IMG/VR virus record: IMGVR_UViG_3300030616_000016
Span: 167,648-231,647 of that record
Reading direction: 5' to 3' (one strand)
Length of the DNA: 64,000 nucleotides
In this document: positions 1 through 64,000 of the stretch, piece after piece
How the letters are laid out: each line of letters opens with the position of its first letter
How positions within the stretch are numbered: the first letter of the stretch is position 1
Notes under the pieces: generated by a model
What the model saw: only the letters and a program-made list of their open reading frames with translations
The model's database searches: none
Told to the model about the DNA's origin: nothing
Translations under genes and position numbers: made by a program

Positions 1-1
1 G

Positions 2-814
2 ACTGAAGAAATCATTCGTTATTCTCAGTTTGACATTATGAACCTGCACATCCGTGCTTGCGGTCGTGCTCTTGCACGTCACAAAGAAACAAAGGTTGCT
101 AATCACATTCGTAGTCTCGGTGTGACATCCTTTGATAACTCGGACAATGCCTATCAGAACACAAGTGGTCGTGATACGGCAGGCGCAGCCAATGGTGCTT
201 TCACCCTTGACGACCTGCTAACAATGTACGGTCAGCTTGTAAACGCCGGCTTTGTTCCCAATACCCTTATCATGAATCCTCTCGCATGGCTGATCTTTGC
301 TAAAGATCCTGTTATGCGTCATATGTTCATGACAGGTAATGGTGGACAGTTCTTCCAGAACTTCCAGGGTGGCGTTGGTTATGTATCTGAGTTCGAGAAC
401 AAGTCTTTTGGTGCCGGCAATGTTGGCCATAGCGCAGGTCTTGGCAAAAACGTTGCTACAACATACACCAATGTTCCGACTCTGGTTGGTGTTCCTTTTA
501 ACATCGTTGTTAGCCCTGCAATTCCGTACAACACAAGCGATAATACGACAGATATTATTATGTGTGATCGGAATAACCTGGGTCTCATGATTGTTGACGA
601 AACAGTTCAGTCCGACCGTTGGAATGATCCGTCATTTGATATCATGAAGATCAAGTTCCGCGAAAGATACGCTATCGCGATTCTTAACCAGGGACAGGCA
701 GTCCGCGTTGCTAAGAATGTTAAGGTCACGAAACATTATGACCTTGAAAACATGCTTACATGGCAGGCTGGATCTGGCGAGCTGGCAGACCCTGGAACAA
801 CAGCTCTGTACTAA
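2..814 (+). CDS. Major capsid protein (HK97 fold), C-terminal part; gene starts upstream of the window
   Basis: The frame is open from base 2 (TEEIIRYSQFDIMNLHIRACGRALARHKE). It has MCP-type motifs PNTLIMNPLAW and KIKFRERYAIAILNQGQA, and is followed by a strong terminator and neck/tail genes. Confidence 0.88.
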   Translation, partial: TEEIIRYSQFDIMNLHIRACGRALARHKETKVANHIRSLGVTSFDNSDNAYQNTSGRDTAGAANGAFTLDDLLTMYGQLVNAGFVPNTLIMNPLAWLIFAKDPVMRHMFMTGNGGQFFQNFQGGVGYVSEFENKSFGAGNVGHSAGLGKNVATTYTNVPTLVGVPFNIVVSPAIPYNTSDNTTDIIMCDRNNLGLMIVDETVQSDRWNDPSFDIMKIKFRERYAIAILNQGQAVRVAKNVKVTKHYDLENMLTWQAGSGELADPGTTALY

Positions 815-835
815 TCATTTGATTGGTGCCTCAAT

Positions 836-871
836 AGCCCGCCCGCCAAACGGCGGGTGGGCTTTCTTTTT
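836..871 (+). terminator. Rho-independent terminator after the MCP
   Basis: Stem AGCCCGCCCGCC / GGCGGGTGGGCT (one G-U pair), loop AAAC, followed by TTCTTTTT. Confidence 0.9.
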
Positions 872-895
872 GTCAACAGATTGGAGCTATCTAAT

Positions 896-1321
896 ATGAA
901 CAGCAATGAAAATGAAATTCCGATTAGCGACATTGATCCAACGCCATATTTTCAACAAACTATGAATGTTTCAGATGTTCTCGCTTTACCTTTGGTTCAT
1001 TTTATAGATGCAGTGAATGATGGGAATTGGACAGACTTTGCATTGTCGAGATTAAAAGAAGAAGAGATTTCTAATCAGAATAGAGAAAGATACATTAATA
1101 TTATTAATGAAAGAATAAAAACCACTCAGTCAGATGAGGGTCCTACTGAGGCTTATGATGAAGCTTCTGATGAGCTTTTACTTAAGGATGGCAAGGCCTT
1201 TATAAAGAAAGACGGTGAATTGGTTCCGTATACTACTCCTGGTCTTCAAAAGAGAATGGAGAGCCTGGAAGAGGAACTGAACTGTGAAGAAAGAAAACGC
1301 AGAGCTATGGAGCTTCTATAA
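896..1321 (+). CDS. Hypothetical acidic protein (141 aa)
   Basis: ATG at 896 is preceded by GGAG at 883-886. The ORF-track start at 857 lies inside the terminator. The stop abuts the next gene. Confidence 0.7.
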   Translation: MNSNENEIPISDIDPTPYFQQTMNVSDVLALPLVHFIDAVNDGNWTDFALSRLKEEEISNQNRERYINIINERIKTTQSDEGPTEAYDEASDELLLKDGKAFIKKDGELVPYTTPGLQKRMESLEEELNCEERKRRAMELL

Positions 1322-2830
1322 ATGGATATAATAAGATCTGTACCCAGCAATGGTTCTAATGATGTTTCTCCTAACATAACTCTTTATGTATCATTAAGTA
1401 AGAACCTTGATTCTTCTACGGTTAACGCTGGTACGGTTCTGCTCACTAATCTTGATACCAATGAAGTTCTTAGGTCAGAAATAACACTTAATAAAAATAC
1501 TATCAGCATTCTTCCGTCCATTGTCATGGACGAATTTACATCATATCGTTTGGATCTTATAGGAGCGGATGCAGATTCTCCAGGTGGTTGTATAGTAGCT
1601 GCAGATTCTACATACTTGGATGAAACTCTTTCTATATCCTTCCAGACATCTGAATATGTAGCTTCAGCTCAGACTATTGTTCCAGAGACAACAACGTTTT
1701 CTGGCGGATCCACATCTGGATCTGGTTCAGAATCAAGTGGCTCTGGTTGTTCTTACGCACCAACTGCAACAACTCCTAACAACGACGCAGATGGTGATGG
1801 AGTCACAGATGGTTATCAGGTAGTAGAAGATGCCTCAAATGACATGACATACGCATATGAGAATGATCTTTATGTTGTGGATGCTACTCCTTGTGATGGT
1901 GCTTCTGATATTCTTCCTGAAGATGTTAATGCTGAATCATCTATTGTAATACAGTTTAGTAGACCAATAGATGAAGAGACTGTTGCGTCTGCTTTAACTA
2001 TTAAACAACATCCCATAGGCGGATTAAGGTTTGCAGGCACATCAGAAGAAGATATAGCGGAAAGAGCTGCTTCCACTTCCAATGACCTATTTTGCATTAC
2101 TAATAGGCGGGATTATATCAATCCATCATATGACATATCTGTTTCAAATGAGTATCTGACAATTGATTTGACAGACGATCCTGTTAGACTCAATTCTGAA
2201 GTCAATGTCACAATATCACGTAAGCTTCAGTCTACAGCCGGCGACTCTGGTAATCAGGTATTCTTAAAAGAAACTTCGCACATTGACTTTACGACTGTGT
2301 TATTCCCTCTGTATGTTGATGTTGAAGAAATTAGACTAGAGCTTGCCGAACTAAGCGTTACTGCAACAGATGAAATTATTAATAGGCTTGTTCTTGTTAA
2401 TAGTATTGCTGCATGGAATACAGCATGCCAGGGATTCGAATTCTGCAATCCACCTGGTGCTGCTATCGGCTATGCAAAAGCCAAAACGGCTCTTGACATA
2501 TTTGATATGTCGCAGACTCGTGGTATTATGAACCCAGGTATATCTAAGTCATTAGGTGATTTTAGTATATCCTACAAAGGCAATGCTAGATATAGGACTC
2601 CTAAAGAAGATGAACTTGCACAAGATGTTAAAGATGCAGCTAGCTGGCTTAAAAGGACTTACTGCACTAAACGAGCTAGCAGCACTGCCGTTAAAGGCAG
2701 AACAGCTGCTACAACACAAGGTGATTTTAGACGTAGAACATGGCGCAAGACTGGATGGACGCCCAATAGGGCAAATACTAAATCTGAGAGGCAATATAGA
2801 TTGCCAGGCTCAGGAGACTACTGGTCATAA
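1322..2830 (+). CDS. Ig-like (Big_5/SbsA-type) domain protein with C-terminal head-tail adaptor-like domain
   Basis: Two Ig-like repeats begin IIRSVPSNGSNDVSPNITLYVSLSKNLDSSTV and VVDATPCDGASDI...IVIQFSRPIDEETV. The C-terminal YVDVEEIRLEL...KSLGDFSISY is typical of neck adaptors. The gene follows the MCP. Confidence 0.65.
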   Translation: MDIIRSVPSNGSNDVSPNITLYVSLSKNLDSSTVNAGTVLLTNLDTNEVLRSEITLNKNTISILPSIVMDEFTSYRLDLIGADADSPGGCIVAADSTYLDETLSISFQTSEYVASAQTIVPETTTFSGGSTSGSGSESSGSGCSYAPTATTPNNDADGDGVTDGYQVVEDASNDMTYAYENDLYVVDATPCDGASDILPEDVNAESSIVIQFSRPIDEETVASALTIKQHPIGGLRFAGTSEEDIAERAASTSNDLFCITNRRDYINPSYDISVSNEYLTIDLTDDPVRLNSEVNVTISRKLQSTAGDSGNQVFLKETSHIDFTTVLFPLYVDVEEIRLELAELSVTATDEIINRLVLVNSIAAWNTACQGFEFCNPPGAAIGYAKAKTALDIFDMSQTRGIMNPGISKSLGDFSISYKGNARYRTPKEDELAQDVKDAASWLKRTYCTKRASSTAVKGRTAATTQGDFRRRTWRKTGWTPNRANTKSERQYRLPGSGDYWS

Positions 2831-2841
2831 GGAATATTAAT

Positions 2842-3198
2842 ATGAATGATGAAGTTAAGAAAATTGCAGAGCAAAAGCAGCCGGATATGGATATTTATTC
2901 TACACCTGATCTCAATCAGGCAGTTGTCTTAATGGAGAAAGGCCACGCGCTTTTTGACATAGACAAAAAGTCCATAAGACCAAGGAAGACAGCAAGAAAG
3001 GTCCAGAAGTATAAAATCGTATTCTTGTTTGAGAATACTGATAAGCTCAGAAAAGATATCTGCGCATATGTTTCTGGTAACTGTATGATAGACGCTCAGT
3101 CTTTGCTTGGAAGGTTAAGATCCACAAGAGCTATGGTCGAGTCGGCATCGTCCAGTATGATGTCCTTATCGGAGATGGATAATGCAGAAACCAATTGA
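2842..3198 (+). CDS. Small protein, DUF5659-like
   Basis: The pattern YSTPDLNQAVVLMEKGH...KIVFLFENTDKLRKDICAY resembles DUF5659. RBS AAGGA. Confidence 0.5.
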   Translation: MNDEVKKIAEQKQPDMDIYSTPDLNQAVVLMEKGHALFDIDKKSIRPRKTARKVQKYKIVFLFENTDKLRKDICAYVSGNCMIDAQSLLGRLRSTRAMVESASSSMMSLSEMDNAETN

Positions 3199-4234
3199 TG
3201 GATTTGTGCCGACTAGAGTTGGTCGGAAGAACTCTATCGACAATATTCATTTTATAGATACTCCTTTCTATCGCCCTTACTGGAGCCATATAGAAAAGAC
3301 TGGGCCTGCACCAAGAGCCAGAGCTCAAAGACAGGCTACAGTTGATGATTTTCTTGATTTTATTTATATTGGACTCAAGACTTATCAGGGTTATTGGGAA
3401 AGCCATGGTACAAATCCATACATGGTCTACTTTCCTTTTGCTTTATCTCTTGACAAAGGCGATAAAGTGTTTAATATTAAACAGAGATGCAATTATTCAA
3501 ACAGTGACAATATTGTTGCGTATACAATTAAGTCTCTGGTTAGAAGCGCAGGACAAAATGTTGTCTTACTTGATGGCAATGAAGCGCCCCATAAAGATGA
3601 CACTTTGATTCTAGATGAATCCTCGAATAAGATAGCCGACTTTCATGTTGGCTATCCTAATTCTGAGATCGGTCATCAGTATTTTACTGAAGACCAGCTA
3701 AGTGAGAATGCGGCGAATCCTTGGGTCGACACTATCACTTATAGAATCCTTAAAACAGAACCAGCTGGCGCTAGGGATCTGTTTCAAGGAAGACGCGAGT
3801 ATAAACCAAGGGTGATGGAAACTCAATATGAATCATTGCAGGGCAGAAATGTTGAGTATCGTGTCCAGTCATTCGATAGCAATATTCAATTCGATTGCTG
3901 GGCCGAGACTAATGAACGTGCCGAAAACCTCGCGAGTTGGTTCAGGTACTTCATGAATCTGTATATTCCTATCTTCCAGGAGAATGGCGTTATTCAATGC
4001 ATATTCCTTGGAAAGATGGAGGATATACATGTTACAAGATGGCGCGACGACATTATAGCAAGATCTCTTGTATATGGTGTCAGAACCCAAGAAGTAACAG
4101 CTTATGACGTTGGAGTGTTTCATTCACTAAGAGCTGGCTTTGATCTTGGTATTGATGGAAACCTCGAAACTATAAGCATTCTGAAAGACGATCTGCCTTC
4201 GCCATCTAATGAATTAAGTGGAGTAATAATATGA
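3182..4234 (+). CDS. Tail terminator / tail completion-like protein
   Basis: C-terminal FDSNIQFDCWAETNERAENLASWF...RSLVYGVRT fits the tail-terminator fold. The gene is immediately upstream of the sheath. Confidence 0.6.
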   Translation: MQKPIDGFVPTRVGRKNSIDNIHFIDTPFYRPYWSHIEKTGPAPRARAQRQATVDDFLDFIYIGLKTYQGYWESHGTNPYMVYFPFALSLDKGDKVFNIKQRCNYSNSDNIVAYTIKSLVRSAGQNVVLLDGNEAPHKDDTLILDESSNKIADFHVGYPNSEIGHQYFTEDQLSENAANPWVDTITYRILKTEPAGARDLFQGRREYKPRVMETQYESLQGRNVEYRVQSFDSNIQFDCWAETNERAENLASWFRYFMNLYIPIFQENGVIQCIFLGKMEDIHVTRWRDDIIARSLVYGVRTQEVTAYDVGVFHSLRAGFDLGIDGNLETISILKDDLPSPSNELSGVII

Positions 4235-4298
4235 ATATAACCGTGTTCTTAGTGACGCGTGAGTAAAACAACCCTCAAACATACTGGAGGCTAATAAT

Positions 4299-5648
4299 AT
4301 GGCTTTAGAAAATCTTCCAAGGGTTGACGTCACAGTTAATGATGGTGGACTAAGACTTTCAAGACCTATTGCAGGTCCGAAAGTTACTTTACTTGGTGTA
4401 ACAACATCAACCAATCTTGATCTTTTTGAACCTTACCTGGTTCCTGATATCGAGACTGGGTTTACTGCTGCGGCAGAATCTACTGGTCGTCCTTCAGAGC
4501 TTAGTAAAGCTCTTGAGGAAGCCTATGCTGGTGGAGCGCGCGCTGTAGAGCTTGTTAAGATTGCTGATACTTCTAACGAAGCATGCACTCTTGATCAACG
4601 TTATGCAGCTCTTGATAGCGCGTATGATGTTCTTGCTAATACGGAAGTTGACGTAGTTGTTCCGGTTAGTGCTTACATTGACAATCCAGCTGCAAGCGGT
4701 GATTTTGCTTATCAGCTAGCAGATTTCTGCTACAATACTACTGCTGTTAATCGTTCTGCAATTGGCGTTATCGATCATAGAAACGCTGCTCAAATTGCTA
4801 GCGATGAAGATGGTTCTGGTATTGATGTTGACCAAGGTACACCTACACTGACCCAGATTGAAACCTGGGTTTCTGCGCTCGAAAACTTTACGTATTGTTC
4901 GAGCTTTGATGGCGTTACCGACAGCAACAGTGATAACTTGCCTGACGCTTACAAGTACTGGGCTACGACAGATCATCTGCCAGCCCTTTCTGGTGCCGGC
5001 ACAGTTATCACAGATAACAGAAACAACCCGATTGACATCGGTGCTTATATTAGTGTGACAGCTATGAACGCACGCTATTATAACTCTTCTGCTCAATATC
5101 TATATCCATCAACGTCTTATTACAATGGAAATGGTGCTGCGTACTATGCAGGAAAGATTACATCTCTTGTACCACACAGTGCTACAACCAATAAGACGCT
5201 TGAGAATATTCTTGAGCAGAGAACTATGTCCTTAAGTCAGGTGAATAGAATTGTGGGAGCGAGATTCGTTACCACAGCTCTGAAACCTAAGGGCATTGTG
5301 GTAGCTAGAGGCATTACTGGCGCTTATAATATCTCTTCATATGCCAGATCAGACTTTGTTAATCTGACCACTGTACGTATAACTCATGAATCTATACGTG
5401 TAACCAGAGAGACAGCTGATCCGTTCCTTGGCGAACCAAACACAGCTACAAACAGAGCATCGCTTGAACAGGCTCTTGATGTTGCTTATGGTAAGCTACA
5501 GGAAAATGGCGCACTGCAGAGATATCAGTTCAGTCTGACAGCGACACCAAGCCAGCAGGTACTTGGTGAGGCCAGCCTTAGCTTAACTCTTGTTCCTGCA
5601 TTTGAACTGGTCAAGGTTACGACTGTAATCAGCCTTGCACCCGCATAA
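4299..5648 (+). CDS. Contractile tail sheath protein
   Basis: N-terminal LPRVDVTVNDG. C-terminal sheath domain LTTVRI...FLGEPN...LTLVPAFELVKVTTVISL. GGAGG RBS. Precedes the tube gene. Confidence 0.92.
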   Translation: MALENLPRVDVTVNDGGLRLSRPIAGPKVTLLGVTTSTNLDLFEPYLVPDIETGFTAAAESTGRPSELSKALEEAYAGGARAVELVKIADTSNEACTLDQRYAALDSAYDVLANTEVDVVVPVSAYIDNPAASGDFAYQLADFCYNTTAVNRSAIGVIDHRNAAQIASDEDGSGIDVDQGTPTLTQIETWVSALENFTYCSSFDGVTDSNSDNLPDAYKYWATTDHLPALSGAGTVITDNRNNPIDIGAYISVTAMNARYYNSSAQYLYPSTSYYNGNGAAYYAGKITSLVPHSATTNKTLENILEQRTMSLSQVNRIVGARFVTTALKPKGIVVARGITGAYNISSYARSDFVNLTTVRITHESIRVTRETADPFLGEPNTATNRASLEQALDVAYGKLQENGALQRYQFSLTATPSQQVLGEASLSLTLVPAFELVKVTTVISLAPA

Positions 5649-5667
5649 TTCATAGGAGGTAATCAAT

Positions 5668-6360
5668 ATGCCACTTACAGAAGGCAACCTTCCTCGTGAA
5701 AACAGCATCTACACCAGAAGCTATAACAGTTTTGGTGGAGTTGATATGCTGGTAACGTTTGCGGGAAAGGTAATCGGCGAATTACAGGGTATTTCATACT
5801 CTGTAACCAGAGAAAAGGCTCCTCTTTATACTATGGGTAGTGCGGATCCTAGAAGTTTTAGTCGTGGCAAGCGTGGTATTGCTGGCTCACTGATCTTCTT
5901 AGTATTTGACCGCGATGCTCTACAGTGGGGTCTTCGTGAGTCTGGTAAGTTCTTGGCCAATAGATGGGAAGTACAGCAGGCTCAGAGCCTTGCTACTGGT
6001 GAAGGATATTCCTTCTCCAATACAGGCACAGTTGCTGCTGGTCTGAATACCACAAATGATCTGGAATCTGGTCTGTACGACAAGGTTCCGTCAAGAGCAT
6101 GGTATGCTGACCAGGTACCGCCATTTGACATTGTCATCTTGGCGGCCAACGAATATGGTCATCTGGCAAGAATGGAAATCCGTGGTGTTGAAGTTCTTAA
6201 CTCCGGTTCCGGAATGTCAATTGACGATATTACAACTGATCAGAGTTGTACTTTCGTGGCCAGGTCTATCGTTCCTTGGTTTGGTCAGAAGTATGTTAAC
6301 CCAGCCACAGGACAGGTGTCTGAATCTCAGGGTGCAAACCCGAGTTCATTCTCCAATTAA
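5668..6360 (+). CDS. Tail tube protein
   Basis: Motifs SFGGVDM...IGELQGISYSVTREKAPLYTMGSADPRSFSRGKRGIAGSLIF and DQVPPFDIVILAANEYG. AGGAGG RBS. Follows the sheath and precedes a terminator. Confidence 0.88.
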   Translation: MPLTEGNLPRENSIYTRSYNSFGGVDMLVTFAGKVIGELQGISYSVTREKAPLYTMGSADPRSFSRGKRGIAGSLIFLVFDRDALQWGLRESGKFLANRWEVQQAQSLATGEGYSFSNTGTVAAGLNTTNDLESGLYDKVPSRAWYADQVPPFDIVILAANEYGHLARMEIRGVEVLNSGSGMSIDDITTDQSCTFVARSIVPWFGQKYVNPATGQVSESQGANPSSFSN

Positions 6361-6370
6361 GATGTATCCT

Positions 6371-6407
6371 TCCATCCGTGGCATATAGCCACGGATGGAT
6401 CCTTTTA
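6371..6407 (+). terminator. Likely Rho-independent terminator after the tail tube gene
   Basis: Perfect 12-bp stem TCCATCCGTGGC / GCCACGGATGGA, loop ATATA, then TCCTTTTA (short U tract). Confidence 0.75.
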
Positions 6408-6422
6408 TCATGAGTATTGAAT

Positions 6423-7400
6423 ATGGCAAACATAGCTGACTGGATAGCATATAGCGGAAGACCTGGAATAACAGCAGATAGCCAAAGAGCTATAAATCAA
6501 GCTCTTGCAACAGGCAACAATACCCAGTTAAATACCGTCCAAAAGACATTCCTAAGTCCATCTGAATTCTGGGCTGGTTCCGACCACTATAAAATCAACA
6601 CAGAATATAGGCCTGATTGGGCATTGCGCGCAGCAGAAATAAACAATGTTCAAAGGTCAGATACAGTGTCATTTAGTGGGTCAGATATTACCGGTGTCAT
6701 ATGGTTTCCTATATTTGGTCAAGGCGCCGGCTTTGAAATACAAACATTACAGACAGTAACCGTAAATACTTTTAGAGATCTTATTCCTGGCAGAACGCTT
6801 GGGAGAGCTTCTGCTTCTGGCTACGCCAGAGGAACACGTACATGTGCAGGTTCTTTGGTTATGATTATGGCTGAACAAGAACCCTTTGTGCAGTTTGCCC
6901 CAGTTATTGAAGCCAATAGAAATAGTACTGATGCAGGCGACAACCCGATACTGATAGATAGAATTCCTCCATTCTATCTTATCCTGAATGCTACCTCTGA
7001 AGTTCCTCAGGCTTACAACAATAACGGAACTCAAAAAGTTCAGTCAGACGGATCCTATACTGCTCATAGCGGTATCACAGTGCTCAAGAATGTTCACTTT
7101 GTGAGTACCGGCACAACTTACAGCGTCAACGATTTATACACAGAAACAATGTATCAGTTTGTATGTGAAGATGTGATGCCTTTTGCTACTAAAGACGTTG
7201 TTGGTGTTTTGAGAAAGCTTAAGACTAGATTAAACAGCCAGCGCGACAATAATCCAAAAGCATCTCAGAAGGCTAGAGAGGCAATGATTAAACTGCAGGG
7301 CAAAGACAAGATTGATCCTTATTATGAAATAGAAACCTTTTTGACGAGAAATACTGGTGGCCGTGGAGAATTTACTTCTGACGCCGCTAGAGGGTTATAA
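6423..7400 (+). CDS. Tail tube paralog / tube initiator (T4 gp48/gp54-like role)
   Basis: Aligns by eye with the tube: SFSGSDI...LQTVTVNTFRD...GYARGTRTCAGSL...DRIPPF...VHFVSTGTTYSVNDLYTE. ATG at 6423 chosen over TTG at 6417. Confidence 0.75.
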   Translation: MANIADWIAYSGRPGITADSQRAINQALATGNNTQLNTVQKTFLSPSEFWAGSDHYKINTEYRPDWALRAAEINNVQRSDTVSFSGSDITGVIWFPIFGQGAGFEIQTLQTVTVNTFRDLIPGRTLGRASASGYARGTRTCAGSLVMIMAEQEPFVQFAPVIEANRNSTDAGDNPILIDRIPPFYLILNATSEVPQAYNNNGTQKVQSDGSYTAHSGITVLKNVHFVSTGTTYSVNDLYTETMYQFVCEDVMPFATKDVVGVLRKLKTRLNSQRDNNPKASQKAREAMIKLQGKDKIDPYYEIETFLTRNTGGRGEFTSDAARGL

Positions 7401-7402
7401 AT

Positions 7403-8269
7403 ATGTCTCAATATTTTTGTGGTCCTAATTGTAAAGTTATTATGAGCGTTCCTGGTCGCAATGCCAGTTCAATTGAGCTCGACAACGCTTATTCCATAGA
7501 CTACAATAATCAATCAGACAAGCATCCTTTATACGGGTTTAGAGACACAGAATTCTCCGGCATAGCTCTCGGTCGAACCATAGTTACTGGCATGCTAGTT
7601 CTCAATAGAGAATTTAAGAACGAGCTCAGCATTGCTATTAAAGGCGATCTTGGTGCTAATGAAAGACCAGAATCAAGACCTTATGGTAATTATGTTTGGT
7701 TAACTGGGCTTTCCACCGAGCTGCAAAAGGCAAAAGATTTATTGCTCGATCTAAGTTCTACTAATGAGGAAATTAAAAATGAGATAGTGAGTCTTTCTTA
7801 TGCAGCTAAAGAGTTTGGTGTCAATATCAATTTTGCAGATTTCAAATCTATCCTCGCAAGACAACAGCTGGACGAGTTGATAAAAGATATTGAATCTCGC
7901 GATTTAGATGATACAATTAATAATAATACCAATCAGACCGTTAGAGTTATTTCAGAGAAATTAAGGAAAGGATCCTATGGCTTTACTGAAGCCCTTAAGA
8001 ATAAATACTGGAGAAAAGAATCCGACGTAAATAATACTCAAAGGCTAACAAGACCTTCTTCTGAAGATGTTTTTGAATATCTTAGAAAGCATGGTTATGA
8101 TGCTAATCTTGAAATACACTTTGGAGAAGATCAAGAACAATCAAATTATGCTGATCATAAAGAAGTTATTAAAGGCGTTTACTTTACTGGAGACAGAGGC
8201 CAGGCCAACATAGACTCCAGAGAGATAAACAAAGTATATTATTCATTTATTGCTAGAAGCATTGTATAG
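7403..8269 (+). CDS. Second tail tube paralog / baseplate tube initiator
   Basis: YFCGPNCKV...SIDYNNQSDKHPLYGF...IALGRTIVTGMLVLN and the C-terminal IKGVYFTG...YSFIARSI match the tube fold pattern. Confidence 0.7.
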   Translation: MSQYFCGPNCKVIMSVPGRNASSIELDNAYSIDYNNQSDKHPLYGFRDTEFSGIALGRTIVTGMLVLNREFKNELSIAIKGDLGANERPESRPYGNYVWLTGLSTELQKAKDLLLDLSSTNEEIKNEIVSLSYAAKEFGVNINFADFKSILARQQLDELIKDIESRDLDDTINNNTNQTVRVISEKLRKGSYGFTEALKNKYWRKESDVNNTQRLTRPSSEDVFEYLRKHGYDANLEIHFGEDQEQSNYADHKEVIKGVYFTGDRGQANIDSREINKVYYSFIARSIV

Positions 8270-8281
8270 GAGGTGATTAAC

Positions 8282-8401
8282 ATGCCAGGTGGTGATGGAA
8301 GAGGCCCAAGACAAGGCTCATACCAGAGATCTAAAACAGGCAGCAAGGGCAAACGACAGCTTGCTGGACAGAGATGCCCTATGAAGAGCAAGAAGAAGTA
8401 A
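8282..8401 (+). CDS. 39-aa basic Gly/Arg/Lys-rich peptide, DUF5320-like N-terminus (absent from the ORF track)
   Basis: Translated by hand: MPGGDGRGPRQGSYQRSKTGSKGKRQLAGQRCPMKSKKK*. A strong GGAGGTG RBS lies just upstream. The ORF fills the intergenic gap. Confidence 0.7.
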   Translation: MPGGDGRGPRQGSYQRSKTGSKGKRQLAGQRCPMKSKKK

Positions 8402-8455
8402 CACAAATATTAATATCCAAATTAAGATGAACAATTATTATTAAGGAGCATCAAG

Positions 8456-9019
8456 ATGGCAGAAAAGCAAGTAGATAAAATTCCAGGTGAAATGCCTCCA
8501 GTCGAAATGCCTGTTCCGGAAGGAACACAGCAGCTTGCAGAAGATGAAGGCACAGGTCTTCCCAAAGGATTTGGCACCCCAGGTGCATCTGGCGCCCCAG
8601 GGGTACATCGGCCAGAACCATCTCTAAACCCAGAAGAAAAACCAGTAGACACACCTGATGTCAGTCGCGGAGATATTCCAGCCGAGATTCTTGGTCTTGA
8701 GCAATTTCTTCCAGCCGGGCTTACTGTAGAAATGGTTTGGCAATATAAACAGCAGTATGGAAATGTTTATATTGTTGAGGTCTGTGATCAGATCTATCTA
8801 TATCGTGCAATGGCCAAGCCTGAATACAAGAGCATCATGCAGATGGAAGGCGCTACAAGAGAAATGCAGGAAGAAAAGATTGCTGAGAAATGCGTTCTCT
8901 TCCCTGCGCTTGGTATTGAAGGCCTTAGAGTTGGACTGGCTGGTTTGGCATCGACTCTCACAGAGTATATTATGAGAGCCAGTGGATTTGGAGCGATGTC
9001 CACACCAACAAAATTATAG
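8456..9019 (+). CDS. Tail assembly chaperone
   Basis: YKQQYGNVYIVEV...YLYRAMAKPEYK...EKIAEKCVLFP...GLASTLTEYIMRASGF, with a disordered Pro-rich N-terminus. Lies between the tube and tape-measure genes. Confidence 0.72.
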   Translation: MAEKQVDKIPGEMPPVEMPVPEGTQQLAEDEGTGLPKGFGTPGASGAPGVHRPEPSLNPEEKPVDTPDVSRGDIPAEILGLEQFLPAGLTVEMVWQYKQQYGNVYIVEVCDQIYLYRAMAKPEYKSIMQMEGATREMQEEKIAEKCVLFPALGIEGLRVGLAGLASTLTEYIMRASGFGAMSTPTKL

Positions 9020-9028
9020 AGGATATAA

Positions 9029-9793
9029 ATGGGAGAATTATGCGAGGCCTATCTAGGTCCAGAATATCTTCCAGGTCCTCTTATATCGGGTGAATATTTA
9101 AAAGGTGAGGTGGCAGAAGATCCAATTTTGTCACCTCATCTTGCACCTTATATCGCCGCTCTATTAAAGAAGTACGACGATATATTTCATGTTAAGTATA
9201 ATGATCAGGATTTTATAATCCGGCCATTGACTTCAAATGAATATAAGATACTGTGTAAGCTTAGGTTATACTTCGATCCTCAATTAGGGTTCGAAAAGAC
9301 AAGGCCTAGGTTTAGTGTTGTAAGCCTAGAAGATATATTTATAGACTGTATTCTTTATCCTGAGAATGTACTTGATATGGATTTAGATGCATATGTTGTT
9401 GATATGCTTATAGAGACTGCAATACAATATTCGGGATGGGATTCACAGGAGGATATATTTGTAACAAAAGCTCAAATGCAAGCTCATGTAACATCAGATC
9501 TATTAGAGGGCATGTTTACATTTATTAGACGAGCACACCCAGGTCTTGGTGATCGCGATCTTGAAAACAAGAATATTATTGATATAATGAAGTTAATAGC
9601 AAGTGCTGAATTGATATTGGATAAGCCATTCGAGATAGTCACCAAAGATGATAAATCAGATGCTTCTAAAATATCAACCGAAGTTATGATCAAAGAAGAC
9701 TTGGCAGGTCTTAATAAGCTTAATATGCAAGGCTTAAATAAGCCGGAGCTAGAATATGCCCGTAACGCCCAGAGAAGAACAGGAAAGAAGTAG
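9029..9793 (+). CDS. Second tail assembly chaperone (paralog of the upstream gene)
   Basis: LKKYDDIFHV...FIIRPLTSNEYK...DCILYP...LIETAIQYSGW parallels the previous protein. It has its own AGAGGA RBS. Confidence 0.68.
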   Translation: MGELCEAYLGPEYLPGPLISGEYLKGEVAEDPILSPHLAPYIAALLKKYDDIFHVKYNDQDFIIRPLTSNEYKILCKLRLYFDPQLGFEKTRPRFSVVSLEDIFIDCILYPENVLDMDLDAYVVDMLIETAIQYSGWDSQEDIFVTKAQMQAHVTSDLLEGMFTFIRRAHPGLGDRDLENKNIIDIMKLIASAELILDKPFEIVTKDDKSDASKISTEVMIKEDLAGLNKLNMQGLNKPELEYARNAQRRTGKK

Positions 9794-12700
9794 TGGATGG
9801 CTTGGTTATGGCGCGGGATCATTAGCTGTTCTAGCTGGCGCATATATGCTTGGGAAGAATCCAAAGACGCTATACGCAATGGGCGAAACTTTGGACACCG
9901 CAGTATCAGCTATATCAGATGTAACCACCTTTGGTAAGCAACACATAGTAGAAAATCTTAGTAGAATCACTGGCAAGTTCGGTTCTTCCATAGAGACAGC
10001 TGCCAGAAGCCCTTCATCTACAAAAGCACTTAATCCAGAAATATTCAATTCCCTGCAAGGCGCTCTAAGCGCCTGGGAATCTGGCGCCGCAACTACACAG
10101 ACACTTAGAGACGCTCTTGCTGCCAAGTTCTCTAACGTAACGACGGTTAGACCGGGTGTACGTAATCTTCAAGTAAAAGAGATAACACAAGCATTCAGTG
10201 ATATCACTCCTGACGACCCTTTCACTTTATTTGGAAGATCTATAGATAAGAAGGGCGCTGGTCTTCTTAAACAGGCTCAAGAGATAGGAATTGTAGACAA
10301 AGACTGGGTTGCTGACAAAGGCATGTTTATTGATGGTCAGAGATTGGTTGACGCCAATATATTCAGGCCTGAGAAGTGGGGAGAATCTCTTGTAAAAACA
10401 TTACGTGGTGCTACTGGCGGATTCCTTACCGACTCATTACTGCCAAGTACCCATCTTCTTCGAGAGATTCCAGATATAGCTGAGATCTCAACAAAAGGGT
10501 TGGGCAAGCATATAAAAGAGGGAACACTAGATAAAGCCTTTAAGATTGGCGATCAACTTGTTGGTATAACAAAAGATAATTTTGTTGTTGACTTGCCTAA
10601 GCTTCGTGTTGGCCCAGTAGGAAATGCTATTTCTAAGGCACACGCTATAAGAAAGGGGCTTGTAAGACATAGAACAGTTGATGAGATGAAGGAGCTTCTC
10701 GCTTCCAGGGGGCAAGATCTTAATCCGCGTCAAGAAAAGCTATATAGAGCATTAGAAAATAGATTCCTTAGCGAGTATGTTGGCATTGGTCCTCAATACG
10801 CAAGTGAAACGGCGCTTCCAAAGATGCTGCATGGCTGGCTGGCAAAGTTCTACCAGACGGACCTTAAGCCAATATCGATGATTCCAGGCAAGTCATTCGA
10901 TGAGGTATGGGAAAATCTAAGCATTGGTCAAAGAGTCAAGGTTATGGCCAAAGGAGATGTTGATAGCGTCGCCTGGGCCAGAACTTCGATTGCTGGCGAT
11001 CAAGACATTCGATCTTTTGAACAGATACAAGAGATAAAAAGAGCTATCCATGGAGAAAGCTGGGAAGCTGCGCTGGATCCGAGTGGTGAAATATCTAAAA
11101 CAACATCGGTGTTTGGAAGAAGATCAGTAACCAATGCAGAGCAGTTTATGGCAGAAATGCTTGATGAAGAATTCAAGCACACTATGTCACACAACTACTA
11201 TGCCTATGATACTGCTGAACTTGCTGGTAACTGGGCACATACTGTCTTCACGACTCCATTTAGAATAGCATCCAACATGTTTGGATTTGGACTCAAGCAT
11301 GACTCGTTAGGAAAGACTGCGCTCAGAGCCACGGTTGGCATTCCTATGGCCGGATATCTCGCATGGCAGGGAGCAAACTATTTAGATTTTCTTACTGAGC
11401 AGACAACGACATTTAGTCCAATCAAAGGTGTTGCCAGAACATATGCAGAAGCTCAGATAGCCAAACAAAGCATGGCTAATCTTATAGGCATATCATATGC
11501 ATCTAAAACAGCAGAAAGTATGATTGGAATAGATATCGATTCTCCTATTTCCGTTGCGCTTAGAAGCATAGGACTGCCTATACTTGGAGCTAAGATTGGA
11601 CAAAAGATAAATCCTGGAATGGGACGACCTGGTATGTATGTCGGTATTGGGCTAGCCGCGCTTACTTTATCAGACGACCTATCTAGAGATGCAGATGAAT
11701 TAAGAGATATATATGAAGGAAGAAAAGAAGTTCCTGTTAGAAAGTCTCGCTGGTGGATGCTTGGATGTTTTGACCCTCACCAAAGCGTAATGCTTGAAGA
11801 TGGAAGCCTTGTCCATGCAGAAGATGTAGACAGTGGAATGGTAGTCATTAACGATATAGGAGAATATACAGAGGTGACTAATGTCTCTGTAAGAATTACC
11901 GATAAAGACGAGGAGCTAATTTCTATTCTGCCTCATGGATTTCCTTATCCAACAAAAATAACAGGCAATCATGAAGTTCTTGTCCACAGACGTCCTTGTA
12001 TCAAGCCATATACATATAAAACTGGATGTCATCCAAGACGAATCACGAATAGTTCGTGTAGATCTTGTCCGAATGCCTCGCCGGATCTTAATCTGTCATA
12101 TGTCAGAGCCGATGAGCTGAGGCCGGACGACTTTCTTATTCTGCCTAGGCTAAAATGCAACACCTCTATTGGGCTTATCGACCTGTCTGATTACCATGAT
12201 CTATTTGTCATCGATAAAGAAAAAATAGCAGCAGGTCAAAGATTGCATGGTGGTGTTCGGCGTGCTCCAAAAAGCAAATATACTAATAGAATTATACATC
12301 CCGATAAAGATCTCGGTATGCTTTTAGGTTGGGTTTTAGCAGAAGGAAGTAAGCATAGCGACAACTCTATTGAATGTGTGTATAATATTAGTGAAAGCGA
12401 TTTTGCCTTGCAAATGGGTAAAATAGCGCATGCCAAGTTTGGAGCTAGTTATAGCCTATCTGAAAGAGATGGTAGTACTGGGAGAATTGTTATAGGTAGT
12501 AAATTTTTACTCGGTTTTTGTACCAGTGTTGGCATACTGCCAAATAAAACTCCGAACATACGCAGAATGCTAGATTATGGTGAGTGTTTTGTTAAAGGGT
12601 TTGTCATAGGTGCTGTATATGGAGATGGAAGCTATACCGACGGCCATTGGAGATTCAAGGCGAAAAGACTACAGACATGTATTTTCTTGAGAGATATGAT

Positions 12701-15194
12701 CCATGCAGTCGGAGGAGCTGCTTCTATATGTCGAAACTCGTCTATGCTTGAAGGCAAGAGGTTTGATGCGTATTCAGTCACAATAATAGAATTAGATTTT
12801 GCTCTTATTAAGCATTATTATAAAGGAATACCAAAAACCAAGCAGTTAAAATCTGCAATTGGCTGTAAAGACTATGTTTTATATACAATCAGAAGCATAG
12901 TCGCCTCCGATCCTCCTGAAATTGTTTATGACTTCCATGTTAGAGACAGGAATAGCATCTGTTTGCCTGGGCATGTTGTTCACAACTCAGATCCCTTTGA
13001 AGGTGGAGACACTGATTATTACAGGCCTCACCTTATAGCCACAATGCTTTCTGATACCTCTGCCATGGAAGCAAAGTATGGTTCCAAGTCCGCATATTGG
13101 TCTCATGGCACAATGTTCCCTACGCCTCATAATGTATTTGGCTTGAGTATACTGGCTGACCCATACTATGTAGAAAGAAAGCATTACTATGATAGGCCGT
13201 ATCCAATAACAGGAAGATCTAATCTTGCAGAATTTCCTATCTGGGGCAACATACTTGATGCTACTCTTGGAGAGGTTATTAAGCCTACCAAGGTAATGCA
13301 TGAAAATGAACTGGCGCATTATATAACTCAAACCCCTGAGTTCTCTGGAGACAAAGGACTGCAGAGTGTAGCTCAGCAGCTGTCTCTAGCACAAATTAGG
13401 CCTGGTAAGGTGCTGCCAAGAGTAGAAGGAACGCAGGATGACATTGGTCATGCAATATATGACATGACTGAATTTGCTGGATTAAAGGGATTTCTATTTA
13501 CGTCTCTCAAGAAGCAAGTCACTGGAAGCCCTGACTTCTCTGACCAAGGCGCAAGATGGGCTAGTGCAGATGATATTTATAATAAATCTGATGCATACTA
13601 TGATCTACAGCTTGGTGGTATGCTAGGTGCAACCGAGTTCTTCAGAAGATTTTTACCACATAGACAAAACCAAATAGACTATGTTAATCCTCTAAGCAAT
13701 GAAGCTCCGGCATGGCTCCCTGGTAAAAGGTCTGTTTTTGGCGATACAGACTTTATAGATTTCCATAGCTCAGATCCATACACTCGTATCAAGGAGGGGT
13801 CTAAGCGTCTTCCAGGTGCTCAGTATGAAGCTATACACGAACTACATTCTGGTAAAAAAGGCGAATATGATGCTTTTGATAGAATGAAGATATTGGCTGA
13901 TGTCAGCCCATATTCTAATGCCTTCAAGTACTATAAGAACATAGTGGATAAGATGGCTCAGGACGGCCAGCTAGACGGCTATTGGATGGATGAATACCTT
14001 GAAATAGACAGGAGAATTAAAGGAGAAGGACTGCCCGACTTTGAAGCAGAGACAGCAAGTAAAGAGCTTGGTATTTCTGGTGCAGCTGCTGGGACTGCTG
14101 GCCTACTAAATAATCACCTTAGAATACCATGGGTAGGTACTAAGTTAATGAGCATGGATCAAGATCCGCTGGTAGACTATCAAGAGAAGATTTCATTCAA
14201 TAATGACTTCAATGATTGGACTAAACCAATAGACACTATGTTGATGCCATACATGCGCGCACAAAGTGCAAGAGGAGCTATCTCTGGAGCTTTTGGTGGT
14301 GCAACACTAGGTGTTCTTAGCTCAGCTGCTGGAGGTTCATACGCCGGTACTGTAGGAGCTATCGGAGCAGGCGTTGGAACAGTGATGGGATTGGCCGGCG
14401 TTAATGCTCCTGAAAATGAAATCAGAAGAAGGTCTATGGAAGAATACTTCGATAGCTTAGAATATCTGAAGTACAATAAACTAGCTGACAAGGCTGGCGA
14501 ACAAGGCAATATTGCTCTTGCAAATAGATTAAGAAGAATGTCTAAGAGAACCATGGTAGGACTCGACTATTCTCAAGACACAACCTCTTTCTATAAAGCA
14601 GCTTACAGCGCTCTCCCAAAACCGGACAGGCAGTATCTGCAGGCTTTTATCCAGGTTGATCCGGGTAAAAGACCTGAAGTCCTTGACAAAGTTCCAGATT
14701 ATATGCAGCCTATTCTTATGCGTCTATGGAAAGATCCAAAGTCCGAAGCTGATGCCGGCAAGCTATCAAGAGTAGACCAAAACAATAGAGCCCATCAGGC
14801 TGCTTTATCGTATGTAAACAGTCACGGCGGCGTCCCAGATGATGATTCTATGGTATGGCATCCAGATATTAGCATTGAAGATGTCAAACTAAAGACCATT
14901 AAAAATCTTGGTGCTGACATACATAACTTTGGGTTTTGGGGAACTGATGAGCGAGATCTTGAAAGAACGCGGCCTTATATCAAACCCCTTCCATTCTCAT
15001 ATAATACAAACACTTACCAATCTAATAGGTTGAATTTTACTAATAATATGTTACAATATGGTTTTAGCAATGTGTATGTTGATTTGATAAGAAATCCTAG
15101 CAGGCAGCCAGAAAATGTATATTCAATTAATATTCAGAGAAATAGACTTGGTGACATTGCAGGGTTTGACAGCAGGTCTGAGGGAAGGTTCTAA
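9756..15194 (+). CDS. Tape-measure-like protein containing an intein (1812-aa precursor, 1405 aa spliced)
   Basis: Follows the chaperones. Helical and Ala/Gly-rich, with hydrophobic and glycine-zipper segments (WLGYGAGSLAVLAGAY; GAISGAFGGATLGVL...GAIGAGVGTVMGLAG). The intein occupies aa 671-1077. Confidence 0.72.
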   Translation: MPVTPREEQERSSGWLGYGAGSLAVLAGAYMLGKNPKTLYAMGETLDTAVSAISDVTTFGKQHIVENLSRITGKFGSSIETAARSPSSTKALNPEIFNSLQGALSAWESGAATTQTLRDALAAKFSNVTTVRPGVRNLQVKEITQAFSDITPDDPFTLFGRSIDKKGAGLLKQAQEIGIVDKDWVADKGMFIDGQRLVDANIFRPEKWGESLVKTLRGATGGFLTDSLLPSTHLLREIPDIAEISTKGLGKHIKEGTLDKAFKIGDQLVGITKDNFVVDLPKLRVGPVGNAISKAHAIRKGLVRHRTVDEMKELLASRGQDLNPRQEKLYRALENRFLSEYVGIGPQYASETALPKMLHGWLAKFYQTDLKPISMIPGKSFDEVWENLSIGQRVKVMAKGDVDSVAWARTSIAGDQDIRSFEQIQEIKRAIHGESWEAALDPSGEISKTTSVFGRRSVTNAEQFMAEMLDEEFKHTMSHNYYAYDTAELAGNWAHTVFTTPFRIASNMFGFGLKHDSLGKTALRATVGIPMAGYLAWQGANYLDFLTEQTTTFSPIKGVARTYAEAQIAKQSMANLIGISYASKTAESMIGIDIDSPISVALRSIGLPILGAKIGQKINPGMGRPGMYVGIGLAALTLSDDLSRDADELRDIYEGRKEVPVRKSRWWMLGCFDPHQSVMLEDGSLVHAEDVDSGMVVINDIGEYTEVTNVSVRITDKDEELISILPHGFPYPTKITGNHEVLVHRRPCIKPYTYKTGCHPRRITNSSCRSCPNASPDLNLSYVRADELRPDDFLILPRLKCNTSIGLIDLSDYHDLFVIDKEKIAAGQRLHGGVRRAPKSKYTNRIIHPDKDLGMLLGWVLAEGSKHSDNSIECVYNISESDFALQMGKIAHAKFGASYSLSERDGSTGRIVIGSKFLLGFCTSVGILPNKTPNIRRMLDYGECFVKGFVIGAVYGDGSYTDGHWRFKAKRLQTCIFLRDMIHAVGGAASICRNSSMLEGKRFDAYSVTIIELDFALIKHYYKGIPKTKQLKSAIGCKDYVLYTIRSIVASDPPEIVYDFHVRDRNSICLPGHVVHNSDPFEGGDTDYYRPHLIATMLSDTSAMEAKYGSKSAYWSHGTMFPTPHNVFGLSILADPYYVERKHYYDRPYPITGRSNLAEFPIWGNILDATLGEVIKPTKVMHENELAHYITQTPEFSGDKGLQSVAQQLSLAQIRPGKVLPRVEGTQDDIGHAIYDMTEFAGLKGFLFTSLKKQVTGSPDFSDQGARWASADDIYNKSDAYYDLQLGGMLGATEFFRRFLPHRQNQIDYVNPLSNEAPAWLPGKRSVFGDTDFIDFHSSDPYTRIKEGSKRLPGAQYEAIHELHSGKKGEYDAFDRMKILADVSPYSNAFKYYKNIVDKMAQDGQLDGYWMDEYLEIDRRIKGEGLPDFEAETASKELGISGAAAGTAGLLNNHLRIPWVGTKLMSMDQDPLVDYQEKISFNNDFNDWTKPIDTMLMPYMRAQSARGAISGAFGGATLGVLSSAAGGSYAGTVGAIGAGVGTVMGLAGVNAPENEIRRRSMEEYFDSLEYLKYNKLADKAGEQGNIALANRLRRMSKRTMVGLDYSQDTTSFYKAAYSALPKPDRQYLQAFIQVDPGKRPEVLDKVPDYMQPILMRLWKDPKSEADAGKLSRVDQNNRAHQAALSYVNSHGGVPDDDSMVWHPDISIEDVKLKTIKNLGADIHNFGFWGTDERDLERTRPYIKPLPFSYNTNTYQSNRLNFTNNMLQYGFSNVYVDLIRNPSRQPENVYSINIQRNRLGDIAGFDSRSEGRF
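11766..12986 (+). mobile_element. Intein with LAGLIDADG homing endonuclease (407 aa)
   Basis: Block A CFDPHQSVMLEDGS, block B KITGNHEVL, LAGLIDADG blocks LGMLLGWVLAEGS and FVIGAVYGDGS, block F VYDFHV, terminal HN followed by a +1 Ser. The exteins join as RWWMLG|SDPFEGG. Confidence 0.93.
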
Positions 15195-18100
15195 TGCCTG
15201 ACAAGCCAGAACAAAGAAGTGGATCAGTAGCGCCTTGGTTGGTTGGCGGAGGGCTATTAGCTTTTGGTGGGTATCAGGGATATAAGCACTTCGGCCAGAA
15301 GCACTTAGGAAATATGGCAAATAATCTAGGCGATGAGATTAAAGCTGTTGTGCCATCAGTAGAACAAACCGAACAAATAATCAAACCAAGTTCTTCCACA
15401 GAATTCTGGCATAAGTTTGACAGAGCAGGAACTCCTGCAGCTGGCATTGGAGCCACAAATTCATTTATGCATGATATAGTTGATGTCGAAGATGCACACT
15501 ATAAAGGATTCGATGAGATTTTAACTCCTAAGAGAGCTGCTGCTTATAACAAAATTGTGACAGCTCAGCTTACCGACTTTCAGTCTGTTATGAATAATAC
15601 ACACGGAACCAATCTTCTTAATATAGAAGCAATCAACGAGTCTATAAATAGTGCAAATACTGGTTTTATTGATGGCATCAGCGAAAGAGCAAAGAGAAAT
15701 ACAGAAACAGCTGGCTTAATAGGAAGGTCTGATGTAGAAGATATATTTTTTGCTCATTATGGAAGAAAGGGTAAAAGAGCTCAAGAGTTCATTGCAAGAG
15801 AGCAGGCTGCTGTATCACAACTGGAAGATATAGCAAGCCGGCTTACAGCATCAACTGGGCATCAAGTTAAAATACAGGCCATTAACCGCAGCGGTGTAGC
15901 TCCAGAAATAGGGCTCAGAGTAGGTGGCGAGTTTATTTCTATGGGCGCCGCCACTGGAACAAGGCTTCAGTTTGGTTCAAATGTATATCAGGGGCCTCAA
16001 GCCATTCTTGGCAGAACAGCTGAAGGCAGGCTAAAGACCATGACCTTTCATGAAGCTTCTGTAAATGTTCTTGAACAAAAAATGGGCGAGCTAAAAGGCA
16101 TCAAGTCTTCAAGTCAGCTTAGATCCAAGATATCCGGTATATTATCCGAGCCTAGAGAGGCCGCAATCTTTTCTAGTCCTGAAGATAAGATGAGAGCTAT
16201 AGCTGGTGTTCCTGGACAACCTATGAGCGCTGCCGATGTCGCTAGAAGTGGTAACATTGTAACTATGCCGAGTATAGTTAAAGAATCAGGCGCACAAGCT
16301 TCAAGAGATGCTGCTGAAACTCTTAGAAGAATAACTGAATGGGCAGGCAAAGAGGATTGGGACGAGACTACTCGCGCAAGAATGTTTCATATAAAACCTG
16401 GACAAAGGATTACTCCAGAGCGCGTGCTAAGGCATTTCGTTACAGCTGTTAAAGGAGATAAGGTAGACAGACTGACTTTCTCTGCTTTTACTTCTTTGAA
16501 AGCTCTTACGGTTGGAGGGATGCTCACTCCGTTTCAAAACATAGCCAAGGAAGGCGGCGAGGAACTACGCACAGGATTGCTTAGAAAATCTCAATCCGCC
16601 AAATATAAATATAATAAGTATTATGGCTATGGAAGGGAAATGAGACGGCAGAATCTTGCTGGGCTTCTTGCAGGTGAGGGTTCTGAGCGTTTGGCTGGAA
16701 GCGTAAGTGGCAAGGTTCATGCTATAGATAAAGTTCAGAAATTAATTGATGGTGAATGGGTAGACGTTCCAGACAAACTAGTTGGCGCGTTAGGTGGTAA
16801 ATTTTCAGGTGGTTCTGGTGTTATGGCTATTAGTGAGGAATTCGGCGATTTATCTCACGAGTCATCTGGAGATTATATGCTCAAAAAGATAAGCGGCTCT
16901 CCTAACAAGAAAATCAAAGATACAATTAATGAACTTGCAAGAAAGGGCAAGCTAGATGTAAGGAATCTAAAAGCAGCGGGTATTACAGTTCGCAAAAAAG
17001 ATGCTCAGGGGCTATTGCGAACTGAAACAGGAAGCCTGGAATTTAGCCAGGCTGCTTTAAAGCAAGCAAGCGAGACAGAAAACTCTCTGGTTATACCCGG
17101 TAAAAGACTTAGAAAAATAAGTGAATCTGGCTATGCTTTTAGGCTTGGGCCTACTAGTGTTTCAGCTACAAGAGGTACTCGATTTATAGGCAAAGGCTCA
17201 GAGGGAGTTCTTGGTGCTTTGTGGTCAACGAATATTAAACCGGAAGTAAGATCTCAAATGGCTTATGCCACAATACAGAGCCTAATGGAAGAATCAGATA
17301 TCAAATATTCTCGCAATTTAGACGAGTTTGCAGCTACTATATCTGGTGAACTAGATAGAGCCGATCCTAATGCCAGATATTTTAAAGGCGTAGAAGGCAA
17401 TCAAAAAAGATGGCAGCAGCTTACAGATCTAATGACTGAAAGAATGCAGAAAGAAGGAGTAGATAAACGTAGCCTGGATAAGTTTAGAGCATCTATGGAA
17501 GGATATGGTCCTGGTAAGACCATAGAATTTGCTGCTGAGGGTCAACACTACAGAGCTAGAGCTACGACACTAACTGGTACTGCGTTTCCTAGAATGTATC
17601 CTCTTGAAGAGGAGACAGCATTGCATGGTACAGTAGGCAGATATAAATCTGAGTATACAAAGAAGCTGGATGATTTTAATAAAGCATTGGCTGGACATGA
17701 GGACCTTCCTGGTGTTCAAAGATTCATGGAAGCTCAAACAAAGAAACATAGTATTCTTGAAGATGTTTTACGCCACGAATCTGTGCCAGATACACTGATA
17801 AGAAACTTCAATGAAGCTGAAACTCAACAGCTAGAGGCCATAAGAGAAATACAAAGAATGGAAGGCGGTCCAATAAAAGGCATAGAGAAGAAGTTTATTG
17901 CACTCAAAACAAGCGAAGAACAGTTTATGTCCAAGCTTACACAGAGAGCGCAAAGTACTCCACGCAGATATAGACCACAAGACTTTATGATGATGGCTAT
18001 AAAAGCTCATGCTGACCCTGAAAACAGAGACACAGGTGTGCTTGAGTATCTGCTTCGCATGCAGGAAGGTAGCCAGGCTCGCCGCAGCTTTCAAAACGTG

Positions 18101-20698
18101 GCTATGGCAGCTGAGCCTTTATTTGGAACAAGTACCAAACAGATTATTGAAGAAGTAGACAAGGGTATTCTATTTGGCAACAAGGCCTTTAGTTTATCAA
18201 ATCCTGATGACGTCGAACAGCTTAAAGTTATTACCAATGTCATGGGTCAGATTAAAGATGCGGCAGATTCTGCAGACGACGAAGTTGTCAATGCCATGTC
18301 CATACAAGACATTCTTAGAAGATCTAAAGGCCAATTTGAAGCTGCTGGATTAGGAGATGTTAATCCAGAAGAGCTTCTAAGTAAAAATCTTGCTATTACA
18401 GGAATGCCAGAAGGCACGTTCATGGATCTGGAAATTGAACAGGCTCTTAAAACAGGTACTGATAAGTTTCTTGTTTCTTCAAAGAATCAAAGAGAAATGA
18501 TACTTCCATCTCTTGGAGCAACAGGAAGGCTGTTTGGCAAAGGTCCTAATGCTGAAATGATATCTTTGAATGAAATGCGCAGGTCTATACTTGGTGCACA
18601 CCATGGGCTGTCTCTTATGTTAGAAGACGGAGAAAACATAGACGCTCTCAGATCCTCATATGCTACATTTCTTAAATCGCTTGCAGAGGAAAGCCATAAA
18701 ACCGGTTTGTTTGGTAGAGCAGGCGAATTGCAGTGGACTAAAAGCGCGTATCCAAACATCAGACAGTTTGATTTCTCAGATATGAGAAGAATGGATTATC
18801 TTCGTCAGGCTAAGGATTGGGCTGGATACCAGGCAGAAGCTGCTACTGTTCATATAAGCAGAGAAATGGCTGAAGAGTTTGGTGCGCTCGACAAGCTTAC
18901 CAAAAAGGGCGCCGATGATCTTTATGCTCATATGCAGTCTTATCCCGGCCTTACTCCTGGAATGCAGAGGACGGTTAAGCTTAGACTAGATGAAAACCTC
19001 AGAGGCAGGCAAATGAAGGTTGGATATGGAATTGCAATAGCCGGAGCCAGAGACTTTGATGCTGACCGTGTTGCTTTGATGTATCTAGGTGATGAGCATG
19101 AAGTTGTTAGAAATCTTTTGAACAACGATCCTAATTTATCCAAAAGCGATGCCAAGGCTATGGCTCGTAAATTTGTTTCTAGCATGAAGCAAGATTTTAG
19201 AGCAGATGCAGAGTCTATAGCATATCTACAACATTCTGAGATGAAGCTTGCACAGCGCGTTGCAGACGCAAACTTTTTATCAGCAACAAACAAGTTACAT
19301 AAAGATGCTAATGTTAATGCTGTTAGAGATATCGTCAATTATATGGGAAGGATTGATGATGTAGAAATTAAGTCTGGTGCTTACGACGATGAGATTCAGC
19401 GAATTCTATCTAAGCACGATATATCTGGTACAGCCGCAGATACGATGATCGACGTATTTAAAAAGAAGCTTGTAGCATCTAAAGAACTTGGTGTAACTAC
19501 AAACAAGCTTATGATGATGCGTAATACTCTTGCCGATAATATGATTAGAGACAAAGGAAGCAGGCAAGCTACTGATTTCGCGATACAATACTTTCATCAA
19601 ATAACACAGTCTCTTATTAGCGCTAGAAAGCATGGAGAAAAAGGTGATGCTTCTAGAGAATTAATCGAACTTCTGCAAGGTAGATCTGTTGATGGTGATT
19701 TCAAGAACCTTACAAGAGCACACAAGGATAAAATAGGCGAGCTGTTAGGAGAATCTCTTGTTGAAGGCGGTCTTGCTGGAGAGGTAAAAGACAGATGGTT
19801 GTGGAGAAGTGTTGATGAAGGCGTGTATGATTCTAACCAAGTTAAGTGGATAATAGATGAGCAAGCACAAAAGCTAAACGTAAAATCATTCAATGAATTA
19901 AAAGAAACCTTTGTTAACTTGGCAGAAGAAAATCTTAGAAGAAGAAATGAATGGGACGAGTCTAATTTCTTGTTTGAAACAACCATGAAGAAGTCTGGGC
20001 TTGGTAGATTTGCAGAGAGAGGTCAATGGTCTGTTAGACAGTTTATTGAACAGGCTCCTAAGCATATGAAGAAGCTTGGTGCCTTTGTTAAGAAGCAAGC
20101 AGATCTTCCTGAGTTTGCTCGTCTTGTTTCTCATATAACTGGAATCAATGCTATTGCAGCTTATGCTGACGACGCATCAAGGGCTACTATAAGAGAGGCT
20201 GAGAAGACAGCTTCAGATGCTTTAAATTATGCAAAGGCTGGCGATGCAGCTGCTGACATAGCAACTTCCAAAGGTAAATCATGGCTTACCAGACTGTTTG
20301 ATAAGTCAGACGAATACTTGGCTGGATCACCAAAAGCTAAGTACGCACTTGCTGGAGCTGCTATAACAGGTGCTGCTGCCTTCACATTTAGAATGTTTAG
20401 CGACCCGACCATGCCAGCTCCAGAAAGACCTGGTCCAGCCGCTCCGCCTGCTATGCCAATGGATCCAAGACAGCGCGGCATAACTCAATATCAAGGCGCT
20501 CCGCCGGCTCCTGTTTCTCCTTCATATGGCCTTGCAGATAGATTCATATCCTCAGGCTTAAGCGCTGCTCCAGAAATAGCTGTTGCAGAAATGACTAATT
20601 CACTGGACGGGCGTGGTTCTTTTGATATAATGGATCAGAGCCTAAGCGATCCACAATTCCAGGAAGAGTACGAATCGGCTCAGAGAGGTAGGTTTTAA
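15194..20698 (+). CDS. Giant virion protein with a two-barrel RNA polymerase beta-prime-like double-psi-beta-barrel (DFDAD); putative virion RNA polymerase
   Basis: aa ~1160-1300 are collinear with beta-prime motifs: LKSLAEESHKTGLFGR, VHISREMAEEF, HMQSYPGL, GRQMKVGYGIAIAGARDFDADRVALMY. Both termini are hydrophobic. Coupled to both neighbours by TAATG overlaps. Confidence 0.65.
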   Translation: MPDKPEQRSGSVAPWLVGGGLLAFGGYQGYKHFGQKHLGNMANNLGDEIKAVVPSVEQTEQIIKPSSSTEFWHKFDRAGTPAAGIGATNSFMHDIVDVEDAHYKGFDEILTPKRAAAYNKIVTAQLTDFQSVMNNTHGTNLLNIEAINESINSANTGFIDGISERAKRNTETAGLIGRSDVEDIFFAHYGRKGKRAQEFIAREQAAVSQLEDIASRLTASTGHQVKIQAINRSGVAPEIGLRVGGEFISMGAATGTRLQFGSNVYQGPQAILGRTAEGRLKTMTFHEASVNVLEQKMGELKGIKSSSQLRSKISGILSEPREAAIFSSPEDKMRAIAGVPGQPMSAADVARSGNIVTMPSIVKESGAQASRDAAETLRRITEWAGKEDWDETTRARMFHIKPGQRITPERVLRHFVTAVKGDKVDRLTFSAFTSLKALTVGGMLTPFQNIAKEGGEELRTGLLRKSQSAKYKYNKYYGYGREMRRQNLAGLLAGEGSERLAGSVSGKVHAIDKVQKLIDGEWVDVPDKLVGALGGKFSGGSGVMAISEEFGDLSHESSGDYMLKKISGSPNKKIKDTINELARKGKLDVRNLKAAGITVRKKDAQGLLRTETGSLEFSQAALKQASETENSLVIPGKRLRKISESGYAFRLGPTSVSATRGTRFIGKGSEGVLGALWSTNIKPEVRSQMAYATIQSLMEESDIKYSRNLDEFAATISGELDRADPNARYFKGVEGNQKRWQQLTDLMTERMQKEGVDKRSLDKFRASMEGYGPGKTIEFAAEGQHYRARATTLTGTAFPRMYPLEEETALHGTVGRYKSEYTKKLDDFNKALAGHEDLPGVQRFMEAQTKKHSILEDVLRHESVPDTLIRNFNEAETQQLEAIREIQRMEGGPIKGIEKKFIALKTSEEQFMSKLTQRAQSTPRRYRPQDFMMMAIKAHADPENRDTGVLEYLLRMQEGSQARRSFQNVAMAAEPLFGTSTKQIIEEVDKGILFGNKAFSLSNPDDVEQLKVITNVMGQIKDAADSADDEVVNAMSIQDILRRSKGQFEAAGLGDVNPEELLSKNLAITGMPEGTFMDLEIEQALKTGTDKFLVSSKNQREMILPSLGATGRLFGKGPNAEMISLNEMRRSILGAHHGLSLMLEDGENIDALRSSYATFLKSLAEESHKTGLFGRAGELQWTKSAYPNIRQFDFSDMRRMDYLRQAKDWAGYQAEAATVHISREMAEEFGALDKLTKKGADDLYAHMQSYPGLTPGMQRTVKLRLDENLRGRQMKVGYGIAIAGARDFDADRVALMYLGDEHEVVRNLLNNDPNLSKSDAKAMARKFVSSMKQDFRADAESIAYLQHSEMKLAQRVADANFLSATNKLHKDANVNAVRDIVNYMGRIDDVEIKSGAYDDEIQRILSKHDISGTAADTMIDVFKKKLVASKELGVTTNKLMMMRNTLADNMIRDKGSRQATDFAIQYFHQITQSLISARKHGEKGDASRELIELLQGRSVDGDFKNLTRAHKDKIGELLGESLVEGGLAGEVKDRWLWRSVDEGVYDSNQVKWIIDEQAQKLNVKSFNELKETFVNLAEENLRRRNEWDESNFLFETTMKKSGLGRFAERGQWSVRQFIEQAPKHMKKLGAFVKKQADLPEFARLVSHITGINAIAAYADDASRATIREAEKTASDALNYAKAGDAAADIATSKGKSWLTRLFDKSDEYLAGSPKAKYALAGAAITGAAAFTFRMFSDPTMPAPERPGPAAPPAMPMDPRQRGITQYQGAPPAPVSPSYGLADRFISSGLSAAPEIAVAEMTNSLDGRGSFDIMDQSLSDPQFQEEYESAQRGRF

Positions 20699-23600
20699 TG
20701 AATAAAAATATTAAAATAGGTCCAGTACAATTAAGTGTTGACGCTGATAGCTTTTCTATATCAGATAGAAAGGTTAATACAATGGTGCCTGGTCTTCGAA
20801 GTAATATACCAAAGGTCATCAATACAGGAAAGAGCAGGCTCGAATATTCCTTCAGTGCTATATTCGCAAACGAAGAAGAGATCAACACAAAGCTAAGACC
20901 TATTATTGCCTATTTCAAAGCAGTTCCTTTTATTACTGTAAAATCAGATGTATTGAATAAGCTTCTTGCAACTCGTCTTGTATCAAAAGCTGTTGCGAAT
21001 CAAAGCAGCTCCTATGATAAGCTAGGTTCTAATTTTATACAGAATAAACTTATCAGCGATCTTCGTAATGCAATATACGAACATCTTTTAGATCCTATTG
21101 TTAAGAGCTACATGAATTTGACTGTTATAGATAAAACTATAATAGATCAGTTTATAAAAGAAAAACTTGGTGTGTCATTGGATGATATAAATCGACCAGC
21201 TCTAAGAACTCTTGTGTCAAGATATGTAGAGCTAAATTACTATGTGTCTAAGGCCACAATCCCTATCAAGGGTGGATCTAACGAACAGCAGATACGTGAA
21301 TTAAGAAAGCATATAAGAGAAAAACTCGCTGGCCAGCTAAAAGAAAGAGATGTTATAGACAGAGCAAAAACTGCTGGTATAGTACAGGTTGCTGATGCCT
21401 CTGATGTATATGATGGTGACACTTTTGTTGTTAGTGGAACAACATATCGTTTATTTGGCGTAGATGCATTTGAAACAGTAAGACCAGGAACTCAGCTTGG
21501 TCCAGGTCAAGAAAAGAAACCTGAGAAATCATACGCAGCTTCCGCTAAATCCTTTCTTGTAGACAGACTTGTTGGTCAGAACTTTACTCTATCTGAAGTT
21601 GGAACTAGAACATATAATCGTGTTTTAGGAATATGCGAATCCGTATCTCCAAGCCATGGAGAGAATGCTAATGTTGGTTTAGAGATGGTTAGCCAAGGCA
21701 TAGCGCTTCCATCTGGCGTTGCAAGTATGGGTAGATATGCAACTATAGAAAGCTTGCCATATCTCAAAGCTGCTAAAACTGCTGCAGAATCTGGGTTGGG
21801 GATATGGAGTCAATCTGAAATTCAAGTGCCAGAGCTTTGGAGAAAGTATGCACAAAATATTAACAACTTTGCTAATCCGTCAAGTCCGACTGTTTTAGAT
21901 TCAGACATACAAGAATTGACAATAAAGCCTGCATCTGTTCTTAAACAGCTTATCGATTCTTTAATTGAAGAGCTTGAGGGTCGTACTCCTAATATAGGTA
22001 TTAACTTTGTTGCATCTGCTCAGCCAATCTTAGATGCATATGAGCAGAGCATTGTATCTGAAGACAAGAAAAAAGAGGACGTAGATAGAGTTTCTGAGTT
22101 TATTGGATTCCCAGAAGATCTTATCCCGTCATGCTTTGCTGGTATTTCATATTCAGCAGTGCACGATTTACCACAGGCCATACAGGCACAGTTTCATTTC
22201 TCAGTGTTCAATCATGCTCCTTATGGTCCTACTTTTGGCTTCAAGTCTGACGTAGTTCAGCAAAACGGAGTTTCAGCGGTAGTATCAGATCCAGACATAA
22301 CATATTCACGTTTAGTGCAAGGCTATGTTAGCAAGGAATTTTTGGAGGAGCCAGCATCCAAACAATACCTAACAGCATACACGCCAGCTAAAGACTTTAC
22401 CATACACTATAATGATGTAGACACGATTGTTAAGAAGACATCAAAAGCTAAATTAAGAGAGTCAGATATTAAGACTAGCGAAAGAGTGCAGAAGTCAAAG
22501 GAAATGTTGAACAAGCGCGAATCTGTTGTGTTCATAGGGAAGCGAATTACTATATCTCCTGATTCTGGTGAGATAGAAATATCAATATTGGAGGATGAAG
22601 AAAAGAAACAGTCAACTGTACATAAGCTTAATAATATACAAATTGAATCTGTAAGCTGCAACATAACAAATAACATTGTCCATTTACCTATTGAAGCTGC
22701 CGCTATTCCAACTGCTCAACACATTGGAAGAGGTATAGGTTCTGTGTCGTTAGAGATTTCTTCTACAGATGAGAACTCTATGGCTGTTTTTAGAACTCTT
22801 GAGCATGCTATTCAAAATGCAATGCATATATCCAATCAGTATGGAGCTCCTACTTCTTTCAGAATAACTAATCCAACAATTAATTTGTCTGGAGCCAAAG
22901 ACTTTGTTTTCGATAATATAGTTGTTAGCAATGACAGATCAGCTCCAGGTAAGTATAATATGAGGATTAATCTGGTCGAAAGCTTTAATGCCGAGGAAGA
23001 CACAGAAGAGAAATTGATACCTAAGATTGATTTTGATTTCAAGGATGGCTCTGGTGTCGCAAAGAAAGTAGTAGAGGCATTAAAAGAACACGCTGGTAGT
23101 CCATTTTATGACAAGTTTATGTCTACTTTCTTCCCGATGACAAAGCCTAGTAGGTCTGTTTCTTCTGATATAGAAGAGTATGTAAATACATATCCTCTTA
23201 TGCTTCTATTTGCTCACACCCATAAAGACACGCCAAATCCGGTTCTTTTGGATGCATACGGAGAAAATATAGGATTTATAGAAAGCTTTTCTAATATTGT
23301 AAATAGAGTTAAATATGACAACATAACTCCCAAAGCTGTTAATATGAGAGACAATCTCATTGAAAGATTGTATCAAATTGATCGCGCATGGTTCGTAGAT
23401 ATAGCTAGCTCTCTTCCAATAAACATAAGCACTGCAATAAATGAAAGAAATCCTTTTAGCACAGCGTCTTCAGTACAAGATGATGTAAGAAAGTTTAGCA
23501 ACCAGTCAATAGTATTTGACAAGGATAATTATAATCCAAGCTATTTGATAAAAGGAGGTAAGTGGGTCATTGGCCCATGGGGTAAAGGACCAGGCGCTAC

Positions 23601-26600
23601 TGCAGGATCAACAGATGCCATGTTAAATCGCAGAGACTACTTTTTGCAGTTCTTATCTACAAAAGATTTTACCAAAAAGTATTTGTTAAACTTATCACAA
23701 GGTTGTTTTAGTGCTGCATATTATTTCAGAAATCTTTTTGAAGATGAATTAGATAGCAACGAGCAAGCTAAGAAAGCCTTTTATAATTGCATCTCATTTC
23801 TTCTTAGCGAAGCTCTAGAATCTAGTCCTAATTTTGAAGGCTTCTTTGGTGCTTGGATTACAAGACAGGTAGGCCTTTATTCTGAAGACCTAGATAGAAG
23901 TCTTTTGCCCACAAGACAAGAGCCAACTACATTTAATGATCTTAATCTACCTACATATAGAGATGTATTTGGCAAAACAGACTCAGTAGTAATTGAAGAA
24001 AGAAAGAAGTTGATTTCTGACTTGCGTGCTATTAGCATTTATATTCCAGAGATATCATACAATGTAGATACTATATCTAGTCCGTATCAATTTTATTCCG
24101 ACATTGTTACTCAGTATCATGTTGGCAAGAGTAATATTGGCCTTCATATGATTAGCGGTTCTAATTTATATAGATCCCAAGACAAGGCTCTCGATAATGT
24201 ATATGACACTGCAGTAGAAATTTACTCAAAAGAAACTGAGACGATGAAATCTAGGCTGCCTGTTTCTGATGCAGTACTTCCAAGAAATAAAGAGTTTTGG
24301 TCGCGTTTAGACCCAAATGCAATAGCTCGTTCTCCAGATGATGTCGTTGAGCCTGGGTGGATGTATGATCTTCAGTGGGAAGATGTGTCTGATACGGCAT
24401 CTGTTACAATGAACCATCTTAAAAAGGTGCATTCTAATAATGTTAACAAGATATCGCCAATAACAACTAATGACTTAGAAGACAATGACATACTTAACAA
24501 CTATGAAGATCTAACTGTAGGCGATAATTACATAGAAAAGATAAAAGAAGTATCTAGTAAAAAAAGAATGTTCAAAGGGTCGCAAATAGGCGATATTAAC
24601 TTTGCTGAAGTTCCTTTACAGTCTATATCTTCTGTTGATAAGTCTAAAAAGAAGTATCCGTCAAGCGGGACAAGTACTACGACTAACTTGCCTGGTAGTT
24701 TTTCTACTGACTCTATCGATACTGATAGACATACTAACAGATTAACAAGAGATAGATATAAAGACGACAAGATATCTTCTATTAGAAAAGCTTATCCAGG
24801 ATACGCGATATATTTTCTTGAAGAGGATGCAGAGGACTGGGGTTATCTTGATGATTATTACAGGTACGACTCAGTTATATCTTGGGACGTTGTACAATCC
24901 AAAAAAGATATAGACACTGCAGTAGTTAAATTTACTAACTTTAAGGGCGTGTTAAGCAATCAGTCTCCAAACAAAGATCGCCTAAAAGATGAAGTTGTTA
25001 GTGCAACTGAAACTGTTGATGAAAGTATTTCTGAGCCAGTGGATCCTAACTCTGCTTATGAGGGAGACCTAAGTGGTCTAGAAGGGCTGTTAACAGCCTT
25101 TAAGCTTAGACAAGGAACTAGAATTATTATCAAGTCTGGATTTACAACTAAGATTTCTGAGATGGAGACTATATTTACCGGACAAGTGGTCGAAGTATCC
25201 CCTGGAGATATCATCACTGTTATTTGTCAAGGATATGGATCTCAGCTTATGTCTTCCATGAATAAAGAGTTTATGTGGGATGATCATAACTTCCCAGAAA
25301 TATTATCAACGGTTCTTTATGACACAACTTACTTTGGCAAATGGGAGAGATTTGTTGATAGGCTTCCTGGTCAAAGTAAAATGTATAGCGGAACCGTAGG
25401 ATCAATTATTTCTCACAAGCTTATAGGCGATTATTTTCCTAGCACCGCTGATGATAATATATATAGAATAGCAAAACCTCACGATAATTTCTTTAAGTGG
25501 ATGTGGGATTGGGCGTGGGGAACAAATTGGCAAATTCGAGGACCTATTTGGTCTAATATATTGACAATGACAAGATATGTGCCAAATACGATACTAACAA
25601 TTCGTCCTTACGATGGACGAGCTACGCTGATATGGAATGATTATGATGGCTACTATATTGACACTAACCACATAAGCAGTCTTAGTTCTCAAATCGGCCA
25701 TGCTGCCTCGGATTATTTGCTAAGGTCTGGTCTTAAACAAAACGACAACCAGACCAAATCAGAAATGCTTGGTGAGATTTTATCCAATGATATTTTTACA
25801 TCTAATGGATCATCTAGTCCGTATATGAGAAGCGAACAAAGGCTAAGCGATGCCAGGTCAAATTTATACAACCACGGCATATATGATTTTAATGATAAAA
25901 TAGACTTGATTAATGAGGAGCTGATATTAACCATTTTGTCTGATTGGTTCATGGATAAGTTTCTTAAAAATATAATAATTAGTAGTGAAGAGCTATTTTC
26001 AAATCATGTAGTTAAGCTAAGAATGGATTCTACCGTACCAATCTCTATTGAACCTATTCTGAAGACCATGGAAAGACCTAGTCAAAAATATAGCGAAGCT
26101 GTGCCATTTTCTCCGCTTTCTAAGCCTACTGGAAATAGAAAAGTCGAAAGCAAGTTTTATGTGTCTGATGTTAGCGGAAATATTGCAAGGGGTATTATTC
26201 CCATAGCATACTTACTACCAGAAAACGTAAATATTGCTAAAGACAGAGACAATATAAGAATAGATCAAATTAAAAAAATAGTTAGTGCTGTAGTTAGATA
26301 TGCAGAGAATCATCCTGGCATAGGTATCAATATCAAAGACGGCAAAACTATGGATGCTATTATGCAGTCTTTAGATATGGAGAATATCATACCTGGATAC
26401 TTGGCTATGTATGATAGTCGTAATTTCTTAGCTGCATTTGAAATATATCTTCCAATTAGTCGCGAGGTTGTATCGCAGATATTATCGTATTTACTTCCTG
26501 CGATATATGGATCTGTAGACTATGTCAGCAGGAATCCCGGCACATTTTTATCTGACGTAAACAATAGCGCAGATAAACTAAAAGATCCGTATGTACCTCC

Positions 26601-27549
26601 TAATATGAGACCTATAGTCGAAACACACTCTGCGGTTAGTGGTGTAAATATCATTAAAAACAATATTAGAGCTACAATGTCTGAGTCGGCCAATACTGTT
26701 TCTCTCACTAAAGAGGACTCTAATAGTACTATGGAGCTTTCAGTTTCTCCTGGTTTAACAACCAAGCTTGCCAAGTCAATTGTAGACATAAACTGTGAAG
26801 ATGTTCAGGTGAGAACTCAGGCAATATTTGGTGCCCTACAAGAAGAAATGCAGAAAATGTATAGAGGTCTTCTTATTTTATCTGGCAATCCAAGAATTAA
26901 ACCTTATCATTATATTAGAGTAGACGATTATTATAATAGTATGTTTGGATCTATAGAGGTAGATAAGGTTATTCATTCTTTCAATCATAAGAGCGGATTT
27001 ACATCTTCTATTGTTCCTCATATGATTGTTAGAGCCAGAACAGATCGTGGTTATTATGCTGCTATGATGGCAAATGCCGAGGCTGGTTTTAAGACTATGC
27101 TTGGTTTAGGAGCAGCGTTGGCTCTAGCTATAGGTACGTTTGGCATTGGATGGATTGGAATTATAGCTGGTGTTGGCATAGGTATAGGCACTGGAATAAC
27201 AACTAGTAAGTTTCTAGGTCCTGGAGCAGGTCAGCCAGGATGGTTTCTTGGTATACCATACCCCACGTTTTCTGGCCAGGGCTTATTTGATAAATCTAGG
27301 CTCAATCCTGTCAAAATAGCTCCGCTTATATACAAGGGTGCGCCGTATGTTGTTGGGCTTGAGGGATGGGACAATAAACAATGGACATATTCAGAATATA
27401 AACGAGAGCTTATGCGACTATATGAAGCCGGATGGGACAAATTTCATTCGCAAATCTCAGACGCTAAGAACGCTTTGTGGGATGCTGCTGGTGAAGCATA
27501 TCAGGCAGGCCATCATACCGCAGAACATATTTGGTGGAATAGGAGGTAG
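20698..27549 (+). CDS. Giant baseplate hub-like protein with a staphylococcal nuclease (SNase) domain
   Basis: SNase motifs VYDGDTF, YRLFGVDAFET, TYNRVLG, NVGLEMVSQGIA, GLGIWS. Hub-type motifs GTRIIIKSGF...IFTGQVVEV...VICQGYG and SGNPRIKPYHYI...IEVDKVIHSF. C-terminal hydrophobic hairpin. Confidence 0.72.
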   Translation: MNKNIKIGPVQLSVDADSFSISDRKVNTMVPGLRSNIPKVINTGKSRLEYSFSAIFANEEEINTKLRPIIAYFKAVPFITVKSDVLNKLLATRLVSKAVANQSSSYDKLGSNFIQNKLISDLRNAIYEHLLDPIVKSYMNLTVIDKTIIDQFIKEKLGVSLDDINRPALRTLVSRYVELNYYVSKATIPIKGGSNEQQIRELRKHIREKLAGQLKERDVIDRAKTAGIVQVADASDVYDGDTFVVSGTTYRLFGVDAFETVRPGTQLGPGQEKKPEKSYAASAKSFLVDRLVGQNFTLSEVGTRTYNRVLGICESVSPSHGENANVGLEMVSQGIALPSGVASMGRYATIESLPYLKAAKTAAESGLGIWSQSEIQVPELWRKYAQNINNFANPSSPTVLDSDIQELTIKPASVLKQLIDSLIEELEGRTPNIGINFVASAQPILDAYEQSIVSEDKKKEDVDRVSEFIGFPEDLIPSCFAGISYSAVHDLPQAIQAQFHFSVFNHAPYGPTFGFKSDVVQQNGVSAVVSDPDITYSRLVQGYVSKEFLEEPASKQYLTAYTPAKDFTIHYNDVDTIVKKTSKAKLRESDIKTSERVQKSKEMLNKRESVVFIGKRITISPDSGEIEISILEDEEKKQSTVHKLNNIQIESVSCNITNNIVHLPIEAAAIPTAQHIGRGIGSVSLEISSTDENSMAVFRTLEHAIQNAMHISNQYGAPTSFRITNPTINLSGAKDFVFDNIVVSNDRSAPGKYNMRINLVESFNAEEDTEEKLIPKIDFDFKDGSGVAKKVVEALKEHAGSPFYDKFMSTFFPMTKPSRSVSSDIEEYVNTYPLMLLFAHTHKDTPNPVLLDAYGENIGFIESFSNIVNRVKYDNITPKAVNMRDNLIERLYQIDRAWFVDIASSLPINISTAINERNPFSTASSVQDDVRKFSNQSIVFDKDNYNPSYLIKGGKWVIGPWGKGPGATAGSTDAMLNRRDYFLQFLSTKDFTKKYLLNLSQGCFSAAYYFRNLFEDELDSNEQAKKAFYNCISFLLSEALESSPNFEGFFGAWITRQVGLYSEDLDRSLLPTRQEPTTFNDLNLPTYRDVFGKTDSVVIEERKKLISDLRAISIYIPEISYNVDTISSPYQFYSDIVTQYHVGKSNIGLHMISGSNLYRSQDKALDNVYDTAVEIYSKETETMKSRLPVSDAVLPRNKEFWSRLDPNAIARSPDDVVEPGWMYDLQWEDVSDTASVTMNHLKKVHSNNVNKISPITTNDLEDNDILNNYEDLTVGDNYIEKIKEVSSKKRMFKGSQIGDINFAEVPLQSISSVDKSKKKYPSSGTSTTTNLPGSFSTDSIDTDRHTNRLTRDRYKDDKISSIRKAYPGYAIYFLEEDAEDWGYLDDYYRYDSVISWDVVQSKKDIDTAVVKFTNFKGVLSNQSPNKDRLKDEVVSATETVDESISEPVDPNSAYEGDLSGLEGLLTAFKLRQGTRIIIKSGFTTKISEMETIFTGQVVEVSPGDIITVICQGYGSQLMSSMNKEFMWDDHNFPEILSTVLYDTTYFGKWERFVDRLPGQSKMYSGTVGSIISHKLIGDYFPSTADDNIYRIAKPHDNFFKWMWDWAWGTNWQIRGPIWSNILTMTRYVPNTILTIRPYDGRATLIWNDYDGYYIDTNHISSLSSQIGHAASDYLLRSGLKQNDNQTKSEMLGEILSNDIFTSNGSSSPYMRSEQRLSDARSNLYNHGIYDFNDKIDLINEELILTILSDWFMDKFLKNIIISSEELFSNHVVKLRMDSTVPISIEPILKTMERPSQKYSEAVPFSPLSKPTGNRKVESKFYVSDVSGNIARGIIPIAYLLPENVNIAKDRDNIRIDQIKKIVSAVVRYAENHPGIGINIKDGKTMDAIMQSLDMENIIPGYLAMYDSRNFLAAFEIYLPISREVVSQILSYLLPAIYGSVDYVSRNPGTFLSDVNNSADKLKDPYVPPNMRPIVETHSAVSGVNIIKNNIRATMSESANTVSLTKEDSNSTMELSVSPGLTTKLAKSIVDINCEDVQVRTQAIFGALQEEMQKMYRGLLILSGNPRIKPYHYIRVDDYYNSMFGSIEVDKVIHSFNHKSGFTSSIVPHMIVRARTDRGYYAAMMANAEAGFKTMLGLGAALALAIGTFGIGWIGIIAGVGIGIGTGITTSKFLGPGAGQPGWFLGIPYPTFSGQGLFDKSRLNPVKIAPLIYKGAPYVVGLEGWDNKQWTYSEYKRELMRLYEAGWDKFHSQISDAKNALWDAAGEAYQAGHHTAEHIWWNRR

Positions 27550-27551
27550 TT

Positions 27552-28550
27552 ATGCCAGAGAAAGGTAGGGTAACTGAACCCGTACAACAAGACTCAATAA
27601 AATCCCTTCCTGGGATTGAATCTATATCTGTGGAGTACTATAATATAGTACCAGATTCGCTTACTGTAATAAAGAAGAAGCCTAGGTACGATGCAAGAGG
27701 ATGTATAATCCCAGAACCTCCTACCAAGGATATAAAGATCGATATATATAAAAGCGATAGCAGTCTTGTCCAGACGGTTCGTATTAACTGGCCAACAAAT
27801 GGTATTGTACATCTGAGAGCAAATCCAGATGAATATCGAGTCAAAAGAATCACAAAAGGCTATCATAGACACTATGAGATAGAAGCTAAAGAAAATAGTG
27901 AGAAGGCACAAAAGATAGCGTCTATGCAGGAAGTAGAGCCTATGAGAAGCAGCGGTGTCATGTCTAAGGCCAATGTTGGCGTGGATATTTTTGGCACAAT
28001 AGGCCAGCGAATAGAAAGAATAAAGCGCAAGGTTGAAGGCGCCAGAAGTAATAACATGCTTGACAACGACTACGATGAGACTCGTATGACAAAGGTTGGA
28101 GAGCCTGGTGCCATGATTCGTATGCAGTCTCCTGATCTTTTAGGTGAAACTAAAGGCGATCCGGTTGCTATTGATAATCCCATTGATAAAGGAGTAGTCA
28201 AAGCAGAGATGGCGGTTGGCAACATGTTCAAAATGGTAGGAGACACAACGGGATTTAAAAATGTTAGCAAGATAATTAAGCATGGCATAAACCCACAGGA
28301 GATGCAGTGGTCTGATTGGATTGTCAACCCTATGACCAAGTTTCTGCCTTCTACAGCAGTTAAGCCTGTAAAGACATGGATGAGAGCGCTTCTCCCGTCG
28401 GCTCTTATGTTGGGCATGATAGCTGCGATGAAGCATGCTCTTAAAGACGTTAAGTCGCATATGCCACCACAACCCAATTATACTGGCCAGACCAAAACAA
28501 GTGGTGTATTAGGTCAAATAGAAGACTTTGAGAACGAAATAAGGAGCTAA
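27552..28550 (+). CDS. Hypothetical protein at the position usually held by the baseplate spike
   Basis: 332-aa ORF with AGGAGG RBS, between the hub and the gp25-like gene. No motif recognised. Confidence 0.55.
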   Translation: MPEKGRVTEPVQQDSIKSLPGIESISVEYYNIVPDSLTVIKKKPRYDARGCIIPEPPTKDIKIDIYKSDSSLVQTVRINWPTNGIVHLRANPDEYRVKRITKGYHRHYEIEAKENSEKAQKIASMQEVEPMRSSGVMSKANVGVDIFGTIGQRIERIKRKVEGARSNNMLDNDYDETRMTKVGEPGAMIRMQSPDLLGETKGDPVAIDNPIDKGVVKAEMAVGNMFKMVGDTTGFKNVSKIIKHGINPQEMQWSDWIVNPMTKFLPSTAVKPVKTWMRALLPSALMLGMIAAMKHALKDVKSHMPPQPNYTGQTKTSGVLGQIEDFENEIRS

Positions 28551-28552
28551 TC

Positions 28553-28981
28553 ATGGCTGTTGTAAATCAACACGATATATATCTTGATAAAGATCACGAT
28601 ATTATTAAAAGCGGCACAGGCGATATTTCTGTAAGCAATAGTTTTAACGGACTCAAAAATATTGTTAAGTTCAGAGTGCAAACCTCTATAGAAGATTGGA
28701 TTTCTGGCGGTGATTTTGTAGCTGATATTGATAGATTTATTGGTCAGCCAAATAATGAGGACACCGCTCAGCGCATGCAAAGACGCGTAGAGCTTTGTTT
28801 GCTAAGGGATGGATTGATAAATTCTTCTGATCTTAGAGTCGAGATTGTTCCTGTGTCTCCAACAGAGGTTGTTATGTTCGTTCTTATTTCAAATATCAAT
28901 ACCGATGATAATTCTGGTGGATATATGGAGTTACAATTCAAAATTGACTTTACATCTGGCTATATTGTGGGTATAATATAG
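28553..28981 (+). CDS. Baseplate wedge / sheath initiator, gp25-like
   Basis: DIYLDKDHDII...VKFRVQTSIEDW...ADIDRFIGQPN...DLRVEIVPVSP pattern. Directly precedes the gpJ homolog. Confidence 0.8.
   Translation: MAVVNQHDIYLDKDHDIIKSGTGDISVSNSFNGLKNIVKFRVQTSIEDWISGGDFVADIDRFIGQPNNEDTAQRMQRRVELCLLRDGLINSSDLRVEIVPVSPTEVVMFVLISNINTDDNSGGYMELQFKIDFTSGYIVGII
28949..28977 (+). promoter_or_regulatory. Candidate sigma70/sigmaA-type promoter upstream of the baseplate J gene
   Basis: TTTACA (28949-54), a 17-nt spacer, then TATAAT (28972-77). A GGAG RBS and the ATG at 29001 follow. Confidence 0.45.
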
Positions 28982-29000
28982 AAAACCTTGGAGTATAATC

Positions 29001-30149
29001 ATGGCAAGAACAATAGATAAAACTGGTTTAATGAACAGAATGTTGCGAAGGCTAAGCAACAGAGGATTTAATTCTCTTAGTACTGGATCGATGGTGCGTA
29101 CTATGGCAGAGATCTGGGCTGAGGAAACTTCGCAAGTTCTTGAAGATATTGACTTTATAACATCTAGATATATGTTGGCTAATGCTACTGGTGGCTTTTT
29201 GGACATTCTTGGTCAACTTGTTGGATTGCAGCGTACACCGCCAATTACTTCTTCTGTAGATGCTGAAGACGAAATTGTAAAATTCTATACAACAACAGGT
29301 GTTTTATCTGATTACCTGCCTGCGTCTGATGTTTCTGGATTTGCAGAAATACCAGCTGGAACAAGAATATCTGATCCTGACAATGTTGTTGTATATGAAG
29401 TAGAACGCACAATTGTTCCTATGGGAGTATCAGAAATATATGTTGGAGCTAGTGCTGTTGAGACTGGGTCTCATACCACAGTTCCAGCTAATAATCTTAC
29501 AAACCATGACTTAAATATATCCAATATAAGTGTTACGAATACAAGTGCGATATCAAATGGAGCGGATTTAGAGAGCGATGAGAATTTCAGGTATAGAATT
29601 TCTAGATCTCGCACGACTGCAGCTAAGGCTAATGAGACTGCTGTCAGACTGGCAGCGCTTCTTGTTCCTGGTATATCTGATGTTAATCTTAAACCAAATG
29701 TATATGGCCCTGGTACTTTTGAAGTATTGCTTGTTCCAGAAGGCAATGTTGTTACAGAATCACAGAGAACTACAGCTGAGATTAGTATAAGAGACGCCGC
29801 ATCTTTTGGCACGACTATATATATTACAGAGCCGACTTATTTGACTATAAATATGGTTGTTCATGTTACAACCCAAAACATGTCGACACAAAACGACAAT
29901 TCCACTTCACAAGAAACTGCTCTAGGAAATGTTCTGTCATATTTAAGCTCAATACCAATTGGCGGATCTTTTAATCCAGCAGTTCTAGAAAGAAGATTGT
30001 TAGATGGAGATCCTAATCTTATCAATGCAGAAGTAATATTACTATGTATTGATGGTAAACCAGTTCCATCTTCTATATATCAGCTTGATGATAATGAATT
30101 ATTTATGCCTGACCCACAACTATCTAATCCGATACAGGTGCTTATATGA
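29001..30149 (+). CDS. Baseplate J-like wedge protein
   Basis: ATGGFLDILGQLVGLQR, IPAGTRI, VTNTSAISNGADLESDENFRYRI, VPGISDV, GPGTFEV: a canonical Baseplate_J motif series. Confidence 0.92.
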   Translation: MARTIDKTGLMNRMLRRLSNRGFNSLSTGSMVRTMAEIWAEETSQVLEDIDFITSRYMLANATGGFLDILGQLVGLQRTPPITSSVDAEDEIVKFYTTTGVLSDYLPASDVSGFAEIPAGTRISDPDNVVVYEVERTIVPMGVSEIYVGASAVETGSHTTVPANNLTNHDLNISNISVTNTSAISNGADLESDENFRYRISRSRTTAAKANETAVRLAALLVPGISDVNLKPNVYGPGTFEVLLVPEGNVVTESQRTTAEISIRDAASFGTTIYITEPTYLTINMVVHVTTQNMSTQNDNSTSQETALGNVLSYLSSIPIGGSFNPAVLERRLLDGDPNLINAEVILLCIDGKPVPSSIYQLDDNELFMPDPQLSNPIQVLI

Positions 30150-30322
30150 GTAACAATGACAAGATATATGCTAGCGATCTTAATTGTGTTTCATGCGGCA
30201 AACAGGCAGTTGCATTTTGGCCTTGCATTGATCCAGATATAGTTTCTAAACCGTATTGCAGAAAATGTTTAGACGAAATTCAACATGAATTATTAATGAG
30301 AATGATAGATGAAGGAAAGTAG
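30146..30322 (+). CDS. 58-aa zinc-finger protein (absent from the ORF track)
   Basis: Translated by hand: MSNNDKIYASDLNCVSCGKQAVAFWPCIDPDIVSKPYCRKCLDEIQHELLMRMIDEGK*. It overlaps the gpJ stop via ATGA and has two CxxC pairs. Confidence 0.7.
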   Translation: MSNNDKIYASDLNCVSCGKQAVAFWPCIDPDIVSKPYCRKCLDEIQHELLMRMIDEGK

Positions 30323-31847
30323 CTTTAAATATCTACCTACTGCTTATGACCCAGAGACCACTAGGTTGGCTAATAGACTGCCTTCTTGGCATCCAATGAG
30401 AACTAAGAGGATGTCTAGTGTAGGACATCAGCTTATGAACTCTACAATGGGCTCTGGTATGTCTGATATCAACTACAGATATCTTGAAGGCATAGACAAT
30501 ACCTTCTTAGGTACATGTCGTACAGATCAAGTTGGGCCTGTATACGTTAAGACTACAAGTAAAAGACCGTCCAGAAGCTCGTCTAATACAAGAAATATGT
30601 TATTTAATGCCGGCTTCGAATGGGCTCCCAGAATATCTGATAAAGCATGGCAATGGTATACGGTTACTGAGAAGATATCAGATCAGACTACAGCAACAGA
30701 CGCTATAACGAGAGACCATACAAGCTATTATTATGGCGGAACCTCTTTGAAGGTTACTCTGGAGCAAGGATACCAGGCTTATATCATACAAAGCGTTACA
30801 AGAAGTTTTAAGGCCAACGAAACCATAGGCATAAGCGTTATGTATAAGGGTGAAAATACTTTGGTTGGCGATGATGGAATACGTTTATACCTTACTGGCG
30901 AGAAGCTATATGATGGTAGCACCACTCCTACATCTGTTGTATATGGCGACGCCGACACTGAAAATATATTTACCAGGCTGACTGAAGACGTACATTTTGC
31001 ACATGATGTCAACAATGTAAACTTCGTCATCAAGATAGTCAATTCCTCTTCAGGAACTATGACGTACTATATAGATGCTGCACAGATGGAACTTGCCGGT
31101 TCTTCCGGGTGGCATATAAGATACGATGATCCAGTATGGTTTGTTGATACAGAGAACAATGGTCCTTTTGATGTATTCTATTCAGATACATATAAACGCC
31201 GCGTGATTTATTGTTCAACTACAGATGATTTCATGCTGAGAACAGCTCCAACAAGAGCGATCCTCTCCACACTTAGTAGAAACATTAGCCTTCAAACTTC
31301 AACAAAAACACATTCGCGTAAGATAGAGTTTGATCGTAAGTCATGGACTACTGAGTTTAAGATAGAAAGCAATCAGATAGTAAGATTCAACTCATCTATC
31401 CCAGACGAGGCATTTGCTACATACAACCTATATGAACTAAACGATGATAATACGTGGTCTGTTAATAGCAGTGCGACTCTTCACGACTTTGTAATAATCG
31501 GTGAGCTTTTATACATTATTGCATATGAAGATTCACAATATGTCCTAAAGATTTGCAATCCAGAAATGAATGAGCCGGAAGATTCATATATCTATGTAAT
31601 CAATACCATACCGATTGAAGATGATTATGAGATATTAAATAGCTCAGTTTCTTCCCTGTCAATAGTACAAGCCACTGGTAGAGATAATCTATTTGCTCTT
31701 GATGTTGAATATCAAGATGGAAGCGAAACAGATACAGTAAGATTTGGGGTTACTTTAATGTACGACTATTATATATATGATGATACCTCCAACCAAATTA
31801 TTACCAGAGAAAATTATAATAATTATGGAGGCATTATAATAACATGA
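30309..31847 (+). CDS. Baseplate/wedge-associated protein with a carbohydrate-binding (CBM4/9-like) domain
   Basis: RNMLFNAGFE...GGTSLKVT...YYIDAAQMEL jelly-roll pattern. Follows the gpJ homolog. Confidence 0.55.
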   Translation: MKESSFKYLPTAYDPETTRLANRLPSWHPMRTKRMSSVGHQLMNSTMGSGMSDINYRYLEGIDNTFLGTCRTDQVGPVYVKTTSKRPSRSSSNTRNMLFNAGFEWAPRISDKAWQWYTVTEKISDQTTATDAITRDHTSYYYGGTSLKVTLEQGYQAYIIQSVTRSFKANETIGISVMYKGENTLVGDDGIRLYLTGEKLYDGSTTPTSVVYGDADTENIFTRLTEDVHFAHDVNNVNFVIKIVNSSSGTMTYYIDAAQMELAGSSGWHIRYDDPVWFVDTENNGPFDVFYSDTYKRRVIYCSTTDDFMLRTAPTRAILSTLSRNISLQTSTKTHSRKIEFDRKSWTTEFKIESNQIVRFNSSIPDEAFATYNLYELNDDNTWSVNSSATLHDFVIIGELLYIIAYEDSQYVLKICNPEMNEPEDSYIYVINTIPIEDDYEILNSSVSSLSIVQATGRDNLFALDVEYQDGSETDTVRFGVTLMYDYYIYDDTSNQIITRENYNNYGGIIIT

Positions 31848-34800
31848 GCGAACTCAGAGATCTATTTACTATTAAAGAACCTGTGGCGCCTCCCAACAGC
31901 CAGACATATTCACTTGGTGGTAAAGTGCACAGTTCTGTTGTAATGATGGAAGTCAATGGCACAAGATTTGGATCTGCCGCTCAGTTTGCTCATAGACCAT
32001 ATGATTCTGATTGGAATCAGTGGGCATATCCAGTCGATATTACTAATGTAGATACTTTTAATGTAGCATGCGCCGTTTCTACTTCCAATGAAGTTACTTT
32101 TATCAGCGAAGATGCTATTTATAATTACTCTGATACAGATATACAAATTGGCCTTGATGAATCTCTATCTAATGAGCTTCAGCTAGCAACTGATATGTAT
32201 AACGCAGGTCAGCTAACTGCAGGCCAGCTTGCATGTGTGTCAAACGAGCTATCTCTTTCGTCTGTTCTTGGTGAATACTCTGCATCAGGAGAATGGATAG
32301 ATACTGATTATCTATCAGATATTCAGCTATCTATAAGAGGATGGAAAGAAGGCAGAGGGCCATTTGGCTATACAAATGCATCTACAGTTGTTACATCTCA
32401 TCCAGACGCAAATACATTCTTAAATAACGCTATGCAGGTAAATAGTCTTGCGAGCAATGATTATATTGAAAGCCTTGTTGCAGATGGGTATACAACTGGA
32501 GATAGGCTGTGGACTCACCTATTTAGATCAGAATTCTCTTTGGGTGAAGACTATATATCCACTACAGATCTCAGTCTTGTACTAGAATATGAAGGCGCTA
32601 TTGAAGTATTCCTCAATGGCGCATCTGTATATAGAGACAATATGAAGTGTAGCTCTACATTCCCATGGGGATTTTCTGAGTACGCAACAGCAAGGTCTGA
32701 CACTACTACAACTGTTGATCTTAGTAGTTATACAAGTCTTGTACAACAGGGAACAAATACCATAGGCATAGCATTAAAGACTGCAAGTAAAACAGACGAT
32801 AGCGCGTTTGTATCTGCAAAGCTCGAAGGCAGTATATGGAAATATCAATGGTCAGACCCAAAACAAGTTACACTAGAGCTTTCTGATGGAACACAAACAG
32901 AGGAGCTTAATTTCAACTCCTTGGATAACTTCGGTCTAATGATTGACATGGAAAGACTTCCAGGAGAGCACAACGTAGATTATAAAGAAAGAATGCTTAA
33001 TAGCTTAGATCCTGAGCTTCCTTCTAATTCTACTATACTTGGGTTATTAAATGGTATTTCTCATAATCTAGGATTGCCAATAGACACCACAGCTATAACC
33101 ATTGAAGCGAACGACTTATCAGAGAAGCCTAACAATAAGATAGTTACTGGTATGACTGTATATACAAGAAATAACTATTTCTATTTTACAGCTGACCAGT
33201 TTATCAAATCAAACGAGCAGCTAACAATTGATTCCAATTATCCTATAGCTACAATATCTAAGACAGTTGATAGGCTTATTAAGATTACTGATGCAGACGG
33301 CAATATAATTAACGATGCTCTTTATACTACATCTCACGATGGAACAGAAATTGAAATTAACAGCGATCTTTCTTCTGAAGTTTTATATGCTACCTATCAG
33401 TATGCTGAGCGTATAGACATGACTGATATATCTATCCAGGATGTTGTATTATTCATCAACTCTATTCTGTTTGGTACGTCTCTTGTAGCAACGGCCACCG
33501 TTAGCGAAGAGTTCTTTCCTGAGATATATCGTGGAACATGTTCAACTGCCGGCACAACTTATATAGATGACAATATAAATGTTGAGAATCTAAACCTTCC
33601 GTCTCCATCATACATCAACCTTGTTGATGCTGAGAAGCGCAGAAAGGTTTCTAGTATATCAGATGAAAGAATATACTTCGAAGGTTCTTCTCTTGGCACT
33701 TATACTGATGTTGAATACACTCTAAACTATTGTCCGAGTGCGTTCTTTATTCCTCGTACCAGATTTGAAGAGAATGACAATAATACATTATACATACCTT
33801 TATATCAAGTAAGATTGGATCGTATAAACAAAGACATGCTTGAGAAATATTCCAACGTATACCAAGGTCAGTTAAATGATGTTGGCGATATGATTCAAAT
33901 GATTAGGGATAGCATGCATGTAACATGGGACGAACAGGTTGTTGACTTTGATATGTGGGATGCCATAGATAACTTCCTAATGTCTAACTCTGAAATACCT
34001 GGGTTGTATGATATGCCTAAGCAGGCATTTACAACAACCACAACAGATATGATGTCTCCAGATGAATTTAGGCTTGTTGGCGATCCTTCTAATGATTATG
34101 TCGCCCACTTCTTTAATTCGAATGACTTTGTATCTGGGGTTGGTAGCATAGATGATTACGATAGTCCTATTAATCACAGAGACGATCTTGCTCTGTCTGA
34201 CATAGTAGTAGAAACTGATGGGTGGAGACCTAAGTTAAAAACAGGTTATTTCTATATCAGAGACAGAGAATATTATCTATTTGATAACAAAGAATGTAAG
34301 TGGATCAATGATCTTACATGGGTGAAAATACCTGTTCCTTACACAACTGCAAACAACGGACAGTCTGTGCAGCCTAAGGTGCAGGCAGTTTCTATAACGC
34401 ACAATCCTACATCTTTTGTTGTACCAAGTACTTATATTCAAATCAAAGATGACTATATATGGCTGAATATGAGCTTTCTTAATCCCGAAGGATCTCCTGG
34501 GTATACGTCAAATCCTTTTAATTGTACTGTAAATATTAATTATACCTATTATGACCTTGTGGGTCAGAGCATGTCACTAAACTCTTCTGGAGTATCTACG
34601 GTTAATCTATTAAACCTAGACCGCGTATATGTCATGGATCCTTTACCTACAGATGGTGCTCCTATAGTCTTAACAGATCTTAATGCAAGTCCTTCCTCTG
34701 ATTATACAGATAGACATCCTCAGTTTTCTGTTGATACAGAAGGCGCAATTGAATTTCTTGACAGTAAAATAGACCATCAAAACGTAGTATTTGAATGGGA

Positions 34801-34945
34801 ATCTGGCTCTGGCGAATACTATATATCTGACAGAGTGGATTATAATCCTGCTAACAATCCAGAATCTACTGGGTTTCTTGCTATAGAAAATGACCAGTCA
34901 AGCCCTATTGGTGAAGAGTTTGACGGGCCTGGAGGTGTATTGTGA
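31844..34945 (+). CDS. Large baseplate wedge-like protein with a galactose-binding-like domain
   Basis: THLFRSEF...YEGAIEVFLNGASVYRDNM...GTNTIGIAL sugar-binding module. LDNFGLMIDMERLPGEHNVDYKERML resembles the gpI/gpJ-type wedge motif. Confidence 0.6.
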   Translation: MSELRDLFTIKEPVAPPNSQTYSLGGKVHSSVVMMEVNGTRFGSAAQFAHRPYDSDWNQWAYPVDITNVDTFNVACAVSTSNEVTFISEDAIYNYSDTDIQIGLDESLSNELQLATDMYNAGQLTAGQLACVSNELSLSSVLGEYSASGEWIDTDYLSDIQLSIRGWKEGRGPFGYTNASTVVTSHPDANTFLNNAMQVNSLASNDYIESLVADGYTTGDRLWTHLFRSEFSLGEDYISTTDLSLVLEYEGAIEVFLNGASVYRDNMKCSSTFPWGFSEYATARSDTTTTVDLSSYTSLVQQGTNTIGIALKTASKTDDSAFVSAKLEGSIWKYQWSDPKQVTLELSDGTQTEELNFNSLDNFGLMIDMERLPGEHNVDYKERMLNSLDPELPSNSTILGLLNGISHNLGLPIDTTAITIEANDLSEKPNNKIVTGMTVYTRNNYFYFTADQFIKSNEQLTIDSNYPIATISKTVDRLIKITDADGNIINDALYTTSHDGTEIEINSDLSSEVLYATYQYAERIDMTDISIQDVVLFINSILFGTSLVATATVSEEFFPEIYRGTCSTAGTTYIDDNINVENLNLPSPSYINLVDAEKRRKVSSISDERIYFEGSSLGTYTDVEYTLNYCPSAFFIPRTRFEENDNNTLYIPLYQVRLDRINKDMLEKYSNVYQGQLNDVGDMIQMIRDSMHVTWDEQVVDFDMWDAIDNFLMSNSEIPGLYDMPKQAFTTTTTDMMSPDEFRLVGDPSNDYVAHFFNSNDFVSGVGSIDDYDSPINHRDDLALSDIVVETDGWRPKLKTGYFYIRDREYYLFDNKECKWINDLTWVKIPVPYTTANNGQSVQPKVQAVSITHNPTSFVVPSTYIQIKDDYIWLNMSFLNPEGSPGYTSNPFNCTVNINYTYYDLVGQSMSLNSSGVSTVNLLNLDRVYVMDPLPTDGAPIVLTDLNASPSSDYTDRHPQFSVDTEGAIEFLDSKIDHQNVVFEWESGSGEYYISDRVDYNPANNPESTGFLAIENDQSSPIGEEFDGPGGVL

Positions 34946-35130
34946 ATAGTAATGAGTATTATAAAGAATCTAAGCCAGCTAAAGAAAGCACATTTAAGTT
35001 TATTGAATGTCCTTCTTGCGGCACAAAGATTGAAATTAAGCCTAAAGACAACTTCAAGGTATGTGTGCATTGTGGAGCTGAATTGTTACCTAATATATAC
35101 TCTAATCAGAATGACATCATAGAGGGTTAA
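34942..35130 (+). CDS. Zinc-ribbon protein (62 aa)
   Basis: CPSCG...CVHCG. GTG start after a GGAGGT RBS, with a GTGA overlap. Confidence 0.7.
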   Translation: MNSNEYYKESKPAKESTFKFIECPSCGTKIEIKPKDNFKVCVHCGAELLPNIYSNQNDIIEG

Positions 35131-35132
35131 TC

Positions 35133-35732
35133 ATGGCATATAATGGAACCTTAAGAATAGATCTTGAATCTGATATTCTTGCGCCGACTTCATATCTAGT
35201 CATAAGGGTCATGTTTCTTAGCTCAACTGATCCTACTGTGAGGACAGATGTTACAACTCTTGTATCTCTTTCTACAGCCAATGGTAATGCAATCATATAC
35301 AATTCAACAGACTTAGAAAGACCTCTGCTGTATGGAGTATCAGATGGTTCAGATACTATTACGGCAACTATCGGCGCTGCATCTGGTACCAAGTCTATTA
35401 CCGTGGATAGTAGCTGGGATTATGACATCAATGAAAACTTTGATATGGATGGCGACTCATTTAAAGTTCCATATGCAAAGACATCTGGTTATAATAAAGG
35501 ACGCAAGAGGGTTAATCTAGATACAGAAGAAGATGATCAGACCGACGTTATGAGCAATACTACTACCGATACTAACAAGCCCTATTCTATTGGTGTTATG
35601 CCAGATAGGATAGTGGTTAAGCAGACATTTGATTCATCTACTGTATGGACCACAAAATCTAGTGGTTATGGAAGATGGTATGGAAGAAAATTTGGCGTAG
35701 TCGAAGAGCTCGACAAACTGGGAATCGATTAA
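35133..35732 (+). CDS. Hypothetical virion protein (beta-rich, possibly Ig-like)
   Basis: GSDTITATIGAASGTKSITV resembles an Ig strand. C-terminal GYGRWYGRKFG motif. Confidence 0.5.
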   Translation: MAYNGTLRIDLESDILAPTSYLVIRVMFLSSTDPTVRTDVTTLVSLSTANGNAIIYNSTDLERPLLYGVSDGSDTITATIGAASGTKSITVDSSWDYDINENFDMDGDSFKVPYAKTSGYNKGRKRVNLDTEEDDQTDVMSNTTTDTNKPYSIGVMPDRIVVKQTFDSSTVWTTKSSGYGRWYGRKFGVVEELDKLGID

Positions 35733-35747
35733 TTCAGGAGAAGTAAA

Positions 35748-36383
35748 ATGCCATCAGGACAAACAGAACACTTAAAGCTTTCTACCTTTAATAGCGGTGA
35801 AGATGGCTGGGCAGCTGCGATGAATAGAAATCTTCGCGTACTAGACAGCACACTTGCTACTGTATTGAAGGAAACGAATCTAAAAATAGCAGCGGTAGAA
35901 CAGCAAATAGCAAACAGATATATTGATCTTGAGACCTCTCTTCAGACACAGACCGAGGCGTATATTAACAATATATCTAGCGCACAAAGCGCTAGCTATT
36001 CTAATCTTACAGATTATTTTGAAACTGTGATACAGCCTACTCTAGAAACGTTTCTTACTGACATGAATGCTATCACAGCTCAGATACAAGCCGCTCTTAC
36101 TGCTGCAGAAACCACCAGACAAGAAACAAATAGTTCTATATCTGATATGTTTGATCTAATAAACACTCAGTTTGCTGCTGTAAGCGCAGAAATTCAATCT
36201 GAGACAGCTACAGTTAATGCAGCAAAATCTGAGCTGCAGAGCTTACTTGACAGTATAGAATCGGCTTTGAATACACATGTAGATAACCTTAGTAATCCAC
36301 ATGAGGTTGATGCTGACCAAATTGGCGATCTTGGCGATATAATTAAATATCAAGAGCATGAAGACGATGCTGCTTTTCTATAA
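35748..36383 (+). CDS. Short coiled-coil tail fibre/whisker
   Basis: N-terminal fibre-anchor-like QTEHLKLSTF...WAAAMNRNLRVLD, a long heptad region, and the fibre motif HVDNLSNPHEV. Confidence 0.62.
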   Translation: MPSGQTEHLKLSTFNSGEDGWAAAMNRNLRVLDSTLATVLKETNLKIAAVEQQIANRYIDLETSLQTQTEAYINNISSAQSASYSNLTDYFETVIQPTLETFLTDMNAITAQIQAALTAAETTRQETNSSISDMFDLINTQFAAVSAEIQSETATVNAAKSELQSLLDSIESALNTHVDNLSNPHEVDADQIGDLGDIIKYQEHEDDAAFL

Positions 36384-36392
36384 GAGGTAGAT

Positions 36393-37898
36393 ATGAGCGT
36401 TTTAGGTACTACATCAACACTTGGACTAAAACTGTTTAATCCAGGCACTGCATGGTTGGCATTCAATGACAATCTTGACATATTAGATGCATGGTATAAA
36501 ACAAATGTAATAGACGCCGATCCTAGTGATAGAATATCTGACGCGCATGATCAGGTTAAAAAAGCATCAGATTATGTCACTGCGGATTCCGTTTATGTGG
36601 ATGTCCTACAGGCATGGGATGCCAATATACTTAGCTATGAATCTGCTATTATTGAAGACGGTAGTTTAGCATGGACATACCAAATGATTGCAGAAGATAT
36701 TAATTTTGGCTTAAAAGCATCTAAAACCGGCGGCATATTTTACACCAAAATTCCTACTATAGCCAGTAAAAGCTCGTTACGAGATACGACAAAAGATATA
36801 GATTCATTGCCAACATCTCTTCATTACAATTTTGGTCAAGATTATATATCTACTGATCTTATTAAAGCGTTAAATAGTACTGATGAATATGTTCTAGCAT
36901 ATGAGAGCGCTTCTAGTGATTACCAAGATGCATCTGGATCTCCTACGCCAGTATATTTTGATCCTTCTACCACAACTGTTCCTTCAGGGTATCATGGAAT
37001 ACCAGGTATGCTTTGGGATGGGTTTATTTCTGGCGGAACTGAAACAGTTGCTGCTGCTGTTGAGTCCGACGCTTATTCAAATGAATTTGTACCTGGTATT
37101 TCTGGTATAAATGACTATCTTGATGATACTTGGACAACTGGAATCAATGTTGACTTCATGGGAGAAACAGGAAAGATTAGGCCACCTGGATATCTTGACT
37201 ATAGAACTTTTGGTCAGGATATGTATAATGCTACCCTTATGTATAGAATGGCTGTAGAGTATCATTTTGGCACAACAATGCCTAGCAGGTACGCGGATTT
37301 TAGAGATTCAGTTAGCAATGACTTGTACTATAAAAATGATCAGCTTGACTATCTTGTAGATACTAGAATAAACACCGACGTTTCTAATGAACTAAGCGAC
37401 AATATTAGCGAATTAAATGAATCAATTTCTTCTGACTTGCGTCTGGATGGCAATTTTATTCTAAGTGGTGGATATTACGATGGTTATAAGATTGATGATG
37501 CCATAGACATTCTATCTCAAAAGGTAGCTGCACATGCTAATAATGAAATGATGGTTGAAGTTAAAAACCATGATGGTATAATTGGTTATGCAAGCGTGTT
37601 GGTTGATGAAGGAGATGTTAATGGAGTGCACCAGGTTAGATTCTTAGATGATAATATTGGAACTGTAACCGATTCTGATATAATTCCGTTAGGCGCAGAT
37701 AGGGTAGCGGTAGGCGAAAGTGAATCAATGGTTGTTCCAACCGGATGGCATACTCTGGTTGTTATAAACGATAGTTATATGTATATAAAATTTGAAGCTA
37801 AAAACCCGCATTATGTACACGGAGCTCCTGCAAATGAAGATGACCAGGGTATTGTTGATGGACTTAACATAACATATACTTCTGGTGATTCATCTTAG
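36393..37898 (+). CDS. Putative tail fibre protein
   Basis: Shares the anchor-like N-terminus (TTSTLGLKLFNPGTAWLAFNDNLDILD). Acidic composition. GAGGT RBS. Confidence 0.55.
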   Translation: MSVLGTTSTLGLKLFNPGTAWLAFNDNLDILDAWYKTNVIDADPSDRISDAHDQVKKASDYVTADSVYVDVLQAWDANILSYESAIIEDGSLAWTYQMIAEDINFGLKASKTGGIFYTKIPTIASKSSLRDTTKDIDSLPTSLHYNFGQDYISTDLIKALNSTDEYVLAYESASSDYQDASGSPTPVYFDPSTTTVPSGYHGIPGMLWDGFISGGTETVAAAVESDAYSNEFVPGISGINDYLDDTWTTGINVDFMGETGKIRPPGYLDYRTFGQDMYNATLMYRMAVEYHFGTTMPSRYADFRDSVSNDLYYKNDQLDYLVDTRINTDVSNELSDNISELNESISSDLRLDGNFILSGGYYDGYKIDDAIDILSQKVAAHANNEMMVEVKNHDGIIGYASVLVDEGDVNGVHQVRFLDDNIGTVTDSDIIPLGADRVAVGESESMVVPTGWHTLVVINDSYMYIKFEAKNPHYVHGAPANEDDQGIVDGLNITYTSGDSS

Positions 37899-37918
37899 GG
37901 CTCATCTGGAGAATAAAA

Positions 37919-40018
37919 ATGAGTAATGAGAAATTGATAAAAGGCTCACAAATAGATAGCAACCAGATTGAGTCTGGTCATCTTAAGAACAATTCTGTTA
38001 CAGAACAAAAAATATCAGATGGTTCGGTGACTGCTAATAAAATCGCAGATGGTGGTGTTACCAATTCTAAGATAAATACTGTTAATGGATCCAAGCTAGT
38101 AGACGATTCTGTAACTGAAGCAAAACTTGCTACTGCAGTACAGACTAAACTGAATAGCGCAACAGCTAGCGAGATATCTATGGGCGATGCAACAGAGCTG
38201 TTTGGCGTTGGCAGTTCTATCAAATACAGCGAAAATACATCTGATTTATATACAGATTCTACTCCAGCTAATAACTTCTGGCATCCTTCTTACAGTGTAG
38301 CAGCATTCTCGACGGGATCACAGCCATTAGGATATAATGACGCCGACGTTGTTACAACTCTTACAAACACCACAAACAAACAGTTTTATTTTGTTAAAGA
38401 TATTAACATAACTGCCGCGAATATAAGTAATGCGTATGGAATGTACTTTAACTTCCGTTGTGCTTTCAAGGGCATGATATGGGTCAATGGAACTGAGGCT
38501 TTCAATAACCTTGATGCAAGCGATGATGGAACAAAATATACTACGAAGGCTGGTCATACAATAGTTTGCGTCCAGGGAGCGCAGGATTATATTACAACTG
38601 GAATAGCAAATAGAATAGCAATTGTGTACAAGCAAACATCTGGTCAATCTAGCCTGGATTTTGGTGTTAATTTTGGTATGATTACTGGAGGAACTCAAGT
38701 TGTTGGCCTCGAATCGTTTGGCTTCTCTTTTGATATGGACAATATTCAGCAGGGAAGTGCATATAATAAAATATCAGCTGCAGAATATGCTACATTATCT
38801 AGAATACCTTCGGCTGCCGAAGCTGTATTCCTCACATCTACTAAGTCTTCTTCTTATGCAAATGGTGGTGTTGTTTTTGGCGACGATCTATCATCATATG
38901 CAAGTTTAACCGCATTTGCCGCAGATGGCGGCGCAGCTCTAATTGGATTCGATGATTCAGGCTTTGGATTTTCTGCCTCTACTGTTCAGGCTGCTATTGC
39001 CGGCGTTGTTAATAATATTTCATCAAGTATCACATTTGACAATACAACTCCTAGTATCAAAGGTCTTGATTCTACTCCAACTATGCAACAAGGGTTCAAT
39101 AAACTAGGCTACGCAGCCAATATTAACATAGACTCAACACACTTCACTGCCCTTGGAACAGGAAATTACTATATACAAAATGCTCTGAATTATCTACGAT
39201 ATGCATCTGGAATATCTTTTACGTCTACTGGCTTAGGTATAACTGGAGATCCGGCTACTGTGCAGGCACTTGGTACAGCACTAGCTGATCCTGACAATAT
39301 TTCATATGCATATGCCGGCAAGATGACAGCAACTAAGCTTGGTCCATTTGTAAAAGAATTGCGAGACAAAATGGACGATGCCACAAACATAGGATATAGC
39401 GGTAGTGTTGCTGGTTCAAATGTAAAACATGCATTAGATAATCTATCCGTAACCGCTTCTAATGAAATGTACTCCTACGATGGCAATAATGATTTTAGTG
39501 ATGTTCGAACTGCATTTGGAGCACTAGGAGAAACTTTACCTTCAGATTTTGATTCTACTCAATATGCTTTAAGTGTACCGATTGACTTCTTGATGTCTGC
39601 TATGTATCAAGTTCAGCAAGGTGTTCTACCTCACGCTAAATTTTGTGATACGTACAGCGTTGTTGCTCCAGATTCTGCAGAAGATGTATCCAATGACTAT
39701 ACATCGCCAGGTGAAGCAAGCTGGGGAGAGATAGAGATTGATAATATCTACGATACAAGCAATGAATTATGGGAAAACATATCTGCTGTTCTTGATAGAA
39801 CTACTGGACAGATGGATATAGTACATAAACTGAGTGGTGGATCTGGTGTGGTTGCAGGAATAGTGGAAGGAACAAATGAATATAGCACTTCAGTACATGC
39901 ACCAGAGGACTTTGTTGTATCTGACTTTGTGCTTAAGGTCCTCGATAATCAATTTACAGTTGCTTGTCAAGTAGATCAGGGTAAATCATCTAGAATTAAT
40001 GTGAGGTATGGCCCGTGA
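37919..40018 (+). CDS. Tail fibre protein with decapeptide repeats and a sugar-binding-like domain
   Basis: SVTxxKI[AS]DG-type repeats, FYFVKDINI...MIWVNGTE module, and fibre motifs GAALIGFDD...TVQAAI and NVKHALDNL. Confidence 0.7.
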   Translation: MSNEKLIKGSQIDSNQIESGHLKNNSVTEQKISDGSVTANKIADGGVTNSKINTVNGSKLVDDSVTEAKLATAVQTKLNSATASEISMGDATELFGVGSSIKYSENTSDLYTDSTPANNFWHPSYSVAAFSTGSQPLGYNDADVVTTLTNTTNKQFYFVKDINITAANISNAYGMYFNFRCAFKGMIWVNGTEAFNNLDASDDGTKYTTKAGHTIVCVQGAQDYITTGIANRIAIVYKQTSGQSSLDFGVNFGMITGGTQVVGLESFGFSFDMDNIQQGSAYNKISAAEYATLSRIPSAAEAVFLTSTKSSSYANGGVVFGDDLSSYASLTAFAADGGAALIGFDDSGFGFSASTVQAAIAGVVNNISSSITFDNTTPSIKGLDSTPTMQQGFNKLGYAANINIDSTHFTALGTGNYYIQNALNYLRYASGISFTSTGLGITGDPATVQALGTALADPDNISYAYAGKMTATKLGPFVKELRDKMDDATNIGYSGSVAGSNVKHALDNLSVTASNEMYSYDGNNDFSDVRTAFGALGETLPSDFDSTQYALSVPIDFLMSAMYQVQQGVLPHAKFCDTYSVVAPDSAEDVSNDYTSPGEASWGEIEIDNIYDTSNELWENISAVLDRTTGQMDIVHKLSGGSGVVAGIVEGTNEYSTSVHAPEDFVVSDFVLKVLDNQFTVACQVDQGKSSRINVRYGP
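37937..38140 (+). repeat. ~10-aa peptide repeats typical of phage fibre shafts
   Basis: NNSVTEQKIS DGSVTANKIA DGGVTNSKIN ... DDSVTEAKLA. Confidence 0.75.
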
Positions 40019-41034
40019 ACACAAAATTAATATTAAGGATTCATGATAAAGACGGTTCGCCAAGTGAAGGATATCCTATACAAGTATCTTTGTCTAAGCA
40101 TGCCGAAGATTACGATCCAGTTGGTCAAGTGAAAGATAGTGTTACTGGCTATACCAATCAAATGGTAACTGCTTTTACTGATTCTTCTGGTAGGGCGCCT
40201 ATTGAAATACTACCTTTTAATGCATCTACTTTTAAGTCCACAAAGAACTTTGAAACAATAGTGTCTGATGGAGAAGTGGGTGATATTGGATACGAAATGC
40301 CGTTAAGTGCTGAAGTCTTACTTACAGAATCATCTGTGTCTGGTCCTTCTTCTCAATACAAAATAATTAAAATGTCCAATCTATATGCTACAGAAACAAT
40401 TGAAACATCAGGCACTGCTGAAGGATTCTCTGTGTTTGAATTACCAGAAGATAAAAGGCCTTATCCAACAGAGTTTACTTGTGAAGATGTATATAGCGAA
40501 AAGATATATCTATTCCACAATCTTCATCCTGATTATGAGCCAGGCATTAATTTCTTTCCGGGCGATATGTTAAGTGACAGGTTTTTATATAATCTAATGG
40601 CTAATGTTATCTTTATTCCTGATGAGAAAGTTGTTTCAATAGTTGCTAGATATAGAATTAGACCATTTTATGTTGATGGAAATGATCCGACGACGCTAAA
40701 GGTTTACGATCCATCTAGCGATGTTAATTTAGCTCCACAGCAAAATATTTACGACAAGCTTGATAAGTCGATACATAATAATGGCCTGATAAGTAAAGAA
40801 AATGCTCTTAGTTCTATTAGCGTGCAAAGCAAAACAAAGACAGGTGCTTCCTATAGAGATTATGAAGGTAATGAAATAACAGGAAATGTTGATATTTATC
40901 CAGACATAAAACTGTATTTATGGGTAGAATATCCTAACCCAGATGGACCTGCGCCGATAAGAAATGTACATGAAGTATTTCTTCCTGGTCCATTATATGA
41001 CATTAATGAAAGTCAAATATATATGAGAGGTTAA
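40015..41034 (+). CDS. Hypothetical virion protein
   Basis: 339 aa, GTG start with GTGA overlap and GAGGT RBS. The N-terminal HDKDGSPSEGYPIQV...TDSSGRA is Ig/prealbumin-like. Confidence 0.55.
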   Translation: MNTKLILRIHDKDGSPSEGYPIQVSLSKHAEDYDPVGQVKDSVTGYTNQMVTAFTDSSGRAPIEILPFNASTFKSTKNFETIVSDGEVGDIGYEMPLSAEVLLTESSVSGPSSQYKIIKMSNLYATETIETSGTAEGFSVFELPEDKRPYPTEFTCEDVYSEKIYLFHNLHPDYEPGINFFPGDMLSDRFLYNLMANVIFIPDEKVVSIVARYRIRPFYVDGNDPTTLKVYDPSSDVNLAPQQNIYDKLDKSIHNNGLISKENALSSISVQSKTKTGASYRDYEGNEITGNVDIYPDIKLYLWVEYPNPDGPAPIRNVHEVFLPGPLYDINESQIYMRG

Positions 41035-41038
41035 AGAG

Positions 41039-42715
41039 ATGGCATCTGATACTTACACAGTAGCTTTTGGAGCTTTACAACAAACACTAATTAAACCTTA
41101 CAGGCTTAAGTTTAATTGGCATACTATTAACACTAATTACGATGCAATTGCGGCTGAATTTAATCAGCAATATACAACGCTCACGTCTCTTGCTAGTCGT
41201 GTTAGCGCAGTTGAGGCTCCAATAATAACGTCCAATTCATATCCTTTTATGACTGGCACATCATTCCCTATTACTGGCTCGTCTTCAGGTACCGCTCTCG
41301 ATATATCAATTGATTTTATTGATAGACTTTTTGTATTCAATGCCAGTCCTTCACGAGATTATTTTATATCTGAAATACAGGAGATAGTTACTCCCGTTAA
41401 AAGTCTTAAGGTTACAATATCTAGTAAGTACGGTGCTACAACTACTGAAGTATGTTCAGTAACTATTACAAAGACACAAACAGATGCCGGTACTCGCGAA
41501 TTTGCATTCTCTGAAATTAATGATAGCGGCGTATATGGTGGTATTGGAATAGGCGACGATTTTATTACAGCAGTGGGAGCTATAACAGCGTCAAATACAA
41601 CAACATATAGCTATTCAGTATCTAAGATAAATCCTACGTTTGTGCAATATACTTTTGTTGCATCAGAAGAAGCTGAGGCAGGAGTTCATATGCACAGGGT
41701 TCTAGAGCTGCCTGTTGGATCACAGAATGGATCAAATAGGACCTTTACTGCTCCTTACGGTGATGAATGGGAGACAGATTCTATTGCCGTATATCTTAAT
41801 GGCGTAGCATATAGTCCTCTTGAGATAACAAGTAAAACAAGCACAACGTTTACTCTTGGTTCGTCGGTTGGATCCAGTAGATTGCCAGATGCATCCCAAG
41901 CAAGAGAATTAAGAGTGAGTTATATGGTGTGGGTTGGAACGGAAGTTTCTCCTCTTGCTTCTAGCGGACAAAGATTTTACCAACACTTTGCAAGTCTGGC
42001 ATCAAGTGCTACAGAAGATATTTCTCACAAAGCAGATCCTGCCATGCGTAGATTAATTGAAGTATATACATTACACGCTGGCGGAAACTCTGATGGTGTT
42101 ATTAAGGTTGAATTCAATGCTGACACAGCTGACAATTACAATATAGTAGATCCTCCATTCTCAACTTCTACTAATGGAGTTGTTGATGAATATGGTGCTC
42201 ACTTGGCAGATGTTTCTAATGAGTACTATGCAACCGCAGCTGTATCTAATGAACCCATTGATGTTAGTGAAGTGACTAAGATATACGGTGTTAGCGTCGA
42301 CGCGTCTATACCATCATCTACTTATATAAGATGGTTTGCAAGATTCAGCAATAGTGGAGATTTTTATACTCATAATGGAACTAACTGGGCTATTACATCT
42401 ACTGCAGATTGTCAAAACGGTATGACCACCGCAGAACTTGAGGCTCTTTCTCAGTCTGACTGGGAATCTGCTAATGGTTTTAATGCAGGTGTTACCAGCT
42501 ATCTACAATTATTACCATACATGAGCACTAGCAATGATCTATATACGCCTTACCTTCAGAGCTATTCAGTAAGTAACGAGTGGGATGGAACATGGATTAA
42601 AGACGACCAAAGAAATTCTATTAGAGTTTCTATTATTGATGAGGATACCACAAGGATAGCAAATACATCTGCATCCAATGAATACACACTAACCAATATA
42701 TTTATAGCGGAATAA
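41039..42715 (+). CDS. Putative tail fibre/appendage protein
   Basis: Anchor-like NWHTINTNYDAI plus coiled coil, PVGSQNGSNRTFT...SIAVYLNGV beta module, C-terminal TPYLQSYSV. Confidence 0.58.
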   Translation: MASDTYTVAFGALQQTLIKPYRLKFNWHTINTNYDAIAAEFNQQYTTLTSLASRVSAVEAPIITSNSYPFMTGTSFPITGSSSGTALDISIDFIDRLFVFNASPSRDYFISEIQEIVTPVKSLKVTISSKYGATTTEVCSVTITKTQTDAGTREFAFSEINDSGVYGGIGIGDDFITAVGAITASNTTTYSYSVSKINPTFVQYTFVASEEAEAGVHMHRVLELPVGSQNGSNRTFTAPYGDEWETDSIAVYLNGVAYSPLEITSKTSTTFTLGSSVGSSRLPDASQARELRVSYMVWVGTEVSPLASSGQRFYQHFASLASSATEDISHKADPAMRRLIEVYTLHAGGNSDGVIKVEFNADTADNYNIVDPPFSTSTNGVVDEYGAHLADVSNEYYATAAVSNEPIDVSEVTKIYGVSVDASIPSSTYIRWFARFSNSGDFYTHNGTNWAITSTADCQNGMTTAELEALSQSDWESANGFNAGVTSYLQLLPYMSTSNDLYTPYLQSYSVSNEWDGTWIKDDQRNSIRVSIIDEDTTRIANTSASNEYTLTNIFIAE

Positions 42716-42718
42716 AAT

Positions 42719-43228
42719 ATGTCTATTCTTTCTAGGTCTTTCAGCAGCATGGAGCCTGATGTTAGGGAGCACGTAAACGTAATATTAAATGGATCTAGCA
42801 CAGAACCAGCAAGAGGTCACTGGGTATTGATTCTACGTCCTATCATGAATCGTCCGTGTTGCTTTAATAAAACATCAGGTAAATGGGATGAACCGGATGC
42901 TACATGTGAAAACTGTGAAGGCATAGGATATATTGTAGACCATGTTTATGCTAAGGCATACAAGAGTTATATGTCAGGGACAGAGAAAGCTGCTGCGCCA
43001 CAGATATATCATCCACATTCGCTTTCTTATTTTGTTCCTCATGACACTTTCGAATCAATAGCACAGGCAGAGATATCCAGGCTGATTGAGATAAGACTTG
43101 ACAATGATGGTAATATTATTGAGCCTGTTATTAGAGATGTATCATACAATATAGAGACTCCTATTCCTTACAGAGAGGGAGCTGGAATCCAGTATTGGAG
43201 ACTCAATGTAACTAAGGAAGAAATATAA
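42719..43228 (+). CDS. Head closure (stopper)-like neck protein with a Cys cluster
   Basis: GHWVLILR...PCC...PDATCENCEGIGY...YNIETPIPYREGAGIQYWRL resembles stopper-family proteins of large myoviruses. Confidence 0.55.
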   Translation: MSILSRSFSSMEPDVREHVNVILNGSSTEPARGHWVLILRPIMNRPCCFNKTSGKWDEPDATCENCEGIGYIVDHVYAKAYKSYMSGTEKAAAPQIYHPHSLSYFVPHDTFESIAQAEISRLIEIRLDNDGNIIEPVIRDVSYNIETPIPYREGAGIQYWRLNVTKEEI

Positions 43229-44068
43229 ATGCTTAAGCTTGTAAACAGGAATAAGATATCTGATAATGGTGTTGGAATCGCTCTGGTTTCTACCGATAGG
43301 TTTAGCGTACAAAATAATATAAGTACCTTCGATATGTCGTACCAGATTCCAGAAAATAGACTTTCTGGCACTGGCAATCTACGTCTCAATGGTTCAGTTG
43401 AGTACAAGTTTGATCACCAGAGAATAAAGAATATGTTGTTATTAAGCGCAATAGATCTTGAGAGCTCAAATGCTGTTGTGACTAACAAGACTTCTATAAG
43501 AGCAGGATCAGAAAACCCGGCTCCGTTATTTTATAAATACCGTATTGGAAGAGGGTCTAAGTATGTGTTTGTAAGACCTCCAATTGATTCTGATGCCTGG
43601 CGCTCGCTCCTTCTTACTATCAATGATATAGGAGATGGAGATACATTAAGTGCAAGCAACGTGCAGGCATATGCTACTTATATGAAAGATGTTGTATTGA
43701 GCATCAGAGAAAATATAAATATTGTTACAAGAAAGGGCAATCAAACCAATGTGTCTTTTGATATAGGCTTAATCAGACCTGTATATATTGACACTAGCTC
43801 TGAGTATTTTGGTTCTGTGTTTGATGTTACCATATATACATCAGAAAGATGTAACAATGGATTAACATTAATGGTTAATTATCCGGCTTTTATTCCAGAA
43901 AACAATTCAATTAAGACCAATAACCTGGAGGTGTTGAATGCAGAATTGATTCATGAGTTATATGAAGTTTCTTATTCAGATACAGACCAGTTTTATAATG
44001 CAACCTCAGATGATAGTAACACATTCACAAGGAAGCAGTACGCGGTAAAATTTATTATGGATGAATAA
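43229..44068 (+). CDS. Hypothetical virion protein
   Basis: 279-aa ORF abutting both neighbours. No recognised motif. Confidence 0.6.
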   Translation: MLKLVNRNKISDNGVGIALVSTDRFSVQNNISTFDMSYQIPENRLSGTGNLRLNGSVEYKFDHQRIKNMLLLSAIDLESSNAVVTNKTSIRAGSENPAPLFYKYRIGRGSKYVFVRPPIDSDAWRSLLLTINDIGDGDTLSASNVQAYATYMKDVVLSIRENINIVTRKGNQTNVSFDIGLIRPVYIDTSSEYFGSVFDVTIYTSERCNNGLTLMVNYPAFIPENNSIKTNNLEVLNAELIHELYEVSYSDTDQFYNATSDDSNTFTRKQYAVKFIMDE

Positions 44069-44070
44069 TT

Positions 44071-47000
44071 ATGATTAATATTCCTCTCTTCATGAGAAAG
44101 ATCGACAAATATGGGTATACTCTTGTTGAGTCTGGTCTTATAACCAGTTTCACGGCATCCCCCTACCCGCCCTCTGCTTCTGAAACTAATCAAACTGGAG
44201 TTCTTCTTGAGTTTGATATTCCCACCTCAACTTCCCGCCAAACTATCAGATTGTTTAGAGGGCGGACTTTAATAGCTACGATGAGTTCTGATGACATTGA
44301 CTTAAGCAATACCCAAATTGTTATAGATATTGGCGCGCCATTTGGTCAGTCATTAGAATACCATCTTGAAGTTTTCAAGTATGATACGGATCCAACGTAT
44401 CAATACATGACAATTGGATATACAACGCCATCGGTGGCGCCTGTTGCTCCAACTATATCTTCTGTAACCACTATTAGCGATTCTTCTGACAGCACAACAA
44501 AGACCGTGGAGTTAGAGTGGACATATGATCCGCAGTCCAATCCGGCGAAGAACCCAACTCACTTCTTAATTGAAGTAAAAGACGGATCGAATACTCTGTT
44601 TTCTGCTAAGTCTGATTTCTTTAATTACAGATATCTTTATAGAAGAACAGTAAGCCTTAATATAGATAGTAGCAGCAATTCTATTGATGTTGAAGTAAGC
44701 TCTGTTAGAGGTTCTTTATCTGCTACAGACACCGAGGCAGTTTCAATAAATCAATTTAACCTATTGCCGACTCCTACTATCGTCCTAAGTAATCTTGCTA
44801 CCAAGTTTGAGTATAACGAGATGGAAATACCTCTGCTATCATATAGTTTTGACGTAACCATTTCAATGCCTAGTGGTGTTGGCAGTGTAGATAGTTTTCA
44901 TATTGTACCTACAGCTAGTTCAGTGTATTTTGATCCAGTAGATGTTACACCTACGGCTAATTCATTTAGCTTTTCAGAAGACAATATATCTATTACAACC
45001 TTTCCTAATTATACGGTATATGCTGTTGTTAATGATTCTAAAAGCCCAGAAGTAACTAAGCAGTTCTCTATAGCCGATATTCCAAACATTGCAGATACAC
45101 TGGAAGAGGCAAGAGAGATAATGGATGCATTTGTTGCTAATCAAGAAGAGACAAATAAAATATCGACGTATTCTTATGGTATGCCTGCTTCTTTGGGTAT
45201 GCCTGTTCTTTCTGTTTATTACAATGGTTCTTCTATAAAGGACTGGGTAAACAATCAAACAGATGAATATAAAGTTCCATATCTAAGACAATCTGTAGAG
45301 CAGTTCGACAAGACAGAAAATGATACTCTTATGTGGGAAGAAGAAGAGAATAGTGTGTTCAATTTTATTGCTAATAGAAACTATGATTCTAATCCGATTG
45401 TTTCATATAGTAATTCTACGCCTAATTTTGAATTTGAGATTGGTGGGTCTAAGCTTGCAGCGCAGAGATTCACATGGACTGATGATCCTGAGTCCGCTAC
45501 CAATGCTATCCAATCAGTCCAAGTATATCTTGCATATGTATCTGGTCCTGGCGAAGATATATTTGTAGATATCTATTCTGACGCTACAGAAGGAGGCCAG
45601 CACTATCCTGGAACCAAACTCAACTCAACTACAGGAATTATTTCTGGTCATACGAATGCCGAAGCTCAGTTCTATACTTGTACATTTGAAACTCCTGTTA
45701 CTGTTACATATGATACTGATTATTGGATAGTTGTTTGGGCTGACCCAAGCAGAACTAAGTATAAATGGCTTGGATATACTTCAGAAACTATCTTTAGTAG
45801 CACTCCTGCATATTATTCTGCTGCATCTCAGATCTCTAGTAACAGACTAGTTGTATTTGATGAAGACGATAGAGTGAAATATCAGGGAAAGACTTACAAT
45901 CAGGCTTTGGCTGCTAAGGTAGTCGAGCTGGATTCTACTAACTTTTCTGTCAATGGCGATACTGGGTTGTTAGCCACAGGACTTGACTTGTTTACTAAAT
46001 ATGATATCGTAGAAGATCTTGACACATTTATATCCAGACTATGTCTTGAACTTAATATTGACGACAGATCGTATAGTGGTCCTTGTATTATATTTAAGTC
46101 GTTTCCTTCGACGGAAGTTAGCGTCGATTTCTCTGATATAAATACGTCATTATTATCTTCATTTGTGCGAGTTGGAAGCACTGAGTTTCTATATGGAAGA
46201 AACACGGATACAACGAGAGTTTCAGATGTTTCTTCAAAGATTAACGCAGCTCCAGGATATAAATCTTATGTACTCAGCGATATGATTCTTGATGGCGGCG
46301 AGCTTGAGATAAACTTTGGAACTGTGAAATACTATGACGCCGATGGCGATTCTACTATCGACCTAGATGATATTAATCCAGTGGATTATGATGTAGACGA
46401 TATTAGCGTTGGCGTAGATACTACCACAACAGAAACCCATACTACATATGACAATGGATATATAGTTAGAGGCTCAAAGGTTGTTGGAAGATACCTTGAA
46501 AATACAAAAATACACATTCTTCCTCCTTATGAAAATTCTCCTGACATGCCTTGGTACCCAAGAATAGATACAGGAAGATTTAGTATATATCGTAATGATA
46601 GCGTTTTTGAATATAGCATCGCTGAGTATCCGTTTCAGTCTTGGTCTGAAACAAAAGGTGCTCCATATAAAGATGTATGGGGAGAGACGCCGGCCATTCT
46701 TGATTCTAAGACACTTAGATTGAATAGATCTCCTATCGCTGATATGTCTGATATTCACATCACTGTTAATGGTTCGGTATGGAACAATAATGTATTTGAT
46801 GTAGACAAGCAAAATGGAATTATACTACTCAAATCTAGGCTTCCTTCCAATCCTAATATTCAGGTTGACTATTGCTATGTTGAAAATAGCTATGAGTATC
46901 CATTTATTGATATAAACCCAGCTAAGCATCGCAATAGTTCAATTAGAAATAAATATGTTGGCATATTCCTTACACAAATGTATAATGATATTCCATCTGG

Positions 47001-47562
47001 TGAGACTGACAACAATGATTTCTTTACTGGCACTGATGATAAAACATACTTTGGAAGGAGAAGAACGGTATTCCATAGAGTGTTTGATACTTTTGATGAC
47101 ATTAAATCCTTTGCAGACAGCTCTGACAATTCTTTTGTATATCTTCTTGGTTATTACTATGTTACAGATGGCAATATTGAGAATGTTACCATCAAAGATG
47201 CCAGAAGACAGGGTGGAGGATTAAGCACTGATATTTCTAGCAAAGAAGCCATTCGAAAGAATAGGGGCGCTAGAGGATTCTATGATGTTGGATATTTTGA
47301 TGGCGAGCCTTTCTCTGAGTCTCATGTTATTATTAGGCTTCCAGAATATCTTAAAGAACAGATGGATGAAGATAAGATCATCGAGCTTTCTAAGAAGTAT
47401 CTTGCTTTTGGCGTTATGCCTATTATTACTTTCTACAAAGGAACTAGAATAGATGTTTCTAATCCGGATAGCAGCAGTATATTCCCGCTTCCTGAACAAG
47501 TTCCTAGCAATCAGTTAACTGGATATGGTGTAGAATACGGATCAATTTACGGGATAAAATAA
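44071..47562 (+). CDS. Large baseplate/tail protein with FN3-like and beta-sandwich adhesin modules
   Basis: PVAPTISSV...VELEWTY FN3-like start and an AAQRFT...VQVYL...YWIVV module. C-terminal DARRQGGGL...YDVGYFDGEPF...KYLAFGVMPII. Confidence 0.6.
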   Translation: MINIPLFMRKIDKYGYTLVESGLITSFTASPYPPSASETNQTGVLLEFDIPTSTSRQTIRLFRGRTLIATMSSDDIDLSNTQIVIDIGAPFGQSLEYHLEVFKYDTDPTYQYMTIGYTTPSVAPVAPTISSVTTISDSSDSTTKTVELEWTYDPQSNPAKNPTHFLIEVKDGSNTLFSAKSDFFNYRYLYRRTVSLNIDSSSNSIDVEVSSVRGSLSATDTEAVSINQFNLLPTPTIVLSNLATKFEYNEMEIPLLSYSFDVTISMPSGVGSVDSFHIVPTASSVYFDPVDVTPTANSFSFSEDNISITTFPNYTVYAVVNDSKSPEVTKQFSIADIPNIADTLEEAREIMDAFVANQEETNKISTYSYGMPASLGMPVLSVYYNGSSIKDWVNNQTDEYKVPYLRQSVEQFDKTENDTLMWEEEENSVFNFIANRNYDSNPIVSYSNSTPNFEFEIGGSKLAAQRFTWTDDPESATNAIQSVQVYLAYVSGPGEDIFVDIYSDATEGGQHYPGTKLNSTTGIISGHTNAEAQFYTCTFETPVTVTYDTDYWIVVWADPSRTKYKWLGYTSETIFSSTPAYYSAASQISSNRLVVFDEDDRVKYQGKTYNQALAAKVVELDSTNFSVNGDTGLLATGLDLFTKYDIVEDLDTFISRLCLELNIDDRSYSGPCIIFKSFPSTEVSVDFSDINTSLLSSFVRVGSTEFLYGRNTDTTRVSDVSSKINAAPGYKSYVLSDMILDGGELEINFGTVKYYDADGDSTIDLDDINPVDYDVDDISVGVDTTTTETHTTYDNGYIVRGSKVVGRYLENTKIHILPPYENSPDMPWYPRIDTGRFSIYRNDSVFEYSIAEYPFQSWSETKGAPYKDVWGETPAILDSKTLRLNRSPIADMSDIHITVNGSVWNNNVFDVDKQNGIILLKSRLPSNPNIQVDYCYVENSYEYPFIDINPAKHRNSSIRNKYVGIFLTQMYNDIPSGETDNNDFFTGTDDKTYFGRRRTVFHRVFDTFDDIKSFADSSDNSFVYLLGYYYVTDGNIENVTIKDARRQGGGLSTDISSKEAIRKNRGARGFYDVGYFDGEPFSESHVIIRLPEYLKEQMDEDKIIELSKKYLAFGVMPIITFYKGTRIDVSNPDSSSIFPLPEQVPSNQLTGYGVEYGSIYGIK

Positions 47563-47563
47563 C

Positions 47564-49954
47564 ATGGCTTTTGCATTATCAAAGAAATATTTAGAGATGG
47601 CTAAGCAGGATGCTTTGACTCAGCTTGTAAATCATAGAAATCTTATGGGCAACAAGATGTCCGCTAAGCAGCGCGAAGAACTTGTGCGAAGGATGCGCGA
47701 GCAATATTCTGGTCAACAATCTTTTGCAAGTCGCGTTCAATCCGACAAGATCTCTTCTGTTAATATGAACTCTATGTTTCAGGCCGCCTTTGTTGACTTG
47801 CATGTTATTTATTCCGCATTAAATAGCATGGCTGGATCCAGAGAATATAGATCAAGAGAACTTGATAGTAAATATAACAAGATCAGAGGGCTAGTGTTTC
47901 GCTTATCAGAGGAAATTAAGAGGTTAGATATTATTAGACAGTATCCTGAATATGAGAATGTTACAACCTTTGATTTCAATGTGTCTTCTAATCGTTCTAC
48001 TGCTTTTCGTAAAGCACAGGTAACTGATAGCGGATACCTTAGACTGCAAAATGTTAGTAAAATAGATTTTACTAATGATGATGCATGTTCTGTTTCTGTT
48101 AACTATCTGACCAGCGGCTTGACATCTAATTCCGGTTTCAGTCCTTCTCTTATGGTCGATAACAATATCAACAGTTTTTGGTGTGGTACGGTATTATGTG
48201 ATAAGCCAATCACCAACTTTCCAGTCTCTTTAGAGAAAGACTATGAACTGAATGATCAGAGTGATTACACAGCCGGCGGCGCTGTTATATCTGTAGAGGT
48301 TACTCTAGATGCTGCTAGATGGACCAATAACATTCTTATATCTACCATAGGCAAATATCCCGTGAATATTATTCAGGCATCATATATGCCAGAACCTGAT
48401 AGTACATACAGAGAAGTACCTGGGTTCTCTGCAGTATCTCAAGACAACAATCAAATTGAACTTTTCTTTGAGCCTGTTCCAGTATATAAGATCAAGCTCC
48501 TAATTGAACAAAGAAATTACAACAGAGCAAGATACAATCTTCCTACCTCTGTTATTAGCAATAATGTTTTTTGGCAAGAAGTTTTAGATGCAGAGAGTGG
48601 TACTGGGCTTGTTGATCTGTCTGAAGACGTTAGTTCTCATATGCTATCTAATATACAAGCCATGTTGGAAGAAACGTCATATGACTATTCTAACTTTGAA
48701 ACGTCAGAGGGCGTTGGTAAGTTCCTGGAGATTATAGAATCCACTGTGGCAAAATACTCAAACAAAATAGATCATATATCTAGAGATATTTTGAGTAAGT
48801 ATAAGCACAGTTCTGAGTATGTTGATATATATAAAATTGAATACAATCTTGGTATTAAAGACATACAGATTTGCTCTACAGAATATATGAAGACTGGGTC
48901 ATGGGATAGCAAGGAAATGATTAATGCCGATGGTATACTTCAAGCAGAGATACTATCTACTGAAGTCCATCCTGTTATCTTTGTCAATGGAGAATACAGG
49001 CCAGCTACCAGCATCAATTATGATTTTGACTTTGGCCGCAATGTTGTCATCCCTGTTCTTCCTAAAAACTCTGTAGACAATAATAACGAGCTTATAGTAA
49101 AATCTGAGGTTCTTAGATTTGACAAAAGAAATCTAATTGCTAATACTAGATTTCCTGTTGATCTTGATAAGAATTATTCTGTCTATGCGGATAATGTTAA
49201 AGTAAAGACATTTGGTATAAAAGACAATACTAATTATGCTACAATAAGTATATCAGATGATGAGTTTGACCAGCACAAAACGTACTCAATAACGTACTAC
49301 CCTGGAGATAGAAGTGGCTACCCTGTTAGCAAGGTAAGATTAGATGAGCTACCATCTAAGGCTCTTTCTTCTCCTGTAGTATTTCATAACACTGGAGATA
49401 ATAACACCATACTTCTTCCATCTTTCCCTTATATAGAATACGGTGTTATAAACAGTTCGAAGTTCTTTAATAAACCCAATGAGTATGATGGTGTATGGAT
49501 ATATAGTGCAGCAAAGCCAACAGCCCTTGGCATGGACCAAAATGGCGATTTAGTAGCAGCATCTCAAGCCCAGATACAGTCTGGTACATATAGCAAATAT
49601 TTGATCGATGGCATTCACTATGGAAATATTGATTCATCAACAAGTTCTTATTACGAACCTATAAAGGTAACCATAGATGGATCCAAGGCTTATAACATAA
49701 CAGATTATATCGTTGGTCAAAACAAAATAATGCCTGAGACAACACAGCTGAATAGAAAGTTTCAATTTCTTCACTGGCGTAATAAGCTTATTTTTAATTG
49801 TGCTATATCAGATGCAAACATTGAAGTGCTATACTCGACTAAAGCAGAACATATTAAGCTAAAAGCCACACTCTTTAGCAACACAGGAGGAAGCTATAGC
49901 TTTACGCCATCAATAGACGATGTGTCTGTTCTTGTGAGGAGTAGATTTATATGA
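47564..49954 (+). CDS. Structural protein, paralog family A (coiled coil + discoidin/galactose-binding-like domain)
   Basis: Motifs GYLRL, MVDNNINSFW, EYNLGIKDIQI and C-terminal FTPSIDDVSV are shared with downstream genes. Confidence 0.6.
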   Translation: MAFALSKKYLEMAKQDALTQLVNHRNLMGNKMSAKQREELVRRMREQYSGQQSFASRVQSDKISSVNMNSMFQAAFVDLHVIYSALNSMAGSREYRSRELDSKYNKIRGLVFRLSEEIKRLDIIRQYPEYENVTTFDFNVSSNRSTAFRKAQVTDSGYLRLQNVSKIDFTNDDACSVSVNYLTSGLTSNSGFSPSLMVDNNINSFWCGTVLCDKPITNFPVSLEKDYELNDQSDYTAGGAVISVEVTLDAARWTNNILISTIGKYPVNIIQASYMPEPDSTYREVPGFSAVSQDNNQIELFFEPVPVYKIKLLIEQRNYNRARYNLPTSVISNNVFWQEVLDAESGTGLVDLSEDVSSHMLSNIQAMLEETSYDYSNFETSEGVGKFLEIIESTVAKYSNKIDHISRDILSKYKHSSEYVDIYKIEYNLGIKDIQICSTEYMKTGSWDSKEMINADGILQAEILSTEVHPVIFVNGEYRPATSINYDFDFGRNVVIPVLPKNSVDNNNELIVKSEVLRFDKRNLIANTRFPVDLDKNYSVYADNVKVKTFGIKDNTNYATISISDDEFDQHKTYSITYYPGDRSGYPVSKVRLDELPSKALSSPVVFHNTGDNNTILLPSFPYIEYGVINSSKFFNKPNEYDGVWIYSAAKPTALGMDQNGDLVAASQAQIQSGTYSKYLIDGIHYGNIDSSTSSYYEPIKVTIDGSKAYNITDYIVGQNKIMPETTQLNRKFQFLHWRNKLIFNCAISDANIEVLYSTKAEHIKLKATLFSNTGGSYSFTPSIDDVSVLVRSRFI

Positions 49955-51363
49955 ACAAATTATTCTTAGATACAAATTATTCTTTTATAATTCCAAGGCT
50001 TAGTGAGCTTCATAGGTTTATTAGATACAAAGACACGTCTGATGTTAACTCTATGACCGCAGAGGATATATCTAATATTTATCGTCTTATCGGTAAAATG
50101 CAAAAGCCCATGTTTGTTCCTCTAAATTTGAGCTCTATGGATAGACCTACGTCTAAAGACTTCAATGATGAAATGAAACATCTTGAAGGTGACATTGCTG
50201 TGTGCTATCAAGGCATTAAAGACAATACCAAGAATATGAATCTTGAGTTCAACTCCATCTCTACAGATATTGATGATATGATTGAGACAGCTCAAAAAAT
50301 GTTCGAAACGGTAGAGTCCATTAATATAAGCAATGACAAAGACGATGCGGCCACTGTGGTAACTGGTGATGATTTTAATGATGGTAATATGATAGATACC
50401 GAATATGGCTTAGATGCAGACATGTGCCATCTTGATATAGGACAAGGCGGTATTACACTACCATTAAATTCTGAAACTCAGATAAATATAAGCCAAGCCT
50501 CAGTCAAAATAGCTAACGTCAATAAAGACAAAGAAGGTCCTTATGATAAAGGACCTGAGCCTATCAACTTCTTCTATGAAGGTCAGTTTTATGGCAAGAC
50601 CGGAGAAGCTATGCCAGAGGGTGGTTCTTGGGATATAGAAGTTGTTGAGTCAGATGATTCCATACCTTATGACGATAGACTCTTACTTAACACAGTACGC
50701 GGTGACAACAACGACGAAAACCCATCGTTTATAATAGGCTTGCTAAATGGTACGACAATACTAAAAAACAACTCACAGATAACAACACCCAACTTTAGCG
50801 CATCTATTAGTAAACCTCCAGAAGCTAATCTTATGCGATCAAGGATGGCTATGCTAGACAACAATCCTGATACATTCTGGCAGTGCGAGTGGGTTTTTAG
50901 GCCTGGTGTCACAGAGGACGACAATGTTAGGTTAGAGAATATATCTTCAAACTTTCTTGAAGTTACATTGACTATAGACTTAGGTCAGCATTTTAGGATA
51001 AATAAAATCAAGTTAGACCCTGTAGTCTTTGGAGCAAGAGACGATATCGTTATTACTAGAGTAACAACTTCTCGCTCAAGAGATGAATTACCAAAACCTC
51101 TTGATTTTCAAGGGTTTGGTGTTTATAATGAACAGATAACAGATAATAGCAATATCTCTATTGACGATATTGCATATGATGGATCCATATCTCCAGTTGG
51201 GCTAGATAGGAACTGGGGTTGTTCTTGGATATTTGAAATGAGAGAAATTAGATTCATAAACATGACAATAAGACAAAACTCGTTTTATGTTACTCCATAT
51301 CAGACCAAGGAAATTTTCATGTCTAGAACTGCTACTGCCGTTTCTTCACTGGAGGAAGTATGA
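49951..51363 (+). CDS. Structural protein, paralog family A, N-terminal half
   Basis: FNDEMKHLEGDIAVCY, GDDFND, GGITLP, MLDNNPDTFW, LTIDLG, IRFINMTIRQ. Confidence 0.62.
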   Translation: MNKLFLDTNYSFIIPRLSELHRFIRYKDTSDVNSMTAEDISNIYRLIGKMQKPMFVPLNLSSMDRPTSKDFNDEMKHLEGDIAVCYQGIKDNTKNMNLEFNSISTDIDDMIETAQKMFETVESINISNDKDDAATVVTGDDFNDGNMIDTEYGLDADMCHLDIGQGGITLPLNSETQINISQASVKIANVNKDKEGPYDKGPEPINFFYEGQFYGKTGEAMPEGGSWDIEVVESDDSIPYDDRLLLNTVRGDNNDENPSFIIGLLNGTTILKNNSQITTPNFSASISKPPEANLMRSRMAMLDNNPDTFWQCEWVFRPGVTEDDNVRLENISSNFLEVTLTIDLGQHFRINKIKLDPVVFGARDDIVITRVTTSRSRDELPKPLDFQGFGVYNEQITDNSNISIDDIAYDGSISPVGLDRNWGCSWIFEMREIRFINMTIRQNSFYVTPYQTKEIFMSRTATAVSSLEEV

Positions 51364-52040
51364 ATACAAAACAGCAAGTAACCAGAAGTGGCAATAAAAT
51401 AGTAAAGTTCAACTACCTTCAAACTATCGCTGCTTCTTTGGATGACTTTGATCTTAAAGAAAATATAGGCGTAACAGATGGCGGTAATTATTCTCATACT
51501 GTTCATCTTCCTAATCAAGCTCTTGCCAAAACAGGTAAGACGCTGTATAAAGTTATGGGTGCAGCAGATACTGGATGGCAGATAGATAATATTACTGACT
51601 CTATAAGCGAGAATGTCGCAAGATTTCCAATTGGCATAAGAGATATCTATCTTGGCTCTACAAAATATGCGGCCAAAGGCCAGATAGTCACAAAGCCATT
51701 TGAATTCCCTGGTAGTATTGCAAGCGTCCAATTGCATTTAAACTCTTTTATACCATCTGGTTATGATAGAAATTCAAACTGGATTCAGTCTTTTATAATA
51801 GCAGAGTCCAGTAAAATAGAGATAAGACCTGTGAATAGCTTATATGGCTCAGACGAGTCTGTGCCTACCAAGATATATTTTAACAGAGAGCCTGATCAAG
51901 AAGAGAAGCTATCTGAACGAGTAGACACAGAAAGTCCTGTGAACAGGTTACGCGCTGCATTTACTATTTCAAGACCTGGAGATAACGAAAACTCTTCTCC
52001 AATCGTTAAAGGCTTCAGGTTCAAGGTTGAGTTGCTATGA
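51360..52040 (+). CDS. Structural protein, paralog family A, C-terminal half
   Basis: RFPIGIRDIYL...GQIVTKPF and C-terminal SSPIVKGFRF. Has its own GGAGG RBS and an ATGA overlap. Confidence 0.62.
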   Translation: MNTKQQVTRSGNKIVKFNYLQTIAASLDDFDLKENIGVTDGGNYSHTVHLPNQALAKTGKTLYKVMGAADTGWQIDNITDSISENVARFPIGIRDIYLGSTKYAAKGQIVTKPFEFPGSIASVQLHLNSFIPSGYDRNSNWIQSFIIAESSKIEIRPVNSLYGSDESVPTKIYFNREPDQEEKLSERVDTESPVNRLRAAFTISRPGDNENSSPIVKGFRFKVELL

Positions 52041-55000
52041 TCAGTGATACACAATTACAACTTGCTATAAATAAGTCCTACAACGAATTGCTTCCTAAAG
52101 GCAGTGTTCCTCATCCTTATGTTGTGATGAGCAATGCTATGAAGAGGTTTATTGGTGTGCCCAAGTCTTATCCAACAGCCAATCTATTTATGCTAAATAG
52201 AAAGCGTAAGTTTGATAGACAAATGTTTAACAAGTTTATGGATTCTGTAGGATTTGATCTTGAAGTAGCATACTCTGAGATTATATCGTGGTATCAGGAG
52301 GCTATTAACTCTGTACTATCAAGAAATCTGAGCCTGTCATATTTGAGATCTAAGCTTAACGACAACAGAAAATCTATTGATGCTATTCAAAAATCAATTG
52401 CTCATCAGGGTTATGTGCGTGCGTTTGTTGATTCTTTTGATAACACTAACAACATCAATCAAACAGAAACTACAGCAGACACAGACTCAGAACTTGGAAT
52501 TGCTACTCTTGCTGCCAGTCAACAACATACAAATAGAATTAGCATGCGTCATCTGTATAAAGTGTTTTCTCCTAATCTAAAACTAGAGGGCCTTCCTGCC
52601 ACCGCTGTTTTAAGAAATTCTCCGGTTGAGGATCACGGGTTTGACAACGCTCTTATTGATACAGAATCTTCTTGGCTTCAGTCTATTGTTCTTGATTCAT
52701 ACAGCGGGCCAATATCAGCAATTCTTGATATACCTCTAGCAGAAAATGGATCCGTTGATATATCTTTGGTAGAACTTCTGCCAAAAAGAAACAATAAATC
52801 CAGTATAGAAGTTTTTACTAGCGCTGATGGTCAAAACTTTGTACGCTTTGGCCCTGCTTCTTCGTCCAGAGATAGAAGCGTGTCCTTTCATGGCAGTTCT
52901 ACAGCCAGCATATTAAGAATCAAATTTAACAAGCCAAACTATGATTATGCTGGAGATGGTAAGTTCGAATATGTCTTTGGTCTAAAGTATCTTAGAGTTT
53001 TCAATGTTGTATATAGCCAAAATGCTTCTATTGTTTCCAATGCATACACTATTGACGACAATCATAGTATATCCAAGGTGACACTAGAAGCTGATGAGTA
53101 TATTCCACAAGGCACTGATATTGATTATTATATCAAGGTTTTTGGATCAGAAGAGTCTGAATGGTCCAAGATATGCCCTGCTAATAGAAATCAAGAAGAT
53201 GGCCCCAAGGAACTTCTGGTTGGGCCTTCTAGGAATGTAAGTGATTCTATTATAGTAAATTCCGGCGTTATAGAAAGCAACAAGAATGGAATGAAGTTTT
53301 ATAACATTGGAAGTATTCCAGATGATAGGAGCTTGGATTACAAATCGCTTTCTTTATACAGAGGAATAAATGCCTGGAGGCTTGGGTTTGATAAAAACAT
53401 AGCCCACAAGATTGCTAAAGACATATACATAAACTTTAATTATCAAACTCCAGATGGCAAGCAGAGAATCTATGCTTATAGATCAAATGATGCTGATATT
53501 ATTTCAAGCGGCAAACTATTAAATGATAATACTAGACCGCAGGCTGCAATACGCGTTCCTCATAAAATTAACTATAACATGGCTAGTATGACCCTTACAC
53601 CTACAGAAACTAGTCAGCACTTTGTTTATGAGCCTAATTATGCTATAGCCTCTGTTAGAAGACATATGGCTGGGCAAGCAGCCGGCTATTCAACAGACAA
53701 CTCAGAGATACGTGGTAATCGGATGAGATTTGAGTCTAGTGGCCAGGATACATACTTAACAAAGCCTCAAATCAAGCTACTTTCTAATGCCATATCTGAT
53801 GTTATTGACAACAGCATCCCAAACGCTAGCTTTACTCAAACCTCTATTACAAGCCATCTTCAGGTTTATTCATATACAGATTCATCTAATCCAGAACAGA
53901 TAACTGTAATGGAGAAATCATCTGATGGTAGTATTATTGTGGCAGAAAATAGATATAAGGTGCTTGGAACATATTCTGTGACAGATAATGGCGCCATTAA
54001 ATATCCATCTACGTCAGAATTTATAGAAGAGAATGGTCACCAAATATTGAAGGTTGTTGATCCTACATCTACTCCAGAACTTCCATCTGGTCAATCAAGT
54101 ATTGTAAGCGACTGGGCCGCGTTCACAGCTCATTTCTCATCTGCCTCTTCTGACATCTATGTGTTATATGCCAGTCTTGCTTCTAATCCTACAGCTACTC
54201 TCGCTGCTTCTGTGTCCGATGGGTTTATTCTTGTACCAAACTTTCAGCATTCGCAAGTCGATCCAACTATGTTTCAAGATATGAATTTCCCCGTGTCTGT
54301 ATATATCAATACAGCAGACGGAGTTATAGATGATAATTTTACAGCCACTGGAGTTACTAAGGCCACTATTAGCAAAACACTTACTGATGGATCCACGGAG
54401 ATTGGCTATGTAGATGCTCTGATTATTAACAGAAGCGGAGCAAAATCTAGTATTCCGCCAATACAGTCTTCTAATATTAAGACATGGTATATTCTATCAT
54501 CTGATATAACCAATTACGTTGAAAGAATTAATAATGATATTATCACATTCAAAACTGGTCTAGAATTTGATTATGATGACGAGGTCATTGTTAACTATCG
54601 CGCACAGTTTGGTGACAAACTAAAGGTTATTGAGGATAGCGTTGTTCTCAAACCTGAGCCTGGTAGCAGTGTAGTATATCAGCTTGATAAGGATTATAGA
54701 ATAGACCCAGATGAAGGAACTATAAGCATGGTTTCCAGCGGTGCAATTAATAGAGGAAACGTTGGAAAGGTTTATTTATCAATGAATTACACAGAAGAGT
54801 TCAATGACCTTTACATATATGCATCATGGATGCACTCACCTAAAAGCTCTACGATTGATATAAATAGATTTGGAGGATATGTGTCAGAAAACGCATCTGA
54901 TTCTGACAAGGCCGCTGTTAATATAGACATCAATTATGATTCTGGTGAAGTTATCATAATCGATAATAAACAGATAGACAAAAGCTCTTCTGTTGACTTA

Positions 55001-55585
55001 GAAGAAGGCTGGCATAAGATTATCATCAAGACTCCAGATGTAAGTAGAGCAAAGAAGATTATGACGGCTGTTGATTCAGAAGGTAGTTATATCTTCTTTG
55101 CTGGCAAATACTTTGACCAGGCCAGAGCATATAAAGATCCACTGAGATATCTTAGCCCTGATGTATTTTATGATGCCAATAGACTAGGCAATCCAAAGTA
55201 TTTCACAATCGAATCTGATAACTCTATCATTATCTCTTTTAATCCAGGAGATAATGCTATTACTAACAACAAGTTATACAAGGTTTACAAAGGTGAACTG
55301 ACTTCAGGTATGTTTTCTGGAAATCTTATTACAAATCCTGAAAATATTCCTATCATTTTTGAACAATTTATGATACAATATAAGTATCTACCAACTGTAG
55401 CTGGATTCGCTGCAGATGTTGCTGTTGACGCTAGTACTTACAGCACAAATGGCTTTTTACCAGCCACCAGAAATAGATACGTTATTGACAAGGTTTATAT
55501 TAAGGCGGAACTCAATAGATTAAATGGACAGCCGGCAAATAAAACCCCGGTTCTTTTCGGATATAAATTAATGGCAGAGGGTTAA
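52037..55585 (+). CDS. Large structural protein, paralog family A
   Basis: FNKFMDSVGFDLEVAY, DSFDN, GIATL, NALIDTESSW, EYVFGLKYL...ASIVSNAY, C-terminal KTPVLFGYKL. Confidence 0.62.
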   Translation: MISDTQLQLAINKSYNELLPKGSVPHPYVVMSNAMKRFIGVPKSYPTANLFMLNRKRKFDRQMFNKFMDSVGFDLEVAYSEIISWYQEAINSVLSRNLSLSYLRSKLNDNRKSIDAIQKSIAHQGYVRAFVDSFDNTNNINQTETTADTDSELGIATLAASQQHTNRISMRHLYKVFSPNLKLEGLPATAVLRNSPVEDHGFDNALIDTESSWLQSIVLDSYSGPISAILDIPLAENGSVDISLVELLPKRNNKSSIEVFTSADGQNFVRFGPASSSRDRSVSFHGSSTASILRIKFNKPNYDYAGDGKFEYVFGLKYLRVFNVVYSQNASIVSNAYTIDDNHSISKVTLEADEYIPQGTDIDYYIKVFGSEESEWSKICPANRNQEDGPKELLVGPSRNVSDSIIVNSGVIESNKNGMKFYNIGSIPDDRSLDYKSLSLYRGINAWRLGFDKNIAHKIAKDIYINFNYQTPDGKQRIYAYRSNDADIISSGKLLNDNTRPQAAIRVPHKINYNMASMTLTPTETSQHFVYEPNYAIASVRRHMAGQAAGYSTDNSEIRGNRMRFESSGQDTYLTKPQIKLLSNAISDVIDNSIPNASFTQTSITSHLQVYSYTDSSNPEQITVMEKSSDGSIIVAENRYKVLGTYSVTDNGAIKYPSTSEFIEENGHQILKVVDPTSTPELPSGQSSIVSDWAAFTAHFSSASSDIYVLYASLASNPTATLAASVSDGFILVPNFQHSQVDPTMFQDMNFPVSVYINTADGVIDDNFTATGVTKATISKTLTDGSTEIGYVDALIINRSGAKSSIPPIQSSNIKTWYILSSDITNYVERINNDIITFKTGLEFDYDDEVIVNYRAQFGDKLKVIEDSVVLKPEPGSSVVYQLDKDYRIDPDEGTISMVSSGAINRGNVGKVYLSMNYTEEFNDLYIYASWMHSPKSSTIDINRFGGYVSENASDSDKAAVNIDINYDSGEVIIIDNKQIDKSSSVDLEEGWHKIIIKTPDVSRAKKIMTAVDSEGSYIFFAGKYFDQARAYKDPLRYLSPDVFYDANRLGNPKYFTIESDNSIIISFNPGDNAITNNKLYKVYKGELTSGMFSGNLITNPENIPIIFEQFMIQYKYLPTVAGFAADVAVDASTYSTNGFLPATRNRYVIDKVYIKAELNRLNGQPANKTPVLFGYKLMAEG

Positions 55586-55587
55586 TT

Positions 55588-56883
55588 ATGGCAACTGTAA
55601 CAAAAAGAGCTATACCTTTTAGAGGACAAAACAAATCATCAACCCATAGAGATTTCCAAGATGAGGTTGTTAATGATATAATAGCAGCTGAGGCCGATAG
55701 AGCTGCAAACGCTTCTGCTATCAATAATGTTCTTACCGTTTTATCTAAAGAGATGTCTGCTGTTAAGGCATATCTTGCTGAAATGGATGAGAAAGACACT
55801 TATTTCAGAAATCTTTCAACAAATACTGAGCTTGAATATACATATGGATTTAACAGCTCTAAAGATGTGATTTATCATGATGATACCCCAAATGCTAGGA
55901 GATGTATACTCGATGCTGAGTTTGGCGAGCTGCTTCCTCCTAGAAATAATATCGAGAATATGTTCTATAAAGCGTCGCTAGATATGGATGGCGTTGTATA
56001 CCCTAGAAATATATCTTATAGTCTTACTACCGATGAGCCCGCAAGTGCTGAGGTTGATATAGGCGATGTACGCAATGCCTTCAATGGCAACAATATGTCT
56101 CATTGGATTAGAAAGGTTACTCTTCCTATTGAGTCCGACGTTACAAGCGTATCTATGACTCTCACTGTATCAGTGCCTTCAGGTCAGGTGTTTCAACCAA
56201 ATGAAATGTATGTTCTTCCGTTCCCATATAAGGATGTTGAGATAACCAATCTTGAATACGCCACTGATCTGACAGACAATTTTAGAAGTGCTGGAGAACT
56301 TGATAATAGATATGGCAGAAGTGCTGGCGATGGCACAGTTGAGTTTATTCCTATGTATGGCGCTTCTCCATTCATGCTACACTTTTCACCAACTAATATA
56401 GCTCAAATACGCATAACAATAAAACAAGACCATTGGAAAGAAGAGAATGGATACAAGGTGTTTTGTTATGGCGCCCAAGAAATAGGCCTTAGATTTGTAG
56501 ACTATGACAAGACAGACGATCCTGATACGTTTAATCACGAATCAAATAACAATGCGATAATCAAAGTCAATGCTCCGTCTGGATACTATTTCAATCAGCT
56601 TACTTATCTCAAGGCAGAGCCCTGGGATTCAAGTTTTGAGAGCGTCAGATGGCAGGTTGCTACAGACGAAGATTTTACTAATGTTATTTGGAATAATACA
56701 ATGACATTACCACAGGCTAGCTCAGCATCTATTGTTAGTATATCAACAGCTTCTTCTAGTCTATATGTTAAAGTATTGCCTCTTTTTATTAGTGGGTCTC
56801 CTTCAGCGTCCTCGCCATTCTATCCAAACTCACCATCATTTGTAGATATTTTTGCTATGCGATATACACTTAGAAATGCATAG
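55588..56883 (+). CDS. Structural protein, paralog family A (short member)
   Basis: GELLPP, NAFNGNNMSHW, QIRITIKQ, FCYGAQEIGL. Confidence 0.6.
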   Translation: MATVTKRAIPFRGQNKSSTHRDFQDEVVNDIIAAEADRAANASAINNVLTVLSKEMSAVKAYLAEMDEKDTYFRNLSTNTELEYTYGFNSSKDVIYHDDTPNARRCILDAEFGELLPPRNNIENMFYKASLDMDGVVYPRNISYSLTTDEPASAEVDIGDVRNAFNGNNMSHWIRKVTLPIESDVTSVSMTLTVSVPSGQVFQPNEMYVLPFPYKDVEITNLEYATDLTDNFRSAGELDNRYGRSAGDGTVEFIPMYGASPFMLHFSPTNIAQIRITIKQDHWKEENGYKVFCYGAQEIGLRFVDYDKTDDPDTFNHESNNNAIIKVNAPSGYYFNQLTYLKAEPWDSSFESVRWQVATDEDFTNVIWNNTMTLPQASSASIVSISTASSSLYVKVLPLFISGSPSASSPFYPNSPSFVDIFAMRYTLRNA

Positions 56884-56915
56884 TTATTTATAATTTTTAT
56901 TTATGGAGTAATATC

Positions 56916-57443
56916 ATGACAAAGGCAGAACTTTTAGCGGATCTTGCTACACAGTGCAAGACCATTCTTAGTACTGAATGCGTTGAGACTATTGGAGATG
57001 TAAATCGTTATATTTCTAATGTCTTTACCCTCGGGCAAGATACGAATGGACAACCAATAGCACAGAAGCGTAATGTTAATTGGTATGTGTATGATGAGGG
57101 CGGCGCAGGTGAAGAAGCTGCATATGGCGATAAAGATTTTGTTAATCCGGAAGATAAGAATCCAACCGGTTCAGATTTGATGGATATCAATGGTATTTAT
57201 AATAATGCCGATCTACGCAAGAGAGTTACTGGCGTTATTTGTAAGAATATTCGTACTACAGAAGATGATGCCGTCAGTACAGCATGGACAGAAAAGAGCA
57301 GCGGTATTTTAGATTTGTTCATGGCATGGGTTGCCTCTAATGCAACCATTCAGGCTAATGGTGGATCGGCAAGTGATAGTGACCTTGAGTATGTTGTTAT
57401 TACAGAGGCATGGTCCAATGTAGTAACGGCATTAGGGAGCTAA
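56916..57443 (+). CDS. Hypothetical protein
   Basis: 175 aa with a GGAG RBS after an AT-rich spacer. Confidence 0.6.
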   Translation: MTKAELLADLATQCKTILSTECVETIGDVNRYISNVFTLGQDTNGQPIAQKRNVNWYVYDEGGAGEEAAYGDKDFVNPEDKNPTGSDLMDINGIYNNADLRKRVTGVICKNIRTTEDDAVSTAWTEKSSGILDLFMAWVASNATIQANGGSASDSDLEYVVITEAWSNVVTALGS

Positions 57444-57466
57444 GGCAACTACTTGAGGGTTGTTAG

Positions 57467-60400
57467 ATGGCTTACCCAAGAGCATTATATAAAATACCCA
57501 TAACCATCGATCATACGAAAATCGATGAAGACTTGACAGATTGGACTCTTGTATTCGATCAGAGCTTTGCAGGTGTTCTTACTTCTGAGAATGGACCATT
57601 AGATCAAGACGGAAGAAGGTCTATCTTATCAGATGGTGGCGATATCAGGTTTACAAGCGACTCCGCTGGTTCAACTAGATTACCTGTTGATGTTCGCAAT
57701 GTCTCTCTTGATAATGATCCAGCTAACTCAGAATTAGAAATCGCTGTAAAATGCTCTCCCAGCTCTTCCACAGATACTACAATCTACATGTGGTGGGGTG
57801 ATGCTGACGCCACCCTTCCAGCCGCAAATGACACTTACGGGCAGTACAACGCTTATGATTCTGGTTTCATCGGTGTATGGTCGCTGAGTGAAGACCCCGG
57901 TCCCGGCGGTGCGGGGGACATGAAGGACAGAACAAGTAATCAACTCAACGGGACAGCCCACTCTGACTTTACCGATGCCGACTCAGTTGATGCTAAAGTC
58001 GGGAAAGGCGTCAGATTCCAGGCCGGAAATGACGCCATAACTGTTCCTGATTCAGCAATCTTAAATCCGGGGAGTGAAGTTACTGTAAGCTGTTGTGTCA
58101 ACCATGCATCTATAGTTCCCGGTGTGGGTTTGATTATACATGACTACTCTAACTATAAGTATTTGCTGTACAGTACTACTGGAGGCGTGTACTTCTATAT
58201 CAGAACTGCATCGGGAGTTTCGGTCACTCCCGCACGTGGAGTGGCTACAAGCACTTGGTATCACTTGTGCGGGACATTCGATCGATCATTGAGTAGTGAG
58301 CGTCTCAAGCTGTATGTGAATGGTTCTAAGGAACGCTCAGCTACTGGTTACGATCAAGATATTCAGGCTGGTGATCAAGGTCTCCGTTTCGGAGAATGGT
58401 CCGGCCACTTAAACGGAACGCTTGATGAGGTAAGAGTAAGTAGTGTTGCTCGTTCTGCAGCTTGGATGAAAGCTGATTATAATAATCAGTTCAACATATC
58501 CGGCTTTCAGACTTTTGGACCTATCGAAGACCTTCGTGATCATTCAAGTAAGTCTTCTAAGTCTTCTAAGTCCAGTCGTTCGGGAAGCAGTAAATCTTCC
58601 AAGTCAAGTAAATCAAGTTGGAGCAGTGGAAGTTCAATTAGTTCTGTTTCCTCGGTATCGAGTTCAAGTTCAGGGGAATCCAGTTCAAGTTCTGTATCCA
58701 GTTCGGTTTCAAGTTCTTCGTCTACAAGTAGTTCAAGCGTCAGTTCTTCTTCAAAGAGCAGTTCTTCTTCACAGTCTTCAAGCTCTTCTGATTTTTCTTC
58801 ATCAAGTAGTGTTAGTAGTTCATCAAGCAGTGAATCAAGCAGCTCCAGCTCTTCACAATCTTCAAGTTCAGCAAGTAGTGAGTCTTCGAGTTCAAGTGTT
58901 TCTTCTTCAAGTACCAGCTCTTCAAGCAAGTCCAGTGAATCGAGTTCGTCTTCGGTTAGCAGCAGTAGCTCGTCTTCAATTAGTAGCAGTTCAACTAGTT
59001 CGCAAAGTTCGAGTTCTCAGTCTTCTTCGAGTCAGAGTTCTTCATCTTCTGGTAGTAGCGACAGTTCATCATCTTCTTCGGAATATTCTAGTTCGTCATC
59101 TGATAGTAGTAGTTCCAGTAGCGGGTCTAGCGTATCAAGTTCGAGTCAGTCTTCTTCCAGTTCTGCGTCTTCTGGATCTTCAAGTTCGTCTACAAGCAGT
59201 TCTTCAAAAAGCAGTAGTAGTGGAAGTTCAGAATCAAGCTCGTCTTCAACAAGCAGCTCTTCGGTCAGTTCGAGTAGTGCAAGTAGTGAATCAAGTTCAT
59301 CTTCGGATAGTTCTGGATCTTCTGTTTCCAGTAGTAGTGTCAGTTCTAGTTCGCAAAGCAGTGGATCGTCTTCAAGTTCTAAGAGTAGCAGTAGTCAGTC
59401 TTCATCTAGCGTTTCTAGCGATTCGTCTTCAAGTTCTAAGAGTAGTGAATCCAGTAGTTCGACAAGTTCGTCAAGCATATCGTCACAATCATCAAGCAGC
59501 TCTACTTCCTCTTCGAGTCAGTCTTCGTCAAGTGACAGCTCAAGTTCTATTTCTTCATCTTCGCAAAGCTCGCAATCAAGTTCATCTTCTGTGAGTAGCG
59601 AGTCTAGCAGTTCACAGTCAAGTTCTTCTGTTTCAAGTGAATCAAGTAGTTCCAGTGCGTCAAGTAAAAGCTCATCTAGCCAGAGCTCCTCCTCTGAAAG
59701 CTCTCAATCTTCAAGTTCTTCAGATTCATCAGAGAGTTCAAGCTCTAAGAGTTCGTCTTCTAGAAGTAGTGAAAGCTCCTCTTCTTCATCTGATTTTTCT
59801 TCATCTAGTAGTTCAACCAGTTCTGAGAGTAGCGGATCTTCACAATCGTCTAGTTCTCAATCTTCAGATTCTAGTAGCTCGAAGAGCAGCTCTTCAGTAA
59901 GCAGCTCCTCTTCTGAAAGTTCATCTTCTATAAGTTCTTCTTCAGTTTCTTCTGAGTCGTCTTCTAGCTCAGCAAGCAGCGATTCATCAAGCTCAAGCAC
60001 CTCTTCTTCTTCAAGGTCTTCATCAAGTACAAGCTCAGAGAGTTCAGAATCATCTTCTAGCTCCGATAGCAGCAGCTCTTCTGTTTCCAGCAGTAGTCAA
60101 AGTTCTAGTTCAGAAAGTAGTGAGTCTTCAAGTTCATCTAAAAGCAGTAGCTCATCTTCGATGAGCAGTTCATCAACTAGTAGCCAGTCTTCTTCCAGTA
60201 TTTCTAGCGAATCATCTTCTAGCTCTGTTAGCAGCGAAAGTTCATCTAGTCAATCGTCTTCGAGTCAGTCTTCATCGAGTAGCATTAGTAGCGAGTCCAG
60301 TTCTTCTTCAATAAGTTCTGAATCGAGCACATCTTCTTCAAGTACTTCTTCTTCGAGCAGTGAATCAAGCTCCAGTTATTCTTCTGAATCCAGCGAAAGT

Positions 60401-61084
60401 TCATCCTCGGTTAGCTCTGATTCATCTTCTTCTCAGTCCAGCGTAAGTTCCAGTTCATCTAGGTCTTCATCAAGTGTATCTTCCTCAAGCTCTAGAAGCA
60501 GCAGTTCAAGATCATCTGAGTCTTCTTCTAGTATAAGCTCATCTATAAGCAGTTCTTCAGTCTCAAGTCAATCTAGCTCCAGTAGTCGTTCATCTGGTTC
60601 CAGCACGAGCTCTTCAAGTAGATCAAGCAGCAGTCAGAGCAGTAGAAGTTCAACATCGTCCTCCAGTCATAGTTCATCTGTAAGCAGTAGCTCCAGAAGC
60701 TCTGAGAGTAGCAGCTCGACAAGCAGCTCTTCAACAAGTAGCACAAGCTCATCCAGCCAATCAAGTAGTTCTTCTGTTTCTTCCAGTTCTACAAGTAGTA
60801 GTAGTACGTCTTCTGGTAGCTCTGAGTCTAGTTCATCTTCAACGAGCAGTAGTTCAACTAGTAGTAGTCAGTCCTCTTCTAGTGTTGTTTCAAGCTCGTC
60901 AATGTCATCTGCTTCTAGTACAAGCTCAAGCTCAGCATCAAGCAGAAGCTCATCCTCTTCGCCAAAAGCTATTGATATTCCTAGCAAACCTGATATACTT
61001 ACATGTGCAGAGAGAAGGCAAACTCCAAGTAAACCAGATGTGCTTGGAATAGATTTTAGACCAAGCCAACCAAAAGTCTTATAG
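57467..61084 (+). CDS. DUF2341 + LamG (concanavalin-like) adhesin with an ~806-aa serine-rich tail
   Basis: DUF2341 motifs ITIDHTKI...GGDIRFTSD...DTTIYMWWG. LamG motifs TWYHLCGTFD...KLYVNG...LNGTLDEVRVSSVARSAAW. These are followed by a Ser tract. Confidence 0.82.
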   Translation: MAYPRALYKIPITIDHTKIDEDLTDWTLVFDQSFAGVLTSENGPLDQDGRRSILSDGGDIRFTSDSAGSTRLPVDVRNVSLDNDPANSELEIAVKCSPSSSTDTTIYMWWGDADATLPAANDTYGQYNAYDSGFIGVWSLSEDPGPGGAGDMKDRTSNQLNGTAHSDFTDADSVDAKVGKGVRFQAGNDAITVPDSAILNPGSEVTVSCCVNHASIVPGVGLIIHDYSNYKYLLYSTTGGVYFYIRTASGVSVTPARGVATSTWYHLCGTFDRSLSSERLKLYVNGSKERSATGYDQDIQAGDQGLRFGEWSGHLNGTLDEVRVSSVARSAAWMKADYNNQFNISGFQTFGPIEDLRDHSSKSSKSSKSSRSGSSKSSKSSKSSWSSGSSISSVSSVSSSSSGESSSSSVSSSVSSSSSTSSSSVSSSSKSSSSSQSSSSSDFSSSSSVSSSSSSESSSSSSSQSSSSASSESSSSSVSSSSTSSSSKSSESSSSSVSSSSSSSISSSSTSSQSSSSQSSSSQSSSSSGSSDSSSSSSEYSSSSSDSSSSSSGSSVSSSSQSSSSSASSGSSSSSTSSSSKSSSSGSSESSSSSTSSSSVSSSSASSESSSSSDSSGSSVSSSSVSSSSQSSGSSSSSKSSSSQSSSSVSSDSSSSSKSSESSSSTSSSSISSQSSSSSTSSSSQSSSSDSSSSISSSSQSSQSSSSSVSSESSSSQSSSSVSSESSSSSASSKSSSSQSSSSESSQSSSSSDSSESSSSKSSSSRSSESSSSSSDFSSSSSSTSSESSGSSQSSSSQSSDSSSSKSSSSVSSSSSESSSSISSSSVSSESSSSSASSDSSSSSTSSSSRSSSSTSSESSESSSSSDSSSSSVSSSSQSSSSESSESSSSSKSSSSSSMSSSSTSSQSSSSISSESSSSSVSSESSSSQSSSSQSSSSSISSESSSSSISSESSTSSSSTSSSSSESSSSYSSESSESSSSVSSDSSSSQSSVSSSSSRSSSSVSSSSSRSSSSRSSESSSSISSSISSSSVSSQSSSSSRSSGSSTSSSSRSSSSQSSRSSTSSSSHSSSVSSSSRSSESSSSTSSSSTSSTSSSSQSSSSSVSSSSTSSSSTSSGSSESSSSSTSSSSTSSSQSSSSVVSSSSMSSASSTSSSSASSRSSSSSPKAIDIPSKPDILTCAERRQTPSKPDVLGIDFRPSQPKVL
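58544..60961 (+). repeat. Low-complexity poly-serine coding tract (806 codons)
   Basis: Near-continuous Ser punctuated by K/E/D/Q/V/T/R. TCN and AGY codons are mixed, and no long perfect nucleotide repeat was seen. Confidence 0.95.
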
Positions 61085-61096
61085 AGGTGATATATC

Positions 61097-61591
61097 ATGG
61101 ATTTAACATTTAGTTTTGCGGCGCCATCAACACAACCAGGAAGCGATGATGTCACTACCATAAAAATATGGGAAAGTACAGACGCCATTGCTTTTACTCT
61201 TGTAAAGACGGACAGCCTTAGTCCTTCTGACACCACATATACATACACAGATGGATATGTGGACAGATTTTATAGGCTTACGTTTGTTGATGACGATGGT
61301 CTTGAAAGCCCATATTCTGATACAATGTATGGAACCGCGCTGATTAGCAACACAACACTCACAAGTATAGATACTGTAAACACTCAGTTGGCTGAGCTTT
61401 TAGCACTAATTAATGCAAGACCAACAAGAAGAGAAATGACATCTGCTGTAGATGCTTATGGTGATATGCTGAATGAATTGGCCGCGCAGGTTAATACTCT
61501 AAAGAATAACGTGGAAACGCTTCAGAGATCCGTTACTTCTCTTGGACAGACGTTTGCAAATTGGGTAGAGAATCCGCCTTGCCCGCAGTAG
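61097..61591 (+). CDS. FN3-like beta domain plus coiled-coil protein
   Basis: IKIWES...TTYTYTDG...FYRLTFVDDDGLESPYS (FN3-like), then heptads. GAGGTG RBS. Confidence 0.6.
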   Translation: MDLTFSFAAPSTQPGSDDVTTIKIWESTDAIAFTLVKTDSLSPSDTTYTYTDGYVDRFYRLTFVDDDGLESPYSDTMYGTALISNTTLTSIDTVNTQLAELLALINARPTRREMTSAVDAYGDMLNELAAQVNTLKNNVETLQRSVTSLGQTFANWVENPPCPQ

Positions 61592-61600
61592 GAGGTAATC

Positions 61601-62929
61601 ATGGCTATTACATTATGGCAACCAGGAACAACTGGATACCCTGAAGTATCTGACTATGCTAGCTCTAGTGACAGAACAATTGAGACCAAATGGTCTTTTA
61701 TAAGTGATGTTTTATCAGACGAACCATTCGCAGAAGTCGGCCAGGCTATAAATACTTACCATATTAATGCGTTACGTCGCTGTATTGAAATATTAGAAAC
61801 TCACGTACACACTTTTCATCCTTGCTTCGATCAAGCTTTTGGCAATACCGCACAGCAAACATTCCCTGTCTCAATTTCTCAAGACTATCCTAGCTCTACA
61901 TGGACTGGTAAGCACTATGTTGTTTTAGATGATAGCGGTACAGAAATAAGTGCTCCATCCAAAGATGGCACTGATTCAGATGGAAACTATAATCGTAATA
62001 CCACAAGATATGTAAGTCGTGTTGTTCCTGATCTATATACTCCAACTGTTGGTTGTCCCGCAAGCCAAAAGATTAATTACAGACAGTCTGGTACGTACCT
62101 AACCCCCAACTCTACTTATGCTGCCTCTTCTACTCCTGTCGTTACTGCTGACTCTATAAATGCAGATCACATAAATCAATTGCGTCGTGCTGTTGAAAGT
62201 TTAATGAATCATACTCACGACTTTAGATTCAGATTATATCAAGACCCACCTAGTGTCTCTACCAATTTTAGACAATATCTTAACATCATAGGCTCTTTAG
62301 GTGCTCCTGCTCCTCCTTATCCGATTAGCATAGGCAATCCGTCGTCTAACTGGTTCGGTGGTGGTATTAGTAATTCTTCTATCGCTTTGCAGAATAACAC
62401 AGATGAGCCAACAGCTGCTCATGTCAATCATATAAAAGAAGTACTGTTTTATTTATTGAAACATAGACACAAGGACAGTTCGTATTCTACATATGACCCG
62501 AGCTATTGGTTCACAACTGGTGCATGGAGGGCTGTTCAGTATGGCGGTTCTCCGTATTGGTACAAAGCAGGAGCTGGGTCTGGTGGTAACTGGCCTATGA
62601 ATATCTGGCTTCCTGCAGGTAGATATTTGCTTGTATATAAAGACGGACAAATTTATAATACCAGAGGAAACCAATATCCTACAAGAATAAATTATCTACA
62701 AGGTTACCAATTTCCTTCTAGCGTAAGCAATGTTTTGAGTCAAAGCTTTGTCGATGTTGTTTCTCCATTATATTTGAGTTTACAAACAGATGGCTATGTA
62801 TCATTATGGGAATATGATCAGGCAGGAGAAACAGGCGATAACACCGGCCAAATAAATTTCTGGTTATATAAAGAAAGCACATGGCCTAATATACCAGAAG
62901 ACACTGGTGGATTTTATGAGTACATCTAA
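61601..62929 (+). CDS. Putative fibre/adhesin with three HIN-LRR-HxH repeats
   Basis: INTYHINALRRCIEILETHVH, INADHINQLRRAVESLMNHTH, PTAAHVNHIKEVLFYLLKHRH, then an aromatic-rich C-terminal domain. GGAGGT RBS. Confidence 0.6.
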   Translation: MAITLWQPGTTGYPEVSDYASSSDRTIETKWSFISDVLSDEPFAEVGQAINTYHINALRRCIEILETHVHTFHPCFDQAFGNTAQQTFPVSISQDYPSSTWTGKHYVVLDDSGTEISAPSKDGTDSDGNYNRNTTRYVSRVVPDLYTPTVGCPASQKINYRQSGTYLTPNSTYAASSTPVVTADSINADHINQLRRAVESLMNHTHDFRFRLYQDPPSVSTNFRQYLNIIGSLGAPAPPYPISIGNPSSNWFGGGISNSSIALQNNTDEPTAAHVNHIKEVLFYLLKHRHKDSSYSTYDPSYWFTTGAWRAVQYGGSPYWYKAGAGSGGNWPMNIWLPAGRYLLVYKDGQIYNTRGNQYPTRINYLQGYQFPSSVSNVLSQSFVDVVSPLYLSLQTDGYVSLWEYDQAGETGDNTGQINFWLYKESTWPNIPEDTGGFYEYI

Positions 62930-63234
62930 TGGTATATGTTAATAAGTTCGATATCAACAAGAATTCTAATGCTAGAGAACTACAACAGTTCCTTTCTGAA
63001 AACAGCATCAGCTCTGGTAAGATACTTAAAATAGAAAGCATTCCCAGGAACGATGACTTTCTTAGTATTATAATATTCTGGACTGATGAAGATATAAGCA
63101 GCTCTATAGAAGTTGCATTTGAAGAGACAGAGTCACAGGCTACCAGAGCTGTTATAGATGCACGCATAGGCACTGAGAATGACGGTGCTAATAATGGAAA
63201 ATTAATATTAAGAACCGGAATTATTCCGCAATGA
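62929..63234 (+). CDS. Small protein paralogous to the N-terminus of the next gene
   Basis: KFDINKNSNARELQQFLSENSI...IIIFWTD versus KFDIPSNSDAANIQDFMKANDI...VIIFYID. Confidence 0.65.
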   Translation: MVYVNKFDINKNSNARELQQFLSENSISSGKILKIESIPRNDDFLSIIIFWTDEDISSSIEVAFEETESQATRAVIDARIGTENDGANNGKLILRTGIIPQ

Positions 63235-63995
63235 GCTTAAACCAGATCGTTAAATCAGCCAAGTTTGATATTCCGTCAAACAGCGATGCTGCTAATATCC
63301 AGGACTTTATGAAGGCCAATGATATTACAGCATCCAAGCTTGTTGATGTTGAATGTATATATAGAAGCGATAACATGCAGACTGTTATTATCTTTTATAT
63401 TGATGGTGAGCTTGAGGATCTAGTTCAACCAAGAGGCCCTCAGGGACCACAAGGAAAACCTGGCGCTCAAGGTCCAAAAGGAGAGCGTGGAAGATCAGGG
63501 ACTGATGGCGATATATATATGGAGGCAGTCTGTGTATATTACTACAGAAAGATTGATGGATCTCCCGATTATGACTCTGATCCTAACCATGTTTGCTGTA
63601 AATATTTAGATGAGCCGCTAACATTCCCTGATTTCTCTGAAGAAGTAGACGATTGGGAGCCTGGTCAGTATTACGAGACAGACGAGTGGGTGGCTTATTC
63701 AAGCGTTAGGCAATGCGATCCTAACTCTCCATTCGATAACCCATGCTGTCCTCCATGTAAGCCGTGCTTTTCTTCTTATTCGTCATACAGTAGCAACTCA
63801 AGTTCTAACTCATCTTCTTCGAGTATATCTTCGTCAAGCAAAAGCTCTTCTAGCTTTAGCTCGTCAGTTAGCTCTAGCAATTCTTCAAGTAGTAGTTCAT
63901 CTAATTCTTCAAGTAGTAGTTCATCTAATTCTTCAAGTAGTAGTTCATCTAATTCTTCAAGTAGTAGTTCATCTAATTCTTCAAGTAGTAGTTAA
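63231..63995 (+). CDS. Collagen-repeat, Cys-rich, serine-rich protein (3' end uncertain)
   Basis: Eight Gly-X-Y triplets (63435-63506), CC-rich segments, then a Ser tract. The stop arises inside a tandem repeat copy. Confidence 0.7.
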   Translation: MSLNQIVKSAKFDIPSNSDAANIQDFMKANDITASKLVDVECIYRSDNMQTVIIFYIDGELEDLVQPRGPQGPQGKPGAQGPKGERGRSGTDGDIYMEAVCVYYYRKIDGSPDYDSDPNHVCCKYLDEPLTFPDFSEEVDDWEPGQYYETDEWVAYSSVRQCDPNSPFDNPCCPPCKPCFSSYSSYSSNSSSNSSSSSISSSSKSSSSFSSSVSSSNSSSSSSSNSSSSSSSNSSSSSSSNSSSSSSSNSSSSS

Positions 63996-64000
63996 TCTAA
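63879..64000 (+). repeat. 24-bp tandem repeat AATTCTTCAAGTAGTAGTTCATCT (NSSSSSSS), 5 copies, continuing to the window edge
   Basis: Copies start at 63879, 63903, 63927, 63951 and 63975. The fifth copy has TCA>TAA. Confidence 0.95.

What the first reader, a model, noticed from the sequence alone, without database searches (positions are those of the whole stretch)
9756..27549. Three coupled giant genes form a possible injected payload cassette: membrane channel, polymerase and nuclease
Seen: 17.8 kb in three ORFs joined by one-base TAATG stop/start overlaps at 15194 and 20698. Each has hydrophobic Gly-rich segments: the tape-measure-like protein has a glycine zipper, the RNAP-like protein has N- and C-terminal helices, and the hub has MLGLGAALALAIGTFGIGWIGIIAGVGIGIGTG. 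Typical myoviruses have one tape measure followed by a modest hub. Inference: a contractile tail that delivers enzymes along with DNA, analogous to the three large ejection proteins of crAss-like podoviruses and to effector-fused VgrG hubs of type VI secretion systems.
Basis: partly seen in the sequence, partly recalled or inferred. Interest (0 to 1): 0.8.

Follow-up and report, generated by a model that had tools for sequence, protein, structure and literature searches.

The report
Tail-lumen RNA-polymerase-like protein in jumbo phage
In a large marine-sediment phage with a contractile tail, the three giant genes between the tail chaperones and the baseplate are a conserved set, and the middle one, in the position where a related phage's tape measure gene lies, carries the catalytic core of an RNA polymerase, so the tail may deliver a transcription enzyme together with the DNA.

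Summary
Three ORFs (1812, 1834 and 2283 aa) are joined by TAATG overlaps, and each has the hydrophobic Gly/Ala-rich segments described. The trio is not a one-off. The same order (sheath, tube, two chaperones, g1, middle gene, giant hub, baseplate) occurs in Bacillus phage 0305phi8-36 (gp145/146/147), in ME3 and WH1, and in nearly all of the 80 IMG/VR loci fetched (212 relatives detected).

- g1 is a gp145-family virion protein with a confident, compact, apparently new fold.
- g2 sits in the "tape measure" position. In 28 of 28 relatives of its clade, a DxDxD loop is the best-conserved element.
  - A family profile hits almost only the largest RNA polymerase subunits in the PDB, at the catalytic barrel.
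  - All 50 top Foldseek hits of the model are such subunits.
  - A second, beta-type barrel was not found, so polymerase activity is unproven.
- g3 is a gp147-type hub with a staphylococcal-nuclease domain where relatives carry cell-wall hydrolases.

The closest precedent is the tape-measure-fused virion RNA polymerase of Thermus siphophage P23-45. This looks like a new variant of it, in contractile-tailed jumbo phages.

The parts
8456..9019 (+). Tail assembly chaperone-like gene 1 (187 aa)
   Evidence: Lies between the tube paralogues and g1. [quoted passage not shown]
9029..9793 (+). Tail assembly chaperone-like gene 2 (254 aa); overlaps the start of g1 by 38 nt
   Evidence: The same position as gp144 in 0305phi8-36 and ME3_34 in ME3.
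9756..15194 (+). g1: gp145-family giant virion protein (1812 aa as encoded, about 1405 aa after splicing)
   Evidence: 93 homologues and 212 relatives in IMG/VR. Homologous to 0305phi8-36 ORF145, a virion protein by mass spectrometry. AlphaFold model of the core of the intein-free orthologue: pLDDT 82.8, pTM 0.81. No PDB match.
9792..9857 (+). g1 N-terminal hydrophobic Gly/Ala-rich helix (aa 13-34)
   Evidence: A similar segment lies near the N-terminus of most family members.
11766..12986 (+). Intein with LAGLIDADG homing-endonuclease motifs (g1 aa 671-1077, 407 aa)
   Evidence: An exact 407-aa insertion relative to orthologues P0003 and P0004. It starts with Cys, ends with His-Asn, and has Ser at +1, with two LAGLIDADG-like motifs. 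Pfam Intein_splicing E=2.7e-5, below the gathering score. It sits in the most conserved block of the family.
14274..14414 (+). g1 glycine zipper (aa 1507-1553), uncharged, 52-57% Gly+Ala
15194..20698 (+). g2: middle gene in the published tape-measure position; RNA-polymerase-like giant protein (1834 aa)
   Evidence: Only three detectable relatives among 1.84 billion representatives. Family membership by profile-profile links. The C-terminal module is shared with 0305phi8-36 gp146.
15218..15274 (+). g2 N-terminal hydrophobic Gly-rich segment (aa 9-27)
   Evidence: Conserved in orthologues.
18491..19123 (+). beta-prime-like module of g2 (aa about 1100-1310): a 'hhP...RP...G' block, a 'GKxG...S.R' block and the catalytic double-psi beta-barrel
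   Evidence: Blocks aligned across 26 family members. PDB profile search: about 34 of 39 hits are the largest RNAP subunits. Foldseek: all top 50 are the same. Local pLDDT 78-92.
19052..19066 (+). DFDAD, candidate Mg-binding DxDxD loop (g2 aa 1287-1291)
   Evidence: ARDFDAD is invariant in the three orthologues at 29-47% overall identity. A DxDxD at the equivalent place in 28 of 28 clade-A middle proteins, against 1.0 expected.
19952..20695 (+). g2 C-terminal module (aa about 1587-1834): long helices, hydrophobic helix aa 1717-1737, Pro-rich stretch, terminal GRF
   Evidence: The best-conserved part among close relatives. The family HMM matches the C-terminus of 0305phi8-36 gp146 (E=2.8e-7) and of the short L005 middle protein.
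20698..27549 (+). g3: giant baseplate hub protein of the gp147 family (2283 aa)
   Evidence: tblastn hits to annotated hub proteins of 0305phi8-36, ME3 and KLEB27-3. Followed by gp25-like and gp6/J-like baseplate genes. Homologues listed.
21448..21813 (+). Staphylococcal-nuclease (SNase) domain of g3 (aa 251-372)
   Evidence: Pfam PF00565, E=1.4e-8, 35.5 bits against a cut-off of 21. Also present in the close orthologues P0099 and P0102. DGDT and RL.G.D..E strings visible in the sequence.
24745..25347 (+). Conserved hub block 1 (g3 aa 1350-1550)
   Evidence: Aligns with 0305phi8-36 gp147 aa 837-1010 and with distant hubs.
26578..27375 (+). Conserved hub block 2 (g3 aa 1961-2226), including the PHROG 20474 match
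27070..27219 (+). g3 C-terminal glycine-zipper transmembrane-like segment (aa 2125-2174)
   Evidence: Kyte-Doolittle mean 2.05, 11 small-xxx-small motifs.

Best explanation
The block is the tail-internal and hub gene set of a 0305phi8-36-like jumbo myovirus from marine sediment.

What is shown:
- g1 belongs to the gp145 family of virion proteins. It is a compact protein of apparently new fold with hydrophobic Gly-rich segments at both ends, and it must splice out a 407-aa intein to mature.
- g2 belongs to the family of proteins that occupy the published tape-measure position. It shares that family's C-terminal module.
- In this clade g2 also carries a beta-prime-type catalytic double-psi beta-barrel with a conserved DxDxD metal loop, the core of a two-barrel RNA polymerase.
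- g3 is the baseplate hub. In this clade a staphylococcal nuclease replaces the cell-wall hydrolase domains seen in relatives.

What is inferred:
- g1 and g2 are made in coupled amounts (one-base overlaps).
- With the help of the two upstream chaperones they are loaded into the tail-tube lumen in an extended state and docked by similar C-termini.
- After sheath contraction they leave ahead of the DNA and insert their hydrophobic segments into the cell envelope.
- The polymerase-like module of g2 then refolds at the cytoplasmic face and transcribes the first genes to enter. This is what was shown for the tape-measure-fused virion RNA polymerase gp96 of Thermus phage P23-45.
For: - Synteny of the trio.
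- Virion presence of gp145 and gp146 by mass spectrometry: notes of record EF583821.
- g2 motif: ARDFDAD invariant in orthologues. A DxDxD 350-650 aa from the C-terminus in 28 of 28 clade-A middle proteins, against 1.0 expected, and only 32 DxDxD anywhere in them.
- Family unity: hhalign links between clusters, G2-C4 95% (E=1.8e-8), C1-C5 97% (E=5.8e-10). For the weaker pairs the best local alignment is always the motif segment.
- RNAP link: the A3 profile against 177,635 PDB sequences gave about 34 of 39 hits to beta-prime/A190-type subunits at the catalytic barrel, the best E=0.0016. The phage AR9 beta-prime alignment spans about 150 residues, including the GKxG block.
- Fold: the model region g2 aa 1186-1356 has pLDDT 78-92 with the loop between two strands. 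All top 50 Foldseek PDB hits are the largest RNAP subunits, probability 0.63-1.0. As a control, the g1 model hit nothing.
- Atlas lead without the motif region: 84 of 100 named neighbours carry PF05183.
- Shared C-terminal module with gp146.
- Within-locus similarity of the g1 and g2 C-termini, permutation p about 0.002-0.003.
- Precedent: PMC10770324.
Against: - No beta-type second barrel was found in g2, g1 or elsewhere in the window. Without it, polymerase activity cannot be assumed.
- The g2 model is poor overall (pLDDT 60, pTM 0.36) and Foldseek TM-scores are 0.07-0.10.
- The sequence link to beta-prime rests largely on the loop. With nine columns around it deleted, the profile no longer finds E. 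coli beta-prime. The A3 alignment was anchored on the motif.
- 0305phi8-36 gp146, the short L005 middle protein, Moorella MTATph1 CDS0027 and the whole clade B lack the loop.
- The ME3_36 link is only suggestive.
- A 900-aa globular g1 core and a folded polymerase cannot fit a tail-tube lumen unless they are unfolded there.
- No virion, transcription or ejection data exist for this phage.
Confidence: 0.6

Rival explanations
1. g2 is simply the tape measure protein of a long contractile tail. The DxDxD barrel is a relic or a metal- or nucleic-acid-binding module with no polymerase activity, for example one that grips the leading DNA end or serves as an assembly domain.
For: The gene sits in the position of the published tape measure and shares its C-terminal module. 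No second barrel was found. The module is dispensable in some lineages. Much of g2 is predicted as long, low-confidence helices.
Against: The loop is the best-conserved element of a family that otherwise diverges beyond recognition: 28 of 28 against 1.0 expected. Three beta-prime blocks lie in the correct order. Conservation of all three Asp at such divergence argues for catalysis or metal binding under selection. The P23-45 precedent shows that such a fusion can be active.
Confidence: 0.25
2. g1, not g2, is the length-determining tape measure, because it directly follows the chaperones. g2 is a separate cargo enzyme that rides with it.
For: g1 follows the two chaperone genes immediately. It has terminal hydrophobic segments like many tape measures. 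g1 and g2 have similar C-termini.
Against: The g1 core (about 900 aa) is confidently predicted to be compact and globular (pLDDT 82.8, pTM 0.81). It is far better conserved than tape measures usually are. It hosts inteins at two or more sites, which is typical of proteins with critical conserved sites. Hardies et al. assigned the tape measure to gp146 from tail length.
Confidence: 0.2
3. The three proteins are capsid-internal ejection proteins, as in T7 or crAss-like podoviruses, that merely happen to be encoded in the tail module.
For: Their size and hydrophobic segments resemble ejection proteins. Folded domains would fit a capsid better than a tube lumen.
Against: g3 is homologous to baseplate hub proteins. 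The genes lie between the tail chaperones and the baseplate genes in every relative. There is no similarity to crAss-like or T7-like internal proteins.
Confidence: 0.08

Closest known systems
Thermus phage P23-45 gp96, tape measure protein fused to a two-barrel virion RNA polymerase (Chaban et al. 2024, PMC10770324)
   Same: A giant protein in the tape-measure position with hydrophobic segments and a DxDxD catalytic loop, otherwise unrecognisable by sequence. The polymerase module is present in some relatives and absent in others. Proposed delivery through the tail and transcription of the first genes.
   Different: P23-45 is a siphovirus with a non-contractile tail; this is a contractile-tailed jumbo phage. 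In gp96 the polymerase is N-terminal (aa 327-1124 of 5002); here the module lies in the C-terminal third. No sequence match to gp96 was returned. The profile and the fold point to beta-prime of multisubunit enzymes. Activity and a second barrel are shown for gp96 and not here.
Bacillus phage 0305phi8-36 gp145 / gp146 / gp147 (Hardies et al. 2007, PMC2147016)
   Same: The same three-gene order after a two-gene chaperone. g1 is homologous to gp145 and g3 to gp147. The g2 family shares the C-terminal module of gp146. The hub carries exchangeable enzymatic domains, and the BtI1 prophage-like relative has an SNase domain too.
   Different: gp146 has no DxDxD loop. 0305phi8-36 instead encodes a separate YonO-like polymerase (PMC7824862). 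gp147 carries cell-wall hydrolases rather than a nuclease. No intein is reported in the gp145 record.
crAss-like phage phi14:2 gp66 virion RNA polymerase and neighbouring giant proteins
   Same: A giant virion protein whose polymerase nature is recognisable only through the DxDxD loop, encoded beside other giant genes.
   Different: Podovirus; the proteins are thought to be stored in the capsid or muzzle. No sequence similarity was found. gp66 has both barrels in one chain.
Evolved VgrG and hub-effector fusions of type VI secretion systems and other contractile injection systems
   Same: A hub or spike protein of a contractile machine fused to an enzymatic domain that reaches the target first.
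   Different: An analogy only. No VgrG, gp27 or gpD profile or structure match was obtained directly.

Membership tests
Two-barrel RNA polymerase | Conserved DxDxD metal-binding loop | tested here: met
   DFDAD at g2 aa 1287-1291, invariant in orthologues. 28 of 28 clade-A relatives have the loop at the equivalent position, against 1.0 expected.
Two-barrel RNA polymerase | beta-prime-type double-psi beta-barrel and flanking blocks around the loop | tested here: met
   PDB profile hits are almost exclusively the largest RNAP subunits at the catalytic barrel. All top 50 Foldseek hits are such subunits. Local pLDDT 78-92. Caveats: TM-scores are low, and the sequence signal vanishes when the loop columns are removed.
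Two-barrel RNA polymerase | Second (beta-type) barrel supplying conserved basic residues | tested here: inconclusive
   Not detected in the N-terminal 800 aa of the family, nor against E. coli rpoB, nor in other window ORFs. g2 aa 1-786 was not modelled, and only 64 kb of the 232-kb genome is visible.
Two-barrel RNA polymerase | Template-dependent RNA synthesis | not testable with these tools
   Needs a biochemical assay.
Virion (injected) RNA polymerase | Protein present in virions and delivered to the cell | not testable with these tools
   Indirect only. 0305phi8-36 gp146 was detected in virions by mass spectrometry. WH1 gp095 is annotated as a virion structural protein.
Tail tape measure protein | Gene between the tail chaperones and the hub | tested here: met
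   Both g1 and g2 lie there.
Tail tape measure protein | Homology to an assigned tape measure | tested here: met
   Met for the g2 family C-terminal module only: the family HMM against 0305phi8-36 gp146 aa 2379-2524 gives E=2.8e-7. The full-length comparison found nothing.
Tail tape measure protein | Extended, mostly helical, non-globular chain whose length sets tail length | tested here: inconclusive
   The g1 core is globular. g2 has long, low-confidence helices after the barrel. No tail length is known for this phage.
Intein (with LAGLIDADG homing endonuclease) | Cys/Ser at position 1, His-Asn at the end, Ser/Thr/Cys at +1 | tested here: met
   Cys 671, His-Asn 1076-1077, Ser 1078.
Intein (with LAGLIDADG homing endonuclease) | Precise in-frame insertion relative to intein-free orthologues | tested here: met
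   Zero orthologue residues fall in the 407 intein columns, and the flanks align perfectly. Distant homologues align continuously across the site.
Intein (with LAGLIDADG homing endonuclease) | Match to intein and endonuclease profiles | tested here: inconclusive
   Pfam Intein_splicing E=2.7e-5, but below the gathering score. NCBIfam gave nothing. Two LAGLIDADG-like motifs were found by pattern.
Baseplate hub (T4 gp27 / P2 gpD type) | Homology to an assigned hub, and a position upstream of the gp25-like and J-like genes | tested here: met
Baseplate hub (T4 gp27 / P2 gpD type) | Direct profile or structure match to gp27, gpD or VgrG | tested here: inconclusive
   No Pfam hub domain. The hub-region profile found nothing in the PDB. 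The link rests on the HMM-HMM result of Hardies et al. for gp147.
Staphylococcal nuclease (PF00565) | Profile match above the curated cut-off | tested here: met
   35.5 bits against a cut-off of 21, E=1.4e-8.
crAss-like ejection or cargo proteins | Sequence similarity to those proteins | tested here: not met
   No PHROG match for g1 or g2. No tblastn match for g2 in 50,697 phage records. BFVD matches for g1 are family members only.

The most novel reading that the evidence does not exclude
A large, mostly uncultured lineage of contractile-tailed jumbo phages loads its tail lumen with two co-docked giant proteins. One is a beta-prime-only 'half' RNA polymerase that lacks a recognisable second barrel. 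It would work either with an unrecognisably diverged partner module or with the new-fold g1 protein. That would make it a new architecture of transcription enzyme, delivered by a contractile tail.
Probability: 0.15. Interest if true: 0.9.

Novelty: new variant of a known kind. Interest (0 to 1): 0.68.

Why it matters
How large phages start transcription before any phage gene is expressed is known for only a few systems: N4, phiKZ-like phages, crAss-like phages and P23-45. If the middle gene is an active polymerase, a widespread lineage of jumbo myoviruses (212 relatives in IMG/VR alone) would carry its first transcription enzyme in the tail. That would extend the single siphovirus precedent to contractile tails. 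It would also show that genes annotated "tape measure" or "hypothetical" can hide polymerases. A cultured relative, Bacillus cereus phage vB_BceM_WH1 gp095, has the loop, so the idea is directly testable. In addition, the g1 family is a large, well-conserved virion protein of unknown fold that repeatedly hosts inteins, which marks it as functionally critical.

Tried and rejected
- Direct sequence searches with g1, g2 and g3 against the PDB found nothing.
- Pfam, PHROGs and NCBIfam gave only SNase, a weak intein match and a hub-related PHROG.
- g2 gave no match in the phage collection by megablast or tblastn and no word-index homologues.
- g1 against g2 by BLASTP showed no paralogy beyond the short termini.
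- hhalign of the g2 clade against ME3_36 and 0305phi8-36 gp146 at full length found nothing. Only the later family HMM found the C-terminal module.
- An iterative HMM search seeded by g2 alone stalled after recruiting L006. Cluster-to-cluster hhalign was needed.
- Searches for a beta-type barrel failed.
- The g1 core hit only its own family in BFVD and nothing in the PDB.
- The hub profile against the PDB found nothing.
- The idea that g1 supplies the beta subunit was considered and set aside: its model has almost no beta structure and no RNAP match.
- The control with the loop columns removed lost the E. coli beta-prime match. This limits how much weight the sequence evidence can bear.
- Read laying could not settle whether an intein-free allele exists.
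- Tail lengths of cultured relatives were not retrieved, so the length-ruler test was not done.
Full report
**Observation**

The window is the last 64 kb of a 231,647-bp IMG/VR contig, IMGVR_UViG_3300030616_000016. Near-identical sequence occurs in two marine-sediment metagenomes. The three ORFs are exactly as described: 9756..15194 (1812 aa), 15194..20698 (1834 aa) and 20698..27549 (2283 aa). Both junctions read TAATG. The hydrophobic Gly/Ala-rich segments are real:
- g1 aa 13-34, plus an uncharged 47-residue glycine zipper at aa 1507-1553;
- g2 aa 9-27 and 1717-1737;
- g3 aa 2125-2174.

**Context**

Upstream lie a tail sheath gene (4299..5648), two tube-like paralogues, and two small genes that resemble a two-gene tail chaperone. 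Downstream lie gp25-like and gp6/J-like baseplate genes. So the trio sits in the slot where a myovirus normally has its tape measure and hub.

**Synteny**

- The two closest relatives have the same trio: 1395/1835/2264 aa and 1393/1872/2328 aa.
- More distant metagenomic loci also have it.
- Cultured phages have it too: Bacillus phage 0305phi8-36 ORF145/146/147, Acinetobacter phage ME3 genes 35/36/37 and Bacillus phage WH1 gp096/095/094.
- A profile of the g1 core found 212 relatives in IMG/VR. In the 80 loci fetched, the g1-type gene is nearly always followed directly by a large middle gene and then a giant hub.
- A one-base overlap between g1 and the middle gene occurs in 27 of 57 non-redundant loci.
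- Hardies et al. (PMC2147016) described this module in 2007. They assigned orf146, the middle gene, as the tape measure on the basis of tail length. They assigned gp147 as a hyperplastic T4 gp27 / P2 gpD hub with exchangeable enzymatic domains, and noted an SNase domain in the BtI1 relative.
- The GenBank record marks gp145 and gp146 as virion proteins found by mass spectrometry.

**g1**

- *Intein.* g1 has 93 homologues of 1,150-2,500 aa. The nearest ones are about 410 aa shorter. Alignment shows an exact 407-residue insertion (aa 671-1077) that begins with Cys, ends with His-Asn, is followed by Ser, and holds two LAGLIDADG-like motifs. Pfam's intein splicing model matches weakly.
- *Insertion site.* The site lies in the most conserved block of the family, and intein-free homologues align straight across it. 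Other family members carry LAGLIDADG or Hint domains. For P0059 and P0089 the alignments begin exactly at this site, which suggests an insertion at the same place. For P0017 and P0023 there is a roughly 390-aa break near spliced position 920-930, a second site.
- *Fold.* An AlphaFold model of the core of the intein-free orthologue is confident and compact (pLDDT 82.8, pTM 0.81). It has no match in the PDB by profile or by fold. In BFVD it matches only family members.
- *Conclusion.* g1 is a conserved virion protein of unknown, apparently new fold. It is not a typical extended tape measure.

**g2**

- *Rarity.* g2 has only three detectable relatives among 1.84 billion representative proteins.
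- *Motif.* In those relatives ARDFDAD is invariant at 29-47% overall identity. The middle genes harvested next to g1 relatives fall into many small clusters. In the clade to which the window belongs, all 28 have a DxDxD 350-650 residues from the C-terminus, against 1.0 expected from composition, and there are only 32 DxDxD anywhere in them.
- *Family unity.* Profile-profile comparisons join the clusters: 95-97% probability for several pairs. For the weaker pairs the best local alignment is always the motif segment.
- *Link to RNA polymerases by sequence.* A profile of the family core searched against all PDB sequences returned 39 hits. About 34 of them are the largest subunits of multisubunit RNA polymerases, aligned at the catalytic double-psi beta-barrel. 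The best is yeast Pol I A190 (E=0.0016). The phage AR9 beta-prime alignment extends about 150 residues upstream.
- *Block order.* By eye, three beta-prime blocks occur in the right order.
- *Link by structure.* The AlphaFold model of g2 aa 787-1727 is poor overall but confident for aa 1186-1356, with the loop between two strands. All 50 best Foldseek hits in the PDB are the largest RNA polymerase subunits.
- *Weak independent lead.* A language-model search of aa 150-1120, which excludes the loop, gave mostly PF05183 neighbours.

**Caveats on g2**

- No beta-type second barrel was found.
- The alignment was anchored on the motif. When the loop columns are removed, the profile no longer finds E. 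coli beta-prime.
- TM-scores are low.
- The module is absent from 0305phi8-36 gp146, from a short 745-aa middle protein, from Moorella phage MTATph1 and from a whole second clade.
- What all middle proteins share is a C-terminal module. The family HMM matches gp146 aa 2379-2524 at E=2.8e-7.
- The cultured phage WH1 does have the loop (DHDGD at aa 1996 of gp095), and the HMM matches it at E=1e-10.

**g3**

- The C-terminal 930 residues contain two blocks conserved with the hubs of 0305phi8-36, ME3 and others.
- The N-terminal part has an SNase domain above Pfam's cut-off.
- Close relatives also have SNase. Distant ones carry peptidase M23, glucosaminidase or lysozyme instead.
- A direct link to gp27, gpD or VgrG was not obtained.

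**Mechanism**

The closest precedent is the tape measure protein gp96 of Thermus siphophage P23-45. Its N-terminal part is an active two-barrel virion RNA polymerase that was found through its DFDGD loop. Relatives of P23-45 lack the fusion (PMC10770324). By analogy, I propose the following, all of it inference:
- g1 and g2 are loaded into the tube lumen with the help of the chaperones.
- They are docked by similar C-termini; within-locus similarity has a permutation p of about 0.002-0.003.
- They are released on contraction and insert into the envelope.
- g2 then transcribes the entering DNA.

**Novelty**

The trio, the hub with swappable domains and the SNase variant are already known. In the searchable literature I found no report of three things:
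- the polymerase-like module in the tape-measure-position gene of contractile-tailed jumbo phages;
- its wide distribution;
- the intein in the gp145 family.

I rate the finding a new variant of a known kind.

Noticed in passing
window 11766-12986: A 407-aa LAGLIDADG intein interrupts g1. Other family members carry LAGLIDADG or Hint inserts. P0059 and P0089 apparently have one at the same site, and P0017 and P0023 at a second site about 250 residues further on. This suggests repeated intein invasion of this virion protein family.
   Followed up: partly
window 11810-12866: In a second marine-sediment sample (X2) with a strain about 99% identical, the contigs cover the flanks of the intein but have zero depth across its interior. 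No joining contig was seen, and X2 has other coverage holes. A possible intein-free allele, unproven.
   Followed up: partly
window 15171-15191 and 20675-20695 (C-termini of g1 and g2): g1 and g2 both end in GRF. In other lineages the two proteins of one locus also end alike, for example YMNRMGLL / YIMKRMGI in L036. Permutation p is about 0.002-0.003, which suggests that both dock to the same partner.
   Followed up: partly
loci L043-L086 (clade B): In a second clade, g1-type proteins are about 2,050-2,240 aa. The middle gene lacks any DxDxD and is often split into two ORFs, followed by a 150-aa gene before the hub.
   Followed up: no
window 5668-6360 and 6417-7400: Two adjacent paralogues both match PHROG 9206, labelled 'major head protein'. 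They lie where 0305phi8-36 has its tail tube (gp140) and tube paralogue (gp141), so the PHROG label is probably wrong for them.
   Followed up: no
proteins P0020 and P0034 (g1 family): Some g1-family members carry an SNase domain themselves, so the nuclease domain has moved between the g1-type protein and the hub in different lineages.
   Followed up: no
L089 19272-20759 (Moorella phage MTATph1): A transposase gene sits between the middle gene and the hub-like 'endolysin' gene, breaking the otherwise tight trio.
   Followed up: no
window 57467-61084: A 1205-aa ORF with no family match lies in a stretch of higher GC (0.41-0.43), with negative AT skew at 58001-60000. A 359-aa ORF overlaps it in another frame (58515..59594).
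   Followed up: no
BFVD entry A0A6J5MAW2: The best structural relative of the g1 core is named 'Large polyvalent protein associated domain-containing protein' in UniProt. This hints that some relatives have been classed with the polyvalent proteins thought to be delivered with phage DNA.
   Followed up: no
window 63231-63995: The last ORF has short collagen-like or tail-fibre-like repeat matches (several PHROG tail fibre families, E about 3e-4).
   Followed up: no

What the first reader, a model, noticed from the sequence alone, without database searches (positions are those of the whole stretch)
11766..12986. Homing intein inside a tape-measure-like structural protein
Seen: a complete 407-aa intein with two LAGLIDADG motifs at RKSRWWMLG|SDPFEGG. 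Known: phage inteins mostly sit in nucleotide-binding enzymes such as terminases, helicases, polymerases and ribonucleotide reductases, and they target highly conserved sites. Inference: the insertion marks RWW-x-LG-x-x-PFEGG as an unusually conserved functional motif in this protein class, and tail assembly would depend on splicing.
Basis: partly seen in the sequence, partly recalled or inferred. Interest (0 to 1): 0.65.

Follow-up and report, generated by a model that had tools for sequence, protein, structure and literature searches.

The report
Homing intein in a giant phage tail protein
A self-splicing, mobile protein element (an intein with a homing endonuclease) really does interrupt a 1,405-residue virion protein of a marine-sediment jumbo phage. 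That protein family, which is not the tape measure, carries inteins at 14 or more different sites.

Summary
Window 11766..12986 encodes a 407-aa in-frame insert (Cys1 ... His-Asn, then Ser+1) in the 1812-aa ORF 9756..15194. Natural intein-free alleles (70% and 60% identical) read straight across the site. All splicing blocks and both LAGLIDADG motifs are intact. A profile that includes this insert matches solved inteins (PI-PkoII, E 8e-32).

The host is the homologue of Bacillus phage 0305phi8-36 gp145, a virion protein found by mass spectrometry. It is encoded between the tail chaperonins and the presumed tape measure. So it is a tail-module structural protein, but probably not the tape measure. 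The region around the intein models as a compact 353-residue domain (pLDDT 87.6, pTM 0.84) with no known fold.

The unexpected result concerns the family. At least 2108 sequence clusters belong to it, and it is almost free of cysteine. In 173 members sampled, 50 carry one to three inteins, at 14 or more sites that lie in conserved blocks (p = 0.0016). The motif hit here is the most often invaded.

The window's intein is an orphan lineage. It sits one codon upstream of the common site and has no close relative in the length ranges searched. Splicing, endonuclease activity and dependence of tail assembly on splicing are all untested.

The parts
9756..11765 (+). N-extein of the host virion protein (aa 1-670). 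Poorly conserved, Gly/Ala-rich, no cysteine.
11655..11765 (+). First 37 residues of the conserved core domain, ending in the motif RKSRWWMLG just before the intein.
   Evidence: A1/A5 alignments; AF2 model mfa586d9a397f of the intein-free allele
11766..12986 (+). Intein, 407 aa, class 1 type (Cys1, terminal His-Asn), with a LAGLIDADG endonuclease domain.
11766..11807 (+). Splicing block A (CFDPHQSVMLEDGS), with the Cys1 nucleophile.
   Evidence: C1 invariant in A4
11955..11984 (+). Splicing block B (KITGNHEVLV), with the TxxH motif (T66, H69).
   Evidence: T66 and H69 invariant in A4
11997..12068 (+). Cys-x9-Cys-x9-Cys-x2-Cys insert after block B (C78, C88, C98, C101). It looks like a zinc ribbon.
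   Evidence: Shared with inteins at family sites 193, 248 and 666; absent from the main group at site 40/41. Zinc binding is inferred only.
12312..12350 (+). LAGLIDADG motif 1 (LGMLLGWVLAEGS), acidic residue E193.
12594..12632 (+). LAGLIDADG motif 2 (KGFVIGAVYGDGS), acidic residue D287.
12921..12986 (+). Splicing blocks F (IVYDFHVRD) and G (GHVVHN), with terminal His406-Asn407.
   Evidence: D389, H406 and N407 invariant in A4
12987..12989 (+). Ser+1 codon, the first residue of the C-extein and the nucleophile for transesterification.
12987..13937 (+). Remainder of the conserved core domain (SDPFEGG ... KILADVSPYS). The end coordinate is approximate.
12987..15194 (+). C-extein (aa 1078-1812, plus the stop codon). 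Conserved, and homologous to 0305phi8-36 gp145.
8456..9793 (+). Two tail-chaperonin-like genes (187 and 254 aa) directly upstream of the host gene.
   Evidence: The 254-aa product matches gp144 (E 2e-6). The two products share a weak paralogous segment (E 0.001), as described for gp143/gp144.
15194..20698 (+). 1834-aa gene in the position of gp146, the more likely tape measure.
   Evidence: Synteny. No sequence match to gp146, which is the usual case for tape measures.
20698..27549 (+). 2283-aa baseplate-hub-like protein with SNase and lysin-like domains.

Best explanation
Window 11766..12986 is a genuine class 1 intein with a two-motif LAGLIDADG homing endonuclease. It is inserted in frame in the gene for a large, cysteine-free virion protein, the homologue of Bacillus phage 0305phi8-36 gp145. 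The phage is a 232-kb jumbo myophage from marine sediment.

Inferred mechanism, following established intein chemistry: the 1812-aa precursor is translated. Cys671 makes an N-S acyl shift. The thioester is transferred to Ser1078. Asn1077 cyclises and releases the intein. An O-N shift then joins ...RWWMLG to SDPFEGG..., giving a 1405-aa mature protein. That junction is the sequence natural intein-free alleles show.

The freed intein, if its endonuclease is active, would cut intein-less alleles during co-infection and copy itself in by repair. The insertion interrupts a confidently modelled loop inside a compact, conserved 353-residue domain of unknown fold. The unspliced protein is therefore probably non-functional, and production of this tail-module protein would depend on splicing.

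The host family as a whole is a hotspot for such elements.
For: Shown:
- The insert is in frame and clean relative to colinear intein-free alleles in a syntenic relative.
- Cys1, TxxH, VxD, His-Asn and Ser+1 are all present, and they are invariant across 14 related inteins.
- A profile containing this sequence matches solved inteins (PI-PkoII 8e-32, PI-SceI 1.6e-10).
- BLASTP links the insert to an intein with Pfam support at the neighbouring site in P0006 (E 1e-13).
- Both LAGLIDADG acidic residues, E193 and D287, are present.
- Host identity: the C-extein matches 0305phi8-36 ORF145, a 'virion structural protein identified by mass spectrometry', and Acinetobacter phage ME3_35, with the same gene order of sheath, tube, tube paralogue, chaperonins, this gene, giant gene, hub.
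- The core domain models at pLDDT 87.6 and pTM 0.84. The site lies between strands 26-29 and 46-50, where pLDDT is about 89-93.
- Family context: 2108 cluster representatives. Of 173 members, 50 carry 62-65 intein-size inserts of the form C...HN|S/T/C at 14 or more positions. Inteins cluster by site on a tree. Sites lie in conserved blocks (p = 0.0016).
- Contigs from two marine-sediment metagenomes of different studies hold the junction between intein and C-extein.
Against: - Splicing and endonuclease activity are inferred from residues only.
- Pfam's own intein and LAGLIDADG models do not reach their cut-offs on this sequence alone. phmmer of the intein alone against PDB gave only chance hits.
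- The intein sits on a very long branch (1.75 substitutions per site) and is at most 26% identical to any other intein found. Word-indexed searches found no close relative. That pattern also fits a decaying element.
- No intein-free allele of this same phage was seen in the two runs, so current mobility is not shown.
- The location of gp145-type proteins in the virion is not known.
Confidence: 0.88

Rival explanations
1. The intein splices, but its endonuclease is dead or dying. It would be a fixed, vertically inherited relic that is no longer mobile.
For: It has a long orphan branch, at most 26% identity to any other intein, and no close relative among proteins of 224-712 or 997-3171 aa in 5.8 billion sequences. 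Its GC content is almost the same as the host gene's (0.38-0.42 against 0.42-0.45). Only intein-bearing junctions were seen in two metagenomes. Mini-inteins without an endonuclease exist at the neighbouring site (P0061 151 aa, P0159 190 aa), so loss of the endonuclease does happen in this family.
Against: The frame is fully open over 407 aa. Both LAGLIDADG motifs keep their acidic residues, and the conserved Lys263 and Gly residues are retained. The word-indexed searches are insensitive to distant relatives, and contig data cannot show that rare alleles are absent.
Confidence: 0.4
2. The host protein is itself the tape measure, or a second tape measure. The intein would then interrupt a length-determining ruler.
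For: The gene directly follows the chaperonin-like pair, which is the usual tape measure position. The protein is very long, has Gly/Ala-rich hydrophobic stretches, and is helical in its C-terminal half.
Against: - The authors of the 0305phi8-36 work assign the tape measure to the next gene and note that the chaperonins are 'one gene removed' from it.
- No tape measure family in Pfam, PHROGs or NCBIfam matches the host.
- The family is strongly conserved, with 1426 representatives at E<=1e-30. Tape measures typically diverge beyond recognition.
- The invaded region is a compact domain with pTM 0.84, not an extended helix.
Confidence: 0.12
3. The insert is a Hint-type autoprocessing domain that cleaves the precursor into two fragments, rather than ligating them. 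It would resemble bacterial intein-like or hedgehog-type domains.
For: The profile also gives weak matches to hedgehog and BIL domains (E 2e-4 to 5e-4).
Against: The canonical terminal His-Asn and Ser+1 are present. A complete endonuclease domain is present. Intein-free alleles are contiguous through the site. Matches to true inteins are far stronger.
Confidence: 0.03

Closest known systems
Large LAGLIDADG inteins of class 1, such as PI-PkoII (2cw7), the archaeal V-ATPase inteins and PI-SceI (1dfa)
   Same: The blocks occur in the same order (A, B, LAGLIDADG 1, LAGLIDADG 2, F, G), with Cys1, TxxH, terminal His-Asn and a Ser/Thr/Cys at +1. The profile match is 8e-32 to 1.6e-10.
   Different: The host is a phage virion protein rather than a polymerase or ATPase. 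This intein carries a four-cysteine insert after block B. It is too divergent for Pfam's models to reach their cut-offs.
Inteins in actinobacteriophage tape measure, portal and minor capsid proteins (bioRxiv 10.1101/2025.01.02.630785)
   Same: They are inteins in structural genes of tailed phages. This shows that structural hosts are rare but known.
   Different: The host family is different: the gp145 type has no InterPro or Pfam tape measure signature. The phage group differs too (0305phi8-36-like jumbo myophages), and here many sites occur in a single family.
Bacillus phage 0305phi8-36 gp145 (ORF145, ABS83703.1) and Acinetobacter phage ME3 ME3_35
   Same: They are homologous to the exteins (tblastn E 3e-17 and 2e-13) and occupy the same place in the tail gene order. 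gp145 was detected in virions by mass spectrometry.
   Different: In gp145 the hit flanking the site starts at C-extein residue 3, but I did not check it for inteins. Its function is unknown.
Large-terminase inteins of the same phage lineage (BtI1, phiCbK-like phages)
   Same: They are homing inteins in morphogenesis genes of related or comparable phages. This genome's own terminase gene also holds a LAGLIDADG-type insert.
   Different: Those lie in an ATPase domain, which is the classical kind of intein target.

Membership tests
Intein (class 1) | In-frame insertion that is absent from otherwise colinear homologues | tested here: met
   P0003 and P0004 read through the site. The syntenic locus L014 lacks the 1221 bp.
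Intein (class 1) | N-terminal Cys or Ser nucleophile and the block B TxxH motif | tested here: met
   C1, T66 and H69 are present and invariant in A4.
Intein (class 1) | C-terminal His-Asn followed by Ser, Thr or Cys | tested here: met
   H406 and N407, then S1078 of the host.
Intein (class 1) | Hint-fold splicing domain recognised by curated models or solved structures | tested here: inconclusive
   Pfam Intein_splicing scores 24.5 bits, below the 35.8-bit cut-off. A profile including 13 relatives matches solved inteins strongly. No structure of the intein itself was predicted, because both fold jobs went to the host.
Intein (class 1) | Protein splicing activity | not testable with these tools
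   Needs expression and mass spectrometry.
LAGLIDADG homing endonuclease (two-motif, single-chain) | Two LAGLIDADG helices, each ending in an acidic residue | tested here: met
   LLGWVLAEG (E193) and GAVYGDG (D287) align with the motifs of 13 related inteins and with PI-PkoII.
LAGLIDADG homing endonuclease (two-motif, single-chain) | Match to the curated family model (Pfam LAGLIDADG_3) | tested here: not met
   No hit on P0002 at E<=1. P0006's inteins do hit it (2e-15). So the endonuclease is shown to be LAGLIDADG-like by alignment, not by the curated model.
LAGLIDADG homing endonuclease (two-motif, single-chain) | Site-specific cleavage of the intein-less allele | not testable with these tools
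   Needs an enzyme assay.
Phage tail tape measure protein | Match to a tape measure family model | tested here: not met
   No hit in Pfam, PHROGs or NCBIfam.
Phage tail tape measure protein | Extended, mostly helical architecture without compact conserved domains | tested here: not met
   The core domain of 353 residues has pTM 0.84 and little helix in its first 120 residues. The C-terminal half is helical.
Phage tail tape measure protein | Gene position downstream of the tail chaperone pair | tested here: inconclusive
   The host gene is directly downstream of the pair, but so, one gene further on, is the 1834-aa gene. In 0305phi8-36 that gene's counterpart is the assigned tape measure.
0305phi8-36 gp145-type virion protein | Sequence homology over the conserved C-terminal part, plus conserved gene order | tested here: met
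   tblastn E 3e-17 to gp145. The profile finds 2108 representatives. Synteny holds in 0305phi8-36, ME3, L014 and L015.
0305phi8-36 gp145-type virion protein | Presence in the virion | not testable with these tools

The most novel reading that the evidence does not exclude
The conserved core of gp145-type proteins is a cysteine-free domain of new fold in a tail-internal or ejected protein. It is the densest intein hotspot yet seen in any virion protein, with at least 14 site-specific lineages and up to three inteins per protein. The window's intein would be a separate, orphan lineage that entered the most frequently invaded motif one codon upstream of the common site. That would mean repeated, independent targeting of the same few residues. 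The family would also be a natural library of mutually orthogonal inteins.
Probability: 0.4. Interest if true: 0.72.

Novelty: new member of a known kind. Interest (0 to 1): 0.58.

Why it matters
The intein itself is of a standard kind. Two results go beyond that.

First, the host is new. It belongs to a very large family of giant phage virion proteins (at least 2108 clusters at 50% identity) that has no annotation in Pfam, PHROGs or NCBIfam. The family has a confidently predicted domain with no known fold and almost no cysteine.

Second, inteins have invaded this family again and again, at 14 or more sites that track its most conserved blocks. Inteins normally mark catalytic or binding centres of essential enzymes. 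Their density here suggests that this unannotated domain carries out something essential and strongly constrained during tail assembly or genome delivery. The intein sites also point to the residues worth mutating first.

The many site-specific lineages could also be a source of orthogonal splicing elements for protein engineering.

Tried and rejected
- Pfam, PHROGs and NCBIfam on the host and its intein-free homologues gave no family.
- phmmer of the intein alone against PDB gave only chance T-cell-receptor hits.
- tblastn of the N-extein against 50,697 phage records found nothing. The N-extein is poorly conserved.
- The first AF2 model, 771 residues from 20 sequences, was mediocre (pLDDT 67.5). 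Its searches found only helical-bundle noise (Foldseek PDB none at E<0.5; VIA best Z 5.8).
- The deep-alignment model of the core domain also found no fold in PDB or the ESM Atlas (best Foldseek E 5.5; VIA wide best Z 2.2; Atlas TM below 0.3). This does not prove the fold is new.
- The feature search of the ESM Atlas gave only unnamed clusters scoring below 0.8.
- Close relatives of the intein were sought by word search among proteins of 997-3171 aa and of 224-712 aa. None were found. Proteins of 713-996 aa were not covered.
- I tested whether the window's intein belongs to the common lineage at site 40/41. The ML tree places it elsewhere on a long branch, but the AU test does not reject one clade (p = 0.30). 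This is unresolved.
- I looked for an intein-free allele of this phage in two metagenomes. No joint was seen. Contigs are fragmentary at depth 2-7, so this says little.
- The DNA flanking the site is only 57-71% identical between the window and L014 within 12-30 bp of the site. L014 therefore cannot tell us the endonuclease's target.
- The Moorella phage MTATph1 homologue, whose tblastn match looked interrupted, has no intein: one continuous profile match and 0 Cys.
The exteins were searched separately by reference, and the natural intein-free allele P0003 stood in for the spliced product. The only joining was a short comparison of flanks inside a script.
Full report
**1. The observation**

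ORF 9756..15194 on the + strand encodes 1812 aa. They begin with Cys and end with His-Asn, and Ser follows. The flanks read RKSRWWMLG and SDPFEGG.

A word-indexed search with the whole protein found 28 homologues. The two closest are P0003 (1395 aa, 70% identity) and P0004 (1393 aa, 60%). Both are colinear with the exteins and read RKSRFWGLG-SDPFEGGD straight through the site. P0003 is encoded on a Logan contig (L014) whose genes match the window one for one in order and size. At the DNA level the 1221 bp are a clean insertion. The coordinates and the description are therefore confirmed.

**2. Is it an intein?**

Pfam's Intein_splicing model matches only weakly (E 2.7e-5, below its cut-off), and no LAGLIDADG model matches this sequence alone. 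The insert is, however, homologous to an intein with Pfam support at the neighbouring position in P0006 (BLASTP E 1e-13).

I aligned it with 13 inserts from the same protein family (A4). The following residues are invariant or nearly so:
- C1
- T66, N68 and H69 (block B, TxxH)
- G188, A192, E193 and G194 (first LAGLIDADG motif)
- G282, G286, D287 and G288 (second LAGLIDADG motif)
- V387 and D389 (block F)
- H406 and N407 (block G)

A profile of that alignment matches solved inteins: PI-PkoII 8e-32, V-ATPase inteins 1e-19 and 2e-17, and PI-SceI 1.6e-10. With a Cys1 nucleophile this is a class 1 intein by sequence. Splicing itself is inferred.

One unusual feature is a Cys-x9-Cys-x9-Cys-x2-Cys insert after block B (C78, C88, C98, C101). 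The intein shares it with inteins at other sites of the family, but not with the main group at the neighbouring site.

**3. The host protein**

The window is the last 64 kb of a 231,647-bp IMG/VR virus record estimated to be 95% complete. Contigs from two marine-sediment metagenomes of different studies hold the sequence.

The C-extein matches 0305phi8-36 ORF145, annotated 'virion structural protein; identified by mass spectrometry'. It also matches Acinetobacter phage ME3_35 and homologues in a few other jumbo myophages. In those genomes the order is:
- sheath
- tube
- tube paralogue
- one more gene
- two tail chaperonins
- gp145
- gp146, the 'hypothetical tape measure'
- hub

The window has the same order. 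Its 254-aa gene matches gp144 (E 2e-6).

The 0305phi8-36 authors assign the tape measure to gp146. They note that the chaperonins are one gene removed from it. So the host is a tail-module virion protein that lies beside the tape measure, and it is probably not the tape measure itself.

**4. The invaded domain**

I did not build a spliced sequence. Instead I modelled the natural intein-free allele.
- A first model of P0003:625-1395 from 20 sequences was mediocre (pLDDT 67.5).
- A second model of the first 353 residues of the conserved core, from 92 intein-free sequences (A5), was confident (pLDDT 87.6, pTM 0.84).

The second model is compact rather than extended. The intein site is model residue 37|38. 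It lies in a loop between two short strands (26-29 and 46-50), and the loop is modelled at pLDDT 89-93.

No fold match was found:
- Foldseek against PDB gave nothing below E 5.
- The exhaustive VIA search gave a single chain at Z 2.2, where unmatched models usually reach Z 7-8.
- The ESM Atlas gave TM below 0.3.
- In the viral library, searched with the first, 771-residue model, only family members matched. These include the 0305phi8-36 protein and one entry named 'Large polyvalent protein associated domain-containing protein'.

Some family members carry an N-terminal SNase nuclease domain. In the window that domain sits in the hub protein.

The exteins contain no cysteine at all, and 80 of 88 family members shorter than 1500 aa have none.

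Taken together, these features suggest a protein that sits inside the tail and may be ejected with the DNA. This is an inference, held with modest confidence.

**5. The family is an intein hotspot**

A profile of the conserved part (A2, 780 positions) was run against 1.84 billion cluster representatives. It found 2108 proteins at E<=1e-3 and 1426 at E<=1e-30. Many of the best hits were 1600-2600 aa long and matched in two to four pieces.

I re-analysed the 173 proteins in hand.
- 65 inserts of 150-510 aa were found. Of these, 62 could be cleanly delimited as C...[H]N followed by S, T or C.
- The inserts lie in 50 proteins: 39 with one, 10 with two and 1 with three.
- They occupy at least 14 profile positions.

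| Profile position | Inserts |
|---|---|
| 40/41 | 18, counting the window's |
| 45-47 | 3 |
| 109 | 4 |
| 140 | 1 |
| 193 | 4 |
| 247/248 | 11 |
| 279-281 | 4 |
| 293 | 6 |
| 308 | 2 |
| 332 | 1 |
| 463 | 1 |
| 664 | 3 |
| 666 | 5 |
| 685 | 2 |

Two of the inserts at 40/41 are mini-inteins without an endonuclease.

On a maximum-likelihood tree of 60 inteins, the lineages follow their sites almost perfectly. The tree needs 13 label changes where 12 is the minimum, against a shuffled mean of 40.8. That is the pattern expected of site-specific homing lineages.

The sites lie in conserved blocks. Mean information in the 8 flanking columns is 2.27 bits against 1.76 for random positions (p = 0.0016). 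The window's site is at the 81st percentile.

These counts come from the 150 best-scoring representatives plus the first search's hits. They are lower bounds.

**6. Where the window's intein fits**

It sits between G and S (RWWMLG|SDPFEGG). All other inteins at this motif sit one residue downstream (RWWEFGR|SPYEGG). In each clade the intein precedes the available Ser.

It is only 20-26% identical to any other intein of the family, and its best BLAST hit is at site 248. The tree places it on a very long branch away from the well-supported 40/41 clade. The AU test does not reject a single clade (p = 0.30).

Word-indexed searches found no closer relative among proteins of 224-712 or 997-3171 aa. 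It is best described as an orphan lineage of unresolved origin. It could be an independent invader, or an old, fast-evolving member of the lineage at this site.

**7. Mechanism and what remains inferred**

Shown:
- the insertion itself
- the intact splicing and endonuclease residues
- homology to inteins
- the identity and genomic context of the host
- the family-wide pattern

Inferred from established intein chemistry:
- Cys671 acyl shift, transfer to Ser1078, Asn1077 cyclisation and ligation, yielding a 1405-aa product
- homing by cleavage of intein-less alleles during co-infection
- dependence of the protein's function on splicing, because the insert breaks a structured loop in a compact domain

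No intein-free allele of this phage was seen in the two metagenomes. The contigs are too fragmentary for that to carry weight.

**8. Comparison and novelty**

Inteins in phage structural genes are rare but on record. Tape measure, portal and minor capsid inteins occur in actinobacteriophages. Terminase inteins occur in this very lineage and in phiCbK-like phages. My literature searches found no description of inteins in gp145-type proteins. The searched library is not complete.

The element is therefore a new member of a known kind. The new information is the host family, its domain of unknown fold, and the density of intein sites in it.

No alternative genetic code was used. The exteins were searched separately by reference.

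Noticed in passing
G000:C1:43593-45647 (+), outside the window (locus L018): A 684-aa ORF matches Pfam Volactin (an actin-like protein, E 4e-51). It is interrupted by a clear intein with LAGLIDADG motifs (Intein_splicing E 1e-12). So this jumbo phage has an actin-like gene that carries an intein.
   Followed up: partly
G000:C1:155776-158877 (+), 161311-164316 (+), 8381-10618 (-), 63465-67067 (-) (loci L019, L017, L016, L020): Further LAGLIDADG or intein-type matches occur in the same genome. They lie in the large terminase gene, in an unannotated 1001-aa ORF, in a radical-SAM protein, and in or beside the DNA polymerase III alpha gene. The genome as a whole is rich in homing elements.
   Followed up: partly
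window 9756..11765 and 12987..15194; family-wide: The host exteins contain no cysteine, and 80 of 88 family members under 1500 aa contain none. All 13 cysteines of the precursor lie in the intein. No explanation was tested.
   Followed up: partly
window 11997..12068: There is a four-cysteine insert (C-x9-C-x9-C-x2-C) after splicing block B. It is shared with inteins at family sites 193, 248 and 666 but not with the main group at site 40/41. It may be a zinc ribbon.
   Followed up: partly
window 20698..27549: The 2283-aa hub-like protein carries a staphylococcal nuclease (SNase) domain at aa 251-372 and an endolysin-like segment near aa 2010-2122. In other phages the SNase domain is instead fused to the N-terminus of the gp145-type protein (P0098, P0100, P0121).
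   Followed up: partly
window 5668..6360 and 6417..7400: These two paralogous genes follow the sheath gene and match phrog_9206, which is labelled 'major head protein'. By synteny with 0305phi8-36 gp140 and gp141 they are the tail tube and its paralogue. The PHROG label therefore looks wrong.
   Followed up: no
L015 8001..14198 (protein P0006); also P0105 and P0090: Some homologues carry two or three inteins in one protein. P0006 has them at 40/41 and at NPIRNTMP|C...HN|TWLPG. P0105 (2643 aa) has at least three delimited inserts.
   Followed up: yes
window 8456..9019 and 9029..9793: The C-terminal part of the 187-aa product resembles the N-terminal part of the 254-aa product (E 0.001). This is the same two-gene chaperonin arrangement, with no frameshift, that was described for gp143/gp144 of 0305phi8-36.
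   Followed up: partly

Follow-up and report, generated by a model that had tools for sequence, protein, structure and literature searches.

One gene of a myovirus tail module in the 64-kb window (the whole stretch of DNA analysed here) encodes a member of a new and very rare protein family that appears to carry a beta-prime-type catalytic barrel. On balance, we lean towards reading this protein, which we call giant B, as a tape-measure-slot protein whose residues ~1170–1300 share ancestry with the catalytic double-psi beta-barrel, of beta-prime type, found in two-barrel RNA polymerases (RNAPs), with delivery of a polymerase through the tail as the mechanism that we infer for it.

Giant B and its place in the tail module

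The earlier note had described an open reading frame at 15194-20698; it lies there, on the plus strand, and encodes 1834 aa without interruption. All of the peptides that the note quoted were located at the residues it gave, and its DFDAD was found at nt 19052-19066 with all three aspartates kept. The start codon overlaps the stop codon of the upstream gene (TAATG), and a Shine-Dalgarno-like stretch, GAGGGAAGG, lies directly 5' of it. Scans for promoters and terminators, for tandem repeats and against Rfam returned nothing informative.

The proposal that giant B occupies the tape-measure position of a myovirus tail module was borne out by the sheath, tube-like and baseplate genes nearby and by synteny with phage 0305phi8-36 (Table 1). 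The gene sits between the ORFs in the chaperone position and the hub, with one conserved giant gene (giant A) intervening after the chaperones, and its immediate neighbours are the gp145 ortholog on one side (giant A, whose similarity to gp145-type proteins reaches E 1.5e-100 and 4e-95) and the baseplate hub on the other (giant C, which also has a hydrophobic segment at aa 2130-2170). This arrangement, with giant A directly upstream and giant C directly downstream, recurs for the giant B family in every relative examined. The slot is that of 0305phi8-36 gp146, annotated as 'hypothetical tape measure protein', and both gp145 and gp146 of that phage are virion proteins by mass spectrometry. Tape-measure homology of giant B found no backing in a PHROG, Pfam or NCBIfam match, and tblastn of giant B and a distant relative against 50,697 phage records gave no match. 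Judged from sequence and gene order, giant B belongs to the giant proteins of a tail module and fills its tape-measure slot; the phage is an uncultured jumbo myovirus and a relative of 0305phi8-36.

Comparison of the three giant proteins A, B and C with one another revealed no paralogy. The N-terminus of giant A begins with a segment resembling the hydrophobic Gly-rich one of giant B, and G-R-F forms the C-terminal end of both.

Table 1. Features of giant B and of the surrounding tail genes (positions in the window)
Feature	Position	Strand	Basis or remarks
Giant B	15194..20698	+	uninterrupted ORF, 1834 aa
N-terminal hydrophobic Gly-rich segment, aa ~12-30	15227..15283	+	conservation confined to the close clade
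K-x-G ... S-[GA]-Y-x-x-h block, aa 1169-1190	18698..18763	+	alignment; colinear with the stretch of beta-prime that immediately precedes the catalytic barrel
Predicted beta-prime-type double-psi beta-barrel (DPBB-A-like), aa ~1183-1297	18740..19084	+	AlphaFold and Foldseek
R-D-F-D-A-D, aa 1286-1291, putative Mg2+-binding catalytic loop	19049..19066	+	conservation; LEF-9 match in a relative
Conserved helical block, aa ~1425-1483	19466..19642	+	Q1469 and Q1472 invariant; long helices in a low-confidence model
C-terminal hydrophobic segment, conserved and transmembrane-like, aa ~1712-1733	20327..20392	+	alignment
Pro-rich linker and conserved C-terminal tail	20399..20695	+	P1776, G1779, P1793 and terminal F1834 invariant
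Tail sheath	4299-5648	+	same gene order as 0305phi8-36 ORF139-144
Tube and tube paralog	5668-6360, 6417-7400	+	gene order as in 0305phi8-36 ORF139-144
Three small ORFs in chaperone position	7403-8269, 8456-9019, 9029-9793	+	gene order as in 0305phi8-36
Giant A	9756..15194	+	1812 aa including an intein; ortholog of 0305phi8-36 gp145
Giant C	20698..27549	+	2283 aa; SNase domain aa 251-372; baseplate-hub / peptidoglycan-hydrolase-like region aa ~1970-2124
Baseplate J/gp6-like gene	29001-30149		

A rare family with an invariant RDFDxD loop

Relatives of giant B are scarce. About 11 full-length ones were found among more than 5 billion proteins, and a mixed-profile protein search, further IMG/VR scans and a genome scan added no members. 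HMMER joined the family members across exactly the 87-aa motif stretch (E 2.8e-4 in 1.84 billion proteins). In the alignment of the 11 sequences, which share 15-47% identity, the most conserved block is R-D-F-D-x-D: R1286, D1287, F1288, D1289 and D1291 are invariant, which answers the call for a check on the aspartates of DxDxD in homologs, while position 1290 is Ala in ten sequences and Met in one. The second most conserved block is the C-terminal hydrophobic segment, present in both clades. Upstream of the loop, a series of conserved motifs runs colinear with beta-prime, namely K-x-G...S-G-Y, T-V-x-I-S with a helix, and Y-P. In the first of these, K1169 is at least 90% conserved and G1171 and Y1186 are invariant, the likeness of the K-x-G...S-[GA]-Y block to beta-prime holding at the level of pattern only.

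A published filter for such enzymes asks for [RK]-x-P 20-100 residues before DxDxD (PMC10770324, Suppl. Data 4). Giant B fails it, the Pro alone being kept across the family (P1251, invariant, 35 aa ahead of the RDFDxD motif). Position -2 is Ser, Ala and Ala in the three close-clade sequences, with no Arg or Lys, and an Arg occurs near P1251 only at -3 (P0003) or at -5 (the distant clade). The earlier note was therefore correct to caution that the Arg of R-x-P is replaced by Ser, and this Arg is not conserved in the family either. Its other reservation, that the Gly of the motif has become Ala, is accurate as an observation but has lost weight, because Ala is itself conserved in ten of the 11 members and because accepted or active RNAPs exist with a non-Gly fourth position: the P23-45 survey of RNAPs includes DVDID, DQDPD and DNDKD (PMC10770324), and phi14:2 gp66, in which conservation is confined to the residues around the motif, is active with DFDID.

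Sequence comparison with RNA polymerases

By itself, the motif is weak evidence and not beyond chance. Across the six frames of the window, DFDAD is the sole DFDxD (expectation 0.28 per window and 0.024 per 1834-aa protein), and the looser DxDxD, expected 0.63 times per 1834 aa, occurs nine times in the coding proteins of the window. Profile comparisons with hhalign placed the best local alignment of the family with E. coli beta-prime on the NADFDGD loop (E 0.26) and aligned only the motif with phi14:2 gp66 (E 0.19), neither value being significant; a beta-prime profile of 80 sequences, compared with the cropped family, gave P 0.011 and the reversed control 0.054, again not significant, and giant B showed no similarity to residues 1-1200 of P23-45 gp96. 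Searches of PDB sequences with the giant B protein and with profiles of two, 11 and five sequences retrieved no RNAP.

The only curated family matched by any member is Pfam LEF-9. The match occurs in one of the 11, a relative with 47% identity, and covers aa 1244-1304, exactly over the barrel and motif; its E-value is 7.7e-4 with the full-length protein and 5e-5 with the crop, and its 22.5 bits fall short of the gathering score, which is 27. In the same test the proven RNAPs gp66 and gp96 had no Pfam match.

Predicted fold of the motif region

An AlphaFold model of aa 1140-1335, computed without templates and from an alignment of family members only, reached a pLDDT of 67.6 and a pTM of 0.59, and a repeat prediction was the same. 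The modelled elements follow the order beta, beta (TVHI), alpha, beta (LYAHMQS), beta, beta, alpha, DFDAD loop, beta, an order that matches DPBB-A and places the motif in the loop ahead of the last strand; the region is predicted, at moderate confidence, to form a double-psi beta-barrel, the DFDAD loop itself having a pLDDT below 50. When the model was compared with the PDB by Foldseek, every one of the top 50 matches was to the largest subunit of an RNAP, with E 1.2e-3 to 5e-3, prob 0.77-1.00 and alignments spanning 137-235 columns (140-200 for most). In BFVD, RNAPs or LEF-9 accounted for 23 of the 29 named matches (best E 1.1e-4, three at E <= 1e-3), and crAss-like proteins were also among the fold matches. 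Across the PDB and BFVD searches the E-values are marginal, and TM-scores lie at 0.28-0.39. Fold prediction near the motif, a check suggested at the outset, has thus yielded a double-psi-barrel-like crop that matches RNAP largest subunits, if with marginal E-values, and the DFDxD signature itself may have steered AlphaFold to an RNAP-like local fold. A peptidoglycan-hydrolase double-psi barrel (MltA, 3D or RlpA-like) was considered and rejected, as it had no Pfam match and was absent from the top 50 fold matches.

The conservation within the family, the LEF-9 match in a relative and the fold search are three independent results, and because of them the catalytic-barrel reading is likely: on this sequence and model evidence, the best account of aa ~1170-1300 is a catalytic barrel of beta-prime type (DPBB-A) in which the three aspartates are kept. 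The direct alignment of aa ~1160-1300 with the beta-prime barrel, from which the idea had started, is not significant as a pairwise match, but the barrel that it pointed to is favoured by these other lines.

The second barrel and alternative readings

Giant B had been put forward as a single-chain two-barrel RNAP. Of this, the beta-prime-type barrel is likely, whereas the second barrel was detected neither in an AlphaFold model of aa 640-1700, in which the chain is predicted to be mostly, indeed nearly all, helical (at a pLDDT of 48.9, so low that fold matches are meaningless), nor by hhalign against E. coli beta, which drew a blank with giants B and A alike. The two stretches proposed for it, near nt 16800 and 17175, gain no support from the 11-sequence alignment, where neither has a column that is invariant or close to it. 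Further downstream, by analogy with gp66 (bridge helix 1529-1559, motif at 1361), the block at aa ~1425-1483 is a candidate bridge helix, as it lies ~170 aa after the motif, near where gp66 has one; neither a confident model nor a match emerged for a bridge helix or trigger loop.

A missing second barrel would suit a tape-measure or ejection protein in which an RNAP-derived barrel has been exapted and would not by itself be a polymerase, the RDFDxD loop having taken on another metal-dependent role (nucleic acid binding or cleavage, or tube anchoring) or a structural one. The absence of the R-x-P Arg, the mostly helical, tape-measure-like prediction for the chain and the non-polymerase giants that fill the slot in 0305phi8-36 and in Moorella phage MTATph1 are also in keeping with such a history. 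However, three aspartates that remain invariant together with the flanking Arg and Phe at 15% identity are the signature of a working metal site rather than of a relic, and gp66 contains ~1600 residues without a recognisable homolog and is nevertheless active; the low-confidence model of aa 640-1700 would, moreover, be compatible with a second barrel that escapes it. We consider exaptation rather unlikely.

Alternatively, giant B could be the beta-prime-like half of a split enzyme, its beta-like barrel being supplied in trans by another co-packaged protein, such as giant A or one encoded elsewhere in the 231-kb genome. Split multisubunit RNAPs are common in jumbo phages (PMC7598289), and giant A always adjoins giant B, is translationally coupled to it, is strongly conserved with His/Asp-rich blocks and is interrupted by its intein at a motif that is invariant, a typical placement in essential enzymes. 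Yet conservation of giant A is just as strong in 0305phi8-36 and MTATph1, two phages that have no DFDxD protein, so its function is independent of giant B; in addition to the blank against E. coli beta, it has no PDB matches, and we regard a split enzyme of this kind as very unlikely. Also highly improbable is that giant B has no polymerase kinship, being a tape-measure-like protein of the ordinary kind, whose acidic loop is conserved and whose RNAP-like model is a DFDxD-triggered AlphaFold artefact: DxDxD is common, all sequence-profile comparisons with bona fide RNAPs were non-significant and the Foldseek E-values lie near 1e-3 with low TM-scores, but the LEF-9 match is independent of AlphaFold, the conserved upstream strand, helix and Pro fit a barrel beyond the loop, and an unbroken run of PDB fold matches to one subunit type is not expected by chance.

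Proposed mechanism and significance

Returning to the reading of giant B as a polymerase in the tape-measure slot, the protein is probably a tail-delivered enzyme analogous to P23-45 gp96. Gene position and the precedents of P23-45 gp96 and phi14:2 gp66 point to packaging, injection and early transcription; polymerase activity, and a source for the functions of the second barrel, we likewise infer. Giant B would become part of the virion as the tail is built, probably lying within the tube lumen or at its base, alongside giants A and C, and would be ejected upon sheath contraction. Its C-terminal hydrophobic segment and Pro-rich tail may then hold it at the cell envelope, while the invariant R-D-F-D-x-D loop would bind Mg2+ and catalyse nucleotidyl transfer. 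The first phage transcripts would thereby arise from the incoming DNA without need of the host polymerase, as demonstrated for P23-45 gp96.

A more elaborate scheme, improbable as a whole, has an active polymerase threaded through the tail tube and anchored C-terminally in the membrane, with a second barrel that is either highly divergent or contributed by co-ejected giant A, and starting a two-polymerase cascade in which it hands over to the enzyme of an upstream 763-aa ORF. That ORF, which would provide the second enzyme of the cascade, lies ~21 kb upstream of the window and contains S-S-D-C-D-G-D-T-L-T-L-H-V.

To our knowledge, two-barrel polymerases enter cells by three phage routes (head packaging in phiKZ/AR9, the crAss-like gp66 and the tape-measure fusion of P23-45), and injection of a polymerase through the tail is known to us only from one unrelated long-tailed Thermus phage. 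If giant B is active, tail-slot delivery arose, or persisted, in contractile-tailed jumbo phages too, in a family that has no detectable sequence link to other delivered polymerases and would form a new deep branch within the superfamily of two-barrel polymerases. An active giant B would also provide a second system in which to study the passage of a ~200 kDa enzyme through a tail tube, as well as a test of the minimal canonical RNAP active site, with neither the Gly of DFDGD nor the Arg of R-x-P. Searching for a giant tail protein with a conserved DFDxD reaches such putative enzymes where profile methods fail.

Comparison with known systems

The counterparts by position, 0305phi8-36 gp146 and MTATph1 CDS0027, occupy the same slot as giant B, after a gp145-type giant and before the hub, but they contain no DxDxD and have no sequence similarity to it, so the slot does not require a polymerase. 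LEF-9 of baculoviruses and nudiviruses (Pfam PF05094) is a beta-prime-like catalytic subunit that the barrel of the giant B family resembles in the Pfam match of one relative and in the fold search, although it is a ~500-aa subunit of a four-subunit insect-virus polymerase. The multisubunit virion RNAPs of phiKZ and AR9 likewise belong to jumbo myoviruses, and there a polymerase of the two-barrel type enters together with the DNA, as proposed here for giant B; in contrast to giant B, these enzymes are split into beta and beta-prime subunits with clear homology to cellular RNAP, packaged in the head and encoded outside the tape-measure slot.

phi14:2 gp66 (PDB 6VR4) is a giant virion protein (2180 aa), a location that giant B would share, and both have a non-Gly fourth motif position (DFDID-K in gp66, DFDAD-R/K in the giant B family), a motif about two thirds along the chain, conservation limited to its surroundings and a place in the middle of three consecutive giant genes (g067-g066-g065 in phi14:2). 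The giants that flank giant B have no detectable homology to g067 and g065, and gp66, unlike giant B, comes from a podovirus and is head- or cargo-packaged.

P23-45 gp96 differs from giant B in belonging to a siphovirus, in its length of 5002 aa, in its N-terminal polymerase (DFDGD at 779) and in its metallopeptidase, whereas giant B comes from a contractile-tailed jumbo phage, has 1834 aa with DFDAD at 1287 and no peptidase that we could find; both barrels of gp96 have been solved and its activity shown, while giant B is known from sequence and models alone. Nevertheless, these two giant proteins both fill the tape-measure slot of a tail module, with a DFDxD conserved among relatives, membrane segments on the same chain (in giant B predicted and transmembrane-like) and, beyond the motif, no detectable sequence similarity to cellular RNAPs, and the same coupling of DNA entry to first transcription is proposed for the two. 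A tape-measure-fused two-barrel virion RNAP is thus already on record in gp96, whose tape-measure chain has membrane segments and, at its N-terminus, an active two-barrel RNAP (PMC10770324), and this precedent makes our reading of giant B less novel and more plausible.

The structural module and the giant B family

The window, the right-hand 64 kb of the 231,647-bp viral contig IMGVR_UViG_3300030616_000016, is filled by a structural module that runs as a single long series on the + strand. Its giant ORFs (B, the protein under study, with A directly upstream and C directly downstream) are joined by a one-base overlap (TAATG), which, together with a purine-rich ribosome-binding stretch upstream, indicates translational coupling. 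Scans of this region for tRNAs, Rfam families and tandem repeats found none.

Features of the structural module and of the wider contig (window coordinates unless stated)
Feature	Position	Strand	Remarks
Capsid protein	first in module order	+	
Tail sheath	4299-5648	+	after capsid protein
Tube and tube paralog	5668-7400	+	after sheath
Three small ORFs	between tube paralog and giant A	+	chaperone position
Giant A	9756-15194	+	1812 aa
Intein in giant A	11766-12986	+	407 aa, LAGLIDADG-type homing endonuclease
Giant B	15194-20698	+	1834 aa; the finding
K-x-G...S-G-Y-x-x-h block, giant B	upstream of motif		conserved
T-V-x-I-S strand, then short helix, giant B	upstream of motif		conserved
Pro, giant B	35 residues N-terminal to motif		invariant
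Giant C	20698-27549	+	2283 aa
Staphylococcal-nuclease domain, giant C	21448-21813 (aa 251-372)	+	Pfam E 1.4e-8
C-terminal region, giant C	26605-27069	+	common to baseplate hub / 'endolysin' proteins of jumbo myoviruses
Hydrophobic segment, giant C	aa 2130-2170		strong
Baseplate J/gp6-like gene	29001-30149	+	after giant C
Further baseplate and fibre-like genes	after giant C	+	
763-aa ORF	L105:67-2358; contig ~144,044-146,332	-	~21 kb upstream of window start

Relatives of giant B were sought by exhaustive HMMER over 1.84 billion representatives and by word-seeded searches of 5.8 billion proteins, which together returned only about 11 full-length sequences; the phage sequence collection contains no member of the family. 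These sequences form a close clade (P0002, 47% identity; P0003, 29%) and a distant clade at 15-17% identity (P0005-P0011, L004 and L005), connected through precisely the 87 residues around the DFDAD motif (E 2.8e-4; tblastn 4e-9); the two clades also have their genes in an identical order and agree in the architecture of the C-terminus, which strengthens the link. No more than 24 columns are invariant when the 11 sequences are aligned. R1286, D1287, F1288, D1289 and D1291 are among them, and nowhere in the protein is conservation higher than in the R1286-D1291 block. The earlier note had quoted a series of peptides and placed DFDAD at nt 19052-19066 with all metal-binding aspartates kept; every peptide is present, the location is correct, and D1287, D1289 and D1291 are invariant throughout the alignment. 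The conserved elements upstream of the motif come in the order seen in beta-prime, the largest RNA polymerase (RNAP) subunit, and the C-terminus carries a conserved hydrophobic segment, after which come a Pro-rich stretch and a tail that is also conserved. Giant B is a conserved tail-module gene under purifying selection. The motif on its own is weak evidence for a polymerase: the proteins of the window contain nine DxDxD strings, and composition predicts 0.28 DFDxD per window.

A predicted beta-prime-type barrel

Giant B has no match in Pfam, PHROG, NCBIfam, PDB sequences or the phage database, and the beta-prime alignments previously drawn by hand fall below significance by profile methods. 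Its family likewise has no detectable sequence similarity to the virion RNAPs gp96 (also the tape-measure protein of Thermus phage P23-45) and gp66 (crAss-like phage phi14:2), or to cellular enzymes. One member, P0002, matched Pfam LEF-9 at aa 1244-1304 (E 7.7e-4 at full length and 5e-5 as a crop; 22.5 bits, below the gathering score of 27); LEF-9 is the catalytic, beta-prime-like subunit of the RNA polymerase of baculoviruses. Since gp66 and gp96, both proven polymerases, had zero Pfam matches in the same test, such silence is normal for these enzymes. That giant B is unrelated to polymerases is improbable, and the LEF-9 match and the fold comparisons weigh against it.

AlphaFold modelled aa 640-1700 poorly (pLDDT 48.9), and the result was of no use for fold search. 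A smaller crop, aa 1140-1335, modelled without templates from an alignment of family members only, reached pLDDT 67.6 and pTM 0.59, a result reproduced in a second run. Its elements (strand, strand (TVHI), helix, strand (LYAHMQS), strand, strand, helix, DFDAD loop, strand) follow the order of DPBB-A, the catalytic double-psi beta-barrel of beta-prime. When this model was compared with the PDB using Foldseek, all 50 best matches were largest subunits of multisubunit RNAPs (bacterial beta-prime, cyanobacterial gamma and Pol I A190/RPA1), with E-values of 1.2e-3 to 5e-3, probabilities of 0.77-1.00 (at least 0.89 with a single exception) and alignments of 137-235 columns, mostly 140-200. Among predicted viral structures, RNA polymerase subunits or LEF-9 accounted for 23 of the 29 named matches, the other six including crAss-like phage proteins and a UFD1 N-domain, which also has a double-psi barrel. 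The small-crop model places the invariant acidic loop within a barrel predicted to be of beta-prime type. Because the E-values are marginal, the TM-scores low and the DFDAD loop itself poorly modelled, and because AlphaFold may be responding to the DFDxD signature itself, we regard homology of this domain to DPBB-A as likely rather than assured.

Also among the six other named viral matches were A0A8S5SD80, which comes from an uncultured siphovirus, is named 'Minor tail protein' and has the highest TM-score (0.46), and A0A172Q021, an uncharacterised protein of jumbo phage vB_AbaM_ME3. Polymerase-like proteins associated with tails may occur more widely than the single published case suggests.

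Second barrel and catalytic competence

The beta-type second barrel of the proposed single-chain enzyme was not found in giant B, either in the aa 640-1700 model or by hhalign, which was negative against E. coli beta for giant A as well as giant B. Upstream of the DFDAD barrel the chain is predicted, at low confidence, to be almost all helical, and the two peptides put forward earlier as second-barrel candidates contain no invariant or near-invariant column among the 11 aligned sequences. About 170 residues C-terminal to the motif lies a conserved helical stretch in which Q1469 and Q1472 are invariant; gp66 has its own bridge helix at about the same distance, and by this analogy the stretch is a candidate bridge helix.

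The missing barrel bears on two alternatives. The stronger is that the DFDAD barrel was exapted for a non-polymerase role. The Arg of R-x-P, noted earlier as absent, indeed lacks conservation in the family, which suits exaptation, as the invariant aspartates suit catalysis. The companion concern, a Gly-to-Ala change, stands as to the residue at the fourth position (Ala in 10 of 11 sequences, Met in the other) and loses force as to function, activity being compatible with non-Gly residues (DFDID in gp66, and other variants). Less probably, giant B could be part of a split enzyme with its partner in trans, which would account for the second barrel's absence; giant A, its neighbour, gave no second-barrel signal by hhalign. 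Overall, the computational evidence for giant B as a polymerase is moderate, with the second barrel missing.

The 763-aa ORF contains S-S-D-C-D-G-D-T-L-T-L-H-V at aa 340-352, resembling the catalytic motifs of beta-prime and LEF-9 (N-T-D-C-D-G-D), and could encode a second, non-virion polymerase or polymerase subunit. By hhalign the motif alone aligned (E 0.1), and no relatives were found in the PDB, the phage database or IMG/VR.

Other features of the giant ORFs and the genome

The giant A intein begins with Cys after R-W-W-M-L-G and ends in H-N before S-D-P-F-E-G-G, at an invariant motif that is uninterrupted in four of four aligned relatives. Pfam Intein_splicing matches the insert (E 2.7e-5) and stops exactly at its final residue; a PDB sequence search gave no match. 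Elsewhere on the contig, upstream of the window, a 998-aa ORF (L103:2352-5348) has a faint LAGLIDADG_3 match and the large terminase (L104:4514-7558) is unusually long at 1014 aa; further inteins are possible.

Giant A matched no known family; its His/Asp/Pro-rich blocks at aa ~1320-1390 are very strongly conserved and look enzymatic. The N-termini of giants A and B are similar in the close clade, with Gly-rich hydrophobic segments (9756-9850 and 15194-15290) of the pattern M-P-..-P-.-E-Q-.-.-S-.-G-..-W-L-.-G, and the two proteins share a C-terminal [GS]-R-F (15150-15191 and 20650-20695). These termini, which are not shared in the distant clade, may be an assembly or targeting signal. The nuclease domain of giant C is unusual for a tail hub. 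A 1163-aa structural protein (ORF 44071-47562), which matched no family, contains DADGD and DYDVD 16 residues apart (46336-46398), possibly a calcium-binding pair.

The tape-measure slot and a possible role in infection

Judged by the sheath, two cultured phages stand closest: Bacillus phage 0305phi8-36, at 31% identity, and Moorella phage MTATph1. In both, as in the window, sheath, tube, tube paralog, chaperonins, giant, giant and hub follow one another in this order. Giant A has a clear ortholog in each: 0305phi8-36 gp145 (E 1.5e-100), which mass spectrometry detected in virions, and MTATph1 CDS0026 (E 4e-95). The C-terminal region of giant C also occurs in the 0305phi8-36 hub, gp147. The middle gene differs among these phages: 0305phi8-36 gp146, which bears the annotation 'hypothetical tape measure protein' and was likewise detected in virions, and the 1309-aa MTATph1 protein both lack DxDxD and any resemblance to giant B. 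With the gene order retained around a different middle gene, giant B occupies the slot of gp146, between the gp145 ortholog and the hub, and this is the tape-measure position in which the earlier note had put it. The three-gene block is kept in all relatives examined, and in this lineage the tape-measure slot so appears to be filled by a protein with a polymerase-type barrel.

In the mechanism we propose, giant B would be incorporated into the tail and ejected upon contraction; its C-terminus would anchor it at the envelope, and its Asp triad would bind Mg2+ and make the first transcripts on the incoming DNA. Neither this family nor a myovirus RNAP in the tape-measure slot turned up in literature searches. 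A virion RNAP in this slot has been published for one siphovirus, P23-45, whose gp96 provides the precedent for the mechanism (PMC10770324); the hydrophobic segment, Pro-rich stretch and tail at the C-terminus of giant B resemble the membrane segments of gp96.

Follow-up and report, generated by a model that had tools for sequence, protein, structure and literature searches.

We identified a staphylococcal nuclease (SNase)-type domain embedded in P0001, a giant baseplate hub protein encoded by an uncultured 232-kb phage (231,647-bp genome) from marine sediment. It is almost certain that this domain is an SNase and that it sits in a true hub. Judged from its sequence, the domain is probably catalytically active. 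Such fusions are recurrent in the hub family, not a one-off.

Motifs and fold of the nuclease domain

P0001 is encoded by one open reading frame of the window, the whole 64,000-nucleotide stretch that was analysed. The nuclease domain and its motifs occupy the following positions:

20698..27549, + strand: P0001, giant baseplate hub protein with accessory nuclease domain, 2283 aa, one ORF (ORF list and translation)
21361..21813, + strand: SNase-type nuclease domain, aa 222-372 (Pfam PF00565, genome search, fold match)
21412..21423, + strand: DGDT, aa 239-242, corresponding to SNase D19-G20-D21-T22 (Ca site), aligned to DGDT of PDB 4qf4
21448..21474, + strand: RLFGVDAFE, aa 251-259, corresponding to SNase R35...D40-x-x-E43, aligned to FRLLLVDTPE of 4qf4
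21610..21621, + strand: TYNR, aa 305-308, corresponding to SNase Y85-G86-R87, aligned to KYGR of 4qf4
21793..21807, + strand: GLGIW, aa 366-370, C-terminal helix end of the SNase fold with the W140 equivalent; the fold alignment reaches 371

Translation with genetic code 11 placed all motifs in a single reading frame of the 2283-aa ORF, where the initial annotation had seen them, and the Pfam search supported its assignment of the domain well beyond chance expectation. The SNase model (PF00565) aligned to aa 251-372 through positions 3-107 of its 107 (E 1.4e-8), scoring 35.5 bits against a gathering cut-off of 21. A six-frame search of the 231,647-bp genome recovered the domain at 41.7 bits (E 2.3e-11) as the sole SNase match. 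Against PDB, a five-homologue profile retrieved thermonuclease 4qf4 only weakly (E 0.086), with DGDT, R..VD..E and Y.R aligned, and phmmer with aa 200-420 returned only a spurious sulfotransferase match.

The closest stand-alone relatives found were plasmid-encoded 'thermonuclease family' proteins (29-37% identity) and small viral ORFs (25-31%). A word search that took the domain alone (aa 226-392) as query, and that covers only proteins of ~92-292 aa, gave none at E<=0.001. An SNase-profile pattern scan of viral contigs detected no hub fusions; its only matches were four small SNase ORFs that stand alone, of 112-189 aa and 25-31% identity.

The predicted structure of P0001 matches the SNase fold, an OB-type five-stranded barrel with three helices. 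In the AlphaFold2 model of aa 1-800, which draws on five sequences and can be trusted only over ~aa 112-450, block-mean pLDDT was ~60-90 across aa 222-400. Modelled residues 222-371 superposed on residues 6-141 of S. aureus nuclease with a VIA Z of 12.7-13.0 and an rmsd of 2.5 Å (127/136 residues, 22-24% identity), and the Foldseek TM score, normalised to S. aureus nuclease, was 0.70-0.75.

Hub fold, domain layout and gene neighbourhood

The remainder of P0001 is organised as follows:

20707..20961, + strand: family-wide conserved N-terminal domain, aa 4-88 (iterated HMM, BLAST)
21013..21330, + strand: helical domain, aa 106-211, directly N-terminal to the nuclease domain (AlphaFold2 helices)
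21874..24714, + strand: middle region, no fold assigned, aa 393-1339 (conservation profile)
24790..27042, + strand: hub fold of gp27 / P2 gpD / Mu gp44 / VgrG type, aa ~1365-2115 (AlphaFold2, tblastn)
27088..27222, + strand: Gly-rich hydrophobic segment, membrane-span-like, aa ~2131-2175 (hydropathy)
27238..27546, + strand: conserved C-terminal module, aa 2181-2283 (conservation, model)

The AlphaFold2 model of the hub region, built from 88 sequences (pLDDT 75, pTM 0.73), matched the hub of phage Milano (8fqc_C1; VIA Z 23.0), Mu gp44 (1wru; Z 21.1, 292/325 residues) and T4 gp27 (1k28_D; Z 17.4), with VgrG and eCIS spikes at ~20. The match is multi-domain, includes two tube-like barrels and spans model range 26-776, equivalent to aa 1365-2115 of P0001. 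By tblastn, the same region hit 0305phi8-36 ORF147, annotated as 'baseplate hub protein'. Outside the SNase domain P0001 had no Pfam match at E<=1, including the Phage_GPD and gp27 families; the 88-sequence profile of the hub region gave no sequence match to solved hubs in PDB, and the profiles of the N-extension (A7) and hub (A6) returned nothing meaningful from PDB. Hub membership therefore rests on fold and synteny, since a profile match to Phage_GPD / gp27 is absent.

The N-terminal domain is present in 137/160 family proteins by iterated HMM and is matched in BLAST by aa 271-477 of 0305phi8-36 gp147 and aa 411-523 of the KBAB4 hub. Its ESM-Atlas look-alikes were DNA_circ_N, Phage_P2_GpU and Dit_like (0.92-0.94), and its pLDDT in the AlphaFold2 model was poor; as a lead only, the domain possibly resembles P2 gpU or Mu gp43. 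The helices that follow were modelled with block-mean pLDDT of ~67-85 from aa 112 onward, and a Pfam family search of this domain gave no match. Conserved blocks of the middle region lie at ~aa 465-515, 650-760 and 1040-1090; neither Pfam (E<=1) nor PHROG (E<=0.01) matched the region, pLDDT was mostly <50 over aa 453-800, and ESM-Atlas leads for aa 393-1340 were weak (0.86-0.88, all <0.9).

Beyond the hub fold, the highest Kyte-Doolittle window of P0001 (2.05 over 19 aa) falls at residue 2141, within the Gly-rich segment, whose pLDDT is low and whose spaced glycines recur in the consensus of the 88 sequences. The C-terminal module, modelled as a small beta unit with helices, includes a stretch (aa 2201-2250) in which 40% of columns are invariant among five homologues.

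The neighbouring genes that bear on the assignment are:

4299-5648: sheath
15194..20698, + strand: upstream gene, 1834 aa, tape measure by position only (place of 0305phi8-36 gp146)
28553..28981, + strand: 142-aa baseplate gene, homologue of 0305phi8-36 gp150 (BLASTP, phrog_25235)
29001..30149, + strand: Baseplate J / gp6-like wedge protein (Pfam Baseplate_J, 82.6 bits)

The 1834-aa gene had no family match and no BLAST match to gp146, which is itself annotated as a 'hypothetical tape measure protein'. The 142-aa product matched gp150 (BLASTP 1e-10) and the KBAB4 neighbour (1e-12), and the Baseplate_J protein matched phrog_6 'baseplate wedge subunit' (E 5.8e-35) and gp151 (BLASTP 3e-16). Both 0305phi8-36 and the P0003-encoding contig show this order of tape measure, hub, gp150-like gene and Baseplate_J. 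By megablast, the phage had no close DNA relatives among deposited phages. Eight common peptidoglycan-hydrolase families were sought and none was present in its genome, which leaves its route through the wall unexplained.

With a gp27/gpD fold at Z 21-23, the 0305phi8-36 gene order and Baseplate_J downstream, the protein surrounding the nuclease is hub-like, as the initial annotation had proposed. Three giant ORFs in a row might suggest a podovirus-style internal or ejection protein; this was rejected on account of the sheath and Baseplate_J genes in the window and the gp27 fold. P0001 is best explained as an enlarged gp27/gpD-type trimeric central hub of a jumbo contractile-tailed phage.

Active-site conservation and enzyme exchange across the hub family

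P0001 has four full-length homologues (BLAST identity 32-46%), and D239, G240, D241, T242, R251, D256, E259, Y306, R308 and W370 are unchanged in all four. The equivalents of D21 and D40, which bind Ca2+ together with the T41 backbone, and of their neighbours D19 and T22 (D239, D241, T242 and D256) are invariant across the five homologues, and alignment to 4qf4 assigns R35, E43, R87 and Y85 to R251, E259, R308 and Y306. Because the catalytic residues remain invariant in these five sequences despite such low identity, selection appears to act on catalysis. The fraction of invariant columns was 0.20-0.32 over aa 251-400, compared with 0.10-0.12 over aa 101-200 and 0.10 over aa 401-450.

A profile search with the hub region gathered a family of 1954 cluster representatives. 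Among 160 hub-family proteins, an SNase-like domain occurred in 35, a count that rests on a self-iterated HMM, with Pfam missing divergent copies, and an M23 peptidase in 22. At E<=0.01, for instance, Pfam left SNase unrecognised in P0019, P0043 and the KBAB4 protein, where the motifs and the iterated HMM do find it. The fusion is thus recurrent (35/160) and had been noted already in 2007 (PMC2147016), contrary to the rarity implied by the initial annotation.

Across the 35 SNase-bearing hubs, the D21 equivalent was kept in every copy, and the equivalents of R35, E43 and R87 were each kept in 33/35. The D40 position held D in 23 and N in 8, and the Y85 position held Y in 21 and Phe in 8 (Y or F in 29/35). 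All six of D19, D21, R35, D40, E43 and R87 were retained in 23/35 copies, D40N was the sole difference in 8 more, and three (P0018, P0044 and P0037) were clearly degenerate, with key residues lost. Pfam score, residue conservation, fold match and this census together indicate a domain that looks catalytically intact, in agreement with the initial annotation.

SNase and M23 never occurred together in the 160 proteins (0 observed versus ~4.8 expected under independence, an exclusion inflated by the shared ancestry of the proteins counted). Both use the same two insertion slots: M23 lay just before the hub in 19 proteins and after the N-domain in 2, and SNase just before the hub in 15 and after the N-domain in 16. 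With the conserved N-domain and the hub as landmarks, SNase occupied three or more different positions. In 40 sampled N-extensions, Pfam recognised M23 in 7, SNase in 5, VanY in 2 and SLT in 1. The background statement of the initial annotation, that hubs usually carry peptidoglycan hydrolases, is thus borne out within the family: M23, VanY and SLT occupy the same N-terminal extension, and M23 occupies the SNase slots.

The hallmark of this gp147-type family is a collinear set of blocks (N-domain, hub domain 1 and hub domain 3) with exchangeable enzyme domains between or around them, in which SNase, M23, VanY and SLT represent alternative payloads. SNase does not merely take the place of a wall hydrolase, since the SNase hubs of the Bacillus elements adjoin separate SLT and M23 genes.

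Proposed role and relation to known hubs

In P0001, a complete SNase is inserted in the first of the two recurrent slots, in the ~1300-residue accessory region between the N-domain and the hub fold. The initial annotation had suggested that the nuclease either clears extracellular DNA in biofilms or is delivered into the cell. The evidence as to its site of action leans toward the outside of the cytoplasm, and we give an extracellular site about an even chance. With similarly balanced confidence, we propose that the domain is a virion-tethered, Ca-dependent nuclease on the tail tip that acts outside the cytoplasm.

Under this proposal, three nuclease copies would be borne on the outside of the tail tip. 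Inside the cell that produces the virions they would remain inactive: SNase catalysis requires ~millimolar Ca2+, and free Ca2+ in the bacterial cytoplasm is far lower, well under a micromolar. Once the virion reached sea water or pore water, where Ca2+ is ~10 mM, the nuclease would be switched on and would cut DNA or RNA coating host cells, biofilm matrix, sediment particles or the virion itself; removal of this coat would give the baseplate access to its receptor. The phage DNA, which by the initial annotation would need to be kept apart from the enzyme during ejection, would be shielded by its passage within the tube and the hub channel. The nuclease would then do for nucleic acid what depolymerases and wall hydrolases, found in the same slots of sister hubs, do for their own substrates. 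The N-terminal accessory region could, for its part, be buried in the baseplate. Characterised SNase enzymes are secreted or surface-tethered. S. aureus Nuc2 is one such reported case (PMC3994088).

An alternative is that the nuclease crosses the envelope with the tail tip as an injected effector and degrades host, plasmid or prophage DNA in the cytoplasm. T6SS VgrG spikes carry nuclease effectors, and the P0001 hub fold is the VgrG/gp27 fold that serves as effector carrier in T6SS and eCIS (Z ~20). The SNase catalytic set is intact, and the membrane-span-like Gly-rich segment after the hub suggests that part of P0001 may enter the membrane. However, cytoplasmic Ca2+ lies far below what SNase needs, and the domain is embedded in three copies of a 2283-aa chain whose folded passage through the tail tube is impossible, with no cleavage site or release linker seen in P0001. 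A non-specific cytoplasmic nuclease would, moreover, also meet the incoming phage genome. The slots also hold M23, and the N-terminal extension VanY and SLT, whose substrates are in the wall, outside the cytoplasm. We therefore regard injection as unlikely.

The SNase fold might instead act as a phosphodiesterase that cuts teichoic acids, phosphoglycans or similar wall or capsule polymers during wall penetration. Its sharing of slots with wall hydrolases, never alongside M23, would fit such a role, as would its presence in hubs of Bacillus plasmid-prophages, whose hosts carry teichoic acids, beside SLT and M23 genes, and the lack of the eight common peptidoglycan-hydrolase families in the P0001 genome. 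Against it, R35, R87 and Y85, which hold the nucleotide phosphates, are conserved as expected for a nucleic-acid substrate, and we know of no SNase-family enzyme with a teichoic-acid or phosphoglycan-type substrate. This reading appears very unlikely.

There is an equally slim chance that the domain is a non-catalytic OB-fold module, either a spacer or a binder of DNA, tape measure or receptor like the inactive SNase repeats of Tudor-SN, whose SNase-like domains score as high in the fold search (Z 13.1) as the true nuclease; key residues are indeed lost in P0018, P0044 and P0037 (3/35), but the six-residue set is intact in 23/35 copies and altered only by D40N in 8 more, across lineages of little identity, and a mere scaffold would not be expected to preserve its Ca ligands and general-base Glu in this way.

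The virion-tethered nuclease may have wider significance. The usual view of virion-associated enzymes comprises polysaccharide depolymerases and wall hydrolases, and in biofilms and sediments most DNA is extracellular. About 1 in 5 of the hub representatives examined carries SNase, and its positions include three or more that are independent. One could speculate, although we consider it doubtful, that SNase constitutes a widespread, unrecognised class of virion-borne 'nucleic-acid depolymerase', interchangeable with peptidoglycan hydrolases in giant-hub phages, and that cutting of extracellular DNA or of another envelope phosphodiester polymer is required for infection in DNA-rich habitats such as sediments and biofilms. 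With a nuclease built into the tail tip, extracellular nucleic acid would join the barriers that phages actively remove, which would matter for how biofilm and sediment cells are infected.

Among known proteins, S. aureus nuclease A (micrococcal nuclease, thermonuclease) shares with the P0001 domain its fold, Ca ligands and catalytic Arg and Glu. The P0001 domain differs in its longer loop after E43 and its C-terminal extension of the fold, and, unlike nuclease A, it lies within a virion protein and lacks a signal peptide. Similarly, T4 gp27, P2 gpD, Mu gp44 and T6SS VgrG have the full hub fold in common with P0001 (Z 17-23, ~290-320 aligned residues), and P0001 is likewise encoded between tape measure and wedge genes. 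Those hubs measure ~320-650 aa, whereas in P0001 the fold is interrupted by ~450 inserted residues. P0001 also adds ~1340 residues before the fold and the hydrophobic segment and C-terminal module after it.

Hardies, Thomas & Serwer (2007, PMC2147016) had reported that the gp27-like hub of B. thuringiensis BtI1 contains an SNase domain, whose use they called obscure. The P0001 fusion is a further example of the hub kind described there; established knowledge is not overturned. What the census adds is that the 2007 case represents a recurrent trait, with conserved catalytic residues and alternation with M23 in the same slots. The literature searched, the phiKZ atlas included, yielded neither a functional study of an SNase carried on a tail or virion nor any activity, virion proteomics or structure for P0001 or its homologues. 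The 'obscure' use now becomes a testable hypothesis, for which cultured Bacillus elements (pBtic235-type, KBAB4 pBWB401) provide models.

The 0305phi8-36 protein gp147 has been described as a 'hyperplastic' homologue of T4 gp27; for gp147, HMM-HMM comparison was needed (Hardies et al. 2007, PMC2147016). This protein belongs to the P0001 family by three collinear BLASTP segments and by the A4 profile (E 1.2e-37), and its gene shares the P0001 neighbourhood, in which a giant virion protein, a tape measure and gp150- and gpJ-like genes accompany the hub. Where P0001 has SNase, gp147 has a transglycosylase at its N-terminus and NlpC/P60 and M23 domains at its C-terminus.

The BtI1 / pBtic235-type hub of B. 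thuringiensis israelensis and the KBAB4 pBWB401 hub of B. mycoides are giant gp27-like homologues of gp147, ~2455 aa long, that carry an SNase-like domain as P0001 does (DGDT...RYNGVDTPE at ~aa 130-320 in both). They match P0001 in three collinear blocks and share its gene order up to Baseplate_J, although the shared hub blocks are only 27-28% identical. In the Bacillus hubs, SNase lies N-terminal to the conserved N-domain (aa 410-520), whereas in P0001 it follows this domain. Separate SLT and M23 genes stand just downstream in the Bacillus loci, and the P0001 genome is without such genes. Finally, the Bacillus elements have cultured Bacillus hosts, whereas the P0001 phage is an uncultured one from marine sediment.

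An SNase domain with an intact active site in a giant hub protein

From the sequence alone, the initial annotation had proposed a staphylococcal nuclease (SNase) domain within a baseplate hub at window positions 21380-21850. ORF listing and translation placed this interval within one 2283-aa ORF (P0001; 20698..27549, + strand), organised as follows.

Regions and SNase motifs of P0001 (family, proteins matching its hub region)
aa 4-88 (window 20707-20961): N-terminal domain, present in 137/160 family proteins (from the best 150 of 1954)
aa 106-211: helical domain (AlphaFold2 model)
aa 222-372: SNase domain (Pfam and fold match)
aa 239-242, + strand: DGDT motif (ORF translation)
aa 251-259, + strand: RLFGVDAFE motif (ORF translation)
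aa 305-308, + strand: TYNR motif (ORF translation)
aa 366-370, + strand: GLGIW motif (ORF translation)
aa 393-1339: middle region, no Pfam family
aa about 1365-2115: hub fold (predicted structure), interrupted by insertions totalling about 450 residues
aa about 2131-2175 (window 27088-27222): hydrophobic Gly-rich stretch
aa 2181-2283: conserved C-terminal module

The proposed domain is real: its motifs lie in a single ORF, and aa 251-372 match the Pfam SNase model PF00565 almost end to end, covering positions 3-107 out of 107 (E 1.4e-8) and scoring 35.5 bits where the gathering score is 21. No second Pfam family was found in P0001, even at E<=1. A six-frame search of the entire IMG/VR virus record (231,647 bp, estimated 95% complete, with the window as its last 64 kb) returned this single SNase match (41.7 bits).

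The domain sequence lies far from solved SNases. A phmmer search against these found nothing from the domain sequence alone, and a five-sequence profile reached thermonuclease 4qf4 weakly (E 0.086). That profile alignment paired DGDT with the SNase DGDT (D19-T22), YRL.GVDAFE with FRLLLVDTPE (R35, D40, E43), and Y.R with YGR (Y85, R87). AlphaFold2 modelled aa 1-800 with confidence over about aa 112-450; in that model, residues 222-371 superposed on residues 6-141 of S. aureus nuclease (VIA: Z 12.7-13.0, rmsd 2.5 A, 127/136 residues, 22-24% identity; Foldseek: TM 0.70-0.75).

Across P0001 and four full-length metagenomic homologues (P0002-P0005; 32-46% BLAST identity), D239, G240, D241, T242, R251, D256, E259, Y306, R308 and W370 are invariant. 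The SNase stretch is also more conserved than its flanks, with an invariant-column fraction of 0.20-0.32 across aa 251-400 versus 0.10-0.12 at aa 101-200 and 0.10 at aa 401-450. With key residues invariant and a nuclease fold in the predicted structure, the active site is apparently intact, as had been claimed, and this central hub protein includes an SNase-type domain that retains it.

Hub fold and contractile-tail context

Outside the SNase domain, P0001 received no Pfam or PHROG assignment except one PHROG labelled 'endolysin', a label that stems from fused domains. Because Pfam and PHROGs left this remainder open, a large representative search was run with aa 1340-2283; the profile retrieved 1954 cluster representatives (E<=0.001), mostly about 2000 aa long and matched in their C-terminal half. 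An AlphaFold2 model of the hub region, built on an 88-sequence alignment (pLDDT 75, pTM 0.73), matched central hubs of contractile systems full length across model residues 26-776 (aa about 1365-2115) by VIA, and Foldseek agreed.

VIA matches to the P0001 hub model
Phage Milano hub: Z 23.0
Neisseria and MuSo2 prophage tail proteins: Z 21-22.5
Mu gp44: Z 21.1, 292/325 residues
VgrG and eCIS spikes: Z about 20
Pyocin R2 hub: Z 19.7
T4 gp27: Z 17.4

No direct sequence-profile match from P0001 to gp27 or gpD was found. The genomic context fits a hub, since the window encodes the structural module of a contractile tail.

Genes around P0001 (window positions)
4299-5648: sheath gene
9756-15194: giant ORF, 1812 aa, between the sheath and P0001 genes
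15194..20698: giant ORF, 1834 aa, immediately before the P0001 gene
Downstream of the P0001 gene: 332-aa gene
Between the 332-aa gene and Baseplate_J: 142-aa gene
29001-30149: Baseplate_J gene

Bacillus phage 0305phi8-36 has the same annotated gene order around its hub: gp145 (virion protein), gp146 (tape measure), gp147 ('baseplate hub protein'), gp148 (gpV-like), gp150 and gp151 (gpJ-like). P0001 aligns with gp147 in three collinear BLASTP blocks, the 142-aa gene pairs with gp150 and the J-like gene with gp151; the contig encoding P0003 also shares this order. Fold, as modelled, and synteny thus support P0001 as a baseplate hub protein, and the hub-like character ascribed to the remainder is borne out by a gp27/gp44/VgrG-type fold and contractile-tail gene order.

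The three giant genes abut (9756..15194, 15194..20698, 20698..27549), each end being the next start, which suggests tight translational coupling. The 1812-aa ORF, positional counterpart of the giant virion protein gp145, has a weak Intein_splicing match (aa 782-1077; 18.8 bits, cut-off 35.8) and no other family match. Directly after the sheath gene, adjacent ORFs 5668-6360 and 6417-7400 both match phrog_9206 (E 5e-50 and 1.5e-12), which is labelled 'major head protein'; their placement suggests tail-tube paralogues instead, and the PHROG label seems mistaken.

Within P0001, aa 4-88 resemble Mu gp43 (DNA_circ_N), P2 gpU and Dit-like proteins (0.92-0.94; ESM-Atlas, language model). The gp43 gene in Mu and the gpU gene in P2 lie between the tape measure and hub genes. 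Together, this likeness and gene order suggest, as a lead, that a gpU/gp43-type gene and a gpD/gp44-type hub gene are fused in the family, with the nuclease perhaps looped out between them. Directly after the hub fold, the Gly-rich, membrane-span-like stretch at aa about 2131-2175 has the peak hydrophobicity of P0001 (Kyte-Doolittle 2.05 over 19 aa) and low pLDDT, and the spacing of its Gly residues is preserved in the consensus of 88 family sequences; after penetration, this stretch may enter the host membrane.

Exchangeable enzyme domains in the hub family

Homologous hubs do carry other enzymes in this slot: among 40 sampled N-terminal extensions, Pfam identified Peptidase_M23 in 7, SNase in 5, VanY in 2 and SLT in 1. 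With HMMs iterated within the set, we extended the domain census to all 157 retrieved proteins (drawn from the best 150 of 1954 representatives) and to three Bacillus proteins; on the shared sample the HMM counts agreed with those by Pfam (7 M23 versus 7, 6 SNase versus 5). SNase-like domains occurred in 35/160 and M23 in 22/160, and both in 0/160 where about 4.8 would be expected under independence, an exclusion that is only suggestive because the proteins counted are related.

Domain positions in the census
After the N-domain: SNase 16, M23 2
Just before the hub fold: SNase 15, M23 19
Before the N-domain: SNase 2 (both Bacillus), M23 0
In between: SNase 2, M23 0
C-terminal of the hub: SNase 0, M23 1

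All six residues D19, D21, R35, D40, E43 and R87 are kept in 23 of the 35 SNase copies; D40N is the sole change in 8, and 3 show clear degeneration. That the domain was inserted repeatedly, at different positions, and kept its catalytic residues points to selection acting on enzymatic activity. The P0001 SNase occupies slots filled by wall hydrolases in sister hubs, and among the best 150 of 1954 representatives the trait is common and catalytically conserved, with M23 as its alternative in those slots. A distant metagenomic relative, P0007 (3834 aa), has a partial SNase-like match (aa about 3402-3536; DGDT, R..G.N..E) on the C-terminal, not N-terminal, side of its hub fold; with fewer than 90 model positions matched, it was left out of the 35.

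Proposed function and the Bacillus precedent

A nuclease function is plausible. We infer that each tail tip displays three copies of the domain, which would act outside the cytoplasm. The M23, VanY and SLT payloads all have extracytoplasmic substrates, and the active SNases characterised to our knowledge are secreted or surface-tethered, both of which support this reading. So does calcium dependence: SNase requires about millimolar Ca2+, and sea water or pore water holds about 10 mM. The enzyme would be silent during cytoplasmic assembly and switched on outside; the record gives sediment as the phage source. Its substrate would plausibly be extracellular DNA/RNA around host cells and particles or, alternatively, lysate DNA in which new virions would become entangled. 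The phage's own genome would travel through the tube and the channel of the hub. Use as an effector delivered into the cell, against which these extracytoplasmic parallels weigh, is unlikely; hydrolysis of an envelope phosphodiester polymer other than nucleic acid is less likely still, and equally so a non-catalytic OB-fold role, given the signs of selection on activity.

Six-frame searches of the whole genome (E<=0.01) found no SLT, M23, Phage_lysozyme, Amidase_2, VanY, NLPC_P60, Amidase_3 or Peptidase_M15_4. Given the absence of these eight common peptidoglycan-hydrolase families, the endolysin and any tail lysin would belong to an unrecognised class, unless the host envelope is unusual.

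A literature search returned no functional test of a tail-borne SNase. We confirmed SNase motifs in the hubs of two Bacillus plasmids, pBTHD789-2 (235 kb) and pBWB401 (B. mycoides KBAB4; protein annotated 'nuclease'), both reading DGDT...RYNGV(D/E)TPE at about aa 130-320, where Pfam at E<=0.01 missed the domain. Both plasmids carry SLT and M23 genes directly downstream of the hub gene. A fusion of this kind was already described in 2007 for the gp27-like hub of the B. thuringiensis element BtI1, where its use was called obscure (Hardies, Thomas & Serwer; PMC2147016), and P0001 is a further case of the same type.
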